Below are positions 1 through 64,000 of a DNA stretch of 64,000 nucleotides, piece after piece. Every line of letters begins with the position of its first letter. Positions within the stretch are counted from its first letter, which is position 1. The translations under genes and the position numbers were made by a program. The notes under the pieces are model-generated. The model searched no databases, was not told the DNA's origin, and saw only the letters and a list, made by a program, of their open reading frames with translations. Origin of the DNA: an uncultured Chloroflexia bacterium (GTDB lineage Bacteria; Chloroflexota; Limnocylindria; Limnocylindrales; CSP1-4); contig CAWBGT010000027.1 in assembly GCA_963788375.1 (NCBI GenBank), positions 679,020 to 743,019 of the forward strand, written 5' to 3'.

Positions 1-132
1 GATCTCGCCGCGGCCGGACGAGTACCGGGTCGAGAGGTACCGCTGGGTCATGTCCGTGCGCCGGGGACCCTCCATAGCATCCGGAACAGGACGTCGGCGA
101 TCATGGCCGGCGCCACCGGAGAAGCGCCACCG

Positions 133-387
133 ATGTCGGGCCTGCGAGATCGCTGCCCCGGATGCAGCCGTCGCCTCATCATCACGCGCTTCGACGCCAC
201 GTTCCGGCTGTCGGACCGGACCGAGCGGCTGTGCTTCGGCATCCCCGGTGGGCTGTGCGAGGACTGCCACCAGCTGTATATCGACCCGGAGCTGATCGAG
301 CTCCTGGACCTTGGCGATGGCCGGTGCGTGTTCGCGATCGAGAGCGACATCGTGATGCAGGAAGAGGCCTGGTCCTCCGCGGACTGA
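133..387 (+). CDS. YgiT-type (MqsA N-domain-like) zinc-finger protein, about 85 aa. The upstream context is cut off at the window edge.
   Basis: ORF 103..387; internal Met at 133 is preceded by a GGAGAA-like RBS. Cys pairs 'CPGCSRRL...CEDCHQLY' with a 'FGIPGGLCEDC' spacer match the YgiT-type zinc-ribbon pattern. Confidence 0.4.
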   Translation: MSGLRDRCPGCSRRLIITRFDATFRLSDRTERLCFGIPGGLCEDCHQLYIDPELIELLDLGDGRCVFAIESDIVMQEEAWSSAD

Positions 388-399
388 CGTCCCGAGGGT

Positions 400-1506
400 C
401 TACCTCGCGCGTCCGGCGCTTCCCGACGCCCGTGCGGCCCGATCCCGTGCGGCCGAAGTGCCATCCGAACCCGTCCTCCTGATTGCGACCCGGTCCTGCA
501 CCCAGAGCGTGAACGCCAGCCGGACCTGGCGCTCCGTGGACCCGGCATCAGCCGCACCCTTGATCCGTGCGTCGAGCTCGAGCACGCCCTCGAGCGCGTC
601 CTCGAGCTCCGGGAGCGCCCAGTGGCGGGCCTGGTCCACCAGCTTCTGGGCCCGGAACGGATGCCCGCCGATCGCCTTGACGATGTCCGGCGGCCGGCTG
701 CCGGCGGCGATGTGGTCCGCGGCGATCAGCAGCTCCCGGAGGCGGCGGTGGAGCTGGACGATGATGACCGGCAGCGGGGTGGTCTCCAGCAGCCGGTCCA
801 GCAGCGGCGCAGCGATGTCCGCCCGGCGCTCCGCGAGCGCGTCGAGCATCGCCCACGTGGAGTCGGGGACGACCTCAGGGACGAGCGCGCGGACGTCCGC
901 GATCGTGATCGGTGCCGCCTGGCGGTAGAGCGCCAGCTTCTCCAGCTCGGCGGCCGCCAGGGTGCCCTGCCGCTGGCGGTCCACGTCACCCTCGCTCACG
1001 AAGCCGCCGACGCGACGCGCAAGCTCATCCGCCGCGTCACGATCGAGCTCGAGGCCGCGTTCCGTGGCCAGGTTGCGCAGCCAGCCGGAGAGCTCGCCGG
1101 CCCTCGGCGCCGCGAAGGCCCTGGCCTCGCCACCGGCCCTGAGCACCGACGCCTCCAGCCCCTGGAGCATCGCGGCCCGCTTGGTCCCCGTGTCGCCCTG
1201 CTCCACGAACACGAGGGCGTTGCCCGGGGCGACCGTGCCGAGAGCCCGGTCCAGCGCCTCACGAGCGTCCTTGGACCGGACCAGCGCTCCCGGGTCCGTG
1301 ACCACGGCAACGCATCCGCCGCCGAACATCGGGGCCGTCCCGACGCGCTCGGCGATCTGGGCCGCGTTCGTCTCGACGCCCGTCACGCGCCAGCGGTCCG
1401 GCGCGGCACCGGTCTCCTCCTCCAGGCGCCGGGCCACCTTCGCCACTGCCTTGTCCAGCGCGTACCCGTCGCCGCCACGGTAGTAGGCGATGACCGGTGC
1501 CGTCAC
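400..1506 (-). CDS. holA: DNA polymerase III delta subunit (HolA).
   Basis: Translation 'VTAPVIAYYRGGDGYALDKAV...ELDARIKGAADAGSTERQVRLAFTLW' is typical of HolA. GTG start at 1506 is preceded by GGGAGG. A 4-nt overlap with the upstream HD gene indicates an operon. Confidence 0.8.
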   Translation of the reverse strand: MTAPVIAYYRGGDGYALDKAVAKVARRLEEETGAAPDRWRVTGVETNAAQIAERVGTAPMFGGGCVAVVTDPGALVRSKDAREALDRALGTVAPGNALVFVEQGDTGTKRAAMLQGLEASVLRAGGEARAFAAPRAGELSGWLRNLATERGLELDRDAADELARRVGGFVSEGDVDRQRQGTLAAAELEKLALYRQAAPITIADVRALVPEVVPDSTWAMLDALAERRADIAAPLLDRLLETTPLPVIIVQLHRRLRELLIAADHIAAGSRPPDIVKAIGGHPFRAQKLVDQARHWALPELEDALEGVLELDARIKGAADAGSTERQVRLAFTLWVQDRVAIRRTGSDGTSAARDRAARASGSAGRAR

Positions 1507-2126
1507 GCGGAGGCCTCCCGGATGGCCCGTCTCGACCAGCGGAGTCGGCGCACCTCGGAGGGGTCGACGCCGGCGGCCGCGCAGACCTCCCACTCGAGCG
1601 CAATGGCTCGCGCCTCCGTGCGGGCAAACGTCTCCTCGTCCCACGCCGTTCCGCCAGTCCGCTTGACCCGCACGCCCGATCCCGGCGGATAGCGGCGGTG
1701 CCACGAGGCGAAGCGCTCGGCCATGGACTCGAGCTGCTGGCCGGCCCGCTTGTCGGCGTAGGCGACGACCTTGGCCTCGATCGGTGCAGCCGCCAGGCGG
1801 GCGGCATCCGTGTCGTCGGCGAGGCGCGTCACGGGATGGTCGCGCACCAGCACAGCCAGCTCGCCGTGGCCACGAGTCTCGAGCCAAGCGGCCGAGCCGT
1901 CACCGTGGCGGATCCCTTCCTGGCGGCCAGCCGACAGCTTGTCGACGTCGTGGAGCAGGGCCGCGGTCTCGACGGCCAGGACGTCCATGGGGTGTCCCGC
2001 CCGCGCGATCGCGTGCGCCAGCCAGGACGCCACGTCGGCGACGGCGCACGCGTGGCGGAGGGACCATTCTGGCGGGTCCAGCGAGAGCAGCAGGCTGGCG
2101 GCCTCGCGGCGCGCCGGGATGGTCAT
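1503..2126 (-). CDS. HD-domain phosphohydrolase (YqeK-like).
   Basis: HD motif 'AALLHDVDK' with an upstream His (RHACAV). ATG at 2126 (M29 of the ORF); start could instead be at 2210. Translationally coupled to holA. Confidence 0.65.
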   Translation of the reverse strand: MTIPARREAASLLLSLDPPEWSLRHACAVADVASWLAHAIARAGHPMDVLAVETAALLHDVDKLSAGRQEGIRHGDGSAAWLETRGHGELAVLVRDHPVTRLADDTDAARLAAAPIEAKVVAYADKRAGQQLESMAERFASWHRRYPPGSGVRVKRTGGTAWDEETFARTEARAIALEWEVCAAAGVDPSEVRRLRWSRRAIREASA

Positions 2127-4581
2127 GGCATGAATCGTAGCCGGTGTCGGCGGCGCGGGCGATCCGGCGGCCCTCGAATGCCCGACGTCGGGCGCCTGAC
2201 GTCGTGACACCCAACCCGTCGGGACGGAGGTCTACCTCGATGCTGCCCTCGAGGTCCGTCCGATGGACCTGGGCACCCGCCTCACGGAGTCGCTCGAGCG
2301 TGGATGGGGCGGGGTGCCCGTAGTCGTTGTCCGCGCCGACCGAGATGAGGGCGAGGGCCGGCTGGGTCGCCGCCAGCAGGGCCGCGCTCGTCGCCGTCGC
2401 GCTCCCATGATGGGCAACCTTGAGGACGTCGAGATGCGGCAGTCCGCCCGCCACCAGCGCGGGATCGACGTCGTCCTCCGCGTCGCCGGTCAGCAGGAAC
2501 CGGCGCCCCTCGGCCTCGCCCAGGAGGATGATCGAGGTGTCGTTGATGCCGCGCCCCGTCGAGGCCGGCTGCGTGGGAACCCCGGGCGGCGGCCACAGCA
2601 CCCGGAACGCGATCTCGTCGAGGGTCACGCCGGCACCGGCGGCCAGGGTCGAGCGGGGTGGACCGTGCGCCAGGGCATCGTCCCAAGCCGCCCAGCCCGA
2701 CCCGGGACCGTGCATCCCGGGCTCGAAGACGCGGCCCACCCGGTATCGCTCCAGGACCCGCACGAGCCCCGCGACGTGGTCCTCGTGGGGGTGCGTGAGC
2801 ACGACCAGGTCGATCCGGCGATCCCACGGCGGGATGCGCGCGTCGAGCTCCACGATCAGCCGGTCCGGGTCTGGCCCGCCGTCGACCAGCATCCGGCCGC
2901 CGCCGCGGCTCTCGACCAGGATGGCGTCGCCCTGGCCGACGTCGAGCATCACGAGCCTGGTGGCGCGGCCGGTGGCATCGCCGAGGGCCAGGGTCGAGAC
3001 GGCAACGATCACGGCTGCCGCCCCGAGCACGAGCCGGTCCCGGCGCGACAGGCGCGGTGGTGCGGCCCGGCGTCCGGAGGCGCCAGGAGTGCCGTGTGCT
3101 CGTGGCCGGCTGGATCGTCGCCGCAACCGCTCCTTCGTCGCGCGCAGGAGACGCGGGGCGAGCAGCACGGCGGCCGCGGCACCGAGTGCGGCGACGCCTC
3201 CGGCCTCCGGAGGGATCGAGACGGCGGCGAAGGGCAGGCCCGCGGATGCCCGCACGACGGCCACCATCACGTGCAGGAGGAGCCACGCCGGGAGGCCCAG
3301 GAGCGTCGCGATGATGGCGGGCAACCCGAGCATCGCCGCCCCTCCGCCCGCCATGGCGAGCACGCCGGCACCCATGGCCGCGGGCACCAGGGGCACGACG
3401 GCGAGGTTGGTGACCGGAGCCACGAGCGAGAGCCGCCCGAAGGTCATCAGCACGTCTGGCAGCGTGGCGGCCTGGGCCGCGAGGGAGATCCCGAGCCCCT
3501 CGGCGAGCCACCCGGGCATGCGCCCACCGGCGAGGCCCCCGAACCAGCGGCCGAGCGGCGTGCCCCAGGCGAGCAACCCCGCCGTCGCGGCGACCGACAG
3601 GCGGAACCCGGCGTCGCCGATCATCGCCGGCTCCACGGCCGGCATGCCCACGGCGGCGAGCGCCAGCGCGGCCGGAGCCCGCGCCGCGCGCCCCGACTCA
3701 CGGGCGCCGAGCACCACCCCCGCCATGACGGCCGCCCGCACCACGGACGGCGACGCGCCCGCGGCGACGACGTAGGCCGCGATCGTGCCGGCCACCGCCA
3801 TGGCCACGACCCGCCGAGGCCGTCCGCGCATGACCGCGACCACGATCCCCGCCACGATCGCGATGTTCCAGCCCGAGATCGCGACCACGTGGCTGGTCCC
3901 CGCCGTGGCGAAGTCCGCCGCGAGCGCACGGTCCACGCGTTCGCGGAGGCCGATCAGGATCCCCGCCGCCAGCCCCGCCTCGGGCTCCGGGAGCGCGAGG
4001 CGCAGTGCGTCGCCGGCGGATTCCCGTGCCCGCTGGAGCGTGATCCCGTCGGAGGCTGTCACGATCCGGACCGAGGCCGCCCGCAGGCTGCCGGCGGCAC
4101 CCGTCCGCCGCAGGTACTCGCCGTACGGGTCGTCGTCCGGCGGTGGCCGGAGGCGGCCGCCCACCTCGATCAGGTAGCCCGATCGGACTGCCGGGAACGC
4201 TGGGAGCGTGGCCGCGACCGGCACCGGCCCAGGATCCACCTCCAGGTTCAGGCGGACGGTCTGCTGGCCGTCCAGCGGCGATCCCACGGCCACCACCTCG
4301 GCAGTCCACGGACCGGATCCCGTCGGCAGGGGTGGGGGCGGCGGCGCCGCCGGGCCGAGGAGGACGCGCATCCCGATCAGGAGCGCTCCCCCTCCGGCGG
4401 CAATCGTCGCGACCGCGGATCCGGCCCGCGGCGGACGGACCGCGAGCCCAAAGAGCAGGGCGACCAGCCCGGCCACGATGGGCACGACCGCGGGCAGGCT
4501 GAACCACGCCCAGGCTGCAGCCGCAGCGGCCCCGGCCGCCACCCAGGCGCCGCGAGGCACCCGGGCCGGCGCGCCGCTCAC
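1900..4581 (-). CDS. comEC: ComEC/Rec2 DNA-internalisation competence protein (membrane domain plus metallo-beta-lactamase domain). The 3' end is probably over-extended by a frame error.
   Basis: Multi-TM N-terminal region. MBL motif 'LVVLTHPHEDHVAGL...KVAHHGSATATS'. The last ~95 codons after '...IEVDLRPDGLGVTT' are low-complexity and overlap the HD gene in another frame. The ATG overlaps the comEA stop (ATGA). Confidence 0.8.
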   Translation of the reverse strand: MSGAPARVPRGAWVAAGAAAAAAWAWFSLPAVVPIVAGLVALLFGLAVRPPRAGSAVATIAAGGGALLIGMRVLLGPAAPPPPPLPTGSGPWTAEVVAVGSPLDGQQTVRLNLEVDPGPVPVAATLPAFPAVRSGYLIEVGGRLRPPPDDDPYGEYLRRTGAAGSLRAASVRIVTASDGITLQRARESAGDALRLALPEPEAGLAAGILIGLRERVDRALAADFATAGTSHVVAISGWNIAIVAGIVVAVMRGRPRRVVAMAVAGTIAAYVVAAGASPSVVRAAVMAGVVLGARESGRAARAPAALALAAVGMPAVEPAMIGDAGFRLSVAATAGLLAWGTPLGRWFGGLAGGRMPGWLAEGLGISLAAQAATLPDVLMTFGRLSLVAPVTNLAVVPLVPAAMGAGVLAMAGGGAAMLGLPAIIATLLGLPAWLLLHVMVAVVRASAGLPFAAVSIPPEAGGVAALGAAAAVLLAPRLLRATKERLRRRSSRPRAHGTPGASGRRAAPPRLSRRDRLVLGAAAVIVAVSTLALGDATGRATRLVMLDVGQGDAILVESRGGGRMLVDGGPDPDRLIVELDARIPPWDRRIDLVVLTHPHEDHVAGLVRVLERYRVGRVFEPGMHGPGSGWAAWDDALAHGPPRSTLAAGAGVTLDEIAFRVLWPPPGVPTQPASTGRGINDTSIILLGEAEGRRFLLTGDAEDDVDPALVAGGLPHLDVLKVAHHGSATATSAALLAATQPALALISVGADNDYGHPAPSTLERLREAGAQVHRTDLEGSIEVDLRPDGLGVTTSGARRRAFEGRRIARAADTGYDSCHDHPGAPRGRQPAALAGPARMVPPPRVRRRRRGVLAGARDRAGGTPHGRPGRRDRGPAPRRRQAVGWPPGRDPPR

Positions 4582-5285
4582 GGAACGGCAGTGGCGAGCG
4601 GGCGCACCTTCTCGAGCGTGGCTGCACCCACGATCTTGCGGGCCAGCAGGTCGTCCACGCCGGCGAACGGCTGCTCCTCGCGGGCGGCGATGATCTTCGC
4701 GACCGTCACGGGCCCAACGCCCGGCAGCGTGTCCAGGGCCTCGGCCGTGGCGTGGTTCAGATCTACCGGACCGCCCGCAGCCGGGGCGCCACCCCCATCC
4801 GATGTGCCCCCGCCTGCGGTTGTCGCCGGCGCTTCACCGCGGATGGGCACGCGGACCTTCTGGCCGTCGGTCACGGAGGCCGCCAGGTTCAACTGGCGGT
4901 CGACGAGCGCCGCGTCCACGGTCGTGCCGTAGCCGCCGGCCGCCACGATCGCATCGCCGATGCGGGAACCTGCGGGGAGGCGGTACACCCCGGGTCGCAG
5001 TACCGCGCCGCCCACATCCACCACCAGATCGGGGGCGGGTGACGCCGGATCCGCGGACCGGGTCCCCCCTAGTCCAGCAGCTCCGGCGTCAAGGCCTGCC
5101 GCGCCGTCCACGCCGATGACCGGCTCGGGTCGTGCGGTGACCAGCAAGGCCGCTCCGGCCACGACGACGGCGACGAGCGCTGCGCCGATGGCCGGCCACG
5201 GCAGGCCGCGCGACGCGGGCCCGGGCTCGGGCGGTGCGGATTCGGTTGTCTCGAGGACGCGCCACGGCGCGCTGGAGGGCTCCAC
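4578..5285 (-). CDS. comEA: ComEA, a competence DNA receptor with a helix-hairpin-helix domain.
   Basis: N-terminal TM anchor, SLBB-like region ('VVDVGGAVLRPGVYRLPAGSRIGDAI'), and a C-terminal HhH motif ('VDLNHATAEALDTLPGVGPVTVAKIIAARE'). Confidence 0.8.
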   Translation of the reverse strand: MEPSSAPWRVLETTESAPPEPGPASRGLPWPAIGAALVAVVVAGAALLVTARPEPVIGVDGAAGLDAGAAGLGGTRSADPASPAPDLVVDVGGAVLRPGVYRLPAGSRIGDAIVAAGGYGTTVDAALVDRQLNLAASVTDGQKVRVPIRGEAPATTAGGGTSDGGGAPAAGGPVDLNHATAEALDTLPGVGPVTVAKIIAAREEQPFAGVDDLLARKIVGAATLEKVRPLATAVP

Positions 5286-5479
5286 GGGTCGGACGTCTCC
5301 CCGGCGGGCCCGGCGGCGGGCAATGGGGTGACCGCCGCCCCGTAGGGGGCACGTCCTGCGGGGCGTCGGTCCGGGGCGAACGCTACGCGCGGCCGCTTAT
5401 GTGCGACTTATGCGGTGCCCGGCCCAGCGGCATGCCCGGTCGGGACGGGCTAGGATCGGGTCAGGACAGGGGAGCATCC

Positions 5480-6199
5480 ATGGCCGACGATCCGTTCCCG
5501 CGCGCACGCACCGCCGCAACGCTGCGGCGCATGCCCGCGTACCTGCGCCTGGCGTGGCGGCTCGGACGCGATCCGGTGCTCGGCCGCGTTCGTCGCGGGG
5601 CGGTTATCGCCGCTGCGGGCTATCTCGCCTCGCCCGTCGATCTCGTTCCGGGCGTGATCCCCGTCCTCGGCCAGCTGGACGACATCGCCTTCGCGCTTGC
5701 CGCCCTCAAGTTCGCCCTGGCGGGCCTGGACCCGGAGCGTCGCCGCGGCCATCTCGACGCGGTGGGCCTGGCCGACGGGGACCTGATGGAGGATCTCCGG
5801 ACGATGCTCGTCGCGACCGCTTGGGTGGTCCGGGCTGGAGTGCGCACGACAGGCAAGGCCGCGCGGGGCGGTAGCAGGCTGGCCGTCACCGGGACGAGGG
5901 TGGCCGGTCGGGCGACGCGGAAGACCGCGTCCGCTGCGGCAATCGCGGCGTCGAAGGCGGCGCCCGCCGCCAGGGTCGCCGCGGCGAAGGCGGGACCGGC
6001 CGCCCGAGATGCCGCTACAAGGGGCGGGTCCGCTGCCCGGGGGGCGGCTGGCCACCGGCCGACGGTCAGGATCACGCTCAGGCGCCCGCCGTTACTTCGT
6101 CGTGGTCGCCGGACCGGTGGAGACGCCCTCGACGTCGAGTCCGATGTGATCGCCCTCCCGGCTCCGCGGGAGGGCGGGCCAGAGGAGCCTCAGGCCTAG
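5480..6199 (+). CDS. DUF1232 (YkvA-like) membrane protein with a low-complexity Ala/Arg-rich C-terminal tail.
   Basis: Motif 'YLASPVDLVPGVIPVLGQLDDIAFALAAL'. ATG at 5480 is preceded by an AGGGGAG RBS. The tail length is uncertain. Confidence 0.55.
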   Translation: MADDPFPRARTAATLRRMPAYLRLAWRLGRDPVLGRVRRGAVIAAAGYLASPVDLVPGVIPVLGQLDDIAFALAALKFALAGLDPERRRGHLDAVGLADGDLMEDLRTMLVATAWVVRAGVRTTGKAARGGSRLAVTGTRVAGRATRKTASAAAIAASKAAPAARVAAAKAGPAARDAATRGGSAARGAAGHRPTVRITLRRPPLLRRGRRTGGDALDVESDVIALPAPREGGPEEPQA

Positions 6200-6202
6200 G
6201 GC

Positions 6203-6502
6203 TCAGGCGGCGGGTCCTCCGGCGCCCCCCGCCTCAACGGTCCGCCCGGCCCGCCCTTCGATCCTGGTGGCCGCCGCGCAGGCGGACCCGGCCAGTGATC
6301 CCGCGCCCGCCCCAACTTGCCGCAGCGTGGCCGCCAGCGCACGGCGGGGCGCCGCGATGGCCCGCATCGGCGCGAGGTCGGGGTGGGCGAGCCGCTCGGT
6401 CGCCGCGCTCTCCTCGGCGCGGCGCCACGCTGAGCGCTTCTCGGCCTCCTGCTGGCGCTCCCGCGCGAGGTCGCGCGCCATCTCGGCGTAGATCTGCCAC
6501 AT
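6203..6502 (-). CDS. Hypothetical protein, about 99 aa.
   Basis: ORF with an internal Met ('MWQIYAEMARDLARERQQEAEK...') preceded by GGAGGA. No recognisable domain. Confidence 0.3.
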   Translation of the reverse strand: MWQIYAEMARDLARERQQEAEKRSAWRRAEESAATERLAHPDLAPMRAIAAPRRALAATLRQVGAGAGSLAGSACAAATRIEGRAGRTVEAGGAGGPAA

Positions 6503-6518
6503 CGTCGTGTCCTCCGTC

Positions 6519-6638
6519 AGCGGCTGGTGGAGCCGCGGGTATCGGTTCCGTCGAATGCATCCCGGCTCTCCGCACCCGCGGCGGCGGCGACCAGGGCGAA
6601 GATCGCGAGCACGATCAGGGTGGTGATGATGGCGTCCA
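6519..6638 (-). CDS. Small single-TM peptide (40 aa: MDAIITTLIVLAIFALVAAAAGAESRDAFDGTDTRGSTSR).
   Basis: Read by hand from the reverse strand. ATG is preceded by AGGAGAC. The stop overlaps the RBS of the downstream ORF. It is below the ORF-track length cutoff. Confidence 0.3.
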
Positions 6639-6654
6639 TCGGGTGTCTCCTCGC

Positions 6655-6732
6655 GTCCGATCACGTAACCGGACCAGTACATCTAACTAGTTACGAACTC
6701 TACCCGCTTGCGCGTAACCTGTCAACAGGTTT
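6655..6732. promoter_or_regulatory. Divergent intergenic region with three GTAAC(C)...GGTTAC inverted repeats and a perfect 14-bp palindrome ACCTGTCAACAGGT.
   Basis: Palindromes read directly from the sequence. They lie between the small-peptide operon (minus) and the CGNR regulator gene (plus). Confidence 0.4.
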
Positions 6733-7399
6733 ATGGTGGTTACGACGCCAAGATGCCGAACCAAGCCCCCTCCACCCCCAGCCCACGTCCACGCCGCCAC
6801 TCTCGACGCCTGTCTCGAGTTCATCAACACGGTCGAGCTCACCGACGGCCGGCCCGAAGACCACCTGCCCACTGCCGATGATGCGGTCGCGTTCCTGGTG
6901 GACCGCGGCCTCGCACACGAGCAGGATCTCCAGCGGCAGGCAGACCGGGACGGCTCGCGCTGGCTGGCGCGGATCCAGGCGGCGCCGGCAGGCACTGCGC
7001 GACGTCTGGGACGCCCAGGTCGAGGGTCGCGCCGCCGCGGCCGAGGCGCTCGCCACGCTCAACGTGCTCCTCGATGGAGGTCCGCGGGTCGAGTTGCGGC
7101 CGGGGCCCATCGGGATCGAGGTCGCCCACCGGCACTCGGAGGACGACCCCACCGGCGAGGCACTGGCGCTGCTGGCGGCCCCGCTCGTCGAGGTGCTCGC
7201 CTCGGGCGCGACCGACCGCCTCAGGATCTGCGCCAACGACGGCTGCCGCTGGGTGTTCGAGGACACGTCGCGCGCGGGCCGCCGTCGCTGGTGCGACATG
7301 ACCACCTGCGGGAACCGCGCGAAGGCGCGGCGCTTCCGCTCGAAGGCGCGGAGCGACCACGCGGAGGAGGCGCTGCCCCCCTCGGGGGAGGGTCGGTGA
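6733..7399 (+). CDS. ABATE plus CGNR zinc-finger putative stress-responsive regulator, interrupted by a +1 frame change near 6985 (pseudogene or sequencing indel).
   Basis: The N-terminal ABATE-like part ('LDACLEFINTVELTDGRPEDHL') is in the frame of ORF 6733. The C-terminal part ('CANDGCRWVFEDTSRAGRRRWCDMTTCGNRAKARRFR') is in the frame of ORF 6527..7399. Confidence 0.6.
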
Positions 7400-7624
7400 G
7401 CCTCTCCGCGGGTCGCATCGGTGGCCAACCGATTCCAGATCACCGGCGGTGCTATCGGCGGTCAGGATCGATGGCGGCGCGGTCGATCACTGGCCGGAGA
7501 ACGGGATAATCGGCCTCGCAGCACGGCCGGTGATTTGCGGGTCGATTTCGACTCTGTGTGAGCCGCGGGAGGCGGCGATACCCGCCTGATAGCACTGCGG
7601 GTGATCCGAGGGGTGCTAGCGCCT

Positions 7625-7745
7625 CGGCCGGCGCCACGCCCGAGGCTACGGCCGGCGCCACGCCGAGGCTACGGCCGGCGCCACGCCCGAGGCTACGGCC
7701 GGCGCCAGGGGCCGCCGGCGCCACGCCCGAGGCTACGGCCGGCGC
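7625..7745. repeat. Imperfect tandem repeat of a ~24 bp unit (GGCGCCACGCCCGAGGCTACGGCC), about 4-5 copies, intergenic.
   Basis: Seen directly in the sequence. It lies between the CGNR gene and the convergent LLM oxidoreductase gene. Confidence 0.7.
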
Positions 7746-7783
7746 CGCCGCCGCCGGCGCCACGGCCGGTGCCAACCCTGGAG

Positions 7784-8728
7784 CTACACCTGGCCCTTCT
7801 CGAGCAGCGGCCTGACCTCGGTGGCGAACCGGGTCATCGACTCCTCGTCGTAGTCGGCCGGCGTGCCGGCGATCAGGTGCCGGTAGCCGATCTCCAGGTA
7901 CGGGGCGATCTTCTCGGCCACGTCCTCGGGTGTTCCGACAGGCTGGTCCTCCCACGGAACGGCCACCCGGTTGCGATCGAACGCGGCCCGGTACAGGCGC
8001 TCTGCCTCCGCCCGGTCGTCGCGGATGAACACCGTGCCCACGCCCGTCGTGCGCTCGATCTCGGACGGGTCGCGACCCACGGTCTCGCAGTGCTGGAGCA
8101 GCACCTGCTCCTTGTGCCGGACGCCGGCCACGCCGCCGCCGACGTTGTTCATGTCGCCGTACTTCGCGACCAGCTTGAGCGTGACCTTCTCGCCGCCGCC
8201 GCCGATGCAGATCGGCAGGTGGGCCTGGACGGGCCCCGGCAGATTCCGGGTATCGCGGCTCACGTAGTGGGGACCGGCGGCCGTGGGCTCCGTGCCGTCG
8301 AGCATGCCGCGCATGATCGGCAGCGCCTCGCCCAGCCAGCGCAGCCGCTCCGGGAAGCCGGACCCGAAGTCGAGCCCGAAGTCCTCGTGCTCCTCCTCGA
8401 ACCACGCCCCGCCGATGCCGAGGATGGCGCGGCCGTTGCTGATGTGGTCGAGCGTGGTCGCCATCTTGGCCGTGAGCGTGGGCGCCCGGAAGGTGTTGGC
8501 ACCGACCATCAGGCCGATCCGGATCTGCTTCGTCGCCTGGGCCCAGGCCGCCAGCGTCAGCCAGCCCTCGAAGTTGGGCCCCGTCGAGTCACCGACGATC
8601 GGATAGACGTGGTCCCAGGTCCAGAGCGTGTCGTAGCCCAGCTCGTCAGCCCGAATGCCGGCCCGCAGCAGAGCGGGCCATTCGGTGTACTGGTTCCAGC
8701 AGAGTGCGCCGATCTTGACCTGGGCCAT
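7784..8728 (-). CDS. Luciferase-like monooxygenase (LLM) class F420-dependent oxidoreductase.
   Basis: 'MAQVKIGALCWNQYTEWPALLRAGIRADELGYDTLWTWDH...LIAGTPADYDEESMTRF' is a typical LLM fold sequence. ATG at 8728 is preceded by GGAGAC. Confidence 0.75.
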   Translation of the reverse strand: MAQVKIGALCWNQYTEWPALLRAGIRADELGYDTLWTWDHVYPIVGDSTGPNFEGWLTLAAWAQATKQIRIGLMVGANTFRAPTLTAKMATTLDHISNGRAILGIGGAWFEEEHEDFGLDFGSGFPERLRWLGEALPIMRGMLDGTEPTAAGPHYVSRDTRNLPGPVQAHLPICIGGGGEKVTLKLVAKYGDMNNVGGGVAGVRHKEQVLLQHCETVGRDPSEIERTTGVGTVFIRDDRAEAERLYRAAFDRNRVAVPWEDQPVGTPEDVAEKIAPYLEIGYRHLIAGTPADYDEESMTRFATEVRPLLEKGQV

Positions 8729-8897
8729 GGGGCAGTCTCCGTGACGGGCGGGTTGGGGCGCCTCCGTCAGGGTACCCGTGAACGCCTGGGCTGGGCCCGA
8801 CGCGCCCGGTTCGCGACGAGCGCGTATCCTTCGGCCTGCTCCGGCTCTCGCCGGATAGTGGGCAGCGTTCCCGCTCGTTACCGGAGGACACCACCGC

Positions 8898-9359
8898 ATG
8901 ACCAGCAGCCAGCCAGCTCGCCCGTCCCACCGCCGCCGGTCCATCGCCGCGCTCGCGCTCGCCGTTGCGGCTGTCGCGATCATCGTGTCAGCGTGCTCGT
9001 CCTCGGGCGGCCTGACCGGCAAGACCTGGCAGCTCACCGCGATCACGGAGAAGGTGCCCGCGTTCCAGGGCGTCGTCCCGGCGGCCGACCAGCCGAACTA
9101 CACGATCGCCTTCAACGACGACGGGACGGCGACCATCCAGGCCGACTGCAACAGCGTCACCGGCACCTACACCACGACCTCGGACGGGGCCATGACAATC
9201 ACGCTCGGCGCGTCGACGATGATGGCCTGCCCGGAGGGCTCGATGGCGGACCAGTACATGGCCGGCCTGTCGGCGACCAAGAGCTACGCCGTTGACGGCG
9301 ACCAGCTCACGCTGACCCTCGCCGACGAGGGCACGCTGGAGTTCGCAGCCGCGAAATAG
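8898..9359 (+). CDS. Lipoprotein with a META/HslJ-like (DUF306) domain.
   Basis: Signal peptide with lipobox 'IVSAC'. GGAGGA RBS. '...YTIAFNDDGTATIQADCNSVTGTY...DGDQLTLTLAD' resembles the META domain. Confidence 0.55.
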   Translation: MTSSQPARPSHRRRSIAALALAVAAVAIIVSACSSSGGLTGKTWQLTAITEKVPAFQGVVPAADQPNYTIAFNDDGTATIQADCNSVTGTYTTTSDGAMTITLGASTMMACPEGSMADQYMAGLSATKSYAVDGDQLTLTLADEGTLEFAAAK

Positions 9360-9521
9360 CGTTCAACGGGGCCGCCTGGGAGCGGCCGATCACACCACTG
9401 GACGCGGCGTCACCGGGGGACCGGGCGCCGCGTCGGTGCGTCCGCTGCGTCCGCGCACCTGGCAGCCGGCCCGGGCGGGCGGCCGCGGCCCACGCCGCCC
9501 GCCAAGGGGACCGCTCGGCCG

Positions 9522-12140
9522 TCAGTCCTTGAGGACGATGTTGACGAGCCTGCCGCCGCCGGCGTGGATGATCCGCGCGGGCTTGCGGCCGCCCATCGCC
9601 GCAACGACCTTGTCGCGCTCCAGGACGATCTTCTCCAGCTTCCGCTCGGAGGTGTCGCTGGGGACGGTGACCTTGTCCCGCAGCCTGCCGTTGACCTGGA
9701 TCGGCACCTCGCGGGTCGCCTCGGCGAGGGCTCGCTCGTCCAGCTCGGGCCAGCGCTGGACGTGGATGGACTTCCACACCTCGCCCCGGGTCTCGAGCCG
9801 CCGGGCCCACAGCTCCTCGGTGATGTGCGGCGCGGCCGGTGACAGCATCAGGAGCAGCAGATCGACCGCCTCGTCCCACTCCGGCTGGCCGGCAGCTGGG
9901 GTCCCCCGGTATCGGGACAGGAGGTTGCTCAGCTCCATGAGCTTCGCCACCATCGTGTTCCAGCGGAAGCCCTCGTAGTCATCGGTGACGTCGCGCAGGG
10001 TGCGGTGGGCCGCGGCGTGCATCCGGTGGCGCGCGACCTCCTCGGTCTCACCCTCCGGCAGGGTCACACCCGATGGATCGCCGGGCTCGCGGCCGTGCGG
10101 GTCGAGCGCGATCGCCCAGACGCGGTTGAGGAACTTGCCCACGCCGCCGATGCCGGTGGGGCTCCACGGGCCACCCTGGTCCCAGGGGCCCATGAACATC
10201 AGGAACAGCCGGACGGCGTCCGCCCCATAGCGTGCGACCAGCTCGTCGGGGTCCTGGACGTTGCCGCGGCTCTTGCTCATGCGCTCGCCATCGGCGCCCA
10301 GGATCTGGCCCTGGTTGAACAGGCGGCGGAATGGCTCCTCCTCGTGGACGAGGCCCAGATCCTGCATCGCCTTGGTGAAGAAGCGGCTGTACAGCAGGTG
10401 CATCACCGCGTGCTCGGCGCCCCCGGTGTACTGGTCCACCGGCGTCCAGTCCTTGACCTTGTCGCGGTCGACCGGCCCGTCGGACTTGTGCGGGGAGAGG
10501 TATCGGAACCAGTACCACGATGAGTCGATGAACGTGTCCATCGTGTCCGTCTCGCGCCGGGCCGCGGCGCCGCACTGCGGACAGGGGACGTTGAGGAACG
10601 CCTCGTCGCGGTTGAGCGGGTTGTCCCCGGAGCCGCGGTAGTCCACGGTCTCGGGCAGCAGGACGGGCAGGTCCTGCTCGGGGACCGGGACGGCCCCGCA
10701 CTGCTCGCAGTGGATGACCGGGATCGGCGTGCCCCAGTAGCGCTGGCGGCTGATCAGCCAGTCGCGCAGGCGGTACGTGACGGCCTGGCGGCCCTTGCCC
10801 CGCTCCTCGAGCGAGGACACGATCTGGTGCCAGGCATCGACTGCCGGCCGCCCGGTGAACTCGCCGGAGTTGACCATCACGATCTGGTCGGTTGCCGTGC
10901 GCCCCCGGGTGAGGAGGTCCACCTCATCGAGGATGCCGCCCAGGAGCCCGTGGTGCTCCGGGGTGGCGGCGGCTGCGAAGTCGGCCGCCTTCTCAACGAA
11001 CGCCTCGGTCAGTGGCGCATCGGGATCGGCACCCTTGGGCATGACGACCCGCACGATCGGCAGGCCGAACTTCTGGGCGAAGGCGAAGTCGCGCTCGTCG
11101 TGGGCGGGGACGGCCATGATCGCGCCCGTGCCGTAGGTGCCCAGCACGTAGTCCGCGATGAAGATTGGGATCCGCTCCCCGTTGACCGGGTTGATGGCGT
11201 CCGCGCCGATGGGGACGCCGGACTTGTCCCTGTCGGTGGACAGGCGGTCGATCTCCGTCTTGGCGGCGGACGCCGCGACGTAGGCGTCCACGTCGGTCTT
11301 GCGCTCGGGCGCCGTCAGCGCCGCAACCAGCGGGTGCTCGGGTGCCAGGACCATGAAGGTGGCGCCGAATAGCGTGTCCGGGCGCGTGGTGAAGACCCGC
11401 AGCTCCTCGCCGCCGGCGTGGTGGGGGGAGGGGGCCGTCTCGAACACGATCTCGGCGCCGGACGAGCGCCCGATCCAGTTCGTCTGCATGATCCGGACGG
11501 GATCCGGCCAGTCGATGCCGCCGAAGTCGAGCAGGTCGTCAGCGTAGTTGGTGATGCCCAGGTACCACTGGGGCAGCTCGCGCTTCTCGACTTGCGCGCC
11601 GCATCGCCAGCAGTGCCGGTCCGTGCCCTCGACCTGCTCGCGCGCCAGCGTGCCGTCGTTGGGGCACCAGTCCACAGCGGAGACCGAGCGGTAGGCCAGC
11701 CCCTTCTCCATGAACTTGAGGAACAGCCACTGGTTCCAGCGGTAGTACTCGGGGTCGCATGTGACGACCTCGCTGGTCCAGTCGAACGACGCGCCCATCG
11801 TGCGCAGCTGGCTGCGCATCTTCTCGATATTGGCCATCGTCCAGTCGCGCGGGTTGATGTTGTTCTTGATGGCGGCGTTCTCGGCCGGCAGCCCAAAGGC
11901 GTCGAAGCCCACCGGCAGGAACACGTTGTCGCCATGCATGCGGCGGTAGCGGGCGATCGCGTCCGTGGGCGTCTTCACGTACCAGTGGCCGATGTGCAGG
12001 GACCCCGAGGGATAGTCGTACATCGTGAGCAGGTAGTAGGGGCGCTTCGAGCGGTCGTCGAGGTCGGTCTCGTACAGGCGGAGGTCGGCCCAGCGCTGCT
12101 GCCATCTGGGCTCGATGGCCGCGGGCTCGTAGCGCTCCAT
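9522..12140 (-). CDS. leuS: Leucyl-tRNA synthetase.
   Basis: '[17 protein letters not shown]...[23 protein letters not shown]...' plus a KMSKS-region equivalent ('MSKSRGN'). An alternative GTG start lies at 12203. Confidence 0.95.
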
Positions 12141-12284
12141 GCGTGAGCGCCCCACGCTGGCGTCGCCCTGACCGGTGCTGTCGGTATCGCCTGTCGTCGT
12201 CACGGTCCCGTCCCTGCTCGGTATGAAGAACGAACCCCCCGCCGGTCCCGGCGAGGGGTCAGGGTGTCGGCGTCAGCGGGGTGT

Positions 12285-12360
12285 TGGTGGAGCTAAAGGG
12301 ATTCGAACCCTTGACCTTCTGAATGCCATTCAGACGCTCTTCCAGCTGAGCTATAGCCCC
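12285..12360 (-). tRNA. tRNA-Ala (anticodon GGC), with encoded CCA.
   Basis: The cloverleaf was folded by hand: acceptor GGGGCUA with G3:U70, anticodon loop AUGGCAU, T-loop TTCGAAT. Confidence 0.9.
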
Positions 12361-12392
12361 ACGCCGGAGCGGCAGTATAGCGCCAGCCGCAG

Positions 12393-13846
12393 TCAGCCGC
12401 CTCCGATTTCGGACTGGCCGTGCTGCAGCCACTCGGCCGTCCGGGGTGCCCAGCGCCCGTCCGGTTCAAGCAGGACCGCCAGACGGCGGAGGTCCGCCAG
12501 CGTGTCGACGTCCGGCCAGGACTCGACGTCGGCCACCTGCCAGCCGGCCGACGCGAGGCCGTTCCTTGCGGAATCGAACGCGGTGGTGCCGGCGGTGGCG
12601 CCATCGGTGAAGGCTCCCCTCAGCCTGGCCGCCAGGTTGCGCCGGACCCGGCGTCGGAATGGGGCCGGGGTTGTCCGCGGAAGCTGCCGCCAGCGGGCGC
12701 CGACCAGGTGGTAGCCGCCGTCCTCGGCAGGTCCCAGGACGGCACTTCGAGGGCCACGGGCGAGCACGGCCATCGCGGCCTCGATGCGGGCCGGCGGCAA
12801 CCCGGGCGCGTCACCCGCGACGGCGATGGCACGATCCGCGCCGCGGTCGAACGCCGCGAGGAAGACATCGGCAAGCGCCGCTCCCAGCCCCGGGCCCGTC
12901 TGGATGACCGGCGTCCAGGCCGGACCGATGATCCGGGCGACCGAGTCCACATCAGCGACGGACGGGAGCATGGCCATCGGGTTCCAGCGAGCGGATCGCG
13001 CCGCCGCGAGCGCGCCATCGGCGGCATCGGCCATGCAGGCGGTCCAGAAGGCCGTCGTGGCCTCGTCGCCGATCTCGGCGGCCAGGCGCGTCTTGGCCCG
13101 GCCCGGCCCGGGAGCCTTGACCATGAGGGCGAGGAGGGGTCGCGCCGCCGTCTCCGACCAGGCACGCCCGACCATGGCCCGGCCGGCCGCCACGGACGCT
13201 CGCAATGAGCCGGAGACCTTGCTCGTGCCGCCCCGGCGTCGCCGGAAACGGACCGGCACCTCCCGGTACCGGATGGTGGGCTCGGCGAGCACCCGCGCGA
13301 CCAGCTGGGTCGTCCAGCCGTAGCCCGCATCGTCGAGGTCGAGCCGGCCGAGGACGGGAGCGCGCAGGGCCTTGAACGGCGGCAGGTCGTGGACGATGCG
13401 CCCGGTCCGGATCGACATCACGGCGGCGACCAGGTCGTTGCCGAGCCGGGCATGCCAGGGCATCGCGCCGTCCTCGACCAGGCGACCCGGTCGCCTGCCG
13501 AACGCCACGTCCGCCGACCTCAGCGCCACGACCAGGGCCGGCAGGTCCGCAGGGTCGCAAGAACCGTCGCCGTCCAGGAACGCCACCCCGTCATGGGTGT
13601 GGCCGGACGTAGTGGGATCCAGGGCATGTTCGGCGCCGGTGAGGCAGGCGCGCCCGTAGCCGCGTCGCGGCTCGTCGATGAGGATGCCGCCTGCTTCCGC
13701 CGCAGCGCGCCGCGTCCCGTCGCGCGACCCACCGTCGACCACGAAGGCACAGCACGCCCCCGATGCGCGCATGCCGCGGACGACGGCCCCGATCGCGGTC
13801 TGCTCGTCGATGACCGGGATGACGGCGGCGATGGCCGGGCTCATGG
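12393..13846 (-). CDS. GT2 glycosyltransferase (TIGR04283-like), fused or translationally contiguous with a DUF2064 / TIGR04282-like nucleotidyltransferase-like domain.
   Basis: N-terminal 'MSPAIAAVIPVIDEQTAIGAVV...DGGSRDGT' is a GT-A fold motif. C-terminal 'LLALMVKAPGPGRAKTRL...AIAVAGDAPGLP...GGYHLVG' matches DUF2064. No stop separates the two domains, so they may be two genes if a frame error exists. ATG overlaps the upstream stop (ATGA). Confidence 0.65.
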
Positions 13847-15401
13847 TGTGGCCCCATCCGGCTCGGGTGCCCAGACGATGAACTCGCCATCGTCGACCAG
13901 CACCGCGCGATCCCCGGCCAGGAGCGAGGCGAGCATCTTGTCGTGGCGGTTCCGGGCCCGAAGCGTCGGCGACCATGGCGTGCGGTCCATGACGACATAC
14001 GCATTCGCGGGAGGGACCGGGCCGGCCATCAGGCGCCGGATGTCGGTTCGCGCGGCGAGTGGCGCCACCAGCCCCTCGTCTGCCGCAAGGATCGCTTCGG
14101 CAGGCACGATGGCGGCCGCCAACTCCAGTCCATCCAGCCGGGCAGGCCGGGCGGCGAACGCTGGGTCGCTCATGTCGAACGGCGGGATTGAGCCCTGGAC
14201 CCAGGCGCCGACCGCCGCCGGGATGATCAGCAGCAAGGCCAGCAGAGGAGCGAGCCGCCGGGTCTGGGAATCGGGGGCGCCGCGACCCGGCGCGTCCCGC
14301 GGTCGGCGACGCGGGCCCCGCCGCCACCTTCGCTCGGCGACCGCCAGTACCCGTCGCCCGCCGAACCCGGCGGCAACGATCAGCGGCACCACCAGGATCA
14401 GCCCGTACTGGAGCCGCAGGTTCGCCTGGAAGTCGTTGGCGGACAGGAGTGCGGCGGCCATCGGTGGCAGGGCCAGGAGCAGCCAGCGCGGACGGACCAG
14501 GGGCAGGCCGAGGAGGGCGACGACCATCCCGGCTGCGGCAAGCCACGGCGTGGCCCGGGCGATGTGGGCAACGACCGCGGCAGTCCGCTCGAACGGCGCC
14601 AGCAGGACGGCAAGCCCGCCGCCAAGCCAGGCGTAGTAGCGGTCGGTATCGGCCCCGGCGCCGTCGCGGATGGCCGGCATCACGAGGCCGAAGGCCGCGA
14701 TCGCCCAGGCGGCGGCCACGAGCACGAGGAACCGGCCCTGGCGGCGGGTCGAGCCGCGGCCCCGGACCGCCACCGCCAGTCCGACCACGGCGACCGCGTA
14801 GCCAACGTCCTCGCGGGTCGCGAGCGCCAGCAGCGCGAGCGCCCACATCGCGCGATGGCGCTTCGTGAGCCCCGCCCATCCGGCGAGGAGCGCGAGCGCG
14901 ATGCCCGCGGTCTCGGGATGGAAGTCGGCCCGGATGACGTCCTGTATCGTGCCCCACAGCGGGATCCCAATCGCCAGGACCGCGGCGAGCACCGGCCCGA
15001 ACTCGGCCGGGACGGAGCAGCGCGCGGAGGAACAGGAAGGTGGCCGGGATCAGCGCCGCGACCGACACGGCGTGGGCCAGGTTGAGGACGCGCACGTCCG
15101 GCCCGACGAGGCGCTCGATCGCGGCCGGGACCACCAGGATCGGCGAGAAGTGGAGCCCGAGGAACGACCCCTCGTGGAAGCTCGAGACCCAGCGACCGCT
15201 GTCGGCGACGTTCCAGACGACCTGCTGGAAGAAGGCCAGGTCGTATGGCGGGGCCGCGAGACCCACGGTGCGGCTCACGAGGAGTGCGGCCACCCAGGCC
15301 GCTGTCGCGATCGTCGCCAGCCCAACGAGGCCGGCCGGGATCGCCCCGCGCCCGAGCCCAGGGTTCACCCGGCTCCCGATCAGCCGGCCGCCGGAGCGGC
15401 G
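13842..15401 (-). CDS. DUF2079-family polytopic membrane protein, with an apparent frameshift near 15005.
   Basis: 'YDLAFFQQVVWNVADSGRWVSSFHEGSFLGLHFSPILV' is in the frame of the 1344-aa ORF. The continuation 'EFGPVLAAVLAIGIPLWGTIQDV...' is in the frame of ORF 13841..14992. Confidence 0.55.
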
Positions 15402-16418
15402 TGTCCGCTCGGAACGGGTCAGGAGTGGCTTCCCCGACGCGCGATAGCCATCCGCGATCCCCCGCGCCGCGGTCTCGATGGCCTGGGCAGCGGACAGCCG
15501 CGGCTCCCAGCCAAGGGCCCGCAGCGCCGAGGTCTCGAACTCGACATAGGGCGTGTCACCCGCCCAGCCGCCGCCACCGGGGCCGCGGCCCGCGTACGTC
15601 AGCTCGACCGACGCGGGCGCGAGTCCCAGGGCCTCGATCACGATCGCGGCCACGCGCTGGACGGTGACGGTCCCCTCGGTCCCGACGTTCAGGATCGTCA
15701 TCGGGGACCGCGCCGCCGCCGCAACTCCGCGCCGGATCCCGGCGACCAGGTCGTCCACGGCGATGTAGGGCTTCGCCTGGGTGCCGTCGCCCAGCATCTC
15801 GAGGCGGGTCGGGTCCCGCAGGAGCTTGACCACGAAGTCATGGACCACGCCATGGTTCGATCGCGGGCCGACCGTGTTGCCGAAGCGGAACGCGTGCGCC
15901 CGCCAGCCGTACAGGCTTGCGAAGCCCGAGATCAGCGCCTCGCCGGCAAGCTTCGCGGCCGCGTAGTGCGACTCCGGCAGCAGCGGGCCGTCGCCTTCCC
16001 CGGTCGGGATCCGGGCCGGGCGGCCGTAAACGACCCCGGAGGAGGCGAACCAGATCTCGTCAATCCCGACCGCGTGCATCGTCTCGCACACGAGTTCGGT
16101 GCCCACGACGCCGCTCGCGAAGTCCCGCTCGGGGTGGTCGAAGCCCCCGGCGATGTCTGTTCCCGATGCGAGGTGGACCACGCGACGGTGGCCGGCCATG
16201 GCGTCCCGGAGCGCGTCGCGGTCCGTGATGTCGCCGCGGACAAAGTCCAGGAGCGGGTCTCCGTCGAACCGGGTCGCCCAGTCCGGCTCCGCGGTCGAGA
16301 GGTTGTCGAAGACGGTGACGGGTGCCCCGTCACGCAGCAGCGATGCGACCACCTCGCCGCCGATGAACCCGGCGCCGCCGGTGACGAAGGTCCGGACCGG
16401 CTCCAGGCGGTCCGTCAT
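15402..16418 (-). CDS. NAD-dependent epimerase/dehydratase (SDR family). There is no in-frame stop before the DUF2079 region, so the 3' boundary is approximate.
   Basis: 'TFVTGGAGFIGGEVVASLL' Rossmann motif and an 'YAAAK' catalytic motif. ATG at 16418 overlaps the DoxX stop (ATGA). Confidence 0.7.
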
Positions 16419-16975
16419 CCGGGCCATCGGCGACGAGCGAGCGCCAGCCGGGCGTCAAGGCCGTGCCAGCGGCCGGCGCGGAAGACGGCGAGGCACAGGA
16501 GCGGCACCCATTCCACCGAGTACTCGTAGATCCACTTGTCGTTCCACAGCGTCGCGAACTGCAGGTGGAGCGCCATGCCCGCCGCGACCAGCGCCGCGAT
16601 CGGGGTGACCAGGCCCAGGATCAGCAGGACGCCGACGATCGTCTCGACCAGTCCCACCGAGAAGCCGAAGAACCCGAAGTTGGGCAGCACGACGCCCTCG
16701 ATGAAGGAGCGGTAGGGCTCGATCGGATGCGGCTGGGTGATCACCTCGTACTTGAGGATCGACTGGGCGCTGCGACCACCCTCGGCGTTGATGACGAACC
16801 CCAGCGGCGTGTCGGGCCACAGGTTCGGGACGGCCGGCAGGATCTTGGCCAGGCCGTTGTGCAGGAAGACCACGCCGAAGAAGATCCGCAGCGTGGCCAT
16901 CGCGCGGCCGAACCACAGCCCGGTCGCGATGGCGGCGATCGCCTCGGATTGCGCGCTGCGTGCGCTGGTTTCCAC
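16415..16975 (-). CDS. DoxX-family membrane protein.
   Basis: 'LRIFFGVVFLHNGLAKIL' and four predicted TM helices. Confidence 0.65.
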   Translation of the reverse strand: METSARSAQSEAIAAIATGLWFGRAMATLRIFFGVVFLHNGLAKILPAVPNLWPDTPLGFVINAEGGRSAQSILKYEVITQPHPIEPYRSFIEGVVLPNFGFFGFSVGLVETIVGVLLILGLVTPIAALVAAGMALHLQFATLWNDKWIYEYSVEWVPLLCLAVFRAGRWHGLDARLALARRRWPG

Positions 16976-17111
16976 GGATGCCCTCCCAGGAGCCTGAATT
17001 CAGTGAGCGTGTGGCTCCGACCTTAGCCCTGCCTCGTGACGCGCGGGTGACGATCCCGGGCGCCGACCCGGGCGCCGACCCGGGCGCCGACCCGGGTGGC
17101 CGCGCCGCCGC

Positions 17112-18251
17112 TCACCCGCAGACGAACCGGTCGAGCCTGGCCGGCCCCGATGCCAGGATCTCGTCCAGGCGCCGGCGGACCGCGACCAGCGCCTCGGCCA
17201 TCGACGAATCCGCCGGCAGGTCGAGCCGCATGTCGGGATCGTTGGACAGCGGGTGCCAGAACCAGCCCAGCGCATCGCAGGTCAGCTCGGGTGCGACGTC
17301 CTGGGGCCGGATGGGCTCGCCCTCCGAAGCGGCTCCGCGCAGCGCGATCGGCCGGAAGATCCGGTCGTCGGGCCGGATGCCGAAGTCGTCCGCCAGGCGG
17401 TGGAGGTGCGGGATCTCGTCGAGCGCCTCCTCGGGCAACGATGCCGCGAGCCGGACGCGGGCCCCGGCATCGACCAGGGTCCGGATCCCGCGCAGGGCGC
17501 CGGCATGGGCACCGCGGCCACGGTGGGCGTCGTGGCGCTCCGGCGTCACGGAATCGAGGCTCACCTGGAAGGCGATCGGCCGGCCGGCATCGATCAGCGG
17601 CCGGATCCGGTCCCAGCGCGGTCCGCGGAGCAGCATCGCGTTGGTGAGCAGCGTCAGCGGCAGGCGATCGGTCACGTAGGCGATCAGGTCGGCGATGTCG
17701 GGCCGCAGCGTCGGCTCGCCGCCGGTCACGAACACTGCGTCCATGCCGGCCCCAACGGCCTCGTCCACCAGGGCGCGGATCCGAGCGTCCGACAGGCGTC
17801 GCGGGTCGGCCTTCGGACCGGCAACCACGCAGCAGTAGTCGCAGGCGAGGTTGCAGTCGTAGTTGGTGTACAGCCACAGGCGGGTGGGCATGAACGACTC
17901 GCCTTGCGACACCGCCACGACCGCCTCGGCCCCACCCTCGTGTGCGCCGTCCGCCGGCCAGTCCGTCCGCGCCGGCCCCTTGCGCAGGTAGTGGAGGGTC
18001 CACCCGGGCCGCTCGGGATCGGGGATCACCGACAGTAGCCCGTGACGGCTCACGGCCTCGAAGGTCTGGAGCTGCCCGGTGAGCCGGTCGCTGGGGCTGG
18101 CGATTCGCACGATCTGGCCGTCGCGGATGCCGAGCAGCGCCCGATGGAGCGGCAGCAGGAGCCCGGACTCCAGGTCGGCCTCCGGGTCCTCGACCATGGC
18201 ATGGACGGGCAGCGCCCGGCCGCCGCCGTAGTTGGCCGGGTCGGCGGTCAC
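17112..18251 (-). CDS. Radical SAM enzyme with a ~120-aa N-terminal extension of unknown function.
   Basis: CxxxCxxC motif 'YTNYDCNLACDYCCV'. Glycine-rich SAM motif 'VFVTGGEPTL'. Start overlaps the upstream methyltransferase stop. Confidence 0.7.
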   Translation of the reverse strand: MTADPANYGGGRALPVHAMVEDPEADLESGLLLPLHRALLGIRDGQIVRIASPSDRLTGQLQTFEAVSRHGLLSVIPDPERPGWTLHYLRKGPARTDWPADGAHEGGAEAVVAVSQGESFMPTRLWLYTNYDCNLACDYCCVVAGPKADPRRLSDARIRALVDEAVGAGMDAVFVTGGEPTLRPDIADLIAYVTDRLPLTLLTNAMLLRGPRWDRIRPLIDAGRPIAFQVSLDSVTPERHDAHRGRGAHAGALRGIRTLVDAGARVRLAASLPEEALDEIPHLHRLADDFGIRPDDRIFRPIALRGAASEGEPIRPQDVAPELTCDALGWFWHPLSNDPDMRLDLPADSSMAEALVAVRRRLDEILASGPARLDRFVCG

Positions 18252-18889
18252 GGTTCCTTCCGCTCGACGCGGCGGAAGGTCGAGTACTGGAACTGCTGGG
18301 GGATCCCCGCCGGCGTGTGGTGGAGATACCGGCGGCTGTCCACCAGCCGGAAGCCCTCGCCGAGCTCCGCCGCGAGCGCATCGGGCTCGTAGCGCTGGAC
18401 CGGCATGCCGCTGCAGCGCTCGGGACCGTCGTCCGCGAAGGTCGCGATGATGGCCGTGCCCCCGTCGGGGATCGTTCGCCGGGCCAGGTCGGCGTAGCGC
18501 CGCCGGGCGTCTGGATCCAGGAGGAAGTGGAACGCCGCACGGTCGTGCCAGATGTCAAAGGCCCCCACGTCGTCGAGGACGGATGCATCGCCCACGATCC
18601 AGGCGATCCGCCCGGCGCGGTCGCCGAGCCGGTGGCGGGCCAGCGTCAGGGCCGCCTCGGAGATGTCGAGGACCGCGATCCGGTCGAGGTCGAGCTCGAG
18701 GAGGTGGTCCACCAGCCAGGACGCACCGCCGCCGATGTCGATGATGCTGCGCGCCCCACGCTCGATGGCGGCCGCCACCAGCTCCCGCGAGTTGAACGGA
18801 TCCGGCTCGTACCAGCCGACACCGGTCATCTCGCGCGTGGCGTAGATCCAGTCCCACGCGCTCGCCGGGGCTGTGGCTTCCGAGGACAC
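18248..18889 (-). CDS. Class I SAM-dependent methyltransferase.
   Basis: Motif I 'IIDIGGGASWLVDHL'. GTG start is preceded by AGGGAG. Confidence 0.7.
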   Translation of the reverse strand: MSSEATAPASAWDWIYATREMTGVGWYEPDPFNSRELVAAAIERGARSIIDIGGGASWLVDHLLELDLDRIAVLDISEAALTLARHRLGDRAGRIAWIVGDASVLDDVGAFDIWHDRAAFHFLLDPDARRRYADLARRTIPDGGTAIIATFADDGPERCSGMPVQRYEPDALAAELGEGFRLVDSRRYLHHTPAGIPQQFQYSTFRRVERKEP

Positions 18890-18994
18890 GGGTACTCCCT
18901 TGTTGAGACGGATCGGGGCTGAGGCTAAGGATATTGGGTGACGCCTCGATGACGACGGGGTGACCGCGCCTGGCCGGAGTGCCGCCGACGCCGC

Positions 18995-19435
18995 CTAGCC
19001 CGGGTCGGACGCGGGCTCCACCGGGAGGCCCGCCGCGGCCCACGCCTCGAACCCGCCGACGACGTCCGTGGCTCGATCGAAGCCGAGGTCGCGAAGGGTG
19101 GCCGCGGCCAGGCTCGAGCTGTAGCCATGGGCGCACAGCAGGACGATCCGGGCCGCTGGATCGGAGAGGCGCGGATCGTCGTGGCCCGACGCCGGATCGA
19201 GGCGCCAGTACAGGACCGACCACGGGACGTGGATCGAACCCGGGACCACGCCGGTCTCCCGTCGCAGCTCCGCGCACCGGGTGTCGACCAGGATGGCCCC
19301 GTCGTCGGCCATCGCCTTGTGGACATCCGCCGGCTCGAGCCGGTCAAGCCGCGCCCGCGCGTCGGCCAGGAGGTCGTTCACGGTCCGCCGTCGGTTCGGT
19401 GGGCCCCCGGCTTCGGTCGGCCGGTTGTCGCTCAT
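18995..19435 (-). CDS. Single-domain rhodanese (sulfurtransferase).
   Basis: 'ILVDTRCAELRRETGVVPGSIHVP...IVLLCAHGYSSSLAA' with an active-site Cys in the CAHG loop. ATG at 19435 is preceded by GGAGGAGAGG. Confidence 0.75.
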   Translation of the reverse strand: MSDNRPTEAGGPPNRRRTVNDLLADARARLDRLEPADVHKAMADDGAILVDTRCAELRRETGVVPGSIHVPWSVLYWRLDPASGHDDPRLSDPAARIVLLCAHGYSSSLAAATLRDLGFDRATDVVGGFEAWAAAGLPVEPASDPG

Positions 19436-19691
19436 CGGTGCCTCTCCTCCAGGTTGCCCGGCATTGTGACCGCTCCGGGGATCGGTGGCCCGTCGAGGCG
19501 CACGATCGGGCGCTTGAAGAGGCCGGGGCCACCGGGATCGTCCGGGCGCGCGTGAACACCATCGGGTATTCGTGCGGACTGGAGGCGGTACTCCGGCCCG
19601 CGGATGTGGGCCGCACGGCTCCTGCCCGGCGTTCTCCGGCGTGCGAGCCTCAAGCCGCTTCTCAGGGCGTCGGCAGTCAGGAGATTCGAGC

Positions 19692-20075
19692 GTGGATGCC
19701 ATTGTCGGGCTAGCCGTGGTCGTGGGCCTCGCGGTCGTCGTGGCCTGGTTCGTGCTCTACCGGTGGAGCGGCGGCAGAGGGTCAGGCGACGTGGCCGCGG
19801 GAGCCGAGGAATGGGGCGACTTCCTCGTCCGGACCTACCGTGGGCACCAGCAGAGCGAGGCGATCGCGAGCTACGTGAAGGATGCGGAGACGCTCGCCCA
19901 GCGCGGCTATGCGCCAGCGGGCCAGAGCTGGGGCGACGGGCAGTGGGATGGTGGCACCTTCGTCATCGCGTTGATCCTCTCCTTGTTCGGGATCGGCCTC
20001 ATCGTGCTCGCCTACATGGCGATCATCAGGCCTGACGGAACGCTGTGCGTCACCTACCGGCTCGGGGCCACATAG
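19692..20075 (+). CDS. Small two-TM membrane protein (hypothetical).
   Basis: GTG start is preceded by AGGAGA. Hydrophobic helices 'IVGLAVVVGLAVVVAWFVLY' and 'FVIALILSLFGIGLIVLAYMAII'. Confidence 0.35.
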   Translation: MDAIVGLAVVVGLAVVVAWFVLYRWSGGRGSGDVAAGAEEWGDFLVRTYRGHQQSEAIASYVKDAETLAQRGYAPAGQSWGDGQWDGGTFVIALILSLFGIGLIVLAYMAIIRPDGTLCVTYRLGAT

Positions 20076-20200
20076 CCTCACGCCCATCCGACAGGCGGAG
20101 CAGCCGCTCGACGGTGCGCGCGCGCCCTTCCGGGATGGCGAGCACGACTTGGTGCCGCCCGCCGACGGCTCCTGACGTATCGGCCGCCAAGACTCGCACA

Positions 20201-20241
20201 CTGTTGTATTTCCACAACAGCACGCCTATTGTATGAATACA
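20201..20241. promoter_or_regulatory. AT-rich operator-like palindromes: CTGTTGT-N6-ACAACAG and TTGTAT-GA-ATACAA, sharing a TTGTAT half-site.
   Basis: Seen directly in the sequence. It is a local GC drop in a ~70% GC background, 45-85 bp upstream of the membrane-protein/XRE operon. Confidence 0.4.
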
Positions 20242-20284
20242 ACAGCCCACCGGGCTGATCACCCCCGCGGGGGAGGAGTGCGGC

Positions 20285-20932
20285 ATGGAGGCCTGGTTCC
20301 TCACGGCGATCTGCGTCGTCAGCCTGGTCGCGTTCGTGCGGAGCTCGGACCTTGTGCGCCGGTTCCTGCCCCGGCGCGATGCCACGGCCGAACCCGGTCG
20401 CTTCGAGCGATTCTGGTCGGGCGTGGACGGTCGGCTCCTGGCCGTCGGCTGGCTGGTGTTGTTCGCGCTCGCCATTGGCGATGCCGGCATGATCTGGAGC
20501 GAGACATGGAAGCCCGTGTTCGATGCGTTCCTCGTGCTCCAGCAGGTCGCCGCCGCCGCGCTCGTCCCGGTGACCGCCGGGCTCTACGTCTACAAGCGGG
20601 CGATCCCGCAGATTGCCCGTGAGGAGGCGGACGAGCGCGAGCGCGCGATCCAGGGCGACGTGTATCGGCGGGCCCACGGGATCGCCATCGGCGGGCTGGC
20701 GATCGGGTGCGCCCTGCTCGTCTTCAACCCGGCGATCGGCATCGGTCTGGCGCTCCACGCGGAGAGCCGTGGCGTCGAGCTCATCGACGTGCTCCTGCCG
20801 ACGTTCCTGCTGCTGTTCATGCTCCCGAGCGTCGCCTACGCCTGGATGAACCCGCAGCGCGACGACACCACGCCCGAGGCGCAGCGTGCGTCGCGCCTGA
20901 CGGGTTGGCTCGACCGAGCCACGGCGAGGTGA
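20285..20932 (+). CDS. Four-TM membrane protein (hypothetical), first gene of an operon with the XRE regulator.
   Basis: GGGGGAGGAG RBS. Hydrophobic segments. The stop overlaps the GTG of the next gene (GTGA). Confidence 0.5.
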   Translation: MEAWFLTAICVVSLVAFVRSSDLVRRFLPRRDATAEPGRFERFWSGVDGRLLAVGWLVLFALAIGDAGMIWSETWKPVFDAFLVLQQVAAAALVPVTAGLYVYKRAIPQIAREEADERERAIQGDVYRRAHGIAIGGLAIGCALLVFNPAIGIGLALHAESRGVELIDVLLPTFLLLFMLPSVAYAWMNPQRDDTTPEAQRASRLTGWLDRATAR

Positions 20933-21171
20933 CCGGCCGCAAGCCTGCGACCGAGGCACCGCTCCCGAACCGGATCGCCGACCTCCGCGAGACAGCGGGC
21001 ATGAGTCGTGTCGAGCTTGCCGAGCGGATCGGGGTCAATCCGCAGACCATCGGCTATCTCGAGCGGGGTGAGTACAACCCGAGTCTGGCGCTTGCCTTCC
21101 GCCTCGCCGAGCTCTTCGAGCTTCCGATCGAGCAGGTGTTCCTCCGGGACGGGGCACCCCACCGGACGTAG
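20929..21171 (+). CDS. XRE-family (Cro/C1-type) HTH transcriptional regulator, about 80 aa.
   Basis: 'RIADLRETAGMSRVELAERIGVNPQTIGYLERGEYNPSLALAFRLAELFELPIEQVF' is a canonical XRE HTH sequence. Confidence 0.7.
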   Translation: MTGRKPATEAPLPNRIADLRETAGMSRVELAERIGVNPQTIGYLERGEYNPSLALAFRLAELFELPIEQVFLRDGAPHRT

Positions 21172-21279
21172 CCAGACTCGCCACCGACCGGCGTCCGACG
21201 GTGCCGGGAAGTCTAGGCCGAGCGCCCTGCGCGGGCCCGTTGGTGTCTCTATGGGGCGGTTGCAGGCGCAATGACCGTG

Positions 21280-21310
21280 GCCGGGCTCCGTTGACAGCCG
21301 GGCTCCGTTA
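21280..21310. repeat. 13-bp direct repeat GCCGGGCTCCGTT x2 (4-bp spacer) abutting the truncated lepB 5' end.
   Basis: Seen directly in the sequence. Confidence 0.6.
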
Positions 21311-21317
21311 GGTCGTC

Positions 21318-21691
21318 GTGTTCCGCCCGCCCCCCGCCTGGACCGACCGGCCCGAGCCATACATCAAGCGCGTCATCGGAGTCGGCGGCGACACCGTCGA
21401 GGTCCGCGACGGCCGGGTCTCCGTGAATGGCATGGTGCTCGACGAACGCTATCTGTTCCGCAACGACGCCGGCGTGATCGAGCCGACCGAGGCCGGTGAC
21501 CAGGCCCGCTGGGTCGTGCCAGACGATGAGCTGTTCGTGATGGGTGACCATCGCCAGGTGTCGGCAGACAGTCGCTGTTCGGTTCGATCCCCGTCTCGTC
21601 CGTGATCGGGCGAGGGGTTGTCCGATACTGGCCACTCCCGGCGTTCGGGATCGCTGAGACTCCGTCCTATGCGAACGTCCCAGTCCCTTGA
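21318..21691 (+). pseudogene. lepB: Signal peptidase I (LepB) remnant. Only the C-terminal half is present, and it also carries a +1 frameshift near 21575.
   Basis: 'YIKRVIGVGGDTVEVRDGRVSVNGMVLDERYL...VPDDELFVMGDHRQVSADSR' corresponds to SPase I boxes D and E. The catalytic Ser/Lys N-terminal half is absent. The shifted frame continues 'LFGSIPVSSVIGRGVVRYWP'. Confidence 0.7.
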
Positions 21692-21990
21692 CGCGCGCCG
21701 GGGCGCTTGAACCAGCGCACAGCGGCCCCTGTCGTCGAGGCGGATCCCATCGCGCCCTTTCGGGGCGGCATCGACAGGTCGTCCCAGGGTCTCCCGCGGA
21801 TCGGCCACGTCCCACGTGACGTAAGGCACCCGTGTGCCACCAGCGCATTCTTTGAGGTACCGGGGGGAATCGCGGTGGGGCAGCCGCCGGATGGCGACAC
21901 GACGACGCGCGCCGAGGATGTGGACATCAGGAGTTGCCGGTCGCAATGGCCCCGAATGACGGGACCGAGCCGGCATCCAAGGAGGATCAG

Positions 21991-22401
21991 ATGTCCGCAG
22001 CCACCCGCACCGCACCCGCCAGCCCAGACATGCGCCGGGCCGGCGCCGCATTGGGTGCCCTCACCCTGGCGGCCGCACTCGTCATCGCCGCGGCGTTCAG
22101 CCAGGCGTCCTCGACGAAGTCCCAGGCCGCTCCCGCCGCCGGGTTGGCGGCGGGAGCTCACGACCACGGCTGGAGCACCGCGAGCTCATCCGACACCCTG
22201 GGCCGCCAGGAGCTCGTCGTCAGCGGCTCGAAGGCCGGTGGTCTCACCTACACGGGTATCCCGTACCCGGCGGCCGGCAGCGGCCAGGAGCTCGTCATCC
22301 GCGGCACCAACGGCGGCGGGCTCAAATTCACGGGCATCCCCAATCCGGCGGCCGGCAGCAGCCGTGCCGGTGGCGCGAACGGGACCCGCTTCGCCCAGTG
22401 A
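21991..22401 (+). CDS. Small secreted or membrane-anchored protein with an internal repeat (GGLxYTGIPxPAAGS).
   Basis: AAGGAGGA RBS. Signal/anchor 'LGALTLAAALVIAAAF'. Repeat 'GGLTYTGIPYPAAGSGQELVIRGTNGGGLKFTGIPNPAAGSS'. Confidence 0.45.
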   Translation: MSAATRTAPASPDMRRAGAALGALTLAAALVIAAAFSQASSTKSQAAPAAGLAAGAHDHGWSTASSSDTLGRQELVVSGSKAGGLTYTGIPYPAAGSGQELVIRGTNGGGLKFTGIPNPAAGSSRAGGANGTRFAQ

Positions 22402-22704
22402 CCAAGCGATCGGCGCCCGAGCGCCGGCGACGCGTCAACTCCAGCGACCACGTGCAGGCGCCGTCCCGGGTCGGGACGGCGCTTCGCCTTTCCCCCGCCG
22501 GCTCTGCCGGCGGTCGTGGGCGCGTCAGCCCGTGCCTGCTCGAAGTCGGTGCCCCGGCCGGCCGGAGGATCCGGGCCAAGGCGGGCACGCCATCGTGCGC
22601 CCCGATCACCCTCGCCCGGCAGGCGGCCAGCTCGCCCGCAGCCAGCCAGGCGCTGGTCTGGGCTGTCCAGGGCACCTGGACAGCCCCGGGTCCAGGGGCC
22701 GCTC

Positions 22705-24105
22705 TCAGGGTTCGACGATGACTCGCGCGTAGTACGGCACGCTGAACCGGTCACCATCCTTCGTGCCGGTGAGGTTCAAGCGCACGCTCCAATCGCCGGC
22801 GTCCGGCACATCGAAGGTGAACCCCTTGGCGGTCCGGCGGATTGCCAATGGCTGGCTTTCCGGGTTCCGGCCGCTGGGCAGCACATGGTCCTGCGCGGCA
22901 AGGGCACCGTTCACGCCATCGATCGTCCAGCCTTCGGTCAGCGACAGCGACACCGTCGATCCCGGCGCCGCGCGCAGCGCGCCGGCCACGGGCTGCCAGG
23001 AAGGCCCGCAGTCGTCGAAGAACCCGCCTCCCACCGCGGGTTGCCAGCCCAGGCCGCAGCCCGCATACGCCGACTGCTTGGACCCGGCACCCTTGCCCGC
23101 AGGCCCCTCGAGGGTCAGTTTCGGTGGGATCCAGGCGACGCCATCGGCGCGCTCCAGATCGCGTGCGATCACCTGGCCAGCCACCAGGGCCGAGCCCGTC
23201 GTCCAGGCGCGGATGTCGAGCCAGGTGTTGTCGGGCACGAACACCTCCGGGCCGAAGTCGGCGCAGGGATACACCGCACGCACCCCATCGATCTCGATCG
23301 TCACCTCACCATCGCCGGCGCACTGGCCGCTGACAAGGATGTCGTCGGTGCCTTCGGGCACGGCCACTCCCGTGTCAACCGGCCTGCTGGCGTCGCTCTC
23401 GAACCGCACCAGCGGTCTCTCGCCGGAGCCGGGCGAGGGCATCACGATTCCTGGCCCGGTGAAGCCTGAGGCATCCGGGGACGCGCCGTCTGCAAAGGGA
23501 TCCGCGATCACGATGCGCCACCGCATCCCCTTGGCGGCGATGACCACGACCTGCGCCTCGGCTGGTGGCGTCGCCGCAAACGGGTCGATCTGGGATGTGG
23601 AGGGGCCCTGCGCGGAGCAGGCGATGTGGTGGGTCCCCACCTCGGCGCCGTCGGCGCGCAGCATGACGATCAGGTCGCCACCCAGGCAGGAGGTGGACAG
23701 CTTCACCGACGGCGTGACCAGGACCGAACCCAGGTCAGTCTCAACGGCCTCGGCCGCGTCGCCGGGCGTCTCGCCCTCACCCTGGAGGGTCGCCGAGTCG
23801 ACCGGGCCGATCGCGGCGAGGAGGTCCTCATACGATGCCAGCGGGCGCTCTGACGGAGGTGATGACGGAGATCCACCGACCTCGATCGACTGGCTCGCCC
23901 GCCAGGCCCCGCCGACGATCACGAGAATGGCCAGCACCGCCGCCAGGCCCACGAGTGATGCCGGCAAGGCAAGACGCCTGCCCCCGCGCCGGCGCCTGGC
24001 CCGTTCGATGTCGTCCCAGCGGACGAGCAGCGGCAGCTGGCCGGCCTCGGCATGGAGGGCATCCCGTAGCCGTGCCTCCAGCCGCGGATCGAGCTCGTCA
24101 GCCAT
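22705..24105 (-). CDS. Anti-sigma factor-like membrane protein (short cytoplasmic N-terminus, one TM, large extracytoplasmic domain).
   Basis: It lies immediately downstream of, and overlapping, the ECF sigma gene. 'LALPASLVGLAAVLAILVIVGGAW' is the TM helix. GGGAGG RBS. Confidence 0.5.
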   Translation of the reverse strand: MADELDPRLEARLRDALHAEAGQLPLLVRWDDIERARRRRGGRRLALPASLVGLAAVLAILVIVGGAWRASQSIEVGGSPSSPPSERPLASYEDLLAAIGPVDSATLQGEGETPGDAAEAVETDLGSVLVTPSVKLSTSCLGGDLIVMLRADGAEVGTHHIACSAQGPSTSQIDPFAATPPAEAQVVVIAAKGMRWRIVIADPFADGASPDASGFTGPGIVMPSPGSGERPLVRFESDASRPVDTGVAVPEGTDDILVSGQCAGDGEVTIEIDGVRAVYPCADFGPEVFVPDNTWLDIRAWTTGSALVAGQVIARDLERADGVAWIPPKLTLEGPAGKGAGSKQSAYAGCGLGWQPAVGGGFFDDCGPSWQPVAGALRAAPGSTVSLSLTEGWTIDGVNGALAAQDHVLPSGRNPESQPLAIRRTAKGFTFDVPDAGDWSVRLNLTGTKDGDRFSVPYYARVIVEP

Positions 24106-24630
24106 GGGAGGCCTCCCGCGTCTCGCCGGCATCGCCGTTCCCGCCCATCGCCCGGCGCATGTGCGCCAGCGCCTCGCGGAGCTGGGTCTTCACGGTGTTC
24201 TCGCTGATCCCAAGCGCCTCGGCCACGTCACGTACTGACAGGTCAGCGTAGTAGCGCAGTACCACGGCAGCACGCATGCGCGGCGCGAGCCGGTCCACGC
24301 AGGACAGCAGGGTGAGGCGCTCGTCCTCGTCGGTCGGGCGCCCGGACGGTCCGGTACCACGCGGAGCTGGACGACGCGGGACGATGATCGCCGCACGCCG
24401 AGTGCCCGGTTGGTCGCGATGCGCAGGAGCCACGCCCGCAGCTTCTCCGGTTCCCGGAGCTGGTCGCCGCGATCGAGCGCGGTCAGCAAGGTGTCCACCA
24501 CCACGTCCTCCGCCGCCGCCCGATCCCGGAGGATCAGGTAGGCCACGCCCTGGATCTCGCGTCCGTACCGTGCCAGGAGGTCGTCGAGGACCTCGGGGCG
24601 GTGCTTGCGCAGGGCTTCCACGGTCATTGC
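24100..24630 (-). CDS. ECF (sigma-70 family) sigma factor with an apparent frameshift between region 2 and region 4 (~24330-24370).
   Basis: Region 2: 'DVVVDTLLTALDRG...LLRIATNRALGVRR' (frame of ORF 24190..24675). Region 4: 'ERLTLLSCVDRLAPRMRAAVVLRYYADLSVRDVAEALGISENTVKTQLREAL' (frame of ORF 24098..25066). Confidence 0.6.
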
Positions 24631-24797
24631 GTGCTGTTCCCCAGCAGGATCGGCGGCATTGGGCGACCGCCTCACAGGGTAGATGCACGGGCGCGACGAA
24701 TTGGGTGACCCGCGCCACCGCTACGATCCATCGCATGGCAACTGACGTCTCGACCGGCGCGTGAACCCGCGGACAGTGGCCCCAATCGTCGAGACGG

Positions 24798-25556
24798 ATG
24801 CCGTCGCGCACCTGCCTGGCGGCGTGCGTCCGGTACACGCTGCGCCAGTCACCGAGGGCGACGCGCCTGCGCGTGACCATCCACCCGGCGCGCGGGGTCG
24901 TCGTCACCGTGCCCGAGGCCGCCCGTCGTGGCTGGCGGCGTCCGGAGTCCCAGGTCCACGCGTTCCTGACGGATCGCGAGCCGTGGATCCGCCGCCACCT
25001 CGCCCGCCAGGCCGCGACGAGAGACCGGCTCGAGGGACGCGCACCGCTCGACGCCGGCAGGGTCATCCCGTACCGGGGGGCGCCTCATGTCGTGCGCGTC
25101 GTCCTGGCCCCGCCCAGTACGCGGTCCAGCCGGATATCGCGCGTGGGCGGCGACGATGGCGACGAGCTGCTGGTGGAGCGCACGTTCCGCGACCGGCGTC
25201 CGACGGCCGTGATCCTGGAGGCCTGGCTGCGTGAACGGGCACGCGCCGACCTCGCCCTCGCGATCGAGCGCCATGCACCCGCATTGGCCGTGACGCCCGC
25301 GAGCATCACCATCCGCGACACCACCACGCGCTGGGGCAGCTGTTCCCGCAAGGGCGCGCTGTCCTTCTCATGGCGCCTCGTTCTGGCGCCGCCCGAAGCC
25401 CTGGAGGCCGTCGCCGCGCACGAGCTGTGCCATCTGCGGGTCTTCGGCCACAGCGAGCGGTTCTGGGCGCTCCTCGCGACGCGCGTCCCGGACCACGCGG
25501 AGTGGCGCCGCTGGCTTCGTCGCCACGCCCCGGAGTTCCACGGCGCCCTCGACTGA
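24798..25556 (+). CDS. M48-family / DUF45 (YgjP-like) metal-dependent hydrolase.
   Basis: 'WGSCSRKGALSFSWRLVLAPPEALEAVAAHELCHLRVFGHSERFWALL' contains the HExxH-like motif typical of YgjP/SprT-like proteins. Confidence 0.7.
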   Translation: MPSRTCLAACVRYTLRQSPRATRLRVTIHPARGVVVTVPEAARRGWRRPESQVHAFLTDREPWIRRHLARQAATRDRLEGRAPLDAGRVIPYRGAPHVVRVVLAPPSTRSSRISRVGGDDGDELLVERTFRDRRPTAVILEAWLRERARADLALAIERHAPALAVTPASITIRDTTTRWGSCSRKGALSFSWRLVLAPPEALEAVAAHELCHLRVFGHSERFWALLATRVPDHAEWRRWLRRHAPEFHGALD

Positions 25557-25650
25557 AATCGAGGGCCCCGGGAGGGAACCATTTCGGGCGGCTCGCGCGT
25601 CACAGGGGCGCACACAACGCAGCTGCCCACATTGATCCATTCGAGGTTCC

Positions 25651-26307
25651 ATGGCCCCGCGCTTGTTCCTGATCATCGCCACCGCCGCGCTTGTCGCCGC
25701 AGGCTGTGGCAGCGCAACCGGCTCGCCTGTTCCGCCGGCGTCGTCCGCCCCGAGCGTGCCGGTTCCCACCCTGACGCCGGTCCCCGTGCCGTCCCTGCCG
25801 GCCGTCGAGGGCCCGAAGGCTTCGCCCGTGATGGGCGACGTGGATGGAGCCGCCAAGGGCCCGCAACTGACCATCGAGACCGTCGATGCGTCCACCATTC
25901 AGGCCACCATCCAGGACCCTGGGGCCAAGGCCTGGCGCCTGGTGGTCTCGGGCACGGGTGAGCAGGGCGGGGACCGCTGGGAGATCGTCGTGGAGACCGG
26001 CGACGTGGCCCCGGACATCACGGCCACCGAGGTCCGCGACGGCCAGGTCGTGGACGTGATGGACCTGTCGGGCTTCTACGACGGGACCGCGGTGGCGGGC
26101 GGCTGCCACTCCTCGTTGCCCGTGTGCCTGGACTCGGCCGGGTTCGTGCTCCCGCACGACGGCAACGGCCTGTTCTCGGCCCGGCTGGAGCTGCCCGAGG
26201 CGCAGGTGCCGCTCGTGATCCGCGGCGGAACCGCCGGGTGGGAGTCGGAGCCATTCATCCTGGGGCCGTGGCACGACACCGACCCGTTCCCGTGGGGCGA
26301 GGGCTGA
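25651..26307 (+). CDS. Lipoprotein (hypothetical).
   Basis: Signal peptide with lipobox 'LVAAGC', followed by a Pro/Ser/Thr linker. Confidence 0.5.
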   Translation: MAPRLFLIIATAALVAAGCGSATGSPVPPASSAPSVPVPTLTPVPVPSLPAVEGPKASPVMGDVDGAAKGPQLTIETVDASTIQATIQDPGAKAWRLVVSGTGEQGGDRWEIVVETGDVAPDITATEVRDGQVVDVMDLSGFYDGTAVAGGCHSSLPVCLDSAGFVLPHDGNGLFSARLELPEAQVPLVIRGGTAGWESEPFILGPWHDTDPFPWGEG

Positions 26308-26383
26308 GGGCCCGAACCCGTCGGCACCTCCCGGACACGACGACGCCCGTCGCAAGCGCGACGGGCGTTTCGATTGGCGTTGT

Positions 26384-26468
26384 TGGTGGGCCGGGGCGGA
26401 ATCGAACCGCCAAAGTCGAAGACGAGGGTTTTACAGACCCTTGGGCTCACCACCTGCCCGACCGACCC
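26384..26468 (-). tRNA. tRNA-Tyr (anticodon GTA), type II with a long variable arm, CCA encoded.
   Basis: Hand-folded: acceptor GGGTCGG/CCGGCCC, anticodon loop CTGTAAA, variable arm CGTCTTCGACTTT, T-loop TTCGATT. Confidence 0.85.
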
Positions 26469-26472
26469 ACGA

Positions 26473-26548
26473 TGGTGGAGATGAGGGGACTCGAACCCCT
26501 GGCCTCCGCGATGCGAACGCGGCGCTCTTCCAGCTGAGCTACATCCCC
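26473..26548 (-). tRNA. tRNA-Ala (anticodon CGC), CCA encoded.
   Basis: Hand-folded: acceptor GGGGAUG with G3:U70, anticodon loop TTCGCAT, T-loop TTCGAGT. It is 4 nt from tRNA-Tyr. Confidence 0.9.
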
Positions 26549-26640
26549 ACGGAGCCACACCCGACGGATCGGGTTGACGGCCGGGAAGTGTAGCACGCGA
26601 CACCCCTCCCTCCGGCTCGGCGGGTGGCTAGACTCGCGCG

Positions 26641-27540
26641 ATGCCCACCGGTCTTGCGCTCGGCCTGTTCGCCTCGTTCGCGTGGGGAATTGTGGACGTG
26701 ACCGCCGCCGTCTCCACCCGGCTGATCGGGAGCCTGCGGGTGCTGGTGGGGGCACAGCTGGTGAGCCTCGCCGCGCTCGCGCTGATCGCCTTCGCCCAAC
26801 CGGAGCTCCTCGGCGCGGCACCCATCGAGGGCATCGTGGCTGGGTTCCCGCTCGGCATCCTGGCGGCCGCTGCCTATCTCGCCTACTTCACGGCGCTGCG
26901 GATCGGCCCGGTGAGCATCGTCAGCCCGGTGATCATGGCCTACGGCGGCGCAACGGTGATCCTGGCGGTGCTGGTGCGGGGCGAGACGCTGTCGACGCAG
27001 CAGGCTGCCGGAGCCATCCTGGCCACGGCGGGCGTGGTGCTGGCGGGCGTGACCTTCGAGGCAGGTGCGCTGCGGGGGATGCGGGTCGTGGGGCCGGGCG
27101 TGGTCGCGGCGGTGCTGACGCTGGTCGGGTTCGCGGTGCTGACGGTGGGCCTCGCGTCACCTATCCGGGATCACGGCTGGCTGCCGGTGGTGATCGGCTC
27201 GCGGATCGGGAACAACGTCGGTTCGCTGGCGCTGCTGGCCGTGGCCCTGGTGTCGGGTTCGAGGCGGTTCCAGCCGCTCCTGGAGCCGTCGGGCGGGTGG
27301 TCGCGCACCGCGCTGGCGCTGGTCGTGGCCTGCGGTGCATTCGATATCGCGGCCTTCGTGGCCTACGCGATCGGGCTGAGCATCGCGCCGGTGTGGCTGG
27401 TTGGGCTGTCGAGCTCGTTCGGGCCGGTCCTTGCGGTGGCCTACGCGGTGACACGGCTGGGCGAGCGTCCGCACCGGACGCAGTGGGCCGGTCTCGCGCT
27501 GATCGGCGCGGGCGTCGTGGTCCTTGCCGTGGCCTGGTAG
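26641..27540 (+). CDS. EamA/DMT-family transporter (10 TM).
   Basis: Two EamA-like halves. Hydrophobic profile of the ORF 26641..27540 translation. Confidence 0.75.
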   Translation: MPTGLALGLFASFAWGIVDVTAAVSTRLIGSLRVLVGAQLVSLAALALIAFAQPELLGAAPIEGIVAGFPLGILAAAAYLAYFTALRIGPVSIVSPVIMAYGGATVILAVLVRGETLSTQQAAGAILATAGVVLAGVTFEAGALRGMRVVGPGVVAAVLTLVGFAVLTVGLASPIRDHGWLPVVIGSRIGNNVGSLALLAVALVSGSRRFQPLLEPSGGWSRTALALVVACGAFDIAAFVAYAIGLSIAPVWLVGLSSSFGPVLAVAYAVTRLGERPHRTQWAGLALIGAGVVVLAVAW

Positions 27541-27589
27541 CGGCGGACCCGGCGCAGCAGATGATGGGCCCGCGGCCACCATTTCGACC

Positions 27590-27617
27590 TTGACGGATAG
27601 AACAGACGTTCTATTAT
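27590..27617 (+). promoter_or_regulatory. SOS promoter with a LexA box (GATAGAAC-AGAC-GTTCTATT) between a -35 TTGACG and a -10 TATTAT, 11 nt upstream of the imuA' ATG (likely leaderless or short-leader mRNA).
   Basis: GAAC-N4-GTTC palindrome of the Gram-positive/actinobacterial LexA type. Nearly identical to the box upstream of dnaE2. Confidence 0.7.
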
Positions 27618-27627
27618 TGGACGTCCG

Positions 27628-28914
27628 ATGGCTCGCACATCCGACGTCTCCGAGGCTCTCGCAACGCTCCAGGCTCGCTGGGGAGCGGCTGCTCCACGAC
27701 GTGGCGGCGACATGGGGCTCGTGGTCGAGGGCGCGCTGGCCAGGGCGCCGATGCCGGAGCCGGACTCGGAGTCGGATCGGGCCCCGGATCCGCTTGCGCC
27801 AACGCCACTCATGCCGGCCATCCGGCACCGTCCGGGGGTACCGGTCCCGGACGCGGACGGACGGATCGTTTCCACGGGGTTCGCGGAGCTGGACGCCATC
27901 CTGGGCATGGGCGGGCTGCCGCGCTCGGCCACGGTCGCGCTGCGTGGGGACGCGTCGTCGGGCAGGACCACGGTCGCGCTGCGGGTGGCGGCGGAGGCGC
28001 AGGCCGGCGGGGCGATCGTCGCGTGGCTGGACCTGGCCCGCGCCTTCGACCCCGTGGAGGCCGTCGCGCGTGGCATCCGGCCGGAGTGGCTGGTGGTGCT
28101 GACGCCCGTGGACCTGGAGGAGGCGCTCGCCATGGCGGGAGCCCTGCTGGCCGCCCGGACCGTGGACCTGCTGGTGATGGACCTGCCGGACGGCCGTGCC
28201 CCGGCGCTCGCCGGGAAGCGGGTGGGGGACCGGCTGAACCGGCTTGCCGCGCTGGCGAGACGGGCCGGGACGCTGCTCGTCGTCCTGGAGCCCGCGTCCC
28301 TCGGGCGGGGCCTGGCGGCCGCCGTGGAGGCGGCGAGCGGCCTGCGCCTGGAGCTTCGCCGGTCGGGCTGGATCCGCCTGGGCCGGGACGTCGTCGGGCA
28401 GCGAAGCGCCGTGGAGGTGGCCCGCAACCGGTACGGCCCGCCCGGCCGCCGCACCGTCCTCGAGATCCTGTACGCGGAGGGCGGTCCACGGGATGCATGC
28501 CTGCTCCGCCCGGAGCTGCTGGCCGGGCTTGCCGCCCCGGTCGCGCCTCCGGGGACAAGGACTGCGGCTGGCCCGCCGGCAACCGCCGTGCCACCGGCAC
28601 TCACCGATCTGAAAGGCCCCCCGGCATCGATCGATACCCATGCGCCTGCTGCACCTGCTCTGGCCACACCTGCCCCTGCTCCTGGCGAGGACACGGATGG
28701 AGGCACCGACCCCGGGGAGCCACGGCTCCTTGTCGGACGGCACCTCCGGCTCGTGGCCGCCCGGCCCGATCGTCCTCGGCGGCCAACCCTGGATGGACGG
28801 GACCGTGGTGGACGCGGATCCCCTCGCCCGGGCCCTCGGCGTGCGCCGGGGGATCCCGCTCGGGAGCGCCCACCGGCTCGCGCCCGAGGCGACCTTCCTG
28901 GACCTCGCGCCTGA
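27628..28914 (+). CDS. imuA: ImuA' (RecA-fold SOS mutasome accessory protein) with a low-complexity C-terminal tail.
   Basis: RecA/KaiC-like core 'STGFAELDAILGMGGLPRSATVALRGDASSGRTTVALRVAAEAQAGGAIVAWLD'. LexA box upstream. imuB and dnaE2 downstream. Confidence 0.65.
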   Translation: MARTSDVSEALATLQARWGAAAPRRGGDMGLVVEGALARAPMPEPDSESDRAPDPLAPTPLMPAIRHRPGVPVPDADGRIVSTGFAELDAILGMGGLPRSATVALRGDASSGRTTVALRVAAEAQAGGAIVAWLDLARAFDPVEAVARGIRPEWLVVLTPVDLEEALAMAGALLAARTVDLLVMDLPDGRAPALAGKRVGDRLNRLAALARRAGTLLVVLEPASLGRGLAAAVEAASGLRLELRRSGWIRLGRDVVGQRSAVEVARNRYGPPGRRTVLEILYAEGGPRDACLLRPELLAGLAAPVAPPGTRTAAGPPATAVPPALTDLKGPPASIDTHAPAAPALATPAPAPGEDTDGGTDPGEPRLLVGRHLRLVAARPDRPRRPTLDGRDRGGRGSPRPGPRRAPGDPARERPPARARGDLPGPRA

Positions 28915-29953
28915 CGCGGACCGGGACGCGGTCGAAGCCGCCTGCGAGCGGCTTGCCACGTTCAGTCCCGGGATTGCCGGCACGAGCGACGTCACGGATC
29001 CCTCGTTCGGTCGGATCGCCGTCCACGTCGACGGCCTGACGCGCCTGTGGGGCGTGGAGGAGACGCTGGTCGCGCGGATGACGGCGGCGCTTGCCCCGGT
29101 CCTCCCGGGCCGGCCCCGTGCCGGCATCGCTGGGACAGCCTTCGCCGCCTCCGTGGCCGCCGCGCACGCGCAGGAGGGCGGCCCCCCGCTCCTGGTCCCG
29201 CCCGGCGACGACGACCGGTTCCTCGCACCCTACCCGGCGGGGCTGCTCACGCGGGACCCGGACGTGCGGGCGCGACTCGCCCGCTTCGGGCTCCGGTCGA
29301 TCGGGGCCGTGGCGGAGCTCTCGCGCTCCGCGCTGGTGGCGCGCTTCGGCGAGGAGGGAGCGAGGATCCACGCGCATGCCCGCGGGGAGGAGACGGAGCG
29401 GTTCCAGCCGCGCAGGGCCCCGGAGCGGATGGTCCTCGGCCTCTCGCTGGAGCCGTCGGCAGAGGGCCTCGAGGCGGTCCGGTTCGTGCTCCGCCGGCTC
29501 GCGGCGGCATTGGCGGAGCAGCTCGCGACGCGCGGGCGCGCGGCGGGGCTGGCGCGACTCGTCGTCACCCACGACCTGGCCTTCGCGCGTCGCGGGACGC
29601 CGCCGGAGCTCCGCCTCGAGCAGCGGTTCCCGGAGCCAACGGCGGATGCCGAGGCCATCGAGCGCCTCCTCGTCGCCCGTCTCGAGCAGATCCCGCCGCC
29701 GGCCGCCGTGGCGCGTCTCGAGCTGGAGCTGGCGCTGGTGGAGCCTGCCCGGGGCCAGCAGCTCCCGCTGTTCACCCCGCAGGCGGCACGGGACGCACGT
29801 CTCGGCTGGCAGCTGGCGCGCCTGGCGATCGCGTTCGGGTCGGACCGGGTGCGGAGGGTGGAGCTGGCCGACACCGAGGCCCCGCTCGCCGAGGCCCGCT
29901 GGCGCTGGCATGCCGTTGCCGGGGCGGCGGTGGTGGGCGAGGAACGGCGATGA
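28640..29953 (+). CDS. imuB: ImuB, a catalytically inactive Y-family polymerase paralog of the SOS mutasome.
   Basis: DinB-like fold regions ('IAVHVDGLTRLWGVEETLVARM...', 'FGLRSIGAVAELSRSALVARFG'). Position between imuA' and dnaE2. Start is uncertain and overlaps the imuA' 3' tail. Confidence 0.75.
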   Translation: MRLLHLLWPHLPLLLARTRMEAPTPGSHGSLSDGTSGSWPPGPIVLGGQPWMDGTVVDADPLARALGVRRGIPLGSAHRLAPEATFLDLAPDADRDAVEAACERLATFSPGIAGTSDVTDPSFGRIAVHVDGLTRLWGVEETLVARMTAALAPVLPGRPRAGIAGTAFAASVAAAHAQEGGPPLLVPPGDDDRFLAPYPAGLLTRDPDVRARLARFGLRSIGAVAELSRSALVARFGEEGARIHAHARGEETERFQPRRAPERMVLGLSLEPSAEGLEAVRFVLRRLAAALAEQLATRGRAAGLARLVVTHDLAFARRGTPPELRLEQRFPEPTADAEAIERLLVARLEQIPPPAAVARLELELALVEPARGQQLPLFTPQAARDARLGWQLARLAIAFGSDRVRRVELADTEAPLAEARWRWHAVAGAAVVGEERR

Positions 29954-30190
29954 CCCGTCTGCTGCACGAGCATCCGCTGGTCGACGCGGAGCTGGACCCG
30001 GGAGGACGCCTTGTGGCGATCCGCTGGAACGGCCGGCGGGAGCCCGTCGAGGTCTGCAACCGCTGGCGGGTGGAGGAGTCCTGGTGGCGGGAGCCGATCG
30101 CCCGGGACTACTTCAAGGTGGTCGGGGACGTCGTGGCTGGCACTCGTCTACCTGGACCGGACGGCCGGGACGTGGCACCTGGAGCGGCTC
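29950..30190 (+). CDS. Small conserved-looking ORF (~80 aa) translationally coupled to imuB (ATGA overlap), with an apparent frameshift in a G-run near 30130.
   Basis: 'MTRLLHEHPLVDAELDPGGRLVAIRWNGRREPVEVCNRWRVEESWWREPIARDYFKVVGD' continues in the +1 frame as '...SWLALVYLDRTAGTWHLERLYD*'. Confidence 0.4.
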
Positions 30191-30265
30191 TACGATTGAC
30201 CCGGCCCAGGATGGTCAGGCAGGAGTCGGAGCGTGGCGGCGACCGGTCGGACGACGGTCGGGAAC

Positions 30266-30374
30266 GTCAGCGGAGCGCCGGCGACCCGAACGCGATCGAG
30301 ACCACGAGCAGCACGAGGAACAGCCCCACGACCAGGGCGAGGGCGCCGAGGTCACGCGGTCGTGTCGTCTGCAT
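30266..30374 (-). CDS. Single-TM micro-peptide (35 aa: MQTTRPRDLGALALVVGLFLVLLVVSIAFGSPALR).
   Basis: Read by hand from the reverse strand. Below the ORF-track cutoff. In tandem with a second, similar peptide. Confidence 0.3.
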
Positions 30375-30478
30375 TCGTTCCCATTCCCCCAAAGTTCGGA
30401 CCGGTTCCCGGCCGGTCGCCGGCGTATGGACGCCGGGCCCCCGCCAGATGTTGCGGCAGCCAGACGCTCCCGCGCCGG

Positions 30479-30578
30479 ATCAGGCCGGCATTCCCGCGAA
30501 GACCACCAACACCACGAGCACGGCCAGCAGAAGCACCAGCAGGCCGGCGCTCACGAACTCGCGCGTCTTGGGTTCCAT
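30479..30578 (-). CDS. Single-TM micro-peptide (32 aa: MEPKTREFVSAGLLVLLLAVLVVLVVFAGMPA).
   Basis: Read by hand from the reverse strand. Strong AGGAGG RBS 7 nt upstream of the ATG. Below the ORF-track cutoff. Confidence 0.35.
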
Positions 30579-30603
30579 GCGGTCGCGCCTCCTCTTGTCC
30601 GGT

Positions 30604-31206
30604 TCAGCCCTCGCCGCCGGCACAGCCGGCGCCGTAGAGCACGATGATCATCGTCGATTCGCCCGCCGGGCGGAAGGTCGTCTGGATCCGGCACTCCGGG
30701 AGGTCCGAGACCGTGTCAAGGACACGGCTCCCGTCCTCGAGCGCGGACGACAGGTTGTCGGTCGTGAAGCCCAGCTCCTCGAGCGTGTCGCGGTACCAGC
30801 GGGCGACCGCGCTCACGTCGTCGCCAGTCAGCCAGGCACCACTCGCCGGGCCGCCGGACGGCTCCACGGCACTGGCCCCCGGGTAGACCGGGAACCCCTC
30901 GGGGACGGCGTCCAGGATGGTGCCCCAGTCGGTTGCCGTCGTGGACGTTGCGGCCGGCTCCTCGGGTGGGACGTCCGACGGACCGCCCGGGACGATGGTC
31001 GGCGGCGGTGCCTGCGTCAGGACCGGGGTGGGCTCGATCACACCGGGCGTCGATGCCGGGCCGGCCACCGACGGCGCTGCCGTTGTGGATGGCCCGGGTC
31101 CTCCGCATGCGGCCAGGCCGGCGACCATGCCGGCCAGTGCCAGTGTCCACATGAGGAGGACAGGAGTGGAGGTCGGGCGGCAAGGCTCGATGCGCATCGG
31201 CCTCAT
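30604..31206 (-). CDS. Lipoprotein (hypothetical); start is uncertain.
   Basis: 'MWTLALAGMVAGLAACGGPGPS' signal peptide with lipobox, then a Pro/Thr linker and a ~110-aa domain. Confidence 0.45.
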   Translation of the reverse strand: MRPMRIEPCRPTSTPVLLMWTLALAGMVAGLAACGGPGPSTTAAPSVAGPASTPGVIEPTPVLTQAPPPTIVPGGPSDVPPEEPAATSTTATDWGTILDAVPEGFPVYPGASAVEPSGGPASGAWLTGDDVSAVARWYRDTLEELGFTTDNLSSALEDGSRVLDTVSDLPECRIQTTFRPAGESTMIIVLYGAGCAGGEG

Positions 31207-31700
31207 GGTAGCGGCCACCCGGCGACGACACGCCCGGGCGAGCAAGGACCCTCGCCGCCCCAGCGGCGAGGGTCCTTTCGGCGGTCTCCGGGCTGCCCAA
31301 GCTCCGGGGACAGGTCGGCGGTCGCGATGGCGCGACCGCCGCCGGTGCGCTAGACGGCCGCCTCCGCGATTGCGGGAAGGAGGCCGAAGATTGCGATCGC
31401 GACCAGCGCGGCCGCCGCCAGCCGCAGGAGGAGCTCGCGGGCGACGCGGTGGTCGGGGCGGTGGCCCAGGTTCGTGATCACGCGCATCAGACGCGCGACC
31501 GGCTGGTTTGGTTGCGCTCCGGGACAGGCAATTTCCGGCGACGAGCAAGCTCCGGCGACGCGCAAGCTCCGGCTGCGCCTGGTTCGCAGCCTACAATTCC
31601 CCGGCCCGCCGCCGCCCAGCTCCGCACCGCCCCGCCGAGGACCTCGTTGACCCTGCGCCCGCTCCAGCCCACTGCCCCACCGTCCAAGTCGACGCTCGTC

Positions 31701-32333
31701 CTGCCGGGACGCTTTCGGGCCGCGGTGTTCGACATGGACGGGCTCCTCCTGGACACGGAGCCGCTGTGGCACGACGCCGAGCGCGAGCTGCTCGAGCGGC
31801 ACGGCGACACGTTCTCGCCCGCCGACATGGAGGCGTCCCACGGCCGGGCGGTGTCCGAGACCGCGACGGCCTACTCGGGGCGGCTCGGGCTGCCCCCGGA
31901 GGTCATCGAGCGCGAGATCGTCGAGATCATGCTCGCCCACTACGCGGCCGGCGCCACACCGTGCGCCGGAGCGCGGGAGCTGGTCGATGCCCTCGATGGA
32001 CGGCTGGCGCTCGCCGTCGCGTCCAACACCTCGGCGGGGCTGGTGCGCCGGGCGCTGGACACCTCGGGCCTGGCGATGCTGCAGGTGGTGGTCTCGGGGG
32101 CGGACATGGGCCGGCCCAAGCCCCTGCCGGACGTCTACCTGGCGGCCTGTCGGGCGCTGGGCGTGGCGCCTGGCGATGCGGTCGCCTTCGAGGATTTGCC
32201 GATGGGCGTCCGCTCTGCCGTCGATGCCGGCCTGTTCGTGGTCGGGGTTCCGGATCGCGACGACGTGGACCTCGCGACTGCCGGGGCACACGTCGTGCTG
32301 AGGTCGCTGGTGGAGGTCGTCGTCAGCGCCTGA
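31701..32333 (+). CDS. HAD-superfamily hydrolase (beta-phosphoglucomutase / phosphatase-like); start is approximate.
   Basis: Motif I 'AAVFDMDGLLLDTEPLW'. Motif III/IV 'VVSGADMGRPKPLPDVYL...VAFEDLPMGVRSAVDAGLFVVGV'. Confidence 0.7.
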   Translation: MPGRFRAAVFDMDGLLLDTEPLWHDAERELLERHGDTFSPADMEASHGRAVSETATAYSGRLGLPPEVIEREIVEIMLAHYAAGATPCAGARELVDALDGRLALAVASNTSAGLVRRALDTSGLAMLQVVVSGADMGRPKPLPDVYLAACRALGVAPGDAVAFEDLPMGVRSAVDAGLFVVGVPDRDDVDLATAGAHVVLRSLVEVVVSA

Positions 32334-32353
32334 CGCCCGGAGGGACTGGTATC

Positions 32354-32373
32354 GATAGAACAGATGTTCTATC
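32354..32373 (+). promoter_or_regulatory. LexA box GATAGAAC-AGAT-GTTCTATC (perfect palindrome), 30 nt upstream of the dnaE2 start.
   Basis: Differs at only 2 positions from the imuA' box. Confidence 0.7.
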
Positions 32374-32403
32374 ATTCCGATCCGCCCCCCGGAGACCGTC
32401 GCC

Positions 32404-35400
32404 GTGGCCCCTCCTCCCTACGCCGAGCTGCACTGCCACAGCCACTTCTCGTTCCTGGACGGGGCGTCCGCTCCCGACGATCTCGTTGCCCAAGCCGTGG
32501 AGCTGGGGCTGGCCGGTCTCGCCATCACGGACCACCAGGGCCTGTACGGGGCCGTCCGGTTCTCCGCCGCCGCGGAGGCCGCGGGGCTGCGCCCGGTGAT
32601 CGGGATCGAGGTGGAGCTCGTCGATGCGGCGGTGCCGGACCCTGCCGGGATCGTGGTGCCGGCGAGGCGTGCATGGAAGCCGGGGCGTCGAGCGCCCGTC
32701 CAGCCCGAGGCACCCCGGGTGATCGACGGCCGTCCTGTCCGCCCTCGCCCCGAGCGCGCCCGGCTGCCGGGCCATCGGCAGGTGGTCAAGGAGGATCACC
32801 GGGGAGTCGGCGAGGCGCAGCGTGGCCCGCACCTGGTCCTGCTGGCGCGCGACGCGACGGGCTGGCGGAGCCTGTGCCGGCTGGTGTCGCGGGCGAACCT
32901 AGCCGGCACGAAGGCGGTCCCCGGGTTCAGCCAGGCTCTCCTGGCCGAGCACGCCGAGGGGCTGATCGCGCTGTCTGGCTGCCGCCACGGGGAGGTGGCG
33001 AGACGCCTTCGGGCGGGGGATCGCGAGGGGGCGCGGGCCGTGGCGGAGCGGTACGCGGTGCTGTACGGGCCGCGCGGCACGGGCGGTGGAAGGGGCACGA
33101 GCGGTGGAATGGGCGCGGCCGGGGGCGCGGCGGGGGGGCCGGCCGCCGCCGGCTTCGTCCTGGAGCTCACGCACCACCTGCTGCCCGACGACGACTGGCT
33201 CGCATCCGAGACCGCGCGCCTGGCCGAGGAGCTGGGGCTGCCGGTGGTGGTCACCAACGACGTCCACTACGCCCTCCCCGAGGGCCGCGAGCTGCAGGAC
33301 GTCCTGACCGCGATCCGGCACGGACGGTCCCTGTCGGACCTGGCGGACCTGCGCCGGCCGGACGGGGAGTCGTATATCAAGGGTGCGCCGGAGCTCCTTG
33401 CCCTGCCACCCGGGGAGCCGGCCACCGAGGCCGCCGACCCGGTGCTGGCCCGGGCATGGCGGGCAGGGATCGCGGCATCGGTCGAGATCGCCGCGGCCTG
33501 CCGGGTCGAGCTGGCGTTCGAGCGCTACCGCTTCCCGGGCTTCGCCGTACCGAAGGGGCAGACGCCGTTCAGCCACCTGTCTGAGCTGTGCTGGGAGGGC
33601 GCCCGGCGCCGGTATCACCCGCTCACGCCGGCCGTGCTCCGGCAGCTGGCCCACGAGCTGGACGTCATCGAGCGGACCGGCCTCGCGGAGTTCTTCCTCA
33701 TCTGCTGGGACCTGATGCAGTTCGCGAAGTCGCGTGGCATCCCGGCGCAGGGACGGGGGAGCGCGGCGGGTTCGATCGTGACCTACGTGCTGGGTATCGC
33801 GCGGGTGGACCCGATCCGTCACGAGCTGCTGTTCGAGCGGTTCATCAACGAGGGGCGGACGGCCTACCCGGACGTCGACATCGACTTCTCCTCCGAGCGG
33901 CGGGAGGAGGTGATCCAGTACGTCTACGAGAAGTACGGCCCCGAGCACACCGGGATGGTCTGCAACCTCGTCACGTACCGGGCCCGGTCGGCGGTCCGCG
34001 AGGTGGGGCGCGCGCTGGGGTTCCCGGGACCGCTGGTGGACCGGGTGGCGAAGGCGCTCGAGACGTACGACTCGGTGATGGTGCGGCGGGACCTGGAGGC
34101 CGAGGGCGGGTTTGGGGCGTTCTTCGCGCAGCCGGGCGAGGGCACGGGCGGGGGCACGGGCGGGGGACCCTCGGACGCCGTGCGGGGCTCGCGACGGGTC
34201 GTGGCCGAGCTGGAGGTGGCCCGCGCGGCCGCCCTGACCGGCGAGCGCGGGCTCACGGACTCGATGGGGCAGCTCAACCACGCGCGTGGCGGGCGGCTCG
34301 GGATGGACCTCGCGGCGGCCAGCGGGACCTGGGCGGGCGCTCCAGGCTCAGCACCTGCGATCCGGCCCGGTGGGCGGGCTGACGACGAGGGCGGTCCGGG
34401 TGACACCCCGGCCAGCGTCGCCTGGCTGCGGGCGGGCCGTGGGACCGGATCCAGCGTCGCCCGCATCGGGCCGGAGCCCGTGAAGGTCCCGGACCCGGCC
34501 CCGGACTCGGTCCCGGACCCGGCACGCCACGAGGGATCCGTCGCGGGCCTCTCGGACTGGGAGCGCTGGCTGGAGCTGTGCGCCCGCATCGACGGCTTCC
34601 CTCGCCACCTCTCGATCCACAGCGGCGGCATGCTGGTGACCGCAGCCCCCCTCATCGACATCGCCCCCATCGAGCGGGCGACCATGCCGGGGAGGGTCGT
34701 CGTCCAGTTCGACAAGCGCGACGTCGAGACGATGAAGCTGATCAAGCTCGACCTGCTCGGCCTCGGCATGCTCGCCGCCATCGACGAGACGGTCCAGCTC
34801 ATCGAGCACGACTGCGCCGTCTGCCTGGACCTCGACCGCCTGCCGGAAGAGGTCCCCGAGGTCTTCGCCATGCTCCAGGCGGCGGACACCGTGGGCGTGT
34901 TCCAGGTCGAGAGCCGGGCGCAGATGCAGACCCTGCCCAAGTCGCGTCCGGCCAGCCTCGACGACCTGGTGGTGGAGGTGGCGATCATCCGGCCGGGCCC
35001 GATCCAGGGGAACGCTGTCCACCCGTACCTGCGTCGCAAACAGGGCCTGGAGCCGGTCACGTACCTCCATCCCAGCCTGGAGCCGATCCTCCACGACACC
35101 CTGGGCGTGATCCTCTATCAGGAGCAGGTGATGAAGATCGCGATCGACGTCGCGGGGTTCACGCCTGCGGGCTCCGACGGGTTCCGGCGGGCGATGGGGA
35201 CGTATCGCTCCGCCGGCGAGATGGAGCGGCTCCACGTGGAGTTCGTCGAGGGTTGCCGACGCGTCCATGGGATCCCGCCCGACGACGCCGAGGAGCTGTT
35301 CCGCCGCTGTGCCGCATTCGCCTCGTTCGGGTTCGCGAAGAGTCACGCCGCGGCGTTCGCCCGGACCGCGTACGAGTCCAGCTTCCTCAAGCTGTTCTAC

Positions 35401-36531
35401 CCGGCGCAGTTCACCGTCGGGCTGGTCAATGCGCAGCCGATGGGCTTCTACCCCGTCGAGGTGCTGGTCAACGACGCGAAGCGCCACGGGGTCGCGGTCC
35501 TCCCGGTGGACGTCAACCGGAGCTCGTATCGCACGACGACCGAGTGGGTCGGCCGCCCCGGCTGGGCGCTGGCGGGGCCCGCAGGCGATGACGGCTCGTC
35601 CGACCGGGATGCCGGCGAGGCACTGCCCGACGGGTGCGGGATCGACGCCCGCCCGACCCCGGTGCGCTCGAGCGCGTGCGTGATCCCCGGCGCGGCGGCG
35701 CGGGAACGCTGGGCCGCCGAGAGCATGACCGGCTGGGGGGTCCGCATCGGGCTGCACCTGGTCAAGGGGATCGGCGAGGAGCACCAGGCGCGCCTGGACG
35801 CGGAGCTGGCTCGCGGGCCCTACACGGACCTGGCCGACTTGGTCGAGCGGACGGGCCTCGCCGAGGACGTTGTGGAGCGCCTGATCCGGGCGGGTGCACT
35901 GGATTCGCTGGGACGTCCTCGCCGGGAGCTGCTGTGGCAGCTGCGCGAGGTGGCCGGGGCGGCGAAGGGACGCGTGGACGGGAAGAGGCGGGGCCCGAGA
36001 GGGATCACGCGAGCCGCGGGCCGGCCGGTGGACCTGCGCCTGCCCGCCACGGAGGCGCCGGCGCTCCCGGCGTTCACGGAGCCAGAGCGCTTGGGAGATG
36101 CCTACGCCGTGGTGGGGCTGGACGCCCGGCGCCAGGTCGTGGCGCTGTTCAGGGGTGCGCTGGACCGGATGGGCGCCGTGCCCAACGCGGCGCTGGCGGA
36201 CCGGCGCCCGGGAAGGGTCCTTCTCGGCGGACTCGTGGTCACGCGGCAGCACCCGATGACGGCACGAGGCACCGTGTTCCTTGCGCTGGAGGACGAGACG
36301 GGCATGGTCAACGTCACGCTCTGGCCCAATACATGGCAGCGGCTTCGCTCCGTCGTCCGGCGCCACGCGCTGCTGCTGGTGGACGGGGACCTGCAACGGG
36401 AGGGCGAGGTCGTGAACGTCGTGGCGCGGGAGGTGCGACCGCTGGTCGAGGCCGCCTCGGAGGCAGGCGGGCCCTCCTCACCGGCAGGGGTCCGCCAGAT
36501 GGGCCAGGCGGGGATGCGGCGCCTCGGCTAG
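32404..36531 (+). CDS. dnaE2: Error-prone DNA polymerase III alpha-like subunit DnaE2 (ImuC), with long low-complexity insertions.
   Basis: PHP domain 'ELHCHSHFSFLDGAS'. Pol III alpha core ('IERTGLAEFFLICWDLMQFAKSRGI', 'PDVDIDF'). OB-fold C-terminus. LexA box upstream. Confidence 0.9.
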   Translation: MAPPPYAELHCHSHFSFLDGASAPDDLVAQAVELGLAGLAITDHQGLYGAVRFSAAAEAAGLRPVIGIEVELVDAAVPDPAGIVVPARRAWKPGRRAPVQPEAPRVIDGRPVRPRPERARLPGHRQVVKEDHRGVGEAQRGPHLVLLARDATGWRSLCRLVSRANLAGTKAVPGFSQALLAEHAEGLIALSGCRHGEVARRLRAGDREGARAVAERYAVLYGPRGTGGGRGTSGGMGAAGGAAGGPAAAGFVLELTHHLLPDDDWLASETARLAEELGLPVVVTNDVHYALPEGRELQDVLTAIRHGRSLSDLADLRRPDGESYIKGAPELLALPPGEPATEAADPVLARAWRAGIAASVEIAAACRVELAFERYRFPGFAVPKGQTPFSHLSELCWEGARRRYHPLTPAVLRQLAHELDVIERTGLAEFFLICWDLMQFAKSRGIPAQGRGSAAGSIVTYVLGIARVDPIRHELLFERFINEGRTAYPDVDIDFSSERREEVIQYVYEKYGPEHTGMVCNLVTYRARSAVREVGRALGFPGPLVDRVAKALETYDSVMVRRDLEAEGGFGAFFAQPGEGTGGGTGGGPSDAVRGSRRVVAELEVARAAALTGERGLTDSMGQLNHARGGRLGMDLAAASGTWAGAPGSAPAIRPGGRADDEGGPGDTPASVAWLRAGRGTGSSVARIGPEPVKVPDPAPDSVPDPARHEGSVAGLSDWERWLELCARIDGFPRHLSIHSGGMLVTAAPLIDIAPIERATMPGRVVVQFDKRDVETMKLIKLDLLGLGMLAAIDETVQLIEHDCAVCLDLDRLPEEVPEVFAMLQAADTVGVFQVESRAQMQTLPKSRPASLDDLVVEVAIIRPGPIQGNAVHPYLRRKQGLEPVTYLHPSLEPILHDTLGVILYQEQVMKIAIDVAGFTPAGSDGFRRAMGTYRSAGEMERLHVEFVEGCRRVHGIPPDDAEELFRRCAAFASFGFAKSHAAAFARTAYESSFLKLFYPAQFTVGLVNAQPMGFYPVEVLVNDAKRHGVAVLPVDVNRSSYRTTTEWVGRPGWALAGPAGDDGSSDRDAGEALPDGCGIDARPTPVRSSACVIPGAAARERWAAESMTGWGVRIGLHLVKGIGEEHQARLDAELARGPYTDLADLVERTGLAEDVVERLIRAGALDSLGRPRRELLWQLREVAGAAKGRVDGKRRGPRGITRAAGRPVDLRLPATEAPALPAFTEPERLGDAYAVVGLDARRQVVALFRGALDRMGAVPNAALADRRPGRVLLGGLVVTRQHPMTARGTVFLALEDETGMVNVTLWPNTWQRLRSVVRRHALLLVDGDLQREGEVVNVVAREVRPLVEAASEAGGPSSPAGVRQMGQAGMRRLG

Positions 36532-36995
36532 GGCCCGAACCCCACATCTCCGGCCGCTTGATGCGGCACCGGTTCAGCCAGGGCCCGAACCGCGCATCCC
36601 TTGCCGCCTGATGCGGCACCGGTTCAGCTAGGGCCCGAACCGCGCATCTCCGGCCGCTTGATGCGGCACCGGCTCAGGAGCGCATCCCTTGCCGCCTGAT
36701 GCGGCACCGGTTCAGCCAGGGCCCGAACCGCGCATCCCTTGCCGCCTGATGCGGCACCGGTTCAGCCAGGGCCCGAACCGCGCATCCCTTGCCGCCTGAT
36801 GCGGCACCGGTTCAGGAGCGTATCCCTTGGACGCCTGATGCGGCACCGGTTCAGCCAGGGCCCGAACCGCGCATCCCTTGCCGCCTGATGCGGCACCGGT
36901 TCAGGAGCGTATCCCTTGCCGCCTGATGCGGCACCGGTTCAGGAGCGCCCGAACCGCGCATCCCTTGCCGCCTGATGCGGCACCGGCTCAGGAGC
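36531..36995. repeat. Tandem array of ~11 copies of a 38-nt hairpin-containing repeat (GCGCATCCCTTGCCGCCTGATGCGGCACCGGTTCAG; stem TGCCGC/GCGGCA). Copies are joined alternately by a 12-16-nt connector (CCAGGGCCCGAACC) or a short GAGC connector.
   Basis: Seen directly in the sequence. The array starts at the dnaE2 stop codon and lies between convergent genes. Stop codons occur in all frames. Confidence 0.85.
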
Positions 36996-37118
36996 GCATC
37001 CCGCAAGCGTGGCTGGACCCGGGAAAGGGCACCTCGTGCCCGCGCTCACGCTCGCCGGTTGCCGTGCTGAGTCAGGCGCGCATCCGCGCATCAGCGGCCA
37101 CGGCCACGTCCGCGGCAT

Positions 37119-37196
37119 CAGCGGCAGCGGCCACGGCCACGTCCGCGGCCACGTCCGCGGCCACGTCCGCGGCCACGTCCGCGGCCACGGCCACGG
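37119..37196. repeat. 12-bp microsatellite (GCCACGTCCGCG) x ~5 with a GGCCAC-rich flank.
   Basis: Seen directly in the sequence. Intergenic, downstream of the minus-strand membrane-protein gene. Confidence 0.7.
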
Positions 37197-37247
37197 TCGC
37201 GGGGTCCAGCCCGTCTCGTATGCGTGCCGGACCGCCCCGCGGACCGA

Positions 37248-37994
37248 TCAGCGGACGCTCTTGGCCTTCGTCGTCTTGGACTTGCCCTGCTGGGCCTTGC
37301 CGCGCTGGCCACGGTTCGGGTTGGCGAGATCCAGGAACCGGCGATACCAGGCGGCCGCCGATGCGAACAGCATTGCGCCCACCGGCGACCAGGCCGCGTG
37401 ACCAACCAGGACGGCGTCTGCCGAGCCATCGCCCGTCAGCAGGCGACCGGCAGGCGTCTGGAGCACAACGATGGCGAGGATCGTGACGAAGATCCCGTAG
37501 ATGAATCCACCCAGCCAGCTCGCGCGCTTGGCCGCGAAACCGATCAAGAACGCTCCGATTGCCGGCGGCGGCTGCAGCGCCATCGTCCCCAGGAAGTACG
37601 GGATCGTGTTGGTCCCGACGACGGCCTCGAGCTGGGCGGTCGTCGCCGTGCCAACCGGGATCTCGGAGAGCCCGGGCGAGTAAGCGATGACGAACCACAC
37701 GGCGGCAGCAAGGGTGACGCCCATCGCCGCAAGGAAGCCCCAGTTCGTGAGCACCTTGGGCAGGGCGCGGAGGTCGCCCGGGAGATCGAGCGGCGTGACC
37801 GCCCCCCTGAACGAGCTCATGATGCCCGGGCGCGGCGCAGGGGTGGACTGGCCCGCCTTGACACTCGGCTTGCGGACCGCGGTCGCCGTCCCGTCCGCGG
37901 TGTCGTCGCCGGGCTCGGTCTCGGCCAGCACGGCCTGCTCCGCCCGGTAGCGGCGACGGGCGTCGGTGCGATCAGTGCGCTTGGCGCGGGCCAC
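37248..37994 (-). CDS. Polytopic membrane protein with a Lys-rich C-terminal tail (hypothetical).
   Basis: GTG start is preceded by AGGAGGAG. TM segments 'WGFLAAMGVTLAAAVWFVIAY', 'GAFLIGFAAKRASWLGGFIYGIFVTILAIVVL'. Tail 'NRGQRGKAQQGKSKTTKAKSVR'. Confidence 0.45.
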   Translation of the reverse strand: MARAKRTDRTDARRRYRAEQAVLAETEPGDDTADGTATAVRKPSVKAGQSTPAPRPGIMSSFRGAVTPLDLPGDLRALPKVLTNWGFLAAMGVTLAAAVWFVIAYSPGLSEIPVGTATTAQLEAVVGTNTIPYFLGTMALQPPPAIGAFLIGFAAKRASWLGGFIYGIFVTILAIVVLQTPAGRLLTGDGSADAVLVGHAAWSPVGAMLFASAAAWYRRFLDLANPNRGQRGKAQQGKSKTTKAKSVR

Positions 37995-38154
37995 GAGCTC
38001 CTCCTGTCGGAAACGGGGCCGCACGAGTTGGGCGCGGCCGCAGCATGGTACCGGCTTGCTGCCGGGATGGAGTTGAGCGGCGCGTAAGTGGCGCCGCGTA
38101 GCCTGTCGCTCGCTCTCCCGTCCCCGCCGTCGAACCCCGCCCCGGAGGTCCTCG

Positions 38155-41100
38155 ATGGCGCGTGTCCGTCTCGCGGCGTTTGCCGCCTTCCTCGTCGTCC
38201 TGCTGTTTGGCGCGGCCGCGTGGCCCTCGGCGCCCCGGGTTCGCCTGGTTCCACTGGCGCCGGTGGCCGCCGTGGGATGGCCACCGTCGGGGGGCCTCGT
38301 GGTCGCCGAGGTCGTGACGGGTGGCGCATCCGCATCGGACGAGTTCGTCGAGCTCGCCAACATCGGGCCGGGCGTCGTCGACCTCGCCGGCCTCGAGGTC
38401 GCGTACGTCACCAGCTCCGGTGCGACCGTCACGCGCAAGGCCGCGTGGACGACCACGATCGTCGTGGATCCGGGTCGTCGCGTCCTGCTCGCGAACGGCG
38501 CCGGGCTCTATGCGGCCGTTGCCGATGCCACCTACTCGGGTGGGCTCGCGGCCACGGGCGGGGCGATCGTCCTGCGGCCCACCGGCGGGACCGCCATCGA
38601 TGCCGTGGGCTGGGGTGACGCAGGCAATGCCTATGTCGAGGGAGCGCCAGCACCGGCCCCGGGTGCGGGTCAATCGATCGAGCGTGGTCATGCTGACACG
38701 AACGACAACGCGGCCGACTTCGTCATCAACGCTGCCCCGGCGGCTCAGGGGCTGTCCTGGGTCCCCACGCCGACGCCGACCACTGCTCCGACGCCCACGC
38801 CTGCCCCGACACCGACAGCGGTCCCCACGCCGACGCCCACGCCTGCCCCGACACCGACAGCGGTCCCCACGCCGACGCCGACCACTGCTCCGACGCCCAC
38901 GCCTGCCCCGACACCGACAGCGGTCCCCACGCCGACGCCGACCACTGCTCCGACGCCCACGCCTGCCCCGACACCGACAGCGGTCCCCACGCCGACGCCC
39001 ACGCCTGCCCCGACACCGACAGCGGTCCCCACGCCGACGCCCACGCCTGCCCCGACACCGACTCCAACCCCGTTGCTCCCCATCTCTGCGGCTCGTGCGC
39101 TGCCCGATGGGTCGCTCGCGCTCGTCGAGGGGATCCTCACCACGGCCCTTGGCACCATCGAGTCGGGGCACGTCGGCTTCGTGCAGGACGGAACCGGCGG
39201 TATCGCGGTCTACCTTGACTCGGCCCTCGGCGAGCCAGTCCCCGCCGGAACCCTGGTGCGCCTCGTCGGAACGCTCGACTCGCGGTACGCGCTGCGAACG
39301 ATCCGCGTCTCATCGGCCGACGTGACCGTTGTCGGCCCCGACAGCCTGCCCACGCCCGTGGCAATTCCAACCCGTGATGCTGCAGAGCAGTACGAGGGGC
39401 TCCGGATCACGCTCCGGGGCACGGTGACAGAGGCGCCATCGGCGCTGAGCGACGGCCTGGGATTGATGATCGATGACGGTTCCGGGTCCGTCCGCGTGAT
39501 CGTCGGTCCAGACGCGCTGGGCGATGTGACCCCGTCGACGGGCGCGGTAGTGACCGCAGTTGGTCCCCTCGGCCAGCGTGACAGCGGCGGGACGGGTCTC
39601 GCCGGCTACCGCCTGCACGCGACCCTGCCGGGAGAGCTCGCGGTCGATCCGCCGGCCCCAAGCCCGACGCCCAGCCCGACGGCGAGCGCATCGCCAGGCG
39701 CCAGCTCGAGCCCGACGCCCAGCCCGACGGCGAGCGCATCGCCAGGCCCCAGCTCGAGCCCGACGCCCAGCCCGACGGCGAGCGCATCGCCAGGCCCCAG
39801 CTCGAGCCCGACGCCCAGCCCGACGGCGAGCGCATCGCCGGCCCCGAGCCCCACGGCGTCGCCATCCGCCACCGACGGTCCTCCCGCCACTGCCTCTCCG
39901 AGCCCTGAGCCGTCGACGGCTCCGCTTGCGATCGGCGCTGCCCGCCGCGAGGCCGAGGGAGCGGTCGTTCTCACTCGAGGCGTCGTGATCGCCGAGGCCG
40001 GCCGCCTCGGCACGCCACCCCTGCTTGCGATCGGTGACGCGACGGGCGGGCTGCCGGTGAGGCTCACTGATGGTCAGGCGCCTCCGGCCCGCGGCACGCT
40101 CGTCGAGGTCCGCGGCAAGCTCGCAGCGCCGTACGGCCAGACCGAGCTTCGGCCGTCAACCGGCGGTCTGGTCGCACTCGGGACGGCGCCGGTTCCGGCG
40201 CCCGTCGCACTCGAAGCCCGCGCGGTCGGGGAGGCAACGGAGGGTCTGCTGGCCACGGTCAAGGGCACGATCTCGTCGGGCGCGACGAAGGCCACGAGCG
40301 GGGACCTGTCGTTCTCGATCACTGGCACCGACGGCGGCATCTTGCGGATCCATGCCGACGCCTCCGCGGGACTGGATCGGAGCATGCTCGGCAAGGGCGC
40401 CACGGTGACGCTGACCGGGATCGTGGGCCAGCGCGCCACACGGAAGGGAGCGCTCGATGGCTACCGCCTGTGGGTCCGCGACGGCGCCGACGTCGTGGCG
40501 AAGCCAGGACCGTCGTCCTCCCCCGGGCCGTCGGCGTCCCCAACGGCGTCCGCTGGGACGGTGCCGCTCCTCACCATCGCCGCAGCTCGTCTGAGGGATG
40601 GCAGGCGCGTGACGGTCGAGGGGACGGTGACGGTGGAACGCTCGCTCCTTGACTCGTCCGGCCGCCGGACCATCCTCGAGGACGGCACCGCGGCAGTCGA
40701 GCTGTACCTGGACAGGCCGGACGCTGCGATCAGGACCGGCGCCAGGGTCCGCGCCACCGGTGTGATCGGCCGTGCATGGGGCGCGCCGCGTCTGCGCGTC
40801 GATGCGATCCGCGTGCTCGGCAAGCGGGAACCTGTCGTGCACGACCTCAAGGTGGCCCCGACCGCGGCAACGGAGTGGCGCCTGATCCGCATGCGGGGGA
40901 CGCTGGCCGAAGTCCACCGGTCCGGCGACCGCTGGACGGCTGAACTCGTGACCGGTAACGGCCGCGTGCCGCTGGTGGGCCTCTCGGGCAGTGCCGTGAA
41001 GGTGGATAAGGTGATCGAGGGCCGCACGGCGACGGTGACCGGGATCGTGAAGCGGGCCTACCCCACCGCCAAGGACCAGCGCTTCGGCATCGTGCCAAGG

Positions 41101-41787
41101 GTAGCGGCGGACCTGGCCCTCGGCCCGGCGACGGCGACAGCCTCCGGCGCGCCAGCCCACGGCGAAGGAGCGCCCGGTTCCCCCGTGCCGGGTGTCACCG
41201 GGTCCGCGTCATCCGACGCCCCCGCCCCCGCCGGTCCGGACATTCCGCTCTCCGATCTCGGCGGGCACCTCGGCACGACCGTGCGCGTTGGAGGTCTGGT
41301 CACGGCCGTCGAGGTGGGGTCAGTCCGGCTGGACGACGGTACGGCGACCGCCGCGATCATCCTCGAGGCTGACGCTGCGGACCTGCTCGCCCTGCTGCAG
41401 CCTGGCGACGCGCTCAACGCCACCGGCACCCCGGAGGCCCGTGACGGCGTCGTGCTCGTGGTCACGGACCCCGCCGGTGTCGTCCTCCTTGGCGACCTGG
41501 AGGGCGGTGGGGAGGAGCCATCGGGCGAACCGGGGCTCCTCCTCGCCACCACGACGGCCAACGAAGACGACCGCCCGGACGCGGGCCTGCTCGGGGCAGC
41601 CATGGTCGCCCGTCGCGGTTCCGACCCACTGCCCGCGATCGTGGCCGCGTTGGTCCTCGCCGTCCTCATCGCCGCCGGGGTGCTGGCCCAGCGTTCCGTG
41701 CGAACCCGTCGTGCGCTGCGCGCGCGGATCGAGGCCCGCGTGGCCGCAATCGCGGACCCCGTGCCGGGCCCATCTGGCGGGTCCTGA
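38155..41787 (+). CDS. Large cell-surface protein: signal peptide, lamin-tail domain (LTD), Pro/Thr linker repeats, about four OB-fold-like ~180-aa domains, acidic stretch, and a C-terminal TM anchor.
   Basis: LTD: '[32 protein letters not shown]...[20 protein letters not shown]'. ([14 protein letters not shown])n and ([16 protein letters not shown])n linkers. C-terminal '[28 protein letters not shown]'. Confidence 0.65.
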
Positions 41788-41820
41788 CCGGCGGATCCTG
41801 GCCCCGAGGCGGGCGCAAGC

Positions 41821-41850
41821 GTGGTCCTGCACACGGCCGTGCAGGACCAC
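41821..41850 (+). terminator. Perfect 12-bp-stem hairpin (GTGGTCCTGCAC-ACGGCC-GTGCAGGACCAC) 34 nt after the surface-protein stop. No U-tract.
   Basis: Seen directly in the sequence. Confidence 0.5.
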
Positions 41851-41877
41851 GCACGCGGCCGGCGTTCGCGGAACGGC

Positions 41878-41907
41878 TTGACGCTCACGGAATCGCACCC
41901 CTATCCT
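41878..41907 (+). promoter_or_regulatory. Sigma-70-like promoter (TTGACG - 18 nt - TATCCT) upstream of the nucleoside phosphorylase gene.
   Basis: Hexamer match and spacing read from the sequence. Confidence 0.4.
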
Positions 41908-41957
41908 CGGGCGAACCGCACGCCACCTGAGCGTGAGCCAAGCATGGGAGCGAGTAC

Positions 41958-42803
41958 TTGCCGAACGAGGACGTACGCGTCGCGGTCCCCACCGGCGAGC
42001 GGCAGTACCACATCGGGCTCGGGCCCGGTGAGCTGGCCGACTACATCCTCCTCCCCGGCGACCAGGACAGGGTTGAACGAGTCGCGGACCGCTTCGACTC
42101 CGTCGAGCGGACCCACCGGCATCGCGAGTTCGCGAGCGCGACCGGTATCTACAAGGGGTTGCGCGTCTCGTGTGTGTCCACCGGCATCGGCACGGACAAC
42201 GTCGAGATCGTCATCGCCGAGATCCTGGCCCTGGTCGAGCGTCCCACATTCATCCGTATCGGCTCCTGCGGCGCCCTCCAGCCCGGGATGGAGCTGGGCG
42301 ACCTGGTCATCTCCACGGGCTCCGTCCGCCTGGAGACGACGACCAGCTGGTTCGTCCACGAGGGGTATCCGGCAGTCGCCCACTACGAGGCGGTCCTCGC
42401 CCTCGTGGAGGCCGCCGAGGGGCTCGGGCACCCGCACCACCTTGGGATCACGGCCACGGCGCCGGGCTTCTACGGTGCGCAGGGTCGAACGATCCCGCAA
42501 CTGCCCATCCGCTACCCTGACCTCGCGGACGAGATGACACGCCAGGGCGTCCTGAACTTCGAGATGGAAGCCTCGGCCGTGCTCGTCCTCGCCGGGCTCG
42601 GTGGCTGTCGTGCGGGCGTCGTGTGCGCCGTGTACGCGAACCGCCGGACCGGAGCGTTCGTCGAGGGCGATATCAAGCACCGGGCGGAAGCCGCCGCGAT
42701 CGATACGGGGCTGGAGAGCCTCCGGATCCTCGCGCAGCTCGACCGCCAGAAATCGATGGCCGGGGCGGCGCGATGGCGCCCGTCGCTCTGGACCCCGTCA
42801 TGA
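41958..42803 (+). CDS. PNP/UDP-family nucleoside phosphorylase (uridine phosphorylase-like).
   Basis: 'VSCVSTGIGTDNVEIVIAEIL...IGSCGAL...VLNFEMEASAVLVLA' is the PNP_UDP_1 fold. TTG start. Confidence 0.7.
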   Translation: MPNEDVRVAVPTGERQYHIGLGPGELADYILLPGDQDRVERVADRFDSVERTHRHREFASATGIYKGLRVSCVSTGIGTDNVEIVIAEILALVERPTFIRIGSCGALQPGMELGDLVISTGSVRLETTTSWFVHEGYPAVAHYEAVLALVEAAEGLGHPHHLGITATAPGFYGAQGRTIPQLPIRYPDLADEMTRQGVLNFEMEASAVLVLAGLGGCRAGVVCAVYANRRTGAFVEGDIKHRAEAAAIDTGLESLRILAQLDRQKSMAGAARWRPSLWTPS

Positions 42804-42878
42804 GCGCCAGCACGACGTGTTTCCGCGGATACGAGGGGCGTCCCCTCGTGACGTGGCTTGCGTGAGGAGGAGCGAACC

Positions 42879-43019
42879 ATGGCTCAGGCCTACTGCGTCA
42901 AGGACAAGGAAAAGGTCGAGGTCCAGAACCCCGAGCAGATCACGATGAAGAACGGCAAGCCCGCGCTCAAGGGCACGTGCCCGAAGTGCGGCGGCAAGGT
43001 GTTCCGCATCGGCGGCTGA
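42879..43019 (+). CDS. 46-aa zinc-ribbon protein (MAQAYCVKDKEKVEVQNPEQITMKNGKPALKGTCPKCGGKVFRIGG), resembling the DUF5679 family.
   Basis: Read by hand; below the ORF-track cutoff. GAGGAGG RBS 8 nt upstream. CxxD...CPKC motif. GC-rich hairpin after the stop. Confidence 0.55.
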   Translation: MAQAYCVKDKEKVEVQNPEQITMKNGKPALKGTCPKCGGKVFRIGG

Positions 43020-43349
43020 CCGCCAACATCGTTCGCGATGACCACGAGCCCCCTCCGGCCCGGCCGGCGGGGGCTCAATGGTGTTCCGGCAGGGTTCCTG
43101 TGGCCCGTGCCAACCGGGCCGGCCGTCGGCAGTGGCCAATTCGACCTTTGCTAAGATTCAGGGCGAACGCTCGAACCAGCCCCGAGGTCACGCCCTGTCC
43201 GCTCCCACGGTCCTCGCTCCCGGCCTCGGCTTGGATTCCCGTCGCACGGGAACGGACCCCAGCCATCACCGATCCCCCGACCGGCGCGACCGCGTGGCCG
43301 TGCTGCTCGTCTTCGGGGTCGCCGCCGCAGCCGCTCGCCCGGCGGCTGA

Positions 43350-44501
<1,152 letters not shown>

Positions 44502-44535
44502 CCCGGAGCCCACAGGGCTCACGGAGGAACAGAAC

Positions 44536-47063
<2,528 letters not shown>

Positions 47064-47115
47064 TCCTGGCCGGTCCGCGTCCCAGCTCACGGCGCGCGCT
47101 CTCCGGAGTCGCGCA

Positions 47116-47856
47116 GTGAGGCGCTTCGTGGACCCCGGCGCCGTGATGGCTGCCTGGGTCGGCCTCGGCATGGCCGTGACGATCGGGGTCTCGTTCCTGC
47201 TGGTGATCCCGATCGAGCCCGTCTACTGGTACCTCGCCCTGCCGGCGGGCCTGCTAATCGGCTACTACGCCAACGCGCGCTCCGAGCGGGCGGGCGGGCC
47301 GTGGAAGCGCATCCTGGCGAACGCCCTGTTCGCGGGCCTGGTCACGGGCGTCACCTACGCCGTCCTGCTGCTCGGCGTGAAGGCGCTGTTCTTCAATGTC
47401 GACGGCGGCTACCGGGACGCCTCGTCGGGCGGGCCGCTGACCTGCACGACCGGCGCCGACTGTGTCTACCAGCGGTACATCGCCGCGGGCCAGGGAGAAG
47501 CGTTCGAGGAGGCCGGCATCACCGACGTGGAGGCGTTCACCTCGTTCTACTGGGGCCAGCAGCTCTCGAACGCGGGCCTGACGTTCGTCCTCTCGACGGG
47601 CGGGGCGCTCCTCGGCGGCGTGATGTATGGCTTCACGAACCGGCGCAAGCCGGAACGACGCCGACGGGGATCGAGCCCACGGGCGTCCCCCAGGGCTGAG
47701 CCGGGTCCGGGCCTCGGCGTGGCCCGTCGCGACCCACCGGGCCCATCCCGGCCTGCCCGGATCCTGGCCCAGCACGCTGCCCTGCCGGAGAGCGGAATCC
47801 ACCCGGCCCACCGCTCTCCCCGGGCCATGCCCGGATCACCCGCGATCCGACCCTGA
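47116..47856 (+). CDS. Membrane protein (hypothetical); the 3' end is uncertain (low-complexity tail after ~47650).
   Basis: TM segments 'MAAWVGLGMAVTIGVSFLLVI', 'LLIGYYAN', 'ALFAGLVTGVTYAVLLLGV', 'LTFVLSTGGALLGGVMYGF'. Confidence 0.35.
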   Translation: MRRFVDPGAVMAAWVGLGMAVTIGVSFLLVIPIEPVYWYLALPAGLLIGYYANARSERAGGPWKRILANALFAGLVTGVTYAVLLLGVKALFFNVDGGYRDASSGGPLTCTTGADCVYQRYIAAGQGEAFEEAGITDVEAFTSFYWGQQLSNAGLTFVLSTGGALLGGVMYGFTNRRKPERRRRGSSPRASPRAEPGPGLGVARRDPPGPSRPARILAQHAALPESGIHPAHRSPRAMPGSPAIRP

Positions 47857-48064
47857 CCGGGTCGCTCCTTGCTACCTGATAGCACCACTGGTGATCGGAG
47901 GCGGCACCAACAGCCGGTGCCCGTGGAAGGTCACGCGCTGGCCTTTCCTCCCGCTGGGCCGAACCGGGCCAACCCGCTGGGGCACTACTCCGCGGGCTGG
48001 GACCCCACTCCCCAAGCCGGCGGGCGACGAATCCAGGGCCCTGATGACCGCTGCCATGTCTGCT

Positions 48065-48097
48065 GAATTGAAAACGCCCCGGCCGATGACCGGGGCG
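48065..48097 (-). terminator. Rho-independent terminator of rpsT (hairpin CGCCCCGG-N8-CCGGGGCG followed by TTTTCAATTC on the minus strand).
   Basis: Seen directly in the sequence; it sits 25 nt after the rpsT stop. Confidence 0.65.
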
Positions 48098-48122
48098 CTC
48101 GGGTGACCGATGGGAATGCGGG

Positions 48123-48848
48123 CTACGCGTCCTTCTTGGCCTTGGTCGTCTTCGGCGCAGCCTTCGCGGCCGCCGGCTTGGCGGTCGCGGCCATGGTCGT
48201 CGTCTTCGCGGCCGCCTTGGTTGCGGTCGCCTTCGGCGCAGCCTTGGTTGCGGTCTTGGCGGTCGAGGTCTTGGCGGTCGCGGTCTTGGCGGTCGCCTTG
48301 CTCGCAGTCTTCGCGGCGGCCTTCGGCGTGGCCCTGGTGGTCTTCGCGGCGGGTGCATCCGCGGCCGACGCGGCGGCCGGAGCGGACTCGGCTCGGGTGG
48401 TCTTGCTCAGCGCGGCGCGGGCCTTGCCGGCGGCGGTCTGGGCGCCCTTGGCCTTGACGGCCTTGCCGGCGGCGATGCGGGCTTTCGCGGCCTTCGCGGC
48501 GGCGGCCTTGCCGGTGGACTTGGTGACGTGGCCGGTGCCGGCAGCGGTCGCGCCGGCGGTGGCTGCGTTCACCTTGATCACGAGGCGGCTCTTGCGGCGG
48601 GCGGCCGCGTTGGGATGGATCGCGCCGGCCTTCGCGGCGCGGTCGAGGGCCGAGATGGCCGCGCTCAGCGAGGTCGCGATGTCCGCGCTCTCGGGCTGGG
48701 CGGTGGCGACCGTGACGGCCTTGGCAACGAGGGTCTTCGCCGCGGACCGACGGGGCTGCAGGATCGCGTGCCGGCGCTCAGCCTGGCGGACGCGCTTCAG
48801 CCCGGACGGGTTGCGAGCGCCCTGCCATTTCCGGGGCGTTCTAGCCAA
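48123..48848 (-). CDS. rpsT: 30S ribosomal protein S20 fused to a ~150-aa Ala/Lys/Thr-rich C-terminal extension.
   Basis: 'LKRVRQAERRHAILQPRRSAAKTLVAKA...AAKAGAIHPNAAARRKSRLVIKVNAA' aligns with bacterial S20. The frame remains open through (A/K/T)-rich repeats to a stop at 48123, followed by a terminator. Confidence 0.75.
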   Translation of the reverse strand: MARTPRKWQGARNPSGLKRVRQAERRHAILQPRRSAAKTLVAKAVTVATAQPESADIATSLSAAISALDRAAKAGAIHPNAAARRKSRLVIKVNAATAGATAAGTGHVTKSTGKAAAAKAAKARIAAGKAVKAKGAQTAAGKARAALSKTTRAESAPAAASAADAPAAKTTRATPKAAAKTASKATAKTATAKTSTAKTATKAAPKATATKAAAKTTTMAATAKPAAAKAAPKTTKAKKDA

Positions 48849-49040
48849 GGTGGCTGATCTCCGTTCCGTGTGTGTGCGAGTGAATCACGACGCGCGCGAG
48901 CGAAGCCTGCCCGAGGCGCGACGGCGAATGGTAGCAGAGCCGCCCCGAATCGGGCCAGCCGTGATTTAGGGTTGGGACGGTGGCAGCGCCGATCGGCTAA
49001 CCTCGGGTCCGAGTTGGCCGAAGGGGAGATCGCGGGCCCG

Positions 49041-52000
49041 ATGAGCTGCACGGTGTGTGGAACGATCAGCCCGGCGGGACGCAAGTTCTGCGGGGAATGC
49101 GGAGCACGGCTTGCGGTCGCCTGCCCGGCGTGCGGCGCCACGCTCGAGGCCGGTCAGAAGTTCTGCGGGGAGTGCGGGGCCCCGGTTTCCGTGAGCGACC
49201 TGGGTCACACCGACGCCTCGACATCGGTGGTCCCGGCTTCGGGCCCGGTCGCGGAACGCCGTCTGGTGTCGGTGCTCTTCGCCGACCTTGTCGGGTTCAC
49301 GCCCTTCAGCGAGGAGCGCGATGCGGAGGAAGTCCGCGAGACGCTCACCCGGTACTTCGACATCGCCCGCGACGCGATCGGGCAGCACGGCGGGACGGTC
49401 GAGAAGTTCATCGGCGATGCGGTGATGGCGGTGTGGGGCACACCCACGGCTCGCGAGGACGACGCGGAACGGGCCGTGCGGGCGGCACTGGAGCTGCTGG
49501 ACGCCGTCCGCGCCCTCGGTCCGGGCATCGAGGCGCGCGCGGGCGTGCTCACCGGCGAAGCCGCGGTGACCCTGGGGGCGACGGATCAGGGCATGGTCGC
49601 GGGCGACCTGGTCAATACGGCGGCGCGACTCCAGGCCGCCGCGGCGCCCGGCACCGTCCTGGTGGGGGAGGCGACATATCGCGCTGCATCGGCCGCGATC
49701 GCGTTCGAGGAAGCCGGCGACCAGCTGATGAAGGGCAAGAGCGCCCCCGTCGCAGCGTGGCGCGCGCTCCGGGTGGTGGCCGAGCGTGGCGGCCGGGGAA
49801 GGGCGGACCTGCTGGAGGCGCCGTTCACCGGCCGGGACGAGGAGCTGCGCCTCCTCAAGTCACTGTTCCACGGCACGGCTCGCGAGGAGCGGGCCCGGCT
49901 GGTGTCCGTCACGGGTCCGGCGGGCATCGGCAAGAGCCGTCTTGCCTGGGAGTTCGAGAAGTACCTCGACGGCGTGGTCGAGCCCGTGTGGTGGCATCAC
50001 GGCCGATCGCCGTCCTACGGCCAGGGCATGACGTTCTGGGCGCTCGGCGAGATGGTCCGGGCCCGGTGTGGTCTGGCGGAGATCGCGGACGAGCCCACGA
50101 CCCGAGCCGCCGTGTCAGAGATGCTTGCCGGCCACGTGCCGGATCCATCCGAACGAGCCTGGATCGAGCCGGCGATCCTGGCGCTGTTGGGCGTCCAGGC
50201 GGCCCCGGTGGCCACGGACGAGCTGTTCGCCCGGTGGCGCCTGCTGTTCGAGCGGCTTGCCGCCACCGGCGCCGTCGTGATGGTGTTCGAGGACCTGCAC
50301 TGGGCGGACGGCGCGACGCTCGACTTCATCGACCACCTGCTTGACTGGGCCAAGGGCATCCCGTTGCTGATCGTCACCCTGGCTCGCCCGGAGCTGCTGG
50401 ACCACCGCCCGGACTGGGGCCTTGGACGCCGCAGCTTCGTCGCCGTCGCCCTCGATCCGCTGCCCGAGCCGGCGATGAGGGCGCTGCTCGCGGGTCTCGT
50501 CCCCGACCTGCCCGAGGACGCGATCCGGCAGGTCGTCGCGCGAGCGGAGGGGATGCCGCTGTACGCGGTCGAGACCGTGCGCATGCTCGTGTCCGACAGG
50601 CGGCTCGTGCAGGAGGGTGGCGTCTACGTCGTCGCCGGCGACATCTCCTCGCTTGCGGTGCCGGAGACGCTCACGGCCCTGATTGCCGCCCGCCTCGACG
50701 CACTCGCCCCATCCGACCGGTCGCTGGTCATGGACGCGGCCGTCCTGGGCCAGCAGTTCACCGTGGAGGGGCTGGCCGCCGTCTCGGGCTCCACGGTCAC
50801 CAGCCTCGAGCCAAGGCTTCACGGCCTCGTGCGGCGCGAGCTGTTCACGCTCCAGGCCGATCCCAGGTCCCCGGAACGCGGACAGTACGGCTTCGTCCAG
50901 GGGCTGATCCGCGAGGTTGCCTACAACACGCTCGCCCGACGTGATCGGAAGGACCGCCACCTTGCCGCCGCCCGCTACTTCGAGAGCATCGGCTCGGACG
51001 AGCTGGCAGGTGCGCTGGCGGGGCACTACCTCGCCGCGCACGCAAACGCGGCAGAGGGCCCCGAGGCGAACGCGCTGGCGACCCAGGCCCGGCTCGCACT
51101 CCGCGGCGCGGCCGAACGTGCCGCAGCGCTGGGATCCTATGCGCAGGCGGCGGAGCTGCTCGGCCAGGCCCTCACCGTCGCCTCCGAACCTGCCGACCGG
51201 GGTGACCTCCTCGAGCGACGGGGACTGGCGCTGTCCGCGATGGGCCGGTATTCGGACGCCCTGGTGGCGCTCGACGAGGCCGGAGCGACGCAGCGCGCGC
51301 TTGGTGACCGGCCCGCCGCCGCCCGCGTCAGCCGAGCTCTCGGCGAGTGCACGATCAACTCCAAGCAGCTCGAGGACGCACAACGCATGCTCGAGGATGC
51401 GGCGATCGAGTTCGCCGATCTCGAGGGCGATCCCAGCCTGCTTGGCATCAAGTCCCAGCTGGTCCGCGCGCACGTGCTCCAGGACCACAACGCCGCCGCC
51501 ATCGCCGTCGCCGACGAGGTCCTCGAGGCGGCCGAGCATGCCGCGCTGACGCCGATCATCGCGGACACCCTGATCTCGAAGGGCACGGCTCTCGCCAGTG
51601 TCGGCCGCACGCTCGAGGGGAGTGCCCTGATCGACCTGGGCGGCCGGCTGGCCGAGGAGAGCGGCCTGATCGTCGCCCGCTTCCGGGCCCTCAACAACAT
51701 GTCCGTGGTCATCAACGACGTGGACCCCGCGGAAGCCCTCCGCGTGACCCGGGAGGGACTGGCGCTGGCGCGCAAGGTCGGCAACACGGGGTGGGAGCGG
51801 AACTTCGTCGGCAACCTCGGCTATGGGGCGTTCCGACTCGGCGAGTGGGACCTGGGCGAGCGCGAGCTTCTGGGCGCCCTCGAGGAGGGACTGGAGCCGG
51901 GGGACGCCCTGCTGATCCTCAACAACCTGATCTCGATCGTCGGCTGCCGCGGCGACGACACGAGCGAGCTGATGGCCCGGCTCGAGCAGGTCTGCGAAGG

Positions 52001-52595
52001 GTTCCCGCCGGCTGCGGTGGCCCCGGTGCTGTTCGAGAGTCGCGCGTTCACCGCCTTCGTGGACGGCCGGTACGGCGAGGCCGCCGACCTGTGGCGCGAA
52101 TCCTCGACGGACACTGCCGCGGGCGCAGGCTCGCTGCTGATCGCGGCGATCGTCCACCTGTGGGCCGGGCGGCCGGACGACGCGCGCTCCGATCTCGCGG
52201 CACTCGACGCGCTCCACCTCCACCTCCCTGCGCTGCAGGCCGGACGCGACGCGATCATCGCGGGGTTCGCGGCGCTCGAGGGTCGGCGAGCCGAGGCGAT
52301 CCGAGGCTTTGGCGACGCGCACGGGAGGCTCACGGAGCTGCAGCTGCCCGAAGAGGCAGGACGCGTCGCGATGACCGCAGGGCTCCTGCTCGGTGCGACC
52401 GATCCAGAGGTCGTGTCCATGCTGCGCAGCGCGAGGGCGTTCTACGTCCGTGTGCGCGCCGTGCCGCTGCAGGCCCAGGTCGACGGTCTCCTCGGCGATA
52501 AGGAATTGGGCGGCACTCGGCCGGCCGGAGAGCCAGCCGAGGGGCGCCTGCTCGTTGGACCGGTGGCAGAGGGTCTCGACGCCGGCCCTGGCTGA
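49041..52595 (+). CDS. Multidomain signalling protein: double zinc-ribbon, class III adenylate/guanylate cyclase, AAA/NB-ARC ATPase, and TPR repeats.
   Basis: 'CTVCGTISPAGRKFCGECG...CPACGATLEAGQKFCGECG'. Cyclase 'LVSVLFADLVGFT...KFIGDAVMAVWG'. P-loop 'VTGPAGIGKSRLAWEF'. ATG at 49041 is preceded by GGGGAG. Confidence 0.8.
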   Translation: MSCTVCGTISPAGRKFCGECGARLAVACPACGATLEAGQKFCGECGAPVSVSDLGHTDASTSVVPASGPVAERRLVSVLFADLVGFTPFSEERDAEEVRETLTRYFDIARDAIGQHGGTVEKFIGDAVMAVWGTPTAREDDAERAVRAALELLDAVRALGPGIEARAGVLTGEAAVTLGATDQGMVAGDLVNTAARLQAAAAPGTVLVGEATYRAASAAIAFEEAGDQLMKGKSAPVAAWRALRVVAERGGRGRADLLEAPFTGRDEELRLLKSLFHGTAREERARLVSVTGPAGIGKSRLAWEFEKYLDGVVEPVWWHHGRSPSYGQGMTFWALGEMVRARCGLAEIADEPTTRAAVSEMLAGHVPDPSERAWIEPAILALLGVQAAPVATDELFARWRLLFERLAATGAVVMVFEDLHWADGATLDFIDHLLDWAKGIPLLIVTLARPELLDHRPDWGLGRRSFVAVALDPLPEPAMRALLAGLVPDLPEDAIRQVVARAEGMPLYAVETVRMLVSDRRLVQEGGVYVVAGDISSLAVPETLTALIAARLDALAPSDRSLVMDAAVLGQQFTVEGLAAVSGSTVTSLEPRLHGLVRRELFTLQADPRSPERGQYGFVQGLIREVAYNTLARRDRKDRHLAAARYFESIGSDELAGALAGHYLAAHANAAEGPEANALATQARLALRGAAERAAALGSYAQAAELLGQALTVASEPADRGDLLERRGLALSAMGRYSDALVALDEAGATQRALGDRPAAARVSRALGECTINSKQLEDAQRMLEDAAIEFADLEGDPSLLGIKSQLVRAHVLQDHNAAAIAVADEVLEAAEHAALTPIIADTLISKGTALASVGRTLEGSALIDLGGRLAEESGLIVARFRALNNMSVVINDVDPAEALRVTREGLALARKVGNTGWERNFVGNLGYGAFRLGEWDLGERELLGALEEGLEPGDALLILNNLISIVGCRGDDTSELMARLEQVCEGFPPAAVAPVLFESRAFTAFVDGRYGEAADLWRESSTDTAAGAGSLLIAAIVHLWAGRPDDARSDLAALDALHLHLPALQAGRDAIIAGFAALEGRRAEAIRGFGDAHGRLTELQLPEEAGRVAMTAGLLLGATDPEVVSMLRSARAFYVRVRAVPLQAQVDGLLGDKELGGTRPAGEPAEGRLLVGPVAEGLDAGPG

Positions 52596-52613
52596 GCCTG
52601 GTCGGCCGATCGG

Positions 52614-54272
52614 TCAGCCCTGTCGCATGCGCCCCCTGCGGTAGCGCCGGATCAGGGCCGCCGTCGACGGGTCGTGGACAAGCTCCGGATCCGCCCCGTC
52701 ATCCGCCAGCTCTGGGGCGATTCGCGTCGCGAGGGCCTTGCCCAGCTCCACGCCCCACTGGTCGAACGAATCGATCCCCCAGATCACGCCCTGGACGAAC
52801 ACCTTGTGCTCGTACAGCGCGACGAGCGAGCCAAGCATCCGTGGCGTCAGCCGGGCGGCGAGGAGCACGGACGTCGGCCGGTTGCCCTCGAACACGCGGG
52901 CGTCCACCTGGTGCGCGGGGACGCCGTCGGCGATGACCTCGGCGCGGGTCTTGCCGAACGCGAGGGCCTCGGCCTGGGCGAATAGGTTGGCGTTGAGCAG
53001 GTCGTGGTGGTCGCCGACCTCCGTGGTCGGGTTCACGAAGCCGATGAGGTCCGCCGGGACGATGCGCGTTCCCTGGTGGAGCAGCTGGTAGTAGGCATGC
53101 TGGCCGTTGGTTCCGGCCGTGCCCCACACGATCGGACCGCTGTCGCAGGTCAGCCGGGTACCGTCGAGGCGCACCGACTTCCCGTTCGATTCCATGTCCA
53201 GCTGCTGGAGATAGGCGGGGAAGCGCGACAGCTCCTGGCTGTAGGGCAGGACGGCGTGCGTCTCGAACCCGAACGCGTTTCCGTACCAGATGCCAAGCAG
53301 GGCCATGAGCACGGGCAGGTTCTGGCCCAGCGGCGCCTCGAGGAAGTGCTCGTCCATGTCCCGGAAGCCGGCGAGCATCTCGCGGAAGTCGTCCGGCCCG
53401 ATGGCCAGCATCAGCGAGAGGCCGACGGCCGAGTCCATCGAGTACCGGCCGCCGACCCAGTCCCAGAAGCCGAACATGTTGACGTTGTCGATGCCGAACT
53501 CGGCCACCTTGGTGGCATTGGTGCTGACGGCCACGAAGTGCCGCGCGACCGCGGCCTGGTCGCCCAACCCGGCCAGGAGCCAGTCTCGCGCCGTGCGGGC
53601 GTTGGTCAGCGTCTCGAGCGTGGTGAAGGTCTTGCTGGCGACCACGAACAGTGTTTCGGCGGGGTCGAGGTCCAGCGTCGCGTCGCGGATGTCGGTGCCA
53701 TCGATGTTGGACACGAACCGGAAGCGCATGGACCGGTCCGTGTAGTGGCGCAGCGCCTCGGTCGCCATCGCCGGCCCCAGGTCAGACCCGCCGATGCCGA
53801 TGTTGACGATGTTGCGGATGGGCTTGCCGGTGAACCCCTTCCACTCGCCCCCGCGGACCCGCAGGGCGAACGCCGCCATCCGATCCAGCACCTCGTGAAC
53901 GTCCGGGACGACATCGTGGCCATCGACGACGACGTGCCGGTCCGCCGGCGTGCGCAGGGCCGTATGGAGAACGGCCCGGTCCTCGGTCTCGTTGATGTGG
54001 GCGCCGGCATACATGTCGGCCCGGCGCTCCTCCACGCGCGCAGCCCTCGCCAGCGCGAGCAGGCCGGCGATGGTCTCGTCCGTGATCCGGTGCTTGCTGT
54101 AGTCGAGGAAGAGGTGCGCGCCCTCGGCAGTGAACCGGGTGGCACGGTCCGGGTCCTCCGCGAACAGGTCCCGCAGGTGGCGGTCGCGCATCGCGGCGTG
54201 GTGCGCGAGGAGGGCCGTCCATTCCGGGGTCTGGTCGAAGGGGGTCGTGGTCGTCGTCTCGTCCGCACTCAT
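52614..54272 (-). CDS. pgi: Glucose-6-phosphate isomerase.
   Basis: '[13 protein letters not shown]', '[13 protein letters not shown]', '[11 protein letters not shown]'. Start could be M1 (54302) or M11 (54272). Confidence 0.9.
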
Positions 54273-54341
54273 GGGGTCATCGTAGACCCCGCGGCGTGGC
54301 ATCGCCCGAGCCCGGCATCGTGTTCCTGCCCGCGGGTCGCC

Positions 54342-54992
54342 CTACCTGCCCGGGACGGCGGCCCAGCCGTCGGTATCCATTGCGTGGAGCTCGCCCAGCC
54401 CGATGTCGAACCAGCAGCCGGCGAGCGACAGGGTCCCAGCCTGCTCGCGGGACCGGATCCAGGGGAAGGTGCGGAGGTTGACGATCGATTGCTCCACCGA
54501 TCGCAGCTCCAGGTCGCGACGGCCCTGCGCCGGATCCCCGGTGCTCCCCGGGCCGCCCGGGTCCAGCTCCCCGACCAGGTCACGCAGGCCTCCGACCCAG
54601 TTGCCCAGAAAGTCCGTTGCGGTGAGTGGAGCCGCATCGTCGAAGGCGACGCCGACCCCTCCGCATCGGCCATGGCCCATCACCACGATCGAACCCACCC
54701 CGAGCTTGAGCACCGCGAACTCCAGCGCCGCGCTGGCCGCATGGCTCCGGGCGTCCGGGGCGTAGACCGGCACCAGCGCGGCCACGTTGCGGATCACGAA
54801 CAGCTCGCCCGGGTTGGCGTCGAAGATCGTCTCCGGCCCCGACCGCGAATCCGAGCAGGCGATGACCATGGTGGACGGGCTCTGCCCCTCCTCGGCCATC
54901 TGCCGGTAGCGCTCGTGCTCGGTCGCGAAGCGCGTGCTGCGGAACCTCCGGAAGCCGGCAACGAGGTGGGCGGGCAGGGCTGGGTCGGGCAC
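54342..54992 (-). CDS. can: Beta-class carbonic anhydrase.
   Basis: 'VIACSDSRSGPETIF', 'GELFVIRNVAALVP', 'VMGHGRCGGV'. Confidence 0.85.
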   Translation of the reverse strand: MPDPALPAHLVAGFRRFRSTRFATEHERYRQMAEEGQSPSTMVIACSDSRSGPETIFDANPGELFVIRNVAALVPVYAPDARSHAASAALEFAVLKLGVGSIVVMGHGRCGGVGVAFDDAAPLTATDFLGNWVGGLRDLVGELDPGGPGSTGDPAQGRRDLELRSVEQSIVNLRTFPWIRSREQAGTLSLAGCWFDIGLGELHAMDTDGWAAVPGR

Positions 54993-55119
54993 GAGGTGAT
55001 GGTAGCGGTCCGATGCGGGTCCGACGCTCCGCCCACGGTTGACGGCTCCCCGACTACGATGGGGATGCTCCTGCTGCCGCTCGATGACGCAGGAACGGCG
55101 CAGGAGGTCTCACGCGACG

Positions 55120-55464
55120 ATGCCCGCTGTCCCCGCGCCGATCATGGTCCGGCGCCTCCTGCTGGGCGTCGTCTGGCTGGGCATCGCGCTTGCGTTCCTC
55201 CGCCTGTTCCTGGGCTCCACGCGGCCGCACGCCGTGGACCTGCATCCGCTCCTCGCCGCGGCCTCGCTCGGCGCACTGGTCCTGGCCCTCGCGGTCGGCG
55301 CGTGGCCGCGTACGGCCCGCCCCTACGGCTTTGCCGGCCTGCTGATCGTGGCCGCTGCGGCCGTGCTGCTGCTGGCCGGGACGGCGCACGAGACGGGCCT
55401 TGTGCTGGGGGTGCTGGGTGCCCTGGCCGCTCTCGTCGCGCTTCGCCAGCCACCCCGCGGGTGA
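55120..55464 (+). CDS. Small 3-4-TM membrane protein (hypothetical); start is uncertain.
   Basis: Hydrophobic segments. AGGAGG lies 13 nt upstream of the ATG at 55120. Confidence 0.35.
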   Translation: MPAVPAPIMVRRLLLGVVWLGIALAFLRLFLGSTRPHAVDLHPLLAAASLGALVLALAVGAWPRTARPYGFAGLLIVAAAAVLLLAGTAHETGLVLGVLGALAALVALRQPPRG

Positions 55465-55546
55465 CGCCCCCCACGACACACCCGCGCGGGGGGGTTGACT
55501 GACCGGCATCGCGGACTAGACTCCAGATCGGCCACGTGGAAGGATC

Positions 55547-56332
55547 ATGTTCGAGCGTCCCGCGATCATGAAGCTCGTGAACGGCCACCCGGCGCTGCTG
55601 CTGGCAGTTGCGCTCGTCGTCGGGGCGTGTTCCGGCTCGGCGCCGGCCCCGGTGTCGGGCGAACCATCCCCGTCCGCGTCGCTCCCGCCCGCGTCGTCCC
55701 CGGCAACGGCCGTCACCACCCCTGGCGCCCCGGCCTCGTCGCCGCCCGCCGCGCCGGGTCCATCGGAATCCCCTGAACCTCCGGCGCCGTCGGCGACCGC
55801 GCTGGCCTGGCCGTCGGGAGTTCCCGTCCTCAACCCGGAGCGCTGCCCCGACGTCCTGCCGGCCGATGCCCATCAGACTGCCGACGGCGTGCAGATCGAC
55901 GGGGACGCCGGCTTCATCGCCCACGTCGAGAAGGCGCTCGCGGTGCTCAAGGCCAAGGCCGCGGATGCCTACGCCGACGTGCGCACCGCGGTCGTGATGA
56001 TCCGGCAGGTCGATGCCTTCTCGGGCATGTGCTACAACAACGGCGCCTACCGCGTCGGCGAGGAGACGGCGCACGCTCCCGGATACGCGGAGGCAGCCCA
56101 GGTCGTCTGGCTTGCGGGAACCATCGTCCACGACGCCTGCCACCGGGCGCGCTTCGTCGCCGGAGAGGCCCCGAGCGGCAAGGACGCCGAGCTGGCCTGC
56201 CTCAAGCTGCAGGCTGCGGCGCTGCGCAAGATCGAGAAGGGCACGGCCTTCGCCAAGTATGTGCAGGGCCTGATCGACGGCGCGGACGATCCCGCCAACC
56301 AGTACTGGACAAACGCGAACCGCCACTGGTAG
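55547..56332 (+). CDS. Lipoprotein (hypothetical) with a Pro/Ser-rich linker.
   Basis: Lipobox 'LVVGAC'. GGAAGGA RBS. Confidence 0.5.
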   Translation: MFERPAIMKLVNGHPALLLAVALVVGACSGSAPAPVSGEPSPSASLPPASSPATAVTTPGAPASSPPAAPGPSESPEPPAPSATALAWPSGVPVLNPERCPDVLPADAHQTADGVQIDGDAGFIAHVEKALAVLKAKAADAYADVRTAVVMIRQVDAFSGMCYNNGAYRVGEETAHAPGYAEAAQVVWLAGTIVHDACHRARFVAGEAPSGKDAELACLKLQAAALRKIEKGTAFAKYVQGLIDGADDPANQYWTNANRHW

Positions 56333-56380
56333 CCGTCCCGGCAACGGTGGCGCAGACACGAACCGCTACACTCCCGCCTC

Positions 56381-58192
56381 GTGACCATCCCCCAGTCCCG
56401 CCTGCGCAACTTCTCGATCATCGCGCACATCGATCACGGCAAGTCCACGCTCGCCGACCGCCTGCTGGAGCTGACCCACACGATCGAGGGCCGGCAGATG
56501 ATGAGCCAGGTCCTGGACTCCATGGACCTGGAGCGCGAGAAGGGGATCACGATCAAGGCCCGCGCCGTCCGGCTGGAGTACACCGCCGATGACGGCCTCG
56601 TCTACGGGCTCAACCTGATCGACACCCCCGGGCACGTTGACTTCGCCTACGAGGTCAGCCGCAGCCTGCAGGCCTGCGAGGGCGCGATCCTCGTGGTGGA
56701 TGCCGCCCAGGGCATCGAGGCCCAGACGCTGGCCAACGTCCACCTCGCCCTGCGCGAGGGGCTGACGATCATCCCGGTCCTCAACAAGATCGACCTCCCG
56801 TCGGCCCAGCCGGATGTCGTGATGGAGGAGCTGGAGAACGTCCTCGCCATCCCCCGCGAGGAGGTCATCCTCGCCTCGGCCAAGGAGGGCACCGGCGTCC
56901 CGGAGATCCTGGAGGCGATCGTCGCCCGGATTCCGCCGCCCAGGGGCGATCCCGCGGCTCCCGTGCAGGGGCTCGTGTTCGACAGCCACTACGACCCCTA
57001 CAAGGGCGTGGTCTGCTACGTGCGGCTCGCGGGCGGCACGCTCCACGACCACGACGTCATCCGCCTGATGGCCAGCGGCGCCGAGGCAGAGCTCCTGGAG
57101 CTGGGTGTGTTCCGCCCGCAGCTCGTGCCGGTGAACAGCCTGGTCGCGGGAGAGGTCGGTTACGTGGCCACCGGCCTCAAGAACGTCCGCGAGGCACAGG
57201 TGGGCGACACCGTGACCACCGTCGTGAAACCGGCCAGGGAACCGCTGCCCGGGTACCAGGAGGCCAAGAGCCTCGTGTTCGCGGGCCTCTATCCGCTCAG
57301 CGGACCGGACTACCCGCTACTCCGGGACGCGATGGAGAAGCTTCACCTCAACGATGCCTCGTTCACCTACGAGCCCGAGAGTTCCGTCGCCCTTGGCTTC
57401 GGGTTCCGGTGCGGCTTCCTTGGGCTGCTCCACATGGAGATCGTCCAGGAGCGGCTGGAGCGGGAGTTCAACCTCGACCTGATCGCGAGCGCGCCGTCCG
57501 TGGAGTACCGGGTCGAGCTGACGATGGGCCGGGGCGTGGTGGCCGTGGACAACCCGGCGAAGTTCCCGGACGTCGGCGAGATCGAGGCGATCGAGGAGCC
57601 CTGGGTGAAGCTGGGCATCGTGACCCCGGATCGCTACATCGGCTCGCTCATGGAGCTCACGACGGGCCGCCGCGGCAGCTTCGAGAACATGGAGTACCTG
57701 GACCCCCAGCGGGTCCACATGCACTTCGAGCTGCCGCTGGCCGAGCTGATCGTGGACTACTACGACCAGCTCAAGAGCCGCACGCAGGGCTACGCGTCAA
57801 TGGACTACGAGGAGACGGGGTACCGCGCGGCCAACCTGGTCAAGCTCGACGTCCTCGTCAACGGGGAGCCGGTCGACGCCCTGAGCCTGATCGTCCATCG
57901 CGATCGAGCCCAGGTCACGGGGCGCCAGCTGGCGGCCAAGCTCAAGCAGCTGATCCCGCGCCAGATGTTCGAGGTGCCCGTCCAGGCGGCGGTCGGCAGC
58001 CACGTCGTCGCGCGCGAGACCATCCGGGCCATGCGCAAGAACGTCCTCGCGAAGTGTTACGGTGGCGATATCACCCGCAAGCGGAAGCTGCTCGAGAAAC
58101 AGAAGGAAGGGAAGCAGCGGATGAAGCGCGTGGGATCCGTGGAGATCCCGCAGGAGGCGTTCCTCGCGATCCTGCGCATGGGCGAGGAATGA
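56381..58192 (+). CDS. lepA: Elongation factor 4 (LepA).
   Basis: '[20 protein letters not shown]', 'DTPGHVDF', 'LNKID'. C-terminal '[23 protein letters not shown]'. Confidence 0.95.
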
Positions 58193-58223
58193 TCGCCCAT
58201 CGTGCCCCGGTGACGCGCGCCTG

Positions 58224-59039
58224 ATGCCGGACCTGCCGATCCCGGACCTCCCGATCCCGGATGTCCTGGGGATGCTCAACGAGATCCCTGACACCCTCCG
58301 GATCCTGATGGTCCTGGGGCTGACCCTGCTGCTGTTCATCCTGCGGCTCGACGCGGAGCGGTTCAACGCCGCCGAGTACGACGACATCGACCGCTGGGGT
58401 CGCCCGCCATCCCTGACTCGGCGCCTCGCCTGGTACCTGCTGGGCATCGGCGGCATCCTGGCCGTGATGAAGATCCACCCCAACCCGGCGGTGGACCTGT
58501 ACCTGAGCCTCGGCGACCGCCTGGGCACCGTCATCCTCGGCCTCGCCTACGGTGCGATCGGGGCCGCGGTCGCGGTGGGCATCGCGCTGATCCGCTACGG
58601 CTACGTGCGCTTCCCTCCCATCGCCTCGTACCCCGCCAAGTTCCTCAACGCGATCGCCACGGCGTTCGTGGACGAAGCGGTCTTCCGCGGCATCCTGTTC
58701 GGGTTCCTGATCGGAACCGGCATGGATCCCAACCTGGCCAACCTGATCCAGGCGCTGCTGTACGCGCTGGCGACACGCCTGGGGGCCCCGGGCCGGCCGT
58801 GGTACATGCTGTTGACGGCCCTCGTGATGGGCCTCGCCGGCGGCTGGCTGACCGCGATCACCGGCGGGATCGGGGCGGCGTTCCTGGGCCACTCGATCAC
58901 CCGCATCGCGATCTTCCTGACCACCGGCCACGCCGCGATCCCCAAGAAGAAGGGGACCGAGGTCGAGGAGGTCGAGCGCCGGCGCCAGACCCCGGAGGGC
59001 TGGCAGATCCTGGGTCCGCGCGACGGCACGGAGCGCTGA
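58224..59039 (+). CDS. CPBP-family (CAAX-type) intramembrane metalloprotease.
   Basis: Motif 1 'FVDEAVFRG'. Downstream His motifs 'FLGHSI'. Multiple TM helices. Confidence 0.65.
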   Translation: MPDLPIPDLPIPDVLGMLNEIPDTLRILMVLGLTLLLFILRLDAERFNAAEYDDIDRWGRPPSLTRRLAWYLLGIGGILAVMKIHPNPAVDLYLSLGDRLGTVILGLAYGAIGAAVAVGIALIRYGYVRFPPIASYPAKFLNAIATAFVDEAVFRGILFGFLIGTGMDPNLANLIQALLYALATRLGAPGRPWYMLLTALVMGLAGGWLTAITGGIGAAFLGHSITRIAIFLTTGHAAIPKKKGTEVEEVERRRQTPEGWQILGPRDGTER

Positions 59040-59098
59040 GCACGCGGTCACCGGACAGCCTCCCGGCCGATGGTCTGCCCGGTCCCGGTCCCGGTCAC

Positions 59099-60322
59099 GT
59101 GGCCCGCCCGCCCGTCGCGCTCTACGTCCACATCCCGTTCTGCATCTCGCTCTGCCCGTACTGCGACTTCGTGGTCTACGCGGGGGCGGCGGCGCGAGGA
59201 CCCGCCGCGCGCGTCGACGCGTTCGTCCACGCCCTGCTCGCTGAGCTGGACCTCCGGGCCGATGCGGCCGACGCCGCGTTCGGGCCGGACCGCCCGCCCC
59301 TGCGTACCGTCTACCTGGGTGGCGGGACGCCGACGCTGCTGTCGGCCGCGTCGGTCGCGGCCATTCTGGACGCCGCCCGACGCCGCTTCGGGGTCGCGCC
59401 CGGCGCGGAGGTCACGATCGAGGCCAATCCCGGCCCGGACGAGCGTGGCGACCTTGCGGCGCTGGCCGCGGCTGGCGTCAACCGCCTGTCGCTGGGCGCC
59501 CAGGCGATGGACGCACCCTCGCTGCGGCGCCTGGGTCGCCGCCACCGGCCCGCGGACGTCGCGGATGCCGTGGCCCGGGCGCGGGCAGCCGGGATCGGGT
59601 CCGTGTCACTGGACCTGCTGTACGACACGCCGGGCCAGACGGTCGCGGCCTGGGCGGCGACGCTGGACGCGGCACTCGATCTGGGACCGGACCACATCTC
59701 GGCCTACGCCCTCACCCTGGACGACCCGGACGAGGAGGGGTTGACCGGCCCGCTGGGCGACCACCTGCCGACGACCGCCGGGGCCCGCCGGTGGCGGACG
59801 ACGGCTGCCGGCGAGCAGGACGAGGACCGGGCGGCGGCGCAGTACCGCCTCGCGTCGGACCGGCTCGTCGCCGCCGGGTTCCGCGGCTACGAGATCTCCA
59901 ACTGGGCCCGGCCCGGGCACGAGAGCCGGCACAACCTCGCCTACTGGCGGCGCGAGCCCTACGAGGCCGTGGGGCCGGGGGCCCACGCGTTCGATGGAGC
60001 GGTCCGGCGCTGGAACGCCGCGCGCATCGACGGCTACCTGGGGGCGCTCGCACCGGCCGACGGATCGGCGCCGGATCTGCCGCCCGGAGGCTCGGAGACC
60101 GTGGATGACGGTTCCGCCAGGACCGAGGCCGTGATCCTGGGCCTGCGCCTGGACGACGGCCTGGCGGTCGCGGACGCCGAGACGGGACCGCTGGGCCCGC
60201 ACCTGGTCTGGGCGCTCGGCGCCGGCCTGCTGGAGGTCGTCGGGACGCCGGTCGGGGACCGGGTCCGCCTCACCACGGAGGGCCGGCTGCTCTCGAACGA
60301 GGTGTTCGCCCGGGTTCTCTGA
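59099..60322 (+). CDS. hemW: Radical SAM heme chaperone HemW (HemN-like, oxygen-independent coproporphyrinogen oxidase family).
   Basis: 'ALYVHIPFCISLCPYCDF' CxxxCxxC. 'YLGGGTPTLL'. Position downstream of lepA. Start is uncertain (GTG 59099). Confidence 0.8.
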   Translation: MARPPVALYVHIPFCISLCPYCDFVVYAGAAARGPAARVDAFVHALLAELDLRADAADAAFGPDRPPLRTVYLGGGTPTLLSAASVAAILDAARRRFGVAPGAEVTIEANPGPDERGDLAALAAAGVNRLSLGAQAMDAPSLRRLGRRHRPADVADAVARARAAGIGSVSLDLLYDTPGQTVAAWAATLDAALDLGPDHISAYALTLDDPDEEGLTGPLGDHLPTTAGARRWRTTAAGEQDEDRAAAQYRLASDRLVAAGFRGYEISNWARPGHESRHNLAYWRREPYEAVGPGAHAFDGAVRRWNAARIDGYLGALAPADGSAPDLPPGGSETVDDGSARTEAVILGLRLDDGLAVADAETGPLGPHLVWALGAGLLEVVGTPVGDRVRLTTEGRLLSNEVFARVL

Positions 60323-60399
60323 ACGCCCCGCCCGCCGATCCACAACAATGGTCGCGGCCGCAGCGCCCCATCGGCTCGTGAGCGGAGGTTCGGACAGGC

Positions 60400-62139
60400 A
60401 TGGCAGGGACCGAGAATCGGCGGCTCGCCGGTGTCGCGGCGGCACCGGGCGTTGCGCGGGGACCATGGGTGCAGGTGCGACGGCAGTCCCTGCCCACGGG
60501 CGGCCGCGTTGCCCCTGACGCGGTGGGGGCCGAGCAGGCGCGACTGCGAGCCGCCGCCACCCGGGCCTCCGACGACCTCATGGACCTCTCCGAGCGCGTG
60601 GGTGCCGCCGGCCACGACGACGAGGCCGCGATCTTCATGGCCCATGGGGCGATGGCCATGGATCCGGCGTTGATCGACGCCGCCGCTGCGCGGATCAGCG
60701 ACGAGCACGAGGACGGCGTGGCCGCGATCCTGGCCGCTGGTGCCGCCGTCGCCGCGATGCTCGCGGCGCTCGACGACGAGATCCTCTCGGCACGCGCCGC
60801 GGACGTGACCGACGTGGCCGACCGGATCGCACGGCTCCTGGCGGGGCTGGCCCCGGAGGGCGACCTGCTGCCATCGCCCGCGATCATCGTGGCCGAGGAC
60901 CTCTCGCCGTCGCTCACGGCGACGCTGCCGCGCGAGCACATCCTGGGCATCGTCCTCGAGGGCGGGTCCCCGACAGCGCATGCGGCGATCCTCGCCCGCG
61001 CCTACGGGATCCCGGCCGTCGTCGGGACGCGCGGGATCCTGGACGCGCTCGGGGCGGCCGGCCATGACGCCGAGGTGGCGATGGACGGGAGCACCGGCGA
61101 GGTGCTGATCGCGCCCGACGGGGCCGCGGTGGCCGACCTCAATGCCCGTGCCGCGCGGTTTGCAGAGGCGCGCTCGGCTGACCTGGCCGAGGTCTCGCTG
61201 CCGTGCGTGACGCGGGACGGCGTCGAGGTCACGCTGCTCGCGAACATCGGCACACCCGGCGACGCGGCGCCGGCCCGTGCGCTGGGGGCGCGGGGCGTTG
61301 GGCTGTTCCGCACCGAGTTCCTGTTCCTGGAGCGCTCCACGCCGCCCGGTGAGGACGAGCAGGCGGCGGCGTACCGCCAGGCTGTCGAGGCGTTCGACGG
61401 CGACCCGGTCACGATCCGCCTGCTCGACATCGGCGGCGACAAGCCGATCCCGTACCTGCCGCTGCCGGCGGAGGACAACCCGTTCCTTGGGGTTCGGGCA
61501 CTGCGCCTGGCCGCGGACCGGCCCGAGGTGTTCATCACGCAGCTGCGGGCCTGTTATCGCGCCGCGGCCGCGGGTCCGGTCAAGGTGATGGCGCCGATGG
61601 TTGCGGACGCCGGAGACGCCGCGTTGCTCCTCGAGCTCGCGGCCCGGGCCCGTGACGGCCTGCTGGCCGAGGGCATCACGATCGGCGACGTGGACCTGGG
61701 CGTGATGCTCGAGATCCCGTCCGCAGTGCTGTCGGCCGACGCCTGGTTCGGCGATGTCGCCTTCGCGAGTCTCGGGACCAACGACCTCACGCAGTACACG
61801 CTGGCGGTGGACCGTGGCAACCCGGCGCTGGAGCGCTACCGCGACGCGATGCACCCGGCCGTGCTCCGGCTGATCGCGATGGCAGCGGGGAGCGCGGAGC
61901 GGGCCCGGATCCCGCTCTCGGTCTGCGGCGAGATGGGCGGCGACCCGGCAGCGGCGCTGGCCCTCGTGGGCCTGGGGGTCCGGCAGCTCTCGATGGGGGC
62001 ATCGTCGCTGCCGGCCGTCCGGCGCGCGATCCGCTCGGCAGATGCGACCGAGCTGCGGGCCCTGGCCCTCGCGGCCCTGGGGGACGCGTCGGCGGCGGCG
62101 GCGCGGGCGAGGTTCGAGGCCATCGTGAGCAAGGCGTGA
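60400..62139 (+). CDS. ptsI: Phosphoenolpyruvate-protein phosphotransferase (PTS enzyme I).
   Basis: 'TAHAAILARAYGIPAVVGT' around the phospho-His. 'GLFRTEFLFLER'. 'SLGTNDLTQYTLAVDRGN'. 'SVCGEMGGDP'. Confidence 0.85.
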   Translation: MAGTENRRLAGVAAAPGVARGPWVQVRRQSLPTGGRVAPDAVGAEQARLRAAATRASDDLMDLSERVGAAGHDDEAAIFMAHGAMAMDPALIDAAAARISDEHEDGVAAILAAGAAVAAMLAALDDEILSARAADVTDVADRIARLLAGLAPEGDLLPSPAIIVAEDLSPSLTATLPREHILGIVLEGGSPTAHAAILARAYGIPAVVGTRGILDALGAAGHDAEVAMDGSTGEVLIAPDGAAVADLNARAARFAEARSADLAEVSLPCVTRDGVEVTLLANIGTPGDAAPARALGARGVGLFRTEFLFLERSTPPGEDEQAAAYRQAVEAFDGDPVTIRLLDIGGDKPIPYLPLPAEDNPFLGVRALRLAADRPEVFITQLRACYRAAAAGPVKVMAPMVADAGDAALLLELAARARDGLLAEGITIGDVDLGVMLEIPSAVLSADAWFGDVAFASLGTNDLTQYTLAVDRGNPALERYRDAMHPAVLRLIAMAAGSAERARIPLSVCGEMGGDPAAALALVGLGVRQLSMGASSLPAVRRAIRSADATELRALALAALGDASAAAARARFEAIVSKA

Positions 62140-62146
62140 GCCGGCC

Positions 62147-62539
62147 ATGACCGCGACGGGGATCGCGACGGCGGTCTACGTCCTGGCGACGGCCGTCGTC
62201 GTCGCGTTCCAGGTGGCGCTGGCGCTTGGCGCGCCGTGGGGCGAGCTCGCAATGGGTGGCCGTTTCCCGGGCCGGTTCCCGCCGCGGATGCGTGTCGCAG
62301 CCGTCCTCCAGGCGACGGTCCTGGTGCTGCTGGCGCTCGTCGTCCTCGACGCGGCCGGCGTCATCTCGCTCGGCTGGACGGCCTCCCTCCCGTTGGCGGT
62401 GTGGTTCCCCGTCGTGTTCTCGGGGATCAGCGTCGCTGTCAACGCGATCTCGCCCAGTCCCCGGGAGCGCCGTCTGTGGGTGCCCGTCGGACTGGTGCTG
62501 CTCGTGAGCAGCATCATCGTCGCGCTGTCTGCCGGCTGA
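62147..62539 (+). CDS. Four-TM membrane protein (hypothetical).
   Basis: Hydrophobic ORF immediately after ptsI. Confidence 0.4.
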   Translation: MTATGIATAVYVLATAVVVAFQVALALGAPWGELAMGGRFPGRFPPRMRVAAVLQATVLVLLALVVLDAAGVISLGWTASLPLAVWFPVVFSGISVAVNAISPSPRERRLWVPVGLVLLVSSIIVALSAG

Positions 62540-62576
62540 GTTCCGCGCTGCGGCCTGCGCTCCGCGCTTCGGCGCG

Positions 62577-62647
62577 TTGACACCCCCGCGGGGCGATTGC
62601 TAGACTGCCAGCAATCTTCGTTAGCACTCTCATGGTGCGAGTGCTAA
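62577..62647 (+). promoter_or_regulatory. hrcA promoter (-35 TTGACA, 18-nt spacer, -10 TAGACT) with an inverted repeat GATTGCT-N8-AGCAATC overlapping the -10, followed by a perfect CIRCE element TTAGCACTC-N9-GAGTGCTAA (62621-62647).
   Basis: Seen directly in the sequence. The CIRCE consensus is matched 9/9 on both arms. Confidence 0.85.
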
Positions 62648-62665
62648 CCAATGCAGGAGAGCCCC

Positions 62666-63730
62666 ATGGCGCGTCGCGTGCGTCGCTCCAGCGGCCCCCT
62701 TGACCTTCGCTCCCAGGCGATCCTCCGGGCCGTCATCGAGGAATACGTCACCAGCGCAACGCCCGTGGGCAGCCATGCCCTGGTGGAGCGCTACCGGCTG
62801 GGCGTGTCCAGCGCCACTGTTCGCGCCGTGCTGGCGGAGCTCGAGGCGGCCGGGCTGCTGATGCATCCGCACACGTCGGCGGGCCGCGTCCCCACCGAGC
62901 AGGGCTACCGCTACTTCGTCGAGTCGATCGTGGAATCCGTGCCGCTGCCACCCGTGGAGCAGCTGATGATCCGCCACCAGTTCGGACAGGTGGAGTACGC
63001 GAGCGAGCACTGGTTCCGGCTGGCCGCCACCACGCTGGCGTCCGTCACGCGGGCCGCCGGGCTGGCGACCCCGGCCAAGCCGAGCGCTGCCCACCTGCGC
63101 CGCCTGGATCTGGTGAGCATCAGTGACCGCCTCGCGAGCCTGATCCTGGTCCTGCGCGAGGGCGCCCTCAAGCAGGTGCTGATCACGTTGGATCGCCCGA
63201 CGGAGCAGGACGAGCTGTCCGCCGTCGCGAACCTTCTCAACGTCCTGCTCGATGGCCTGACCGCCACCGAGGCGGCCGGCGTCCTGGCCGCGCTGGACAC
63301 CGCGGATCCCACCGCCGATCTTCCCCGCCGGGTGGGCGAGCGCGTCGTCCGGGCCCTGGAGGAGTTCGACGGGGCCGCCATCGAGGAGCTGTTCAGCGAC
63401 GGCCTGCTCAACGTCATGGCCGCTCCCGAGTTCGCCCAGAGCGAGAAGCTCCGGCGCGTGTTCGCGGCCCTCGAGAACCGCGCCTACCTGGCCCAGCTGA
63501 TCGACGGCGTCGCCGGCTCCGGCCGGGTGTGCGTCTTCATCGGAAGCGAGAACCCGGCCGAGGAGATGGCCGACGTGTCCCTCGTGCTCGCCCCGTACGG
63601 GCGGCCCGGCCGCGCGGTCGGCGTCGTCGGCGTGCTGGGGCCCACCCGGATGGCCTACCCGCAGGCCATCGGCACCGTGCGCTTCGTGTCCGGGCTCCTC
63701 AACGAGCTGACGGATCACCTCTATGCCTGA
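62666..63730 (+). CDS. hrcA: Heat-inducible transcription repressor HrcA.
   Basis: 'ILRAVIEEYVTSATPVGSHALVERY...VSSATVRAVLAELEAAGLL'. AGGAGA RBS. CIRCE upstream. Confidence 0.9.
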   Translation: MARRVRRSSGPLDLRSQAILRAVIEEYVTSATPVGSHALVERYRLGVSSATVRAVLAELEAAGLLMHPHTSAGRVPTEQGYRYFVESIVESVPLPPVEQLMIRHQFGQVEYASEHWFRLAATTLASVTRAAGLATPAKPSAAHLRRLDLVSISDRLASLILVLREGALKQVLITLDRPTEQDELSAVANLLNVLLDGLTATEAAGVLAALDTADPTADLPRRVGERVVRALEEFDGAAIEELFSDGLLNVMAAPEFAQSEKLRRVFAALENRAYLAQLIDGVAGSGRVCVFIGSENPAEEMADVSLVLAPYGRPGRAVGVVGVLGPTRMAYPQAIGTVRFVSGLLNELTDHLYA

Positions 63731-63757
63731 CCACGCCACCCCTGCGACCCGGAGATC

Positions 63758-64000
63758 CATGAACCGCAAGACCCGCGCCCAGGAGCGCATCGATGAGCTC
63801 GACGTCTCCCCGGCAGCCCTCACCGAGCAGCTCGACACCCTGCGAGCCGAGCGCGATGCCGCGACCGCCCAGTCGGAGGAGTACCTCGTCGCGCTCCAGC
63901 GCGAGCGCGCGGAGTTCACCAACTTCAAGCGCCGCACCGCCGAGGAGCGCCAGCGCGACCTCGGGCTCGCCGGGGTGGACCTGATCGCCAAGGTCCTCAA
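63758..64000 (+). CDS. grpE: GrpE nucleotide exchange factor (5' partial; runs off the window).
   Basis: Hand translation 'MNRKTRAQERIDELDVSPAALTEQLDTLRAERDAATAQSEEYLVALQRERAEFTNFKRRTAEERQRD'. GGAGA RBS. Confidence 0.75.

What the first reader, a model, noticed from the sequence alone, without database searches (positions are those of the whole stretch)
1..64000. Recurrent single-base frame breaks in otherwise intact genes
Frame disruptions occur in the comEC 3' end (~2190), the CGNR regulator (~6985), DUF2079 (~15005), the ECF sigma (~24350), the imuB-coupled small ORF (~30130) and the lepB remnant (~21575). Several are within G or C runs. Either the assembly carries homopolymer indel errors, or this lineage is accumulating pseudogenes. 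The two explanations lead to different annotations.
Basis: seen in the sequence. Interest (0 to 1): 0.5.

Follow-up and report, generated by a model that had tools for sequence, protein, structure and literature searches.

The report
Probable long-read assembly indel errors
Six genes in this soil Chloroflexota genome fragment are each split by one extra or missing base, and the evidence points to leftover consensus errors in a long-read metagenome assembly rather than genes dying in nature, so the genes should be annotated as intact pending read-level checks.

Summary
I found a sixth at the epimerase 3' end (15406, +1). The comEC site (~2190) is not a break. It is an out-of-frame overlap with a downstream HD-domain gene that short-read relatives also have. 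Only one site touches a run of four or more identical bases, so "homopolymer error" is inaccurate. Assembly error is the best explanation (~0.78). Every break is private to the window. All other coding indels against relatives are multiples of three. There are no nonsense codons. DUF2079 shows no relaxed constraint after its break. Related long-read (Flye-style/MFD) assemblies carry the same kind of stray 1-nt indels, including in leuS and holA, while short-read relatives carry none. The window's own fragments sit on a 1.24-Mb public contig. The 5' truncation of lepB is a separate structural lesion. The clustering of all breaks in the first 31 kb is unexplained. Raw reads are needed for proof.

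The parts
6976..6990 (+). One extra base in the ABATE/zf-CGNR regulator gene (about 6733-7399). Upstream codons are in frame +0 and downstream codons in frame +1.
   Evidence: The L001 protein matches frame 1 up to 6975 and frame 2 from 6953. The DNA alignment with L001, L012 and L002 puts one extra window base here. The repaired ORF reads ...WLARIQAARQALRDVWDA... and has the same length as L001 across the junction. Pfam finds ABATE positions 41-130 and zf-CGNR only in frame +1.
15003..15005 (-). One extra base in the DUF2079 membrane-protein gene (about 15368 down to 13844).
   Evidence: The Pfam DUF2079 profile is split between two frames. Intact homologs of 513-527 aa cover 97-99% of the repaired protein. 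L081 and L082 proteins switch frame at 15003-15010. The extra base is private to the window in the three-way and five-way DNA alignments. The repaired junction LLRPGRFGPVLA matches LLRPSRFGPALA in the relatives.
15405..15407 (-). One extra base near the 3' end of the NAD-dependent epimerase gene (16427 down to about 15380). It removes the stop codon and fuses the ORF in frame to DUF2079.
   Evidence: It is a private +1 against L081, L082, L083 and L084. Removing it restores a TGA at 15382-15380 and gives a 348-aa product, against 349-350 aa in L081/L082.
21571..21575 (+). One missing base in the signal peptidase I (lepB) remnant (21312-21688).
   Evidence: GDHRQVSADSR in one frame continues as LFGSIPVSSVIGRGVVRYWPL in the -1 frame. 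The repaired 126 aa match 213-214-aa homologs at 75-85% identity over their full length.
21281..21312 (+). 5' truncation point of lepB. Homology starts sharply at residue 88 (VVVF) at position 21312, the preceding codon is TAG where homologs have CAG, and a 12-nt direct repeat (CCGGGCTCCGTT, twice) abuts the breakpoint. This is a structural lesion and is separate from the 1-nt breaks.
   Evidence: The N-terminal 87 aa of the homologs (TM helix and catalytic-Ser box) have no match in any frame anywhere in the window. The 19.5-21.8 kb segment is absent from L083 and L084. The sequence is shown.
24345..24348 (-). One missing base in the ECF sigma factor gene (24627 down to 24101), in the linker between region 2 and region 4.
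   Evidence: Sigma70_r2 and Sigma70_r4_2 are in different frames. The L013, L007 and L084 proteins split across two frames. The DNA alignment with the intact 179-aa gene of L084 shows a 1-nt gap in the window. The repaired product is 176 aa.
30121..30131 (+). One extra base in a conserved 82-aa ORF (29950-30199) whose ATG overlaps the imuB stop codon (ATGA). The stretch contains the GGGG run at 30124-30127.
   Evidence: The L014, L020 and L009 proteins continue from frame +3 (KVVG) into frame +1 (WLALVYLDR...LERLYD*). The window has 10 nt where the relatives have 9. The repaired ORF is 82 aa.
1903..2126 (-). NOT a break. The 3' end of comEC overlaps the downstream HD-domain gene (2126 down to 1506) in a different frame.
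   Evidence: The Lactamase_B domain of ComEC is complete, and the HD domain lies in a separate ORF. The same read-through is present in L001, L002, L003, L012 and L018. The ComEC C-terminal motif is kept even in L013, which lacks the HD gene.
17076..17078 (.). A private extra base in the intergenic DNA between the radical SAM and DoxD genes. It could be an error or natural variation.
   Evidence: Five-way alignment.
18981..18983 (.). A private extra base in the intergenic DNA between the rhodanese and methyltransferase genes. It could be an error or natural variation.
   Evidence: Five-way alignment.
47640..47650 (+). A possible, unproven -1 break at the 3' end of a membrane-protein gene (about 47060-47856).
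   Evidence: The coding signal ends at 47647. The in-frame tail is 70 aa rich in Arg, Pro and Ser, whereas the -1 frame gives a short Gly/Thr/Pro tail with a stop, like the relatives' tails. The tail is not conserved, so this cannot be decided.

Best explanation
The six single-base frame breaks are most likely residual consensus errors in a long-read (probably Nanopore, Flye-type) metagenome assembly, not mutations present in the organism. Where read depth is low, the consensus keeps a stray extra base or loses one. The gene caller then splits one gene into two ORFs, or in the epimerase case reads through a lost stop codon. In the cell these genes are expected to be intact. SHOWN: the breaks exist, each is exactly one base, each is private to this assembly, and the same lesion type is tied to long-read assemblies in this lineage. 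INFERRED: the window's own assembly is long-read-only, and the reads would not support these base calls. The 5' truncation of lepB is a different kind of lesion (a genomic rearrangement or an assembly mis-join) and this explanation does not cover it.
For: (1) Lesion spectrum. All six coding lesions are +/-1 nt. Every other coding indel against close relatives is a multiple of three (66, 36, 9 and 6 nt). There are no in-frame stop codons; the two apparent cases are adjacent genes that share a frame. (2) Each repair restores an ORF whose length and ends match intact relatives: epimerase 348 vs 349-350 aa, ECF sigma 176 vs 179 aa, DUF2079 about 508 vs 513-527 aa, small ORF 82 aa. (3) No decay. 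After its break, DUF2079 has 0.076 private amino-acid changes per column and a window/L081 ratio of 1.16, within the range of the intact neighbouring genes (0.043-0.095; ratios 1.0-1.8). The broken lepB part is 85% identical to intact homologs. (4) Association with technology. In a 7-kb five-way alignment, the short-read contig L081 has no private non-3n indels and L082 has them only in intergenic DNA or at alignment ends. The Flye-style contigs L083 and L084 have about 16 and about 20, mostly +1 insertions in runs of 1-2 bases. The window has four of the same type. Across 16 of the window's intact proteins, long-read-type loci show 5 frame splits in 102 kb, including the essential genes holA (L012) and leuS (L084). 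Short-read-type loci show none in 156 kb; under equal rates the chance of that split is about 0.01. (5) Source. The window's own fragments P0012 (383 aa) and P0201 (95 aa) are public (NCBI and ENA) on a 1,239,055-bp contig. The nearest GTDB relatives are Microflora Danica long-read MAGs, which were made with Flye --meta, one round of Medaka and no short-read polishing (PMC12313526). Nanopore bins below about 40x coverage keep indels that fragment gene calls (PMC9262707).
Against: There are no reads and no same-species second assembly. The closest non-self homologs are only 82-85% identical, so no base call could be checked directly. The record's identity and sequencing platform could not be retrieved. 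All the breaks lie in the first 31 kb, although 31-64 kb was checked with relatives and by domain continuity; if errors were uniform, the chance of that is about 0.013. All the broken genes are plausibly dispensable, and no housekeeping gene in the window is hit (about 0.08 by chance). The window's rate (about 1.1 per 10 kb of coding sequence) is about three times that of the MFD representative MAGs sampled.
Confidence: 0.78

Rival explanations
1. The frameshifts are real and very recent mutations. This lineage, or the dominant strain in the sample, is losing accessory regulatory and envelope genes (an ECF sigma, a CGNR regulator, the epimerase-DUF2079 operon, the imuB partner ORF and a lepB paralogue), perhaps after a mutator episode or under relaxed selection.
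For: All the broken genes are plausibly dispensable, and no housekeeping gene in the window is hit (leuS, holA, gap, pgk, eno, rpsT and lepA are all intact). The breaks cluster in the part of the window that is not syntenic with relatives and contains island-like inserts. lepB carries a genuine-looking 5' truncation as well as its 1-nt deletion, so at least one gene here has two lesions.
Against: Each gene has a single 1-nt lesion, with no nonsense codons and no other non-3n indels. There is no relaxation of constraint after the DUF2079 break. None of the lesions is shared with any relative. Six of the eight private 1-nt events are insertions outside homopolymers, which matches the noise in L083/L084 rather than slippage at repeats. 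The 31-64 kb half also holds more than 20 kb of dispensable genes with no break. Related long-read assemblies show the same lesions in essential genes.
Confidence: 0.15
2. A mixture: most of the 1-nt breaks are assembly errors, but the lepB remnant, including its 1-nt deletion, is a true decaying pseudogene left by a rearrangement at the edge of a 2.3-kb inserted segment.
For: There is a sharp homology boundary at 21312, the N-terminal 87 aa are absent from the whole window, a 12-nt direct repeat abuts the breakpoint, and the 19.5-21.8 kb segment is missing in L083/L084.
Against: The remaining 126 aa are 85% identical to intact homologs and open to the normal stop once one base is restored, so any decay is minimal. 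A long-read mis-join could also create the sharp boundary. This reading is compatible with the best explanation rather than opposed to it.
Confidence: 0.5
3. The breaks are programmed ribosomal frameshift sites or phase-variable contingency loci used for regulation.
For: None beyond the existence of +/-1 frame changes.
Against: Homologs of all six genes are single uninterrupted ORFs in relatives. There are no long homopolymer or repeat tracts at the sites. The junctions fall in poorly conserved linkers, not at conserved slippery motifs.
Confidence: 0.01

Closest known systems
Residual indel errors in Nanopore/Flye-Medaka metagenome assemblies that fragment gene calls (Sereika et al. 2022, PMC9262707; MFD-LR catalogue, PMC12313526)
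   Same: Single-base indels are private to one assembly and split otherwise conserved genes. They are seen in sister long-read assemblies of the same lineage, including in essential genes, and are absent from short-read assemblies. The source contig is megabase-sized.
   Different: The literature stresses homopolymer-length errors. Here most events are stray bases in runs of 1-3, and insertions outnumber deletions. The platform of the window's own assembly could not be verified.
Pseudogene accumulation in decaying genomes (for example Mycobacterium leprae and recent host-restricted symbionts; from my own knowledge)
   Same: Multiple disrupted genes within a short stretch, mostly in accessory functions.
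   Different: Decaying genomes show mixed lesions (nonsense codons, larger deletions, IS insertions, several hits per gene) and relaxed constraint. Here there is one 1-nt lesion per gene, constraint is normal, and only lepB has a second, structural lesion.
Programmed +1/-1 ribosomal frameshifting (prfB, dnaX, IS3 transposases; from my own knowledge)
   Same: A single-base frame change is needed to read the full protein.
   Different: The frame change is not conserved in orthologues, there is no slippery site or stimulatory element, and the six genes are unrelated.

Membership tests
Long-read assembly consensus indel artefact | Lesions are single-base (rarely 2-base) indels | tested here: met
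   All six coding breaks and both intergenic events are +/-1 nt.
Long-read assembly consensus indel artefact | Lesions are private to the assembly, and orthologues elsewhere are intact | tested here: met
   Relatives have single ORFs at all six sites.
Long-read assembly consensus indel artefact | The same lesion class is enriched in long-read assemblies of related genomes compared with short-read assemblies | tested here: met
   L083 and L084 have about 16 and about 20 private non-3n indels, against none in L081 and none in coding sequence in L082, over 7 kb. There are 5 frame splits in 102 kb of long-read-type loci and none in 156 kb of short-read-type loci.
Long-read assembly consensus indel artefact | The source assembly is long-read-only or unpolished | tested here: inconclusive
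   The window's own fragments sit on a 1,239,055-bp NCBI/ENA contig, and the nearest relatives are MFD Nanopore MAGs. No accession or platform could be retrieved.
Long-read assembly consensus indel artefact | The base calls are not supported by accurate reads | not testable with these tools
   No reads and no same-species second assembly are available.
Genuine pseudogenes (gene decay) | A mixed lesion spectrum: nonsense codons, non-3n indels of various sizes, multiple hits per gene | tested here: not met
   There are no in-frame stops, each gene has only one 1-nt lesion, and all other coding indels are multiples of three. The exception is lepB, which also has a 5' truncation.
Genuine pseudogenes (gene decay) | Relaxed selective constraint downstream of the lesion | tested here: not met
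   After its break, DUF2079 has 0.076 private changes per column and a ratio of 1.16, the same as intact neighbours. The lepB fragment is 85% identical to intact homologs.
Genuine pseudogenes (gene decay) | Lesions confirmed by independent sequence data | not testable with these tools
   No reads or same-species assemblies are available.
Homopolymer slippage / phase-variable contingency locus | The indel lies in a long mononucleotide or short tandem repeat tract | tested here: not met
   Run lengths at the sites are 1-4, and only 30124-30127 is a run of four.
Programmed ribosomal frameshift | The frameshift position is conserved in orthologues | tested here: not met
   Orthologues are uninterrupted ORFs.

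The most novel reading that the evidence does not exclude
The base calls are correct. A free-living soil Limnocylindria-type Chloroflexota population has very recently acquired six independent single-base frameshifts, clustered in a 25-kb accessory region, that knock out an ECF sigma factor, a CGNR regulator, an epimerase-DUF2079 envelope operon and the small partner ORF of the imuA'-imuB-dnaE2 mutagenesis cassette. That would point to a recent mutator episode or a regional relaxation of selection.
Probability: 0.12. Interest if true: 0.35.

Novelty: not a real feature. Interest (0 to 1): 0.12.

Why it matters
The value is practical. If the breaks are taken at face value, about 10% of the genes in this window would be annotated as pseudogenes or fragments. 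One chimeric 1344-codon ORF (epimerase + DUF2079 N-terminus + out-of-frame read-through + GT2-DUF2064) would be called, and an ECF sigma, a CGNR regulator and the imuB partner ORF would be lost from functional inventories of a poorly known soil lineage. Treating them as consensus errors, and repairing or flagging them, gives the correct gene content. The case also shows two things. In very GC-rich long-read MAGs the residual errors are not confined to homopolymers. And very long overlapping ORFs (comEC/HD, imuA'/imuB) can look like frameshifts without being frameshifts.

Tried and rejected
(1) Strand and frame calling from the GC3 maximum and minimum alone was too noisy, so I replaced it with a self-trained codon model and Viterbi trace. 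(2) I first assumed the window was actinobacterial because of its 72% GC. That was wrong: LeuS relatives are Chloroflexota of the Limnocylindria/CSP1-4 type. (3) Exact-protein look-ups to find the source record or a second assembly failed: the EamA protein was not on record, P0012 was not retrievable, and the cluster tables carry no accessions. (4) The 4-kb open frame at 12396-16454 looked like several lost stop codons. Part of it is a genuine GT2-DUF2064 fusion, part is the two +1 errors, and part is a chance open frame in GC-rich DNA. (5) Viterbi frame switches at 1540, 13856, 20914 and 28637 are ordinary gene boundaries or conserved overlaps, not breaks. The blips inside the 38155-41787 ORF are compositional. 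(6) Same-frame ORF pairs that might have been nonsense mutations (PGI/carbonic anhydrase at 54342; lipoprotein/LepA at 56330) are separate complete genes. (7) The 241-aa S20 ORF is not a read-through, because the Ala/Lys-rich tail keeps a coding signal. (8) Substitution periodicity at the comEC/HD junction was abandoned because DNA identity is only about 70% with many gaps; I used protein and frame comparison across relatives instead. (9) My first constraint test on DUF2079 used wrong frame coordinates and was redone. (10) The apparent two-frame match at 21.99-22.48 kb comes from miscalled ORFs in the error-laden L083/L084 contigs. The window has an intact small secreted-protein ORF there. (11) CCGG proximity is 5/8 against a 26% background (P=0.03), but the test was post hoc and nine motifs were tried, so it is not significant. 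(12) Pfam and NCBIfam give no family for the imuB-coupled small ORF.
Full report
WHAT THE WINDOW IS. The window is 72% GC throughout. A LeuS-anchored scan of species-representative genomes shows it is not actinobacterial. It belongs to Chloroflexota of the Limnocylindria/CSP1-4 type. The best relatives are only 78% identical in LeuS, and most of them are Microflora Danica (MFD) long-read MAGs. Because raw ORF lists are useless at this GC content, I trained a codon model on seven long ORFs and traced the coding frame with a six-frame Viterbi pass. I then tested every same-strand frame switch with Pfam and with proteins and DNA from relatives.

CHECKING THE SIX LISTED SITES. Five are real single-base breaks.
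- CGNR regulator. The L001 orthologue matches frame 1 up to 6975 and frame 2 from 6953. DNA alignment with three relatives shows one extra window base within 6976-6990. The repaired protein reads WLARIQAARQALRDVWDA, the same length as L001 across the junction.
- DUF2079. The Pfam profile is split between two frames. Homologs of 513-527 aa cover 97-99% of the repaired protein. The syntenic short-read contigs L081 (JGI) and L082 (SPAdes) place one extra window base at 15003-15005.
- ECF sigma. Regions 2 and 4 are in different frames. The intact 179-aa gene of L084 shows a single missing base at about 24347.
- imuB-coupled ORF. Relatives continue from KVVG in one frame into WLALVYLDR...LERLYD* in the next. 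The window has 10 nt where they have 9, within 30121-30131. After repair it is an 82-aa ORF whose ATG overlaps the imuB stop codon.
- lepB remnant. GDHRQVSADSR continues as LFGSIPVSSVIGRGVVRYWPL in the -1 frame, so one base is missing at 21571-21575.

The sixth site, comEC ~2190, is not a break. ComEC's domains are complete, and an HD-domain gene (ATG at 2126) starts in another frame. The comEC frame simply has no stop codon until 1903. The same read-through and the conserved overlap sequence TGYDxxHDxPGAPRGR occur in L001, L002, L003, L012 and L018, including the short-read assemblies. The ComEC C-terminal motif persists even in L013, which lacks the HD gene. By my own estimate from GC3 of about 0.93, stops in that offset frame should occur roughly once per 200 codons, so long read-throughs are unremarkable.

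A private extra base at 15406 removes the epimerase stop codon. Deleting it restores a TGA at 15382-15380 and a 348-aa product, against 349-350 aa in L081/L082. That base, together with the +1 at 15003 and a genuine GT2-DUF2064 fusion gene (495-520 aa in relatives), explains the odd 1344-codon open frame at 12393-16427. Two further private +1 bases lie in intergenic DNA (17077 and 18982). A -1 near 47640-47650 is possible but unprovable, because that tail is not conserved.

ERROR OR BIOLOGY? No reads and no same-species second assembly could be found. The closest non-self homologs are 82-85% identical, so the argument is indirect. Five lines of evidence converge.
1. Lesion spectrum. There are six +/-1 lesions, no nonsense codons, and every other coding indel against relatives is a multiple of three.
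2. Each repair restores a gene whose ends and length match its orthologues.
3. There is no decay. With L082 as outgroup, DUF2079 downstream of its break has 0.076 private amino-acid changes per column and a window/L081 ratio of 1.16. That is indistinguishable from five intact neighbouring genes. The lepB fragment is 85% identical to intact homologs.
4. The lesion type tracks the sequencing technology. In a five-way alignment of 7 kb, the short-read contig L081 has no private non-3n indels and L082 has none in coding sequence. The Flye-style ENA contigs L083 and L084 have about 16 and about 20, mostly +1 insertions outside homopolymers. That is the same signature as the window's four events, and L084 even splits leuS. 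Using 16 of the window's intact proteins as probes, long-read-type loci show five frame splits in 102 kb (holA in L012, imuB in L008, imuA' in L020, leuS and comEA in L084). Short-read-type loci show none in 156 kb, which has a probability of about 0.01 under equal rates.
5. The source. The window's own fragments P0012 and P0201 are public on a 1,239,055-bp contig. The MFD-LR catalogue that supplies its nearest relatives was assembled with Flye --meta and one Medaka round, without short-read polishing (PMC12313526). Nanopore bins below about 40x coverage are known to keep indels that fragment gene calls (PMC9262707).

CAVEATS. All six breaks and both intergenic events lie in the first 31 kb. 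The 31-64 kb half was checked with short-read metagenome relatives and by domain continuity, and it has at most one doubtful case. Under a uniform error rate the probability of that is about 0.013. The pseudogene hypothesis does not explain it either, because the second half also contains more than 20 kb of dispensable genes. A local dip in read depth, or strain heterogeneity over the non-syntenic 12-31 kb segment, is the obvious untested explanation. All the broken genes are dispensable types (about 0.08 by chance). The platform of the source record could not be verified. A post-hoc CCGG association (5/8 sites, P=0.03 uncorrected) is not significant.

THE lepB REMNANT IS A SEPARATE MATTER. 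Homologs are 213-214 aa long. The window matches residues 88-213 only, starting sharply at 21312. A TAG stands where homologs have CAG, and a 12-nt direct repeat abuts the boundary. The N-terminal 87 residues, which include the catalytic-Ser box, are nowhere in the window. The 19.5-21.8 kb segment that carries the remnant, together with an XRE-type HTH gene, is absent from L083 and L084. This is either a real truncation or an assembly mis-join. It is not a base-call error.

VERDICT. The most probable cause of the single-base breaks is residual long-read consensus error (confidence about 0.78). Genuine recent frameshifts remain possible (about 0.15). Programmed frameshifting is excluded by the uninterrupted orthologues. 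The genes should be annotated as intact or frameshift-suspect, not as pseudogenes, until reads are inspected. Interest is low, and the value lies in annotation hygiene.

Noticed in passing
window 1503-4581 (-): The comEC ORF runs about 75 codons past the ATG (2126) of a downstream HD-domain gene (2126 down to 1506) in a different frame. All relatives examined show the same thing. In the short-read contigs L002 and L003 the comEC frame stays open right through holA (1431-1487 codons). This is probably a consequence of stops being rare in that offset frame at GC3 of about 0.93, but the overlap sequence is well conserved.
   Followed up: yes
window 27628-28914 (+) and 28640-29953 (+): The RecA-like imuA' ORF extends about 270 nt past the imuB start codon, in another frame. 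Relatives' imuA' ORFs align to the same end, so the long overlap appears to be conserved. A C6 run lies at 28617.
   Followed up: partly
window 29950-30199 (+): A Trp-rich 82-aa ORF (after repair) is translationally coupled to imuB through an ATGA overlap. It is 57-78% identical in L009, L014 and L020 and has no Pfam or NCBIfam family. It may be an undescribed partner of the imuA'-imuB-dnaE2 cassette in this lineage. dnaE2 lies 2.2 kb further on (32404-36531), separated by a minus-strand ORF and a HAD hydrolase gene.
   Followed up: partly
window 12399-13844 (-): This is a natural fusion of a family-2 glycosyltransferase with a DUF2064/TIGR04282-like domain (482 aa). The short-read relatives L081 and L082 have the same fusion (495-520 aa). 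It sits in a conserved block of rhodanese, methyltransferase, radical SAM, DoxD, epimerase and DUF2079 genes.
   Followed up: yes
window 19500-21810: A 2.3-kb segment is absent from L083 and L084. It carries two ORFs of unknown function, an XRE-type HTH gene (about 20915-21168) and the 5'-truncated lepB. A 12-nt direct repeat (CCGGGCTCCGTT, twice, 21281-21309) abuts the truncation point.
   Followed up: partly
window 48123-48848 (-): The ribosomal protein S20 gene encodes 241 aa: the S20 domain (residues 11-94) followed by an Ala/Lys/Thr-rich tail of about 145 aa that keeps a coding signal in the same frame.
   Followed up: partly
window 48870-56332: In several relatives rpsT and lepA are adjacent. 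The window has about 7.3 kb between them: a 1241-codon ORF with zinc-ribbon, adenylate/guanylate cyclase, AAA and TPR domains, followed by pgi, a beta-carbonic anhydrase and a putative lipoprotein.
   Followed up: partly
window 42852-43016 (+): A conserved ORF of about 50 aa (64-85% identical in about ten metagenome relatives) lies in a stretch that my codon model called non-coding, between a PNP_UDP_1 phosphorylase gene and gap.
   Followed up: no
L012 ~21080; L008 ~440; L020 ~4425; L084 ~14010 and ~19290: Related long-read MAGs and contigs carry their own frame splits, in holA, imuB, imuA', leuS and comEA respectively. L083 and L084 have 2-3 stray 1-nt indels per kb. The same caution therefore applies to public long-read assemblies of this lineage in general.
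   Followed up: yes
window: the eight 1-nt indel sites: CCGG lies within 6 nt of 5 of the 8 sites, against a 26% background (P=0.03 uncorrected; post hoc, with nine motifs tried). This may hint at methylation-linked basecalling error, but it is not significant as it stands.
   Followed up: partly
P0014 (877 aa, ENA, 7.3-kb contig): A relative's protein carries both epimerase and DUF2079 domains in one ORF, like the window's artefactual read-through. I did not check whether that is a real fusion or the same kind of error in another assembly.
   Followed up: no

What the first reader, a model, noticed from the sequence alone, without database searches (positions are those of the whole stretch)
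12393..18889. Seven-gene minus-strand cluster: methyltransferase, radical SAM, DoxX, epimerase, DUF2079, GT2 and DUF2064
A class-I SAM methyltransferase is translationally coupled to a radical SAM enzyme. These are followed head to tail by a DoxX membrane protein, an NAD-dependent sugar epimerase/dehydratase, a DUF2079 polytopic membrane protein and a GT2 glycosyltransferase fused to a DUF2064 domain. Gene junctions overlap by 4 nt (ATGA/GTGA), which indicates a single operon. The GT2+DUF2064 pair resembles the uncharacterised 'rSAM-associated glycosyltransferase' pairing. No product is known for such a neighbourhood, and the mix of membrane, sugar-activating and radical/methyl chemistry suggests synthesis of a modified envelope glycoconjugate or lipid. 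The cluster is inserted between leuS/tRNA-Ala and a rhodanese gene.
Basis: partly seen in the sequence, partly recalled or inferred. Interest (0 to 1): 0.7.

Follow-up and report, generated by a model that had tools for sequence, protein, structure and literature searches.

The report
Envelope sugar-decoration operon with radical SAM enzyme
This is a conserved operon of an uncultured soil Chloroflexota bacterium that most likely activates an unusual sugar, loads it on a lipid carrier and attaches it to the cell envelope; its nearest studied relative appears to be the methylthio-xylose capping pathway of the tuberculosis bacillus, and here it is joined to an orphan radical SAM enzyme.

Summary
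The genes are real and sit at the stated coordinates. There are six genes, not seven: methyltransferase, radical SAM, DoxX, SDR epimerase, DUF2079 and a GT2–DUF2064 fusion. They remove the epimerase stop codon, break DUF2079 and create a false 1344-aa ORF. Close relatives have both genes intact.

DUF2079 models as a GT-C glycosyltransferase. The radical SAM is Rv1681-like and carries a cysteine-less TusA-fold N-domain.

- Across 29 Limnocylindria loci the radical SAM stays beside DoxX, epimerase, DUF2079 and GT2/DUF2064 through at least three rearrangements.
- Of 52 distant loci in three phyla, 30 have both DUF2064 and GT2 within 10 kb.
- Starting from DUF2064 instead, the widespread core is DoxX–GT2–DUF2064–GT-C, and the radical SAM is an optional add-on.

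The logic matches the M. tuberculosis methylthioxylose pathway (MtxS GT2, MtxT GT-C). The mapping of DUF2064 to Rv0540 and of the epimerase to GalE3 rests on my memory, because the key paper was not available. The arsenosugar names fail the curated cut-offs.

Verdict: a genuine, conserved and uncharacterised variant of a known type of pathway. The product is unknown. Interest is moderate to high.

The parts
18995..19435 (-). Single-domain rhodanese (active-site loop CAHGYSS). It is a context gene about 105 nt upstream of the methyltransferase and probably not a core part of the system.
   Evidence: tblastn with the L002 rhodanese gives 80% identity over residues 1-142. L002, L003 and L004 show it upstream (Pfam Rhodanese). 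A rhodanese homologue is found in 4 of the 29 Limnocylindria-type loci counted; L006 and L011 carry it elsewhere in the locus.
18248..18889 (-). Class I SAM methyltransferase, 213 aa. Its stop codon overlaps the radical SAM start codon (GTGA).
   Evidence: Pfam Methyltransf_25 36.9 bits; only weak hits to TPMT and Se/Te methyltransferase models. Overlap shown. Present in 20 of 29 Limnocylindria loci, absent from the 61-69% identity subclade. A 42%-identical homologue recurs 2.3 kb from the radical SAM in Chloroflexales loci L060 and L073.
17112..18251 (-). Radical SAM enzyme, 379 aa, Rv1681-like. The single CxxxCxxC motif is C133/C137/C140 (about 17832-17855). There is no SPASM or twitch cysteine cluster. 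The C-terminus FVCG is invariant in this clade.
17976..18209 (-). N-terminal TusA/SirA-fold domain of the radical SAM (about residues 15-92). It lacks the persulfide-carrying cysteine: GLLLPLH replaces TusA's GLxCPxP (the TusA motif is recalled from memory).
17055..17096 (.). Perfect 12-nt x3.5 tandem repeat (CCCGGGCGCCGA) in the 136-nt spacer between the radical SAM and DoxX.
   Evidence: Tandem Repeats Finder: 100% matches, score 84; sequence shown. The spacer length varies among relatives (31 nt in L002, about 100 nt in L004).
16415..16975 (-). DoxX/DoxD-family small polytopic membrane protein, 186 aa.
   Evidence: Pfam DoxX 40.9 bits and DoxD 37.6 bits. It travels with the glycosylation block when the locus is rearranged (L001, L008, L011, L012, L014, L021). 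It is the first gene of the DoxX-GT2-DUF2064-GT-C cassette in 30 of 43 metagenome loci.
15380..16427 (-). NAD-dependent SDR sugar-nucleotide epimerase (GalE-like; ASSGVVYG and YAAAK motifs). It is 348 aa if the extra G at 15405/15406 is removed. As assembled it has no stop codon and reads into DUF2079.
   Evidence: Pfam Epimerase 138 bits; NCBIfam GalE 105 bits and RmlB 96 bits, both below their cut-offs. Alignment with L005 and L002 locates the 1-nt insertion and the restored stop at 15382-15380.
15405..15406 (-). One extra G (GG where L005 has a single G). It shifts the epimerase frame 23 nt before its stop codon.
   Evidence: DNA alignment of the window with L005; coordinates and restored reading frame.
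13841..15368 (-). DUF2079 polytopic membrane protein with a predicted GT-C glycosyltransferase fold. It is 508 aa after correction (GTG start at 15368). As assembled it is split at 15003 into an N-terminal part in the epimerase frame and a 383-aa C-terminal ORF (14992..13841).
15003..15003 (-). One extra A relative to L002 and L005. This is the frameshift inside DUF2079.
   Evidence: DNA alignments. Removing it gives LLRPGRFGPVLAAVLAI, which matches LFRPSRFGPALAAVLAI in L002.
12393..13844 (-). GT2-DUF2064 fusion protein, 483 aa. The GT2 domain (about 13844-13140) is of the polyprenyl-phosphate-sugar-synthase type. The DUF2064 domain (about 13139-12396) is CofC/MobA-like and is a putative nucleotidyltransferase. 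ATGA overlap with DUF2079.
   Evidence: Pfam Glycos_transf_2 40 bits and DUF2064 55 bits. NCBIfam AglJ 77, Dol-P-hexose transferase 41, PpgS 33, TIGR04282 89 (cut-off 134), TIGR04283 25 (cut-off 182). PDB 3cgx 'putative nucleotide-diphospho-sugar transferase' E 6e-13. Invariant KxPxxGxxKTRL, DxP and DGGY motifs are retained. The same fusion occurs in relatives at 493-495 aa.
12285..12360 (-). tRNA-Ala(GGC), the downstream boundary of the cluster, followed by a terminator-like hairpin and leuS.
   Evidence: ARAGORN; terminator-like site at 12260-12233; leuS Pfam hits.

Best explanation
The locus encodes a lipid-carrier-dependent pathway that decorates an envelope polymer with a dedicated, probably unusual sugar.

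**Proposed steps**
1. The DUF2064 domain (CofC/MobA-like) converts a sugar-1-phosphate and an NTP into a nucleotide sugar. *Inferred.*
2. The SDR enzyme epimerises the nucleotide sugar. *Inferred from family.*
3. The fused GT2 domain transfers the sugar to polyprenyl phosphate on the cytoplasmic face. *Inferred from family-level similarity to AglJ, DPM1 and PpgS.*
4. The lipid-linked sugar reaches the outer face. The DoxX protein always accompanies the cassette. It may be the membrane partner or flippase, a role played elsewhere by GtrA or Rv3632. *Pure inference.*
5. DUF2079, a GT-C-fold enzyme, transfers the sugar to an extracytoplasmic acceptor. *The fold is shown; the activity is inferred.*

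**Closest model and the radical SAM module**
- This is the logic of the M. tuberculosis 5-methylthio-D-xylofuranose (MTX) capping pathway, so the sugar may be a 5-deoxy-5-substituted pentose derived from a nucleoside such as methylthioadenosine.
- The Rv1681-like radical SAM, with its translationally coupled methyltransferase in this subclade, is a lineage-variable accessory module. It either makes or tailors the nucleoside or nucleotide-sugar precursor.

**State of this copy**
In this assembly the epimerase stop codon and the DUF2079 frame are each disrupted by a 1-nt insertion. This is more likely a long-read consensus error than a recent loss of function.
For: **Gene content and folds**
- Domain content.
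- The DUF2064 catalytic-type motifs are conserved.
- GT2 and DUF2064 are fused in Limnocylindria. Elsewhere they are adjacent or overlapping genes (L037, L063, L080). This argues for consecutive steps.

**Linkage of the radical SAM to the glycosylation block**
- 29 Limnocylindria-type loci: DoxX in 25, epimerase in 23, DUF2079 in 21, DUF2064 in 23, GT2 in 21. Most absences are at contig ends. At least three arrangements occur: collinear, block upstream, and divergent.
- 52 distant loci (Anaerolineae, Chloroflexales, Actinomycetota and one Polyangiaceae): 30 carry both DUF2064 and GT2 within 10 kb, 22 carry DoxX-like genes and 16 carry GT87 GT-C genes.
- Reverse test from DUF2064 in 43 metagenome loci of at least 5 kb: GT2 in 39, GT-C in 32, DoxX in 30, radical SAM in 6. 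Spacing is fixed: DoxX at -1.3 kb, GT2 at -0.7 kb, GT-C at +1.0 kb.

**Characterised analogue**
- MtxS (Rv0539) makes decaprenyl-phospho-MTX and MtxT (Rv0541c) transfers MTX to LAM.
- Rv0535, nearby, is the MTA phosphorylase.

**Hints that the substrate is a nucleoside or nucleotide**
- The best structural neighbours of the radical SAM are BlsE and MoaA.
- Actinobacterial homologues are fused to what reads, by eye, as a metallophosphoesterase-type domain (not scanned against a family library).
- NUDIX genes lie near the radical SAM in 14 of 52 distant loci.
- A DeoD-like nucleoside phosphorylase sits directly upstream of the methyltransferase and radical SAM in L017, and near the radical SAM or the cassette in L033, L119 and L136.

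**Frameshifts as probable artefact**
- Relatives L001, L002 and L005 have intact genes.
- The broken frames still have high GC3 and no internal stop codons.
- Other long-read contigs show breaks in different genes of the same cluster: the L004 epimerase, the L007 methyltransferase and L043.
Against: - No direct comparison with the M. tuberculosis MtxS, Rv0540 or MtxT sequences was possible. That Rv0540 is DUF2064-like and that GalE3 (Rv0536) is the epimerase come from my memory of Angala et al. 2017, which the library does not hold.
- The GT-C here is DUF2079, not GT87 like MtxT.
- No nucleoside phosphorylase was found in the window with the one query available.
- The epimerase is GalE-like, so an ordinary hexose is equally compatible.
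- The DUF2064 domain scores below the TIGR04282 cut-off, and the radical SAM below the Rv1681 cut-off.
- The radical SAM is absent from most DUF2064 cassettes, so its role may be peripheral.
- Large genes elsewhere in the window are intact, so two indels within 400 nt could be real mutations.
Confidence: 0.55

Rival explanations
1. This is an ordinary three-component hexose glycosylation system of the GtrB/ArnC plus GT-C type, using for example polyprenyl-P-glucose, -mannose or -GalNAc. The SDR is a plain 4-epimerase and DUF2064 has some auxiliary role. The methyltransferase and radical SAM pair is a separate function that merely shares the neighbourhood or its regulation.
For: - The best named GT2 hits are hexose transferases (AglJ, Dol-P-hexose transferase, PpgS), and the epimerase is closest to GalE.
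- Most DUF2064 cassettes lack the radical SAM (6 of 43).
- The methyltransferase occurs in only one subclade.
Against: - The radical SAM stays with the block through at least three independent rearrangements and in three phyla.
- In L025-L027 the radical SAM and the Rv1679/Rv1680 homologues bracket the glycosylation genes on one strand.
- DUF2064 is fused to the GT2 and keeps its catalytic-type motifs, so it is not a passenger.
- A hexose pathway would not need a dedicated nucleotidyltransferase of an unusual family.
Confidence: 0.2
2. Two independent modules lie side by side. The first (rhodanese, methyltransferase, radical SAM, DoxX) is a membrane-associated sulfur, thiol or quinone redox or organosulfur module. 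It would resemble DoxX-SseA in M. tuberculosis and the Rv1679-Rv1681 genes. The second is a glycosylation module.
For: - Sulfur-handling neighbours recur:
  - A TusA-fold domain on the radical SAM.
  - A rhodanese in the window.
  - A DsrE-like CPPC protein in 9 distant loci, directly upstream of the radical SAM in L060, L073, L066 and L081.
  - DinB/MST-like proteins, and pyridine-nucleotide-disulfide oxidoreductases.
- L030, L031, L033 and L047 have radical SAM, DoxX and an acyl-CoA dehydrogenase without visible glycosylation genes.
- The Rv1680-like protein resembles selenate- and sulfonate-binding proteins, and the acyl-CoA dehydrogenase resembles SfnB, DszC and desulfinases.
Against: - DoxX is the first gene of the glycosylation cassette in 30 of 43 loci that mostly lack the radical SAM. 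It also moves with the epimerase, not the radical SAM, when the locus is rearranged.
- The TusA-like domain has no cysteine.
- The rhodanese is adjacent only in the nearest relatives.
- A sulfur theme is compatible with the main explanation if the sugar carries sulfur, as MTX does.
Confidence: 0.15
3. This is an arsenosugar or arsenolipid biosynthesis system, as the NCBI names of TIGR04282 and TIGR04283 imply. The methyltransferase would act as ArsM and the radical SAM as ArsS.
For: - The architecture is parallel: methyltransferase, radical SAM, a DUF2064-type protein and a GT2.
- Proteins passing the TIGR04282 and TIGR04283 cut-offs flank a homologue of this radical SAM in Streptomyces.
Against: - ArsS model: 46.8 bits against a cut-off of 300, covering only the generic core.
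- No ArsM hit for the methyltransferase.
- TIGR04282: 89 against 134. TIGR04283: 25 against 182.
- There is no Cys-rich or selenocysteine C-terminal domain.
- No ars genes were noticed in the window, although this was not searched exhaustively.
Confidence: 0.05
4. This is a peptide (RiPP) maturation system: the radical SAM and methyltransferase modify a small precursor peptide, and the glycosyltransferases decorate it.
For: After Rv1681, the next-best NCBIfam and PDB hits for the radical SAM include peptide maturases: the mycofactocin maturase, SkfB, SuiB and PqqE.
Against: - There is no SPASM or twitch cysteine cluster.
- The N-terminal domain has a TusA fold, not the peptide-recognition (RRE) fold I would expect in a maturase; that expectation is from general knowledge.
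- The genes upstream of the methyltransferase or radical SAM differ between relatives, and no shared non-cluster ORF of 80 aa or more was found. Smaller ORFs were not examined.
- The partners (GT-C, a polyprenyl-phosphate-type GT2) point to lipid-linked glycosylation.
Confidence: 0.03

Closest known systems
M. tuberculosis methylthioxylose (MTX) capping pathway of lipoarabinomannan (MtxS Rv0539, MtxT Rv0541c, with Rv0535 MTA phosphorylase nearby; Angala et al. 2017)
   Same: - A cytoplasmic GT2 makes a polyprenyl-phosphate sugar and a GT-C enzyme transfers it outside the membrane (for MtxS and MtxT; for the window).
- A dedicated nucleotidyltransferase-like protein and an SDR epimerase are encoded alongside. 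That Rv0540 and GalE3 fill these roles in M. tuberculosis is from memory and was not verified here.
- The related cassette in other phyla uses GT87-family GT-C proteins. That MtxT belongs to GT87 is from memory.
   Different: - The GT-C here is DUF2079, not GT87.
- GT2 and DUF2064 are fused.
- A DoxX protein is an integral part of the cassette.
- No MTA phosphorylase lies in the cluster.
- A radical SAM and a methyltransferase are attached.
- The host is Chloroflexota, and the acceptor cannot be LAM.
- The sugar is unknown.
Arsenosugar pathway (ArsM methyltransferase, ArsS radical SAM TIGR04167) with the 'rSAM-associated transferases' TIGR04282 and TIGR04283
   Same: - The gene logic is the same: methyltransferase, radical SAM, a DUF2064-type protein and a GT2.
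- ArsS's product is a 5'-substituted 5'-deoxyadenosine, formally analogous to methylthioadenosine (established knowledge, not tested here).
- Proteins passing the TIGR04282 and TIGR04283 cut-offs sit next to a homologue of this radical SAM in Streptomyces.
   Different: All four window proteins fail the curated cut-offs or have no hit. The radical SAM belongs to a different family (Rv1681-like) and has no Cys-rich or selenocysteine domain.
Rv1679-Rv1680-Rv1681 gene trio of M. tuberculosis (NCBIfam NF049984, NF049985, NF049973; function unknown)
   Same: - The radical SAM's best family hit by far is NF049973, matching profile positions 3-325 of 326 and including the N-terminal domain.
- Deeper Limnocylindria relatives carry the acyl-CoA dehydrogenase and SBP-like homologues on the same strand, directly after GT2/DUF2064.
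- Proteins passing all three cut-offs are adjacent in Pseudonocardia L033.
   Different: - The window's radical SAM scores 269 bits against a cut-off of 380.
- The acyl-CoA dehydrogenase and the SBP-like protein are absent from the window.
- In this subclade a methyltransferase takes their place. The two sets were never seen together in the 29 loci.
Three-component periplasmic glycosylation systems (GtrA/GtrB/Gtr-type; ArnC/ArnT; PpgS/Rv3632/Rv3779)
   Same: A GT2 polyprenyl-phosphate-sugar synthase, a small polytopic membrane protein and a GT-C transferase are encoded together.
   Different: The small membrane protein belongs to the DoxX/DoxD family, not GtrA. There are extra DUF2064, SDR, radical SAM and methyltransferase genes.

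Membership tests
MTX (methylthioxylose) pathway, M. tuberculosis type | A GT2 that forms a polyprenyl-phosphate pentose (MtxS orthologue) | tested here: inconclusive
   The GT2 domain resembles polyprenyl-phosphate-sugar synthases only at family level: AglJ 77 bits, Dol-P-hexose transferase 41, PpgS 33. No MtxS sequence or model was available for direct comparison.
MTX (methylthioxylose) pathway, M. tuberculosis type | A GT-C transferase of the MtxT (GT87) type | tested here: not met
MTX (methylthioxylose) pathway, M. tuberculosis type | A nucleotidyltransferase-like protein and an SDR epimerase encoded with the transferases | tested here: met
   DUF2064 (CofC-like; PDB 3cgx) and the epimerase are present. 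That Rv0540 and Rv0536 are the M. tuberculosis counterparts is from memory, as Angala 2017 is not held.
MTX (methylthioxylose) pathway, M. tuberculosis type | An MTA or nucleoside phosphorylase supplying pentose-1-phosphate | tested here: not met
   tblastn with the L033 DeoD-like phosphorylase found nothing in the window. The gene is present next to the methyltransferase and radical SAM in relative L017. A distant MTAP elsewhere in the genome cannot be excluded.
MTX (methylthioxylose) pathway, M. tuberculosis type | The product is 5-deoxy-5-methylthio-xylofuranose on an envelope glycan | not testable with these tools
   This needs glycan chemistry.
Arsenosugar biosynthesis (ArsM/ArsS/TIGR04282/TIGR04283) | ArsS radical SAM (TIGR04167, cut-off 300 bits) with a Cys-rich or selenocysteine C-terminal domain | tested here: not met
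   46.8 bits over residues 125-263 only. There is no Cys-rich C-terminus.
Arsenosugar biosynthesis (ArsM/ArsS/TIGR04282/TIGR04283) | TIGR04282 (cut-off 134) and TIGR04283 (cut-off 182) transferases | tested here: not met
   89.1 and 24.7 bits. Pfam DUF2064 is met at 55.1 bits against 25.8.
Arsenosugar biosynthesis (ArsM/ArsS/TIGR04282/TIGR04283) | ArsM arsenite methyltransferase | tested here: not met
   No ArsM model appears among the NCBIfam hits of the methyltransferase at E<=0.01.
Rv1681 family radical SAM (NF049973) and the Rv1679-81 trio | Score of at least 380 bits against NF049973 | tested here: not met
   269.3 bits, matching profile positions 3-325 of 326, and the best hit by a wide margin. 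The Pseudonocardia L033 protein scores 528.
Rv1681 family radical SAM (NF049973) and the Rv1679-81 trio | Adjacent Rv1679-type acyl-CoA dehydrogenase and Rv1680-type SBP-like protein | tested here: not met
   No acyl-CoA dehydrogenase hit in the window and no SBP hit. Both are present in relatives L025-L027, L030 and L031.
GT-C glycosyltransferase superfamily (for DUF2079) | GT-C membrane fold with an acidic residue in the first external loop | tested here: met
Three-component Gtr-type glycosylation system | A GtrA-family small flippase-like protein | tested here: not met
   The small membrane protein is DoxX/DoxD. It is analogous in position only.
TusA/SirA sulfur-carrier family (N-domain of the radical SAM) | The TusA fold together with the conserved CPxP cysteine | tested here: not met

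The most novel reading that the evidence does not exclude
The Rv1681-like radical SAM could work like ArsS but on a chalcogen. It would attach the 5'-deoxyadenosyl group of SAM to a sulfur (or selenium) species, and the coupled methyltransferase would methylate that atom.

This would give a polyamine-independent, de novo route to methylthioadenosine or an analogue. The DUF2064-epimerase-GT2-GT-C cassette would then convert the analogue into a lipid-linked 5-thio- or methylthio-pentose that decorates the envelope of Chloroflexota, Actinomycetota and Acidobacteriota-like soil bacteria.

By extension, the orphan M. tuberculosis genes Rv1679-Rv1681 would belong to MTX or methylsulfoxy-xylose metabolism.

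Circumstantial support:
- The parallel with ArsM/ArsS/TIGR04282/TIGR04283.
- Recurrent TusA-fold, DsrE-like and rhodanese neighbours.
- An SBP-like protein resembling selenate- and sulfonate-binding proteins, and an SfnB/DszC-like flavoenzyme.
- The methyltransferase and the acyl-CoA dehydrogenase plus SBP pair appear to be mutually exclusive alternatives.
Probability: 0.15. Interest if true: 0.85.

Novelty: new variant of a known kind. Interest (0 to 1): 0.55.

Why it matters
If the reading is right, lipid-linked transfer of a nucleoside-derived pentose is not a mycobacterial curiosity. To my knowledge this chemistry has so far been demonstrated only for the MTX cap of tuberculosis LAM. A DoxX–GT2–DUF2064–GT-C cassette would instead be widespread in soil bacteria of several phyla.

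The analysis gives concrete, testable functions to four 'unknown' families:
- DUF2064 as the nucleotidyltransferase.
- DUF2079 as a GT-C transferase.
- The cassette DoxX as a membrane partner.
- The Rv1681-family radical SAM as a precursor-making or tailoring enzyme.

It also suggests that the orphan M. tuberculosis genes Rv1679–Rv1681 are functionally tied to this kind of glycan modification. That can be tested directly in cultured mycobacteria and Streptomyces.

It cautions against taking the database name 'arsenosugar biosynthesis glycosyltransferase' as evidence of arsenic metabolism. At least one soil metagenome study reads TIGR04282 that way.

Tried and rejected
- **Exact-sequence look-ups.** Look-ups of the window's radical SAM found no contig on record. 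Context had to come from homologues.
- **Literature.** Searches for DUF2064, DUF2079, Rv1681 with radical SAM, and arsenosugar with ArsS and glycosyltransferase returned nothing. Papers citing TIGR04282 or TIGR04167 only repeat database names. Angala 2017 and Palcekova 2024 are not held. One search was wasted on 'MTX', which mostly means methotrexate.
- **Horizontally inserted island.** Rejected. GC and skew are uniform and the flanks are the same in relatives at 86% identity.
- **Arsenosugar system.** Rejected on the curated cut-offs.
- **RiPP system.** Rejected: no auxiliary cysteine cluster, an N-domain with a TusA fold (not the peptide-recognition fold I would expect), and variable upstream neighbours.
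- **Real epimerase-DUF2079 fusion or programmed frameshift.** Rejected. Both anomalies are single-base insertions absent from L002 and L005, and together they give +2, so they do not compensate.
- **Sequence search of DUF2079 against the PDB.** Found nothing. Only the fold comparison worked.
- **Promoter and terminator scan.** Uninformative inside the cluster.
- **Other cluster components in the window.** tblastn for the acyl-CoA dehydrogenase, GT87, NUDIX, DinB, TMEM260-like, DsrE, nucleoside phosphorylase and SBP homologues was negative.
- **Direct comparison with M. tuberculosis Mtx proteins.** Not possible.

Full report
**Source and layout**

The window is 72% G+C. Homologues of its proteins come almost entirely from uncultured Chloroflexota labelled Limnocylindria or Limnocylindrales.

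The following genes lie on the minus strand between 18889 and 12393.

| Gene | Coordinates | Notes |
|---|---|---|
| Class I methyltransferase | 18889..18248 | 213 aa; stop overlaps the next start (GTGA) |
| Radical SAM | 18251..17112 | 379 aa |
| Spacer | 136 nt | holds a perfect 12-nt x3.5 tandem repeat (17055-17096) |
| DoxX | 16975..16415 | overlaps the epimerase start by 13 nt |
| SDR epimerase | starts at 16427 | no stop codon as assembled |
| DUF2079 | see below | frame-broken as assembled |
| GT2–DUF2064 fusion | 13844..12393 | ATGA overlap with DUF2079 |

tRNA-Ala(GGC) and leuS follow downstream. A rhodanese lies upstream on the same strand.

There are six genes, not seven, and only two of the junctions are 4-nt overlaps.

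The ORF list shows a 1344-aa ORF from 16427 to 12393. Its translation has four parts:
- a good epimerase;
- the first ~125 residues of DUF2079;
- about 380 residues of Arg/Pro/Gly-rich out-of-frame sequence;
- GT2–DUF2064.

The rest of DUF2079 is in another frame (14992..13841). The Pfam DUF2079 match is split between the two frames, as is the tblastn match of an intact homologue.

DNA alignment with the closest relatives (L005, radical SAM 87% identical; L002, 86%) shows two single-base insertions in the window.
- An extra G at 15405/15406 lies 23 nt before the epimerase stop codon.
- An extra A at 15003 lies inside DUF2079.

Removing both restores a 348-aa epimerase ending at TGA 15382-15380, and a 508-aa DUF2079 starting at GTG 15368. 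These lengths match the relatives (349-357 and 501-530 aa). The public annotation of the source contig calls only the 383-aa remnant (P0121).

*Evidence that this is an assembly error:*
- The broken frames remain open and keep a coding-like GC3.
- Contigs from similar long-read assemblies show breaks in different genes of this same cluster: the L004 epimerase, the L007 methyltransferase, and L043 throughout.

*Evidence that it could be real:* the other large genes in the window (leuS, dnaE-type polymerase, comEC, gap, pgk) are intact.

I lean towards an error but cannot decide without the reads.

**Is it a system?**

I scanned one genome per species with a profile of the radical SAM. I then scored the 80 loci, plus four found by exact look-up, with tblastn.

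*Limnocylindria-type loci (29 non-redundant loci, radical SAM at least 60% identical).*

| Gene within 10 kb | Loci (of 29) |
|---|---|
| DoxX | 25 |
| Epimerase | 23 |
| DUF2079 | 21 |
| DUF2064 | 23 |
| GT2 | 21 |

Nearly all absences are at contig ends. Several arrangements occur:
- collinear, as in the window;
- glycosylation block upstream of the methyltransferase and radical SAM (L012, L015, L021);
- divergent, with DUF2079 relocated (L001, L008, L011, L014).

Persistence through rearrangement is good evidence of functional linkage.

The methyltransferase is present only where the radical SAM is at least 70% identical (20 of 29 loci). In the deeper subclade (L025-L027, with partial versions in L028, L030 and L031) it is absent. 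There the genes after GT2/DUF2064, on the same strand, are homologues of an Rv1679-type acyl-CoA dehydrogenase and an Rv1680-type SBP-like protein. The methyltransferase and this pair were never seen together.

*Distant loci (52 loci, radical SAM about 40% identical).* These come from Anaerolineae, Chloroflexales, Actinomycetota and one Polyangiaceae.

| Gene within 10 kb | Loci (of 52) |
|---|---|
| DUF2064 and GT2 both | 30 |
| DoxX-like | 22 |
| GT87-type GT-C | 16 |
| Rv1679-type acyl-CoA dehydrogenase | 16 |
| Pyridine-nucleotide-disulfide oxidoreductase | 15 |
| NUDIX | 14 |
| DinB-like | 12 |
| DsrE-like CPPC protein | 9 |

In Streptomyces alboflavus, proteins passing the TIGR04282 and TIGR04283 cut-offs lie immediately upstream of the radical SAM.

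*Reverse test.* I scanned metagenome contigs with a DUF2064 profile. In 43 loci of at least 5 kb, mostly 55-60% G+C soil contigs, the spacing is very regular: DoxX at −1.3 kb, GT2 at −0.7 kb, DUF2064 at 0 and GT-C at +1.0 kb. The counts are GT2 39, GT-C 32 and DoxX 30. Only 6 of the 43 contain the radical SAM, and 5 of those also carry the acyl-CoA dehydrogenase and the SBP-like protein.

The widespread core is therefore DoxX–GT2–DUF2064–GT-C. The radical SAM is an optional module that depends on the core. The window is a variant in which GT2 and DUF2064 are fused, the GT-C is DUF2079 instead of GT87, and an epimerase is included.

**The individual proteins**

*GT2 domain.* Its best named matches are polyprenyl-phosphate-sugar synthases (AglJ, Dol-P-hexose transferase, PpgS).

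*DUF2064.* It is CofC/MobA-like. It matches the structural-genomics entry 3cgx, 'putative nucleotide-diphospho-sugar transferase'. It keeps the invariant KxPxxGxxKTRL, DxP and DGGY motifs.

*Epimerase.* Its S/Y/K motifs are GalE-like and lack the Asp-Glu pair of 4,6-dehydratases. This is read directly from the sequence and from family knowledge.

*Radical SAM.*
- It has one CxxxCxxC motif and no auxiliary cluster motif.
- NCBIfam places it nearest the Rv1681 family: 269 bits against a cut-off of 380, with the next family at 77 bits and ArsS at 47 against 300.
- The family is small, with 92 clusters at 50% identity below E 1e-30.
- In several actinobacterial homologues the rSAM ORF extends upstream into what reads, by eye, as a metallophosphoesterase-like region; this comes from stop-to-stop ORFs and was not scanned or checked for a separate gene.
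- Many Chloroflexi versions have no N-domain and a separate DsrE-like gene directly upstream.

**Comparison with what is known**

A paper found while checking a remembered M. tuberculosis cluster states two things. MtxS (Rv0539) forms the C50-phosphate-linked methylthio-D-xylose. [quoted passage not shown] A 2025 PNAS paper confirms that an Rv0539 deletion abolishes MTX caps. Rv0535 is the M. tuberculosis MTA phosphorylase.

From my memory of Angala et al. 2017, which the library does not hold, the proposed route is:
1. methylthioadenosine;
2. methylthioribose-1-phosphate;
3. NDP-methylthioribose;
4. C-3 epimerisation to NDP-MTX;
5. decaprenyl-P-MTX;
6. LAM.

In that model Rv0540 is the nucleotidyltransferase-like candidate and GalE3 (Rv0536) the epimerase candidate. 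The authors also noted conservation of the machinery in other Actinobacteria.

The window's cassette has exactly this set of activities. The same logic explains why DUF2064/GT2 pairs accompany ArsS. From established knowledge, ArsS makes a 5'-substituted 5'-deoxyadenosine, an analogue of MTA.

I could not compare sequences with the M. tuberculosis proteins. The claim is therefore 'works like', not 'is a member'. On membership:
- the GT87 criterion is not met in the window;
- no phosphorylase was found in the window;
- a DeoD-like nucleoside phosphorylase does sit directly upstream of the methyltransferase and radical SAM in relative L017, and near the radical SAM or the cassette in L033, L119 and L136.

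**Role of the radical SAM and methyltransferase**

Two readings remain open.
- *Tailoring a nucleoside or nucleotide sugar.* Supported by the structural neighbours BlsE and MoaA, the apparent phosphoesterase fusions and the NUDIX neighbours.
- *Making the 5'-substituted nucleoside itself, as ArsS does.* Supported by the ArsM/ArsS-like pairing, the recurrent sulfur-trafficking neighbours, an SBP-like protein related to selenate- and sulfonate-binding proteins, and an SfnB/DszC-like flavoenzyme.

Neither can be decided in silico.

A rival view makes radical SAM–DoxX a separate sulfur or quinone module. It is weakened because DoxX belongs to the glycosylation cassette even where the radical SAM is absent.

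The arsenosugar and RiPP readings fail specific tests.

**Verdict**

The cluster is real, conserved and uncharacterised. It is best described as a new variant of the polyprenyl-phosphate-dependent, MTX-type glycan decoration pathway, coupled to an Rv1681-like radical SAM. In this assembly it carries two probably artefactual frameshifts.

Interest is moderate to high for three reasons:
- it assigns testable roles to DUF2064, DUF2079, the cassette DoxX and the Rv1681 family;
- it links the orphan M. tuberculosis genes Rv1679–81 to this chemistry;
- several cultured carriers exist for experiments.

Noticed in passing
window 17055-17096: A perfect 12-nt x3.5 tandem repeat (CCCGGGCGCCGA) lies just downstream of the radical SAM stop codon, in a spacer whose length varies between relatives (31 to about 136 nt). 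Its function is unknown. It could be a hairpin or attenuator, or a slippage-prone site.
   Followed up: partly
window 28640-29953 and 32404-36531: An ImuB-like Y-family polymerase domain protein (Pfam IMS) and a 1375-aa DnaE-type polymerase lie close together on the plus strand. This resembles an imuB-dnaE2 mutagenesis cassette.
   Followed up: no
window 38155-41787 and 48870-52595: Two large multidomain proteins: a 1210-aa ORF with a lamin-tail domain and an OB fold, and a 1241-aa protein with zinc ribbons, an adenylate/guanylate cyclase domain and an AAA_16 ATPase domain.
   Followed up: no
window 26384-26548: tRNA-Tyr(GTA) and tRNA-Ala(CGC) are adjacent on the minus strand.
   Followed up: no
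L080 5527-7044 (Streptomyces alboflavus): A second, 505-aa protein with a CNLKCTPC radical-SAM-type motif matches no NCBIfam family. It lies next to a small MauE/DoxX-like membrane protein (CGCFG motif) in the same cluster as TIGR04282, TIGR04283 and the Rv1681-like radical SAM. Homologues recur in 8 other actinobacterial loci (L039, L040, L051, L059, L083, L084 and others).
   Followed up: partly
L080, L040, L036, L059, L053 (about 600 nt upstream of the radical SAM core): In these Actinomycetota the Rv1681-like radical SAM core is preceded in the same open frame by a region that reads, by eye, as a calcineurin-like metallophosphoesterase domain (HMVHGS...CTHSGLPW...GKPANDG). It was not scanned against a family library, and a separate upstream gene is not excluded. 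In Pseudonocardiaceae (L033, L047) the N-domain instead looks TusA-like by eye.
   Followed up: partly
L060 9583-9942; also L073, L066, L078, L081, L037, L048, L065, L070: A 119-aa DsrE/DsrF-family protein with a CPPC motif is found in 9 distant loci. It lies immediately upstream of the N-domain-less radical SAM in L060, L073, L066 and L081, and within a few kb in the others. It resembles the DsrE-like UxxC selenoprotein family listed in PMC13188914.
   Followed up: partly
L025-L028, L030, L031 versus L001-L022: Within Limnocylindria the methyltransferase and the Rv1679-like acyl-CoA dehydrogenase plus Rv1680-like SBP pair were never seen together next to the radical SAM cluster. This suggests they are alternative accessory modules.
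   Followed up: partly
L032 10001-10453; L043; L007 193-773: Long-read MAG contigs carry damaged copies: a fragment covering only radical SAM residues 229-379 (L032), a copy of the whole cluster with matches broken up in several genes (L043, from the same MAG as L007), and a frame-broken methyltransferase (L007). This bears on how far single-base frame breaks in such assemblies can be trusted.
   Followed up: partly
L001 7650-9176; also L008, L010, L012, L023, L029, L032: A TMEM260_N/DUF2723-type protein (which I recall as another GT-C-like family) is found within 10 kb of the cluster in 7 Limnocylindria-type loci (counting the L032 fragment), but not in the window.
   Followed up: no
bioRxiv 10.1101/2023.11.02.563126: A soil metagenome survey interprets TIGR04282 abundance as an arsenic or stress-tolerance marker purely from the family name. 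The present data show that DUF2064/TIGR04282-type genes mostly sit in DoxX-GT2-GT-C cassettes without ArsS.
   Followed up: no

Follow-up and report, generated by a model that had tools for sequence, protein, structure and literature searches.

A predicted TusA-like domain without cysteines at the N-terminus of a compact radical SAM enzyme akin to the Rv1681 (MoeX) family, in an operon with methylation and glycosylation genes

Results

Genes of the locus

The window, i.e., the whole stretch of DNA that was analysed, is 64 kb long with about 72% GC. The gene of interest encodes a radical SAM (rSAM) protein made of two domains and lies among neighbours of the same orientation (Table 1).

Table 1. 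Coordinates (window numbering) of the rSAM gene, of its regions and of its neighbours
Feature	Position	Strand	Details
rSAM gene (TusA-like domain fused to radical SAM enzyme)	17112..18251	(-)	379 aa + stop
Conserved N-terminal tail, residues 1-16, motif Y8-G-G-G-R12-x-L-P15	18204..18251	(-)	invariant Y8, G9, R12, P15
Predicted cysteine-less TusA/SirA-fold domain, residues 17-98	17958..18203	(-)	
Variable linker, residues 99-121	17889..17957	(-)	pLDDT <50 at 101-115; identity 0.19
Compact radical SAM core + C-terminal region, residues 122-379	17115..17888	(-)	PF04055
Cluster motif C133-x3-C137-x2-C140 + invariant C141 (CNLACDYCC)	17829..17855	(-)	34/34 sequences
GGE SAM-binding motif, G177-G178-E179 within TGGEP	17715..17723	(-)	invariant columns
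Penultimate Cys378 then Gly379 (protein end ...RFVCG)	17115..17120	(-)	
Class I SAM-dependent methyltransferase, 213 aa, translationally coupled to rSAM	18248..18889	(-)	Pfam Methyltransf_25/11/12
Single-domain rhodanese, loop C-A-H-G-Y-S-S	18995..19435	(-)	Pfam Rhodanese, E 2.2e-12
DoxX/DoxD-family membrane protein	16415..16975	(-)	Pfam DoxX + DoxD
NAD-dependent sugar epimerase/dehydratase (SDR)	15405..16427	(-)	NCBIfam partial GalE, dTDP-glucose 4,6-dehydratase matches
DUF2079 membrane protein, split over two frames	13841..15368	(-)	Pfam DUF2079 on both parts
GT2 (polyprenyl-phosphate-sugar-synthase-like)~DUF2064 (TIGR04282-like) fusion	12393..13844	(-)	Pfam Glycos_transf_2 + DUF2064

The rSAM ORF is a genuine gene and its N-terminal extension is genuine as well. 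Its GC3 (0.92) is in line with that of the genuine genes of the window. The start codon is GTG, preceded by a GGAAGGA Shine-Dalgarno sequence and overlapping the stop codon of the upstream methyltransferase by 4 nt (GTGA). More than 5,000 homologues were detected. At least 120 database homologues have 60-87% identity; nearly all span 98-100% of the query and a few 88-97%. More than 120 full-length homologues are conserved from residue 8 onward, and residues 8-98 include 16 invariant positions (invariance was scored on 34 aligned homologues). The mean pairwise identity is 0.62 for the N-domain, 0.19 for the linker and 0.75 for the core. The N-terminal ~120 residues, reported as a domain by the sequence-only reading, are thus real, on account of the invariant tail residues, the GTGA overlap with its Shine-Dalgarno sequence and the near-full-length homologues. 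A scan with Rfam gave three tRNAs only for the window, with no riboswitch and no element beside the rSAM gene, and a promoter scan found no promoter.

The N-terminal domain

The predicted structure of the N-domain is a two-layer beta-alpha-beta-alpha-beta-beta fold, as in TusA/SirA (PF01206), with the elements b1 (18-21), a1 (27-40), b2 (47-52), a2 (57-68), b3 (71-77) and b4 (85-90); b4 is followed by R90-K-G and then R95-T-x-W98. Its best structural match is TusA in complex with IscS. At the sequence level the homology to TusA is visible by profile-profile comparison only: the window domain has no match to Pfam TusA (gathering score 28.6 bits), and the weak matches found in 3 of 19 relatives are not significant (best E-value 0.028).

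Residues 1-121 of the window protein contain no Cys, and in the family a Cys occurs there in one sequence only (position 87). In the hhalign register E28 aligns with TusA Cys19, a position at which the family has Asp, Glu or Gly. The most conserved residues of the N-domain are those of the N-tail, of the RPGW loop and of RKG...RTxW, and they differ from the TusA active site. The linker varies in length among homologues; both the Rv1681 family and the P0138-type relatives have a much shorter one.

It is very probable that residues ~17-98 form a complete TusA/SirA-type domain devoid of the persulfide-carrying cysteine, and that the protein and the Rv1681 (MoeX) family are divergent sisters. The domain had been described as unexplained and «bespoke»; in fact it matches a known fold, an outcome that the sequence-only reading had itself set as its refutation, and the architecture is common to the NCBIfam family NF049973 (aligned from residue 33). 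It had also been proposed as a recognition module, possibly RRE-like. Recognition of a partner or of a substrate stays the most plausible role, but an RRE or PqqD identity has to be abandoned because the order of the elements is not that of a winged helix. A double-psi beta-barrel of the Molydop_binding type, guessed from 'LGIRDGQIVRI', was also considered and rejected: the Pfam E-value is 0.035 only and the model shows an alpha/beta sandwich instead.

The radical SAM core and its cysteines

Pfam Radical_SAM (PF04055) covers residues 132-286 only (E 5.5e-22, 79 bits for a cut-off of 29.5). The motif LWLYTNYDCNLACDYCC occupies residues 125-141, which agrees with the placement of the CxxxCxxC core from residue ~125 in the sequence-only reading. 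The cluster cysteines are C133, C137 and C140 within C133-N-L-A-C137-D-Y139-C140, i.e., a radical SAM signature with an aromatic residue ahead of the third cluster Cys. T176-G-G-E-P180 is invariant. The model has the alternating beta/alpha elements of a partial TIM barrel and matches the cores of BlsE, MoaA and viperin.

Of the 236 full-length homologues retrieved, 235 have CxxxCxxCC. The C-terminal end is CG in all 120 window-type relatives and CA in all 116 Rv1681-type relatives; the terminal Cys is missing from the Miltoncostaea homologue, the one lacking the N-domain. Cys-less TusA fold, terminal Cys and fourth Cys by the cluster motif go together throughout the Rv1681/MoeX superfamily sampled. 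It must be added that neither the invariant C141 and C378 nor the operon context had been mentioned in the sequence-only reading.

Beyond residue 141 there are two cysteines only, C325 (27 of 34 sequences) and C378. No SPASM/twitch Cys cluster was found after the core motif, and the SPASM families match the core only, with 35-77 bits for cut-offs of 265-850. The protein is thus a compact rSAM, as had been suggested. The closest solved structures to the core are BlsE (7vob), SkfB, SuiB, PqqE, MoaA, viperin and AbmM. BlsE gives E-values of 5e-13 (phmmer) and 1.6e-10 (Foldseek), and the fold-search scores of the peptide maturases (SkfB, SuiB, PqqE) are about those of the sugar enzymes.

Assignment to the Rv1681 (MoeX) superfamily

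The window protein matches NF049973, «Rv1681 family radical SAM protein», with 269.3 bits (E 3.8e-80), residues 33-378 being aligned with positions 3-325 of the profile. It is below the equivalog cut-off (269 vs 380 bits), true members scoring about 536 bits. The members of NF049973 belong to Mycobacteriales, Arthrobacter and others. The window protein and all 120 of its close relatives carry CDYCC and the C-terminal F-x-C-[AG] ending of the Rv1681 family. A homology search seeded with a short relative (P0134) returned fragments only.

The MoaA families are matched with 59 bits for cut-offs of 284-325, and the three C-terminal Cys are absent; the label «MoeX, possible molybdopterin biosynthesis protein» of Rv1681 is therefore without sequence support. 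In the collection of papers searched, Rv1681/MoeX comes up in work on tuberculosis biomarkers and vaccines only, with no description of its biochemistry. Nor was any functional study found there on Rv1679, Rv1680, fadE16, DUF2064 or a TusA-like domain in a radical SAM protein, and on ArsS there was general background only.

Neighbouring genes and conserved cassette

Co-occurrence and partner patterns were drawn from about 35 loci. The DoxX-type membrane protein is the constant neighbour of the rSAM family: of the 30 related Limnocylindria-type loci 25 contain it, mostly directly downstream of the rSAM gene, and it also adjoins the rSAM relatives of Arthrobacter and Miltoncostaea. For the Rv1678-like protein the DoxX match is weak. 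The GT2 + DUF2064 pair is usual, and adjoins the same Arthrobacter and Miltoncostaea relatives. In the window the DUF2064 domain scores 93 bits with TIGR04282 (cut-off 134), and the fusion protein also has AglJ and PpgS-like matches. Since the Miltoncostaea homologue has DoxX, GT2 and DUF2064 neighbours yet no TusA-like domain, this domain is not needed for the association with them.

The remaining partner in the cassette is either an Rv1679-like protein of the acyl-CoA dehydrogenase (ACAD) fold together with an Rv1680-like cytoplasmic binding protein or, in the window clade, the coupled SAM methyltransferase. The latter immediately precedes the rSAM gene in 21 related loci, even where the rest of the cluster is rearranged, and is absent from the deeper branch and from the whole Rv1681 family. 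Among solved structures its best match, Rv0560c, is not a close relative (E 7.6e-4), and none of the NCBIfam families is specific for it. ACAD and SBP-like genes (Rv1679/Rv1680 families) adjoin the deeper-branch Limnocylindria homologues; none was found within the 64-kb window.

The SDR gene is kept in related loci. The DUF2079 gene shows a GC3 frame switch near position 15000 and is in one frame in most relatives that have both parts; the window thus contains at least one frameshift, in this gene. The rhodanese gene is 105 nt upstream of the methyltransferase-rSAM pair. Its probable start is M90 of a longer ORF (18995..19702), placed where the similarity to relatives begins.

No small ORF lies wholly inside the gap between the rSAM and DoxX genes, and each of the eight ORFs of 20 aa or more that cross into it runs into the flanking genes; the earlier remark that no precursor peptide is encoded nearby holds for this gap. 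No selA, selB, selD, TrsS-like rSAM or ArsM-like methyltransferase was found in the window or in the related loci. With selB as query only a distant match was obtained, at ~56.4 kb, and it was regarded as a translation GTPase of the generic kind; the only match of the TrsS-like query was the rSAM core. No arsenic gene was seen.

Discussion

Proposed mechanism

No published function was found for any member of the Rv1681 superfamily or of the cassette, hence every functional step given below is deduced from context. The reading that we favour, with moderate confidence, is that of a two-domain enzyme in which a docking TusA-like module is combined with small-molecule rSAM chemistry. As the TusA-like domain has no cysteine, it would not itself carry sulfur. 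As a tethered module for docking or recognition it could hold a partner at the opening of the radical SAM barrel, whether the rhodanese, the methyltransferase or the DoxX membrane protein, or else a small ligand; the chances of such a docking role are about even, and the Miltoncostaea homologue, without the domain but with DoxX, GT2 and DUF2064 neighbours, speaks against it. The core would cleave SAM reductively, and its substrate would be a small molecule rather than a peptide, a sugar or a precursor of the nucleotide-sugar type being most likely; the similar fold-search scores of the peptide maturases speak against this. C141 and C378 may be active-site thiols, i.e., hydrogen-atom donors or binders of a soft atom. 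The product would be methylated by the coupled methyltransferase and passed to the downstream genes of lipid-linked glycosylation (SDR, DUF2079, GT2~DUF2064). This assignment to a pathway is tentative and somewhat doubtful.

Alternative explanations

In a first alternative, rather unlikely, the system is a sulfur or selenium relay. The TusA-like domain would recruit a donor (rhodanese or cysteine desulfurase) as TusA binds IscS, the flexible C-terminal Cys378 would carry the persulfide, the rSAM would link S (or Se) to a carbon of a sugar-type substrate, and methylation by the coupled methyltransferase would give a methylthio compound. The top structural match of the N-domain, TusA complexed with IscS, is in line with this, and so is the nearby rhodanese with its Cys-containing loop, rhodanese genes being also close to the cluster in loci L002, L007 and L027. 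The penultimate Cys is found in the 236 full-length homologues retrieved, all from families with the TusA-like domain, and is missing in the one homologue examined that lacks this domain. DoxX/DoxD and rhodanese are sulfur-metabolism families; relatives adjoin selABD, TrsS-like rSAM (below the family cut-off), deiodinase-like and AhpD-like genes; the second-best family of the Rv1680-like protein is a putative selenate-binding protein; and AbmM, a thiosugar-forming radical SAM enzyme, is among the structural neighbours of the core. On the contrary, the N-domain is Cys-less and is best conserved outside the equivalent of the TusA active site, a rhodanese is near the cluster in 4 of 31 loci only, the window has no selenium genes and the enzyme has no auxiliary cluster to supply sulfur.

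In a second alternative, very unlikely, the methyltransferase would methylate a metalloid or a chalcogen as ArsM does and the rSAM would add the 5'-deoxyadenosyl group of SAM, as in ArsS; the 5'-deoxy-5'-X-adenosine would then be turned into a glycoconjugate by the GT2/DUF2064 proteins. The set methyltransferase, rSAM, GT2 and DUF2064 mirrors TIGR04167/TIGR04283/TIGR04282, the TIGR04282 scores rise from 93 bits in the window to 108 and 126 bits in relatives (cut-off 134), and the extra conserved thiols could hold a soft metalloid. Nevertheless, the ArsS match is generic (TIGR04167, 46.8 bits over residues 125-263 only, cut-off 300) with no Cys-rich C-terminal domain, the GT2 domain has 27-48 bits to TIGR04283 (cut-off 182), and the methyltransferase, which contains only one Cys and does not match ArsM, is lacking in the deeper branch and in all of the Rv1681 family.

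It is highly improbable that the N-domain is a nucleic-acid-binding module (a two-layer sandwich of the IF3-C/Alba type) and that the enzyme modifies RNA: such folds do match, but score well under the TusA-family matches, the sequence profiles tie the domain specifically to TusA, and the operon is one of membrane and glycosylation genes. An RRE-like peptide-recognition domain of a RiPP maturase could be evoked from SkfB, SuiB and PqqE among the core matches, but it is hardly credible, since a winged helix (three strands, then three helices) is not predicted, no PqqD/RRE protein is among the structural or profile matches of the N-domain, and there is neither a SPASM/twitch region nor a candidate precursor ORF, the conserved neighbours not being RiPP genes. 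Finally, an artefact, i.e., a true start close to the Cys motif or a sequencing error that joined two genes, was conceivable with a frameshift in the DUF2079 gene and an ORF listing that gives the longest possible ORF, but it is practically discarded by the conserved residues 8-98, by the occurrence of the fusion in many assemblies (more than 120 homologues), by the start signals and by the uniformly high GC3.

Significance

A bolder reading, quite unlikely as a whole, is that of an operon (rhodanese/methyltransferase/TusA-rSAM/DoxX/SDR/DUF2079/GT2~DUF2064) that would make a methylated sugar containing S (or Se or As) on a lipid carrier for the envelope. The rSAM would form the C-chalcogen bond, the atom being delivered as the persulfide of Cys378, and the dead TusA domain would be the landing pad of the donor. 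If true, this would be a new route of sulfur supply to a radical SAM enzyme without auxiliary cluster, and the same chemistry would account for the Rv1678-Rv1681 (MoeX) cassette of M. tuberculosis. Independently of this reading, an unknown domain becomes a testable lead for the Rv1681/MoeX superfamily. The comparative data separate a constant partner (DoxX) from interchangeable modules (ACAD + binding protein or methyltransferase; GT2 + DUF2064), which narrows the possible chemistry.

Comparison with known systems

Members of the TusA/SirA/YeeD family (PF01206) are small free-standing sulfur carriers with the persulfide Cys of a CPxP motif, whereas the window domain is Cys-less and fused to an enzyme.

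In sequence and structure the core is most similar to BlsE (7vob), DesII (8hzv/8hzy), AbmM (8wm2) and MoaA (1tv7), with only 16-23% identity in the fold matches listed. None of these solved enzymes matches the N-domain, the best stretches beginning at query residue 119-132. MoaA carries a C-terminal auxiliary cluster that is absent from the window protein. The described roles are action on cytosylglucuronate for BlsE and molybdenum cofactor biosynthesis for MoaA.

ArsS has a C-terminal Cys-rich domain; the window protein, with two Cys only beyond residue 141, lacks such a domain. The «arsenosugar biosynthesis» set (NCBIfam names ArsS/TIGR04282/TIGR04283) comprises the same kinds of genes, i.e., rSAM, GT2, DUF2064 and methyltransferase, but the window proteins are under the family cut-offs: 47/300 for ArsS, 93/134 for TIGR04282 and 27/182 for TIGR04283.

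The Rv1681 family shares with the window protein (i) 33-37% identity overall, the CxxxCxxCC, GGE, RPIAxxGxA and WHP motifs and the penultimate Cys; (ii) an N-domain derived from TusA; (iii) a DoxX/Rv1678-type membrane protein as neighbour and, in some genomes, the GT2 + DUF2064 pair. The deeper Limnocylindria branch also has the Rv1679-like ACAD and the Rv1680-like binding protein in common with the Rv1681 cassette, while in the window clade the coupled methyltransferase replaces these two genes. The TusA fold of the window protein is complete (with strand b1), is preceded by the YGGGRxLP tail and is followed by a linker of ~23 residues. That of the Rv1681 proteins is truncated, beginning at helix a1 ('MVILDL...'), with a short linker, and the direct match between the two N-domains is marginal (E 0.044).

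Reality of the TusA-rSAM gene and of its N-terminus

The minus-strand ORF of 379 aa (TusA-rSAM, Table) is present as the sequence-only reading had claimed. Long ORFs without coding function are frequent at the GC content of the window, about 72%. The codon signature of this ORF (GC3 0.92, GC2 0.51) is that of a real gene. A wrong start codon (longest-ORF effect) as the origin of the N-terminus, which had been named as a possible refutation, is contradicted by three observations: (i) the GTG start codon follows GGAAGGA and shares bases (GTGA) with the stop codon of the methyltransferase (MT) gene upstream; (ii) nearly all of the 120 database homologues (60-87% identity) match 98-100% of the query; (iii) Y8, G9, R12 and P15 are invariant in an alignment of 34 of these 120 homologues. 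Mean pairwise identity in the alignment is 0.48 for the tail (residues 1-16), 0.62 for residues 17-98, 0.19 for residues 99-121 and 0.75 for the core. An artefact is thus unlikely for this ORF, and the finding is real, more than chance.

The N-domain is a TusA fold without cysteine

AlphaFold2 predicts with confidence a beta-alpha-beta-alpha-beta-beta unit, which is the same from the full-length alignment and from the isolated domain. Block-mean pLDDT is 85-95 across most of this unit and falls below 50 at residues 101-115 of the next segment. When Foldseek is run with the N-domain, TusA-family proteins come top, with a modest E-value (~4e-3) and a TM-score of 0.80 normalised to TusA. The N-domain profile has only 16 matches among 1.84 billion representative proteins, i.e., its own family, a few proteins of 160-170 residues and one spurious coiled-coil protein. 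The proteins of 160-170 residues are mostly tandem TusA according to Pfam (E 1e-12 to 3e-37 in five of six). Comparison by hhalign of the N-domain alignment with a TusA alignment (8 database sequences plus an E. coli TusA row) gives a probability of 97.2% and an E-value of 3e-11. An intermediate subgroup, e.g., the fragments P0138 and P0150 ('...FASGLL...RPIGSRLWLYTNFDCNLRCDYCC...'), is fused in the same way, through a short linker, and its fragments match Pfam TusA directly (E 1e-4 or precomputed PF01206 hits). The related fragments P0136 and P0150 are annotated by JGI as 'TusA-related sulfurtransferase'.

The persulfide cysteine of TusA is Cys19, in the CPxP motif. Its counterpart in the hhalign register is E28, at the beginning of helix 1. 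The N-domain contains no cysteine, and the columns of the family alignment contain none except in one sequence (position 87). The TusA fold is thus kept and the TusA chemistry is missing.

What had been called an unexplained bespoke domain can be recognised as a degenerate TusA domain, and the superfamily to which it belongs had already been delimited by curators. Peptide recognition of RRE type, also proposed earlier, is unlikely: the fold differs from a winged helix, no search gave a PqqD-like match and, as noted before, no precursor-peptide ORF is found nearby. A guess of a double-psi barrel or a module resembling Molydop_binding ('LGIRDGQIVRI'; Pfam E 0.035) is refuted by the predicted structure.

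Radical SAM core and cysteines

The sole domain recognised by Pfam is Radical_SAM (residues 132-286, E 5.5e-22). Residues 125-141 are LWLYTNYDCNLACDYCC. Beyond C141 the only cysteines are C325 and C378, which leaves the C-terminus without a SPASM or twitch cluster, as had been stated. Everything needed for reductive SAM cleavage is present, the auxiliary cluster is absent, and the core has two extra invariant thiols (C141 and C378).

The old label 'molybdopterin biosynthesis' finds no support in the sequence: the score with MoaA models is 59 bits (cut-offs 284-325), and the cysteines of the MoaA auxiliary cluster are absent.

Comparison with Rv1681-type proteins

NCBIfam NF049973 ('Rv1681 family radical SAM protein'; Rv1681, or MoeX, is from Mycobacterium tuberculosis) matches residues 33-378 with E 3.8e-80 and 269 bits, below the curated cut-off of 380 bits (true members: ~536). 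Rv1681-type proteins were found through a tblastn match on a Mycolicibacterium vanbaalenii plasmid, which then seeded a homology search. Nearly all of those retrieved have 331-333 aa, and their sources are Mycobacteriales and Arthrobacter. They are 33-37% identical to the window's family in alignment and share with it CDYCC, TGGEP, RPIAxxGxA, WHP and the penultimate cysteine. The pattern CxxxCxxCC is found in 235 of 236 proteins (120 window-type, 116 Rv1681-type). The C-terminal end is CG in all 120 window-type and CA in all 116 Rv1681-type proteins.

The first residues of Rv1681 proteins, 'MVILDL...', correspond to helix 1 in the TusA fold. Taken alone, the N-domain of these proteins (70 residues) matches the TusA alignment (96.6% probability, E 7e-10), and in direct comparison it is barely similar to that of the window (E 0.044). 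Since both types match TusA, a degenerate TusA domain is common to the whole superfamily. A homologue of 277 aa on a Miltoncostaea oceani plasmid has neither the N-domain, nor the fourth cysteine (CSYCL), nor the terminal cysteine; this single case suggests that the three belong together.

Gene order in the window

Features of the gene cluster and its surroundings, and predicted secondary structure of the N-domain
Feature	Position	Strand	Place or remark
Rhodanese, single-domain, loop C-A-H-G-Y-S-S	ORF 18995-19702; probable start M90 at 19435	-	first
Methyltransferase		-	second, between rhodanese and TusA-rSAM
TusA-rSAM	17112-18251	-	third, after methyltransferase
DoxX		-	fourth, after TusA-rSAM
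SDR sugar epimerase/dehydratase		-	fifth, after DoxX
DUF2079 membrane protein		-	sixth, after SDR
GT2~DUF2064 fusion		-	seventh, after DUF2079
tRNA-Ala(GGC)	12285-12360	-	last, after GT2~DUF2064, directly downstream of the operon
Terminator-like hairpin	12233-12260		past tRNA-Ala(GGC)
Leucyl-tRNA synthetase-like gene	9522-12203		after the hairpin
tRNA-Tyr / tRNA-Ala(CGC) pair	26384-26548 (~26.4 kb)	-	
Membrane protein gene and XRE-type HTH regulator	20285-21171	+	divergent from the operon
Small XRE-type HTH regulator	20950-21171	+	
N-domain strands	residues 18-21, 47-52, 71-77, 85-90		AlphaFold2
N-domain helices	residues 27-40, 57-68		AlphaFold2

No terminator-like site is found from 20243 to 12260. 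The GT2 domain is similar to polyprenyl-phosphate sugar synthases (AglJ, PpgS, ArnC-like). The DUF2064 domain scores just under the cut-off of TIGR04282, which NCBIfam places in the ArsS 'arsenosugar' gene set.

At 235 aa, the ORF given for the rhodanese extends upstream of the part that resembles relatives, which starts at about residue 86-106. The ~89 codons at its start are rich in Arg and Pro and appear to be non-coding, thus the real start is probably M90. The SDR, DUF2079 and GT2~DUF2064 genes lie in a single ORF of 1344 aa (12393-16427, minus strand), a chain of three to four genes without in-frame stop. Frame-specific GC3 shows that the true frame switches at ~15000 and back at ~13850, so that the DUF2079 gene is split by a frameshift in a C/G run, especially at ~14993-15010. 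In most relatives having both DUF2079 parts, these share one frame; the frameshift is probably a sequencing error in the MAG, possibly a pseudogene. There is also no stop between the SDR and DUF2079 genes (~15368-15405, minus strand), whereas L001, the closest relative, has the two in different frames. A real fusion or a second indel may account for the missing stop. The divergent membrane protein (215 aa, multi-pass) has no family match. The XRE-type protein could be a local regulator.

Neighbourhoods across loci

Thirty related loci, all from Limnocylindria-type Chloroflexota MAGs, were compared. The MT-rSAM pair stays adjacent even where the rest of the cluster is rearranged, and nearly all of the loci have the DoxX-SDR-DUF2079-GT2~DUF2064 block. 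TusA-rSAM is co-inherited with DoxX and glycosylation-type genes, and translationally coupled to the MT.

Deeper-branching homologues (61-69% identity) have no MT; a gene for an Rv1679-like acyl-CoA dehydrogenase (ACAD) fold and/or an Rv1680-like binding protein (SBP) lies at the far cluster end. Both genes directly follow rSAM-DoxX in L026 and L028, and are absent from the MT-bearing loci, window included. The MT and the ACAD/SBP pair appear to be mutually exclusive alternatives among Limnocylindria loci (MT-less, with ACAD and/or SBP: L021-L024, L026, L028; MT-bearing, with neither: L001-L018 and the window).

The gene order in Arthrobacter is ACAD (NF049984), SBP-like (NF049985), rSAM, DoxD, Rv1678_C membrane protein (NF049986), GT2, DUF2064. 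The upstream part in Mycobacterium lacus is an unannotated 296-aa protein, then ACAD, SBP-like and rSAM. The Miltoncostaea cluster (DoxX, AhpD-like, rSAM, GT2, DUF2064, ACAD, SBP-like) adjoins selB-selA-selD. The Rv1678-like protein of the M. vanbaalenii plasmid has a weak DoxX match. A DoxX-type membrane protein is thus the constant partner of the rSAM family, and GT2 plus DUF2064 is a frequent module of its neighbourhoods.

L030, from the same MAG as L003 (MFD04651.bin.2.158), is a second, divergent MT-rSAM-DoxX-SDR-DUF2079-GT2~DUF2064 cluster (rSAM 44% identical), in which the frames of the rSAM, DoxX, SDR and GT2 genes are broken several times; a paralogous cluster in decay or poor contig quality may account for this. 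The M. vanbaalenii plasmid cassette of Rv1678-Rv1681 type (NZ_CP126902, 287-11807) lies amid redox- and selenoprotein-related genes: AhpD-like, deiodinase-like, glutaredoxin and CcdA/DsbF-like genes, a 527-aa radical SAM protein resembling (seleno)protein TrsS and tetraether lipid synthase Tes, and a DVU_1556/ArsM-like methyltransferase. In the Miltoncostaea locus (7798-10961) GT2 has an N-terminal extension of ~430 residues, and DUF2064 is fused to Nudix (NudE/ADP-compound hydrolase-like), a fusion hinting that the DUF2064 partner may handle a nucleotide-linked intermediate.

Proposed function

The TusA-like domain would be a tethered docking or recognition module and not a sulfur carrier; its most conserved residues (N-tail, RPGW loop, RKG..RTxW) are not those of the TusA active site. 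The nearest solved cores, which include BlsE, DesII, AbmM, MoaA and viperin, together with the downstream SDR, DUF2079 and GT2~DUF2064, point to a small-molecule substrate of the sugar or nucleotide-sugar kind. C141 and C378 may act as hydrogen-atom donors or soft-atom ligands.

The main rival is a sulfur/selenium relay, where the TusA-like domain recruits a rhodanese or desulfurase, a C378 persulfide enters the active site and S-methylation follows. It is favoured by the rhodanese next door in the window, by the ties of DoxX/DoxD to sulfur and by relatives whose neighbourhoods are rich in selenium genes; however, just 4 of the 31 loci have a rhodanese close by, and the window has no selenium genes. 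This relay is held to be doubtful. Adenosyl transfer of the ArsS kind, for which the parallel gene set is the one argument, is quite improbable. Binding of RNA by the N-domain is unlikely.

Relation to known systems

A TusA-fold fusion alone would be of little surprise to a specialist. The dead TusA domain and the two extra thiols taken together, with constant and exchangeable partners, give a concrete route into an uncharacterised rSAM cassette which is also present in M. tuberculosis. In the literature searched, Rv1681 is found only in tuberculosis biomarker and vaccine papers, and no function is described for Rv1681/MoeX, Rv1678-Rv1680 or DUF2064. The architecture of TusA-rSAM is already captured, unnamed, in NF049973. 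The protein of the window scores below the cut-off of that model and departs from the family in three respects: (i) the TusA fold is complete, and in the window's clade a linker of ~23 residues and a conserved tail, YGGGRxLP, are added to it; (ii) the partner set is another; (iii) the phylum is another.
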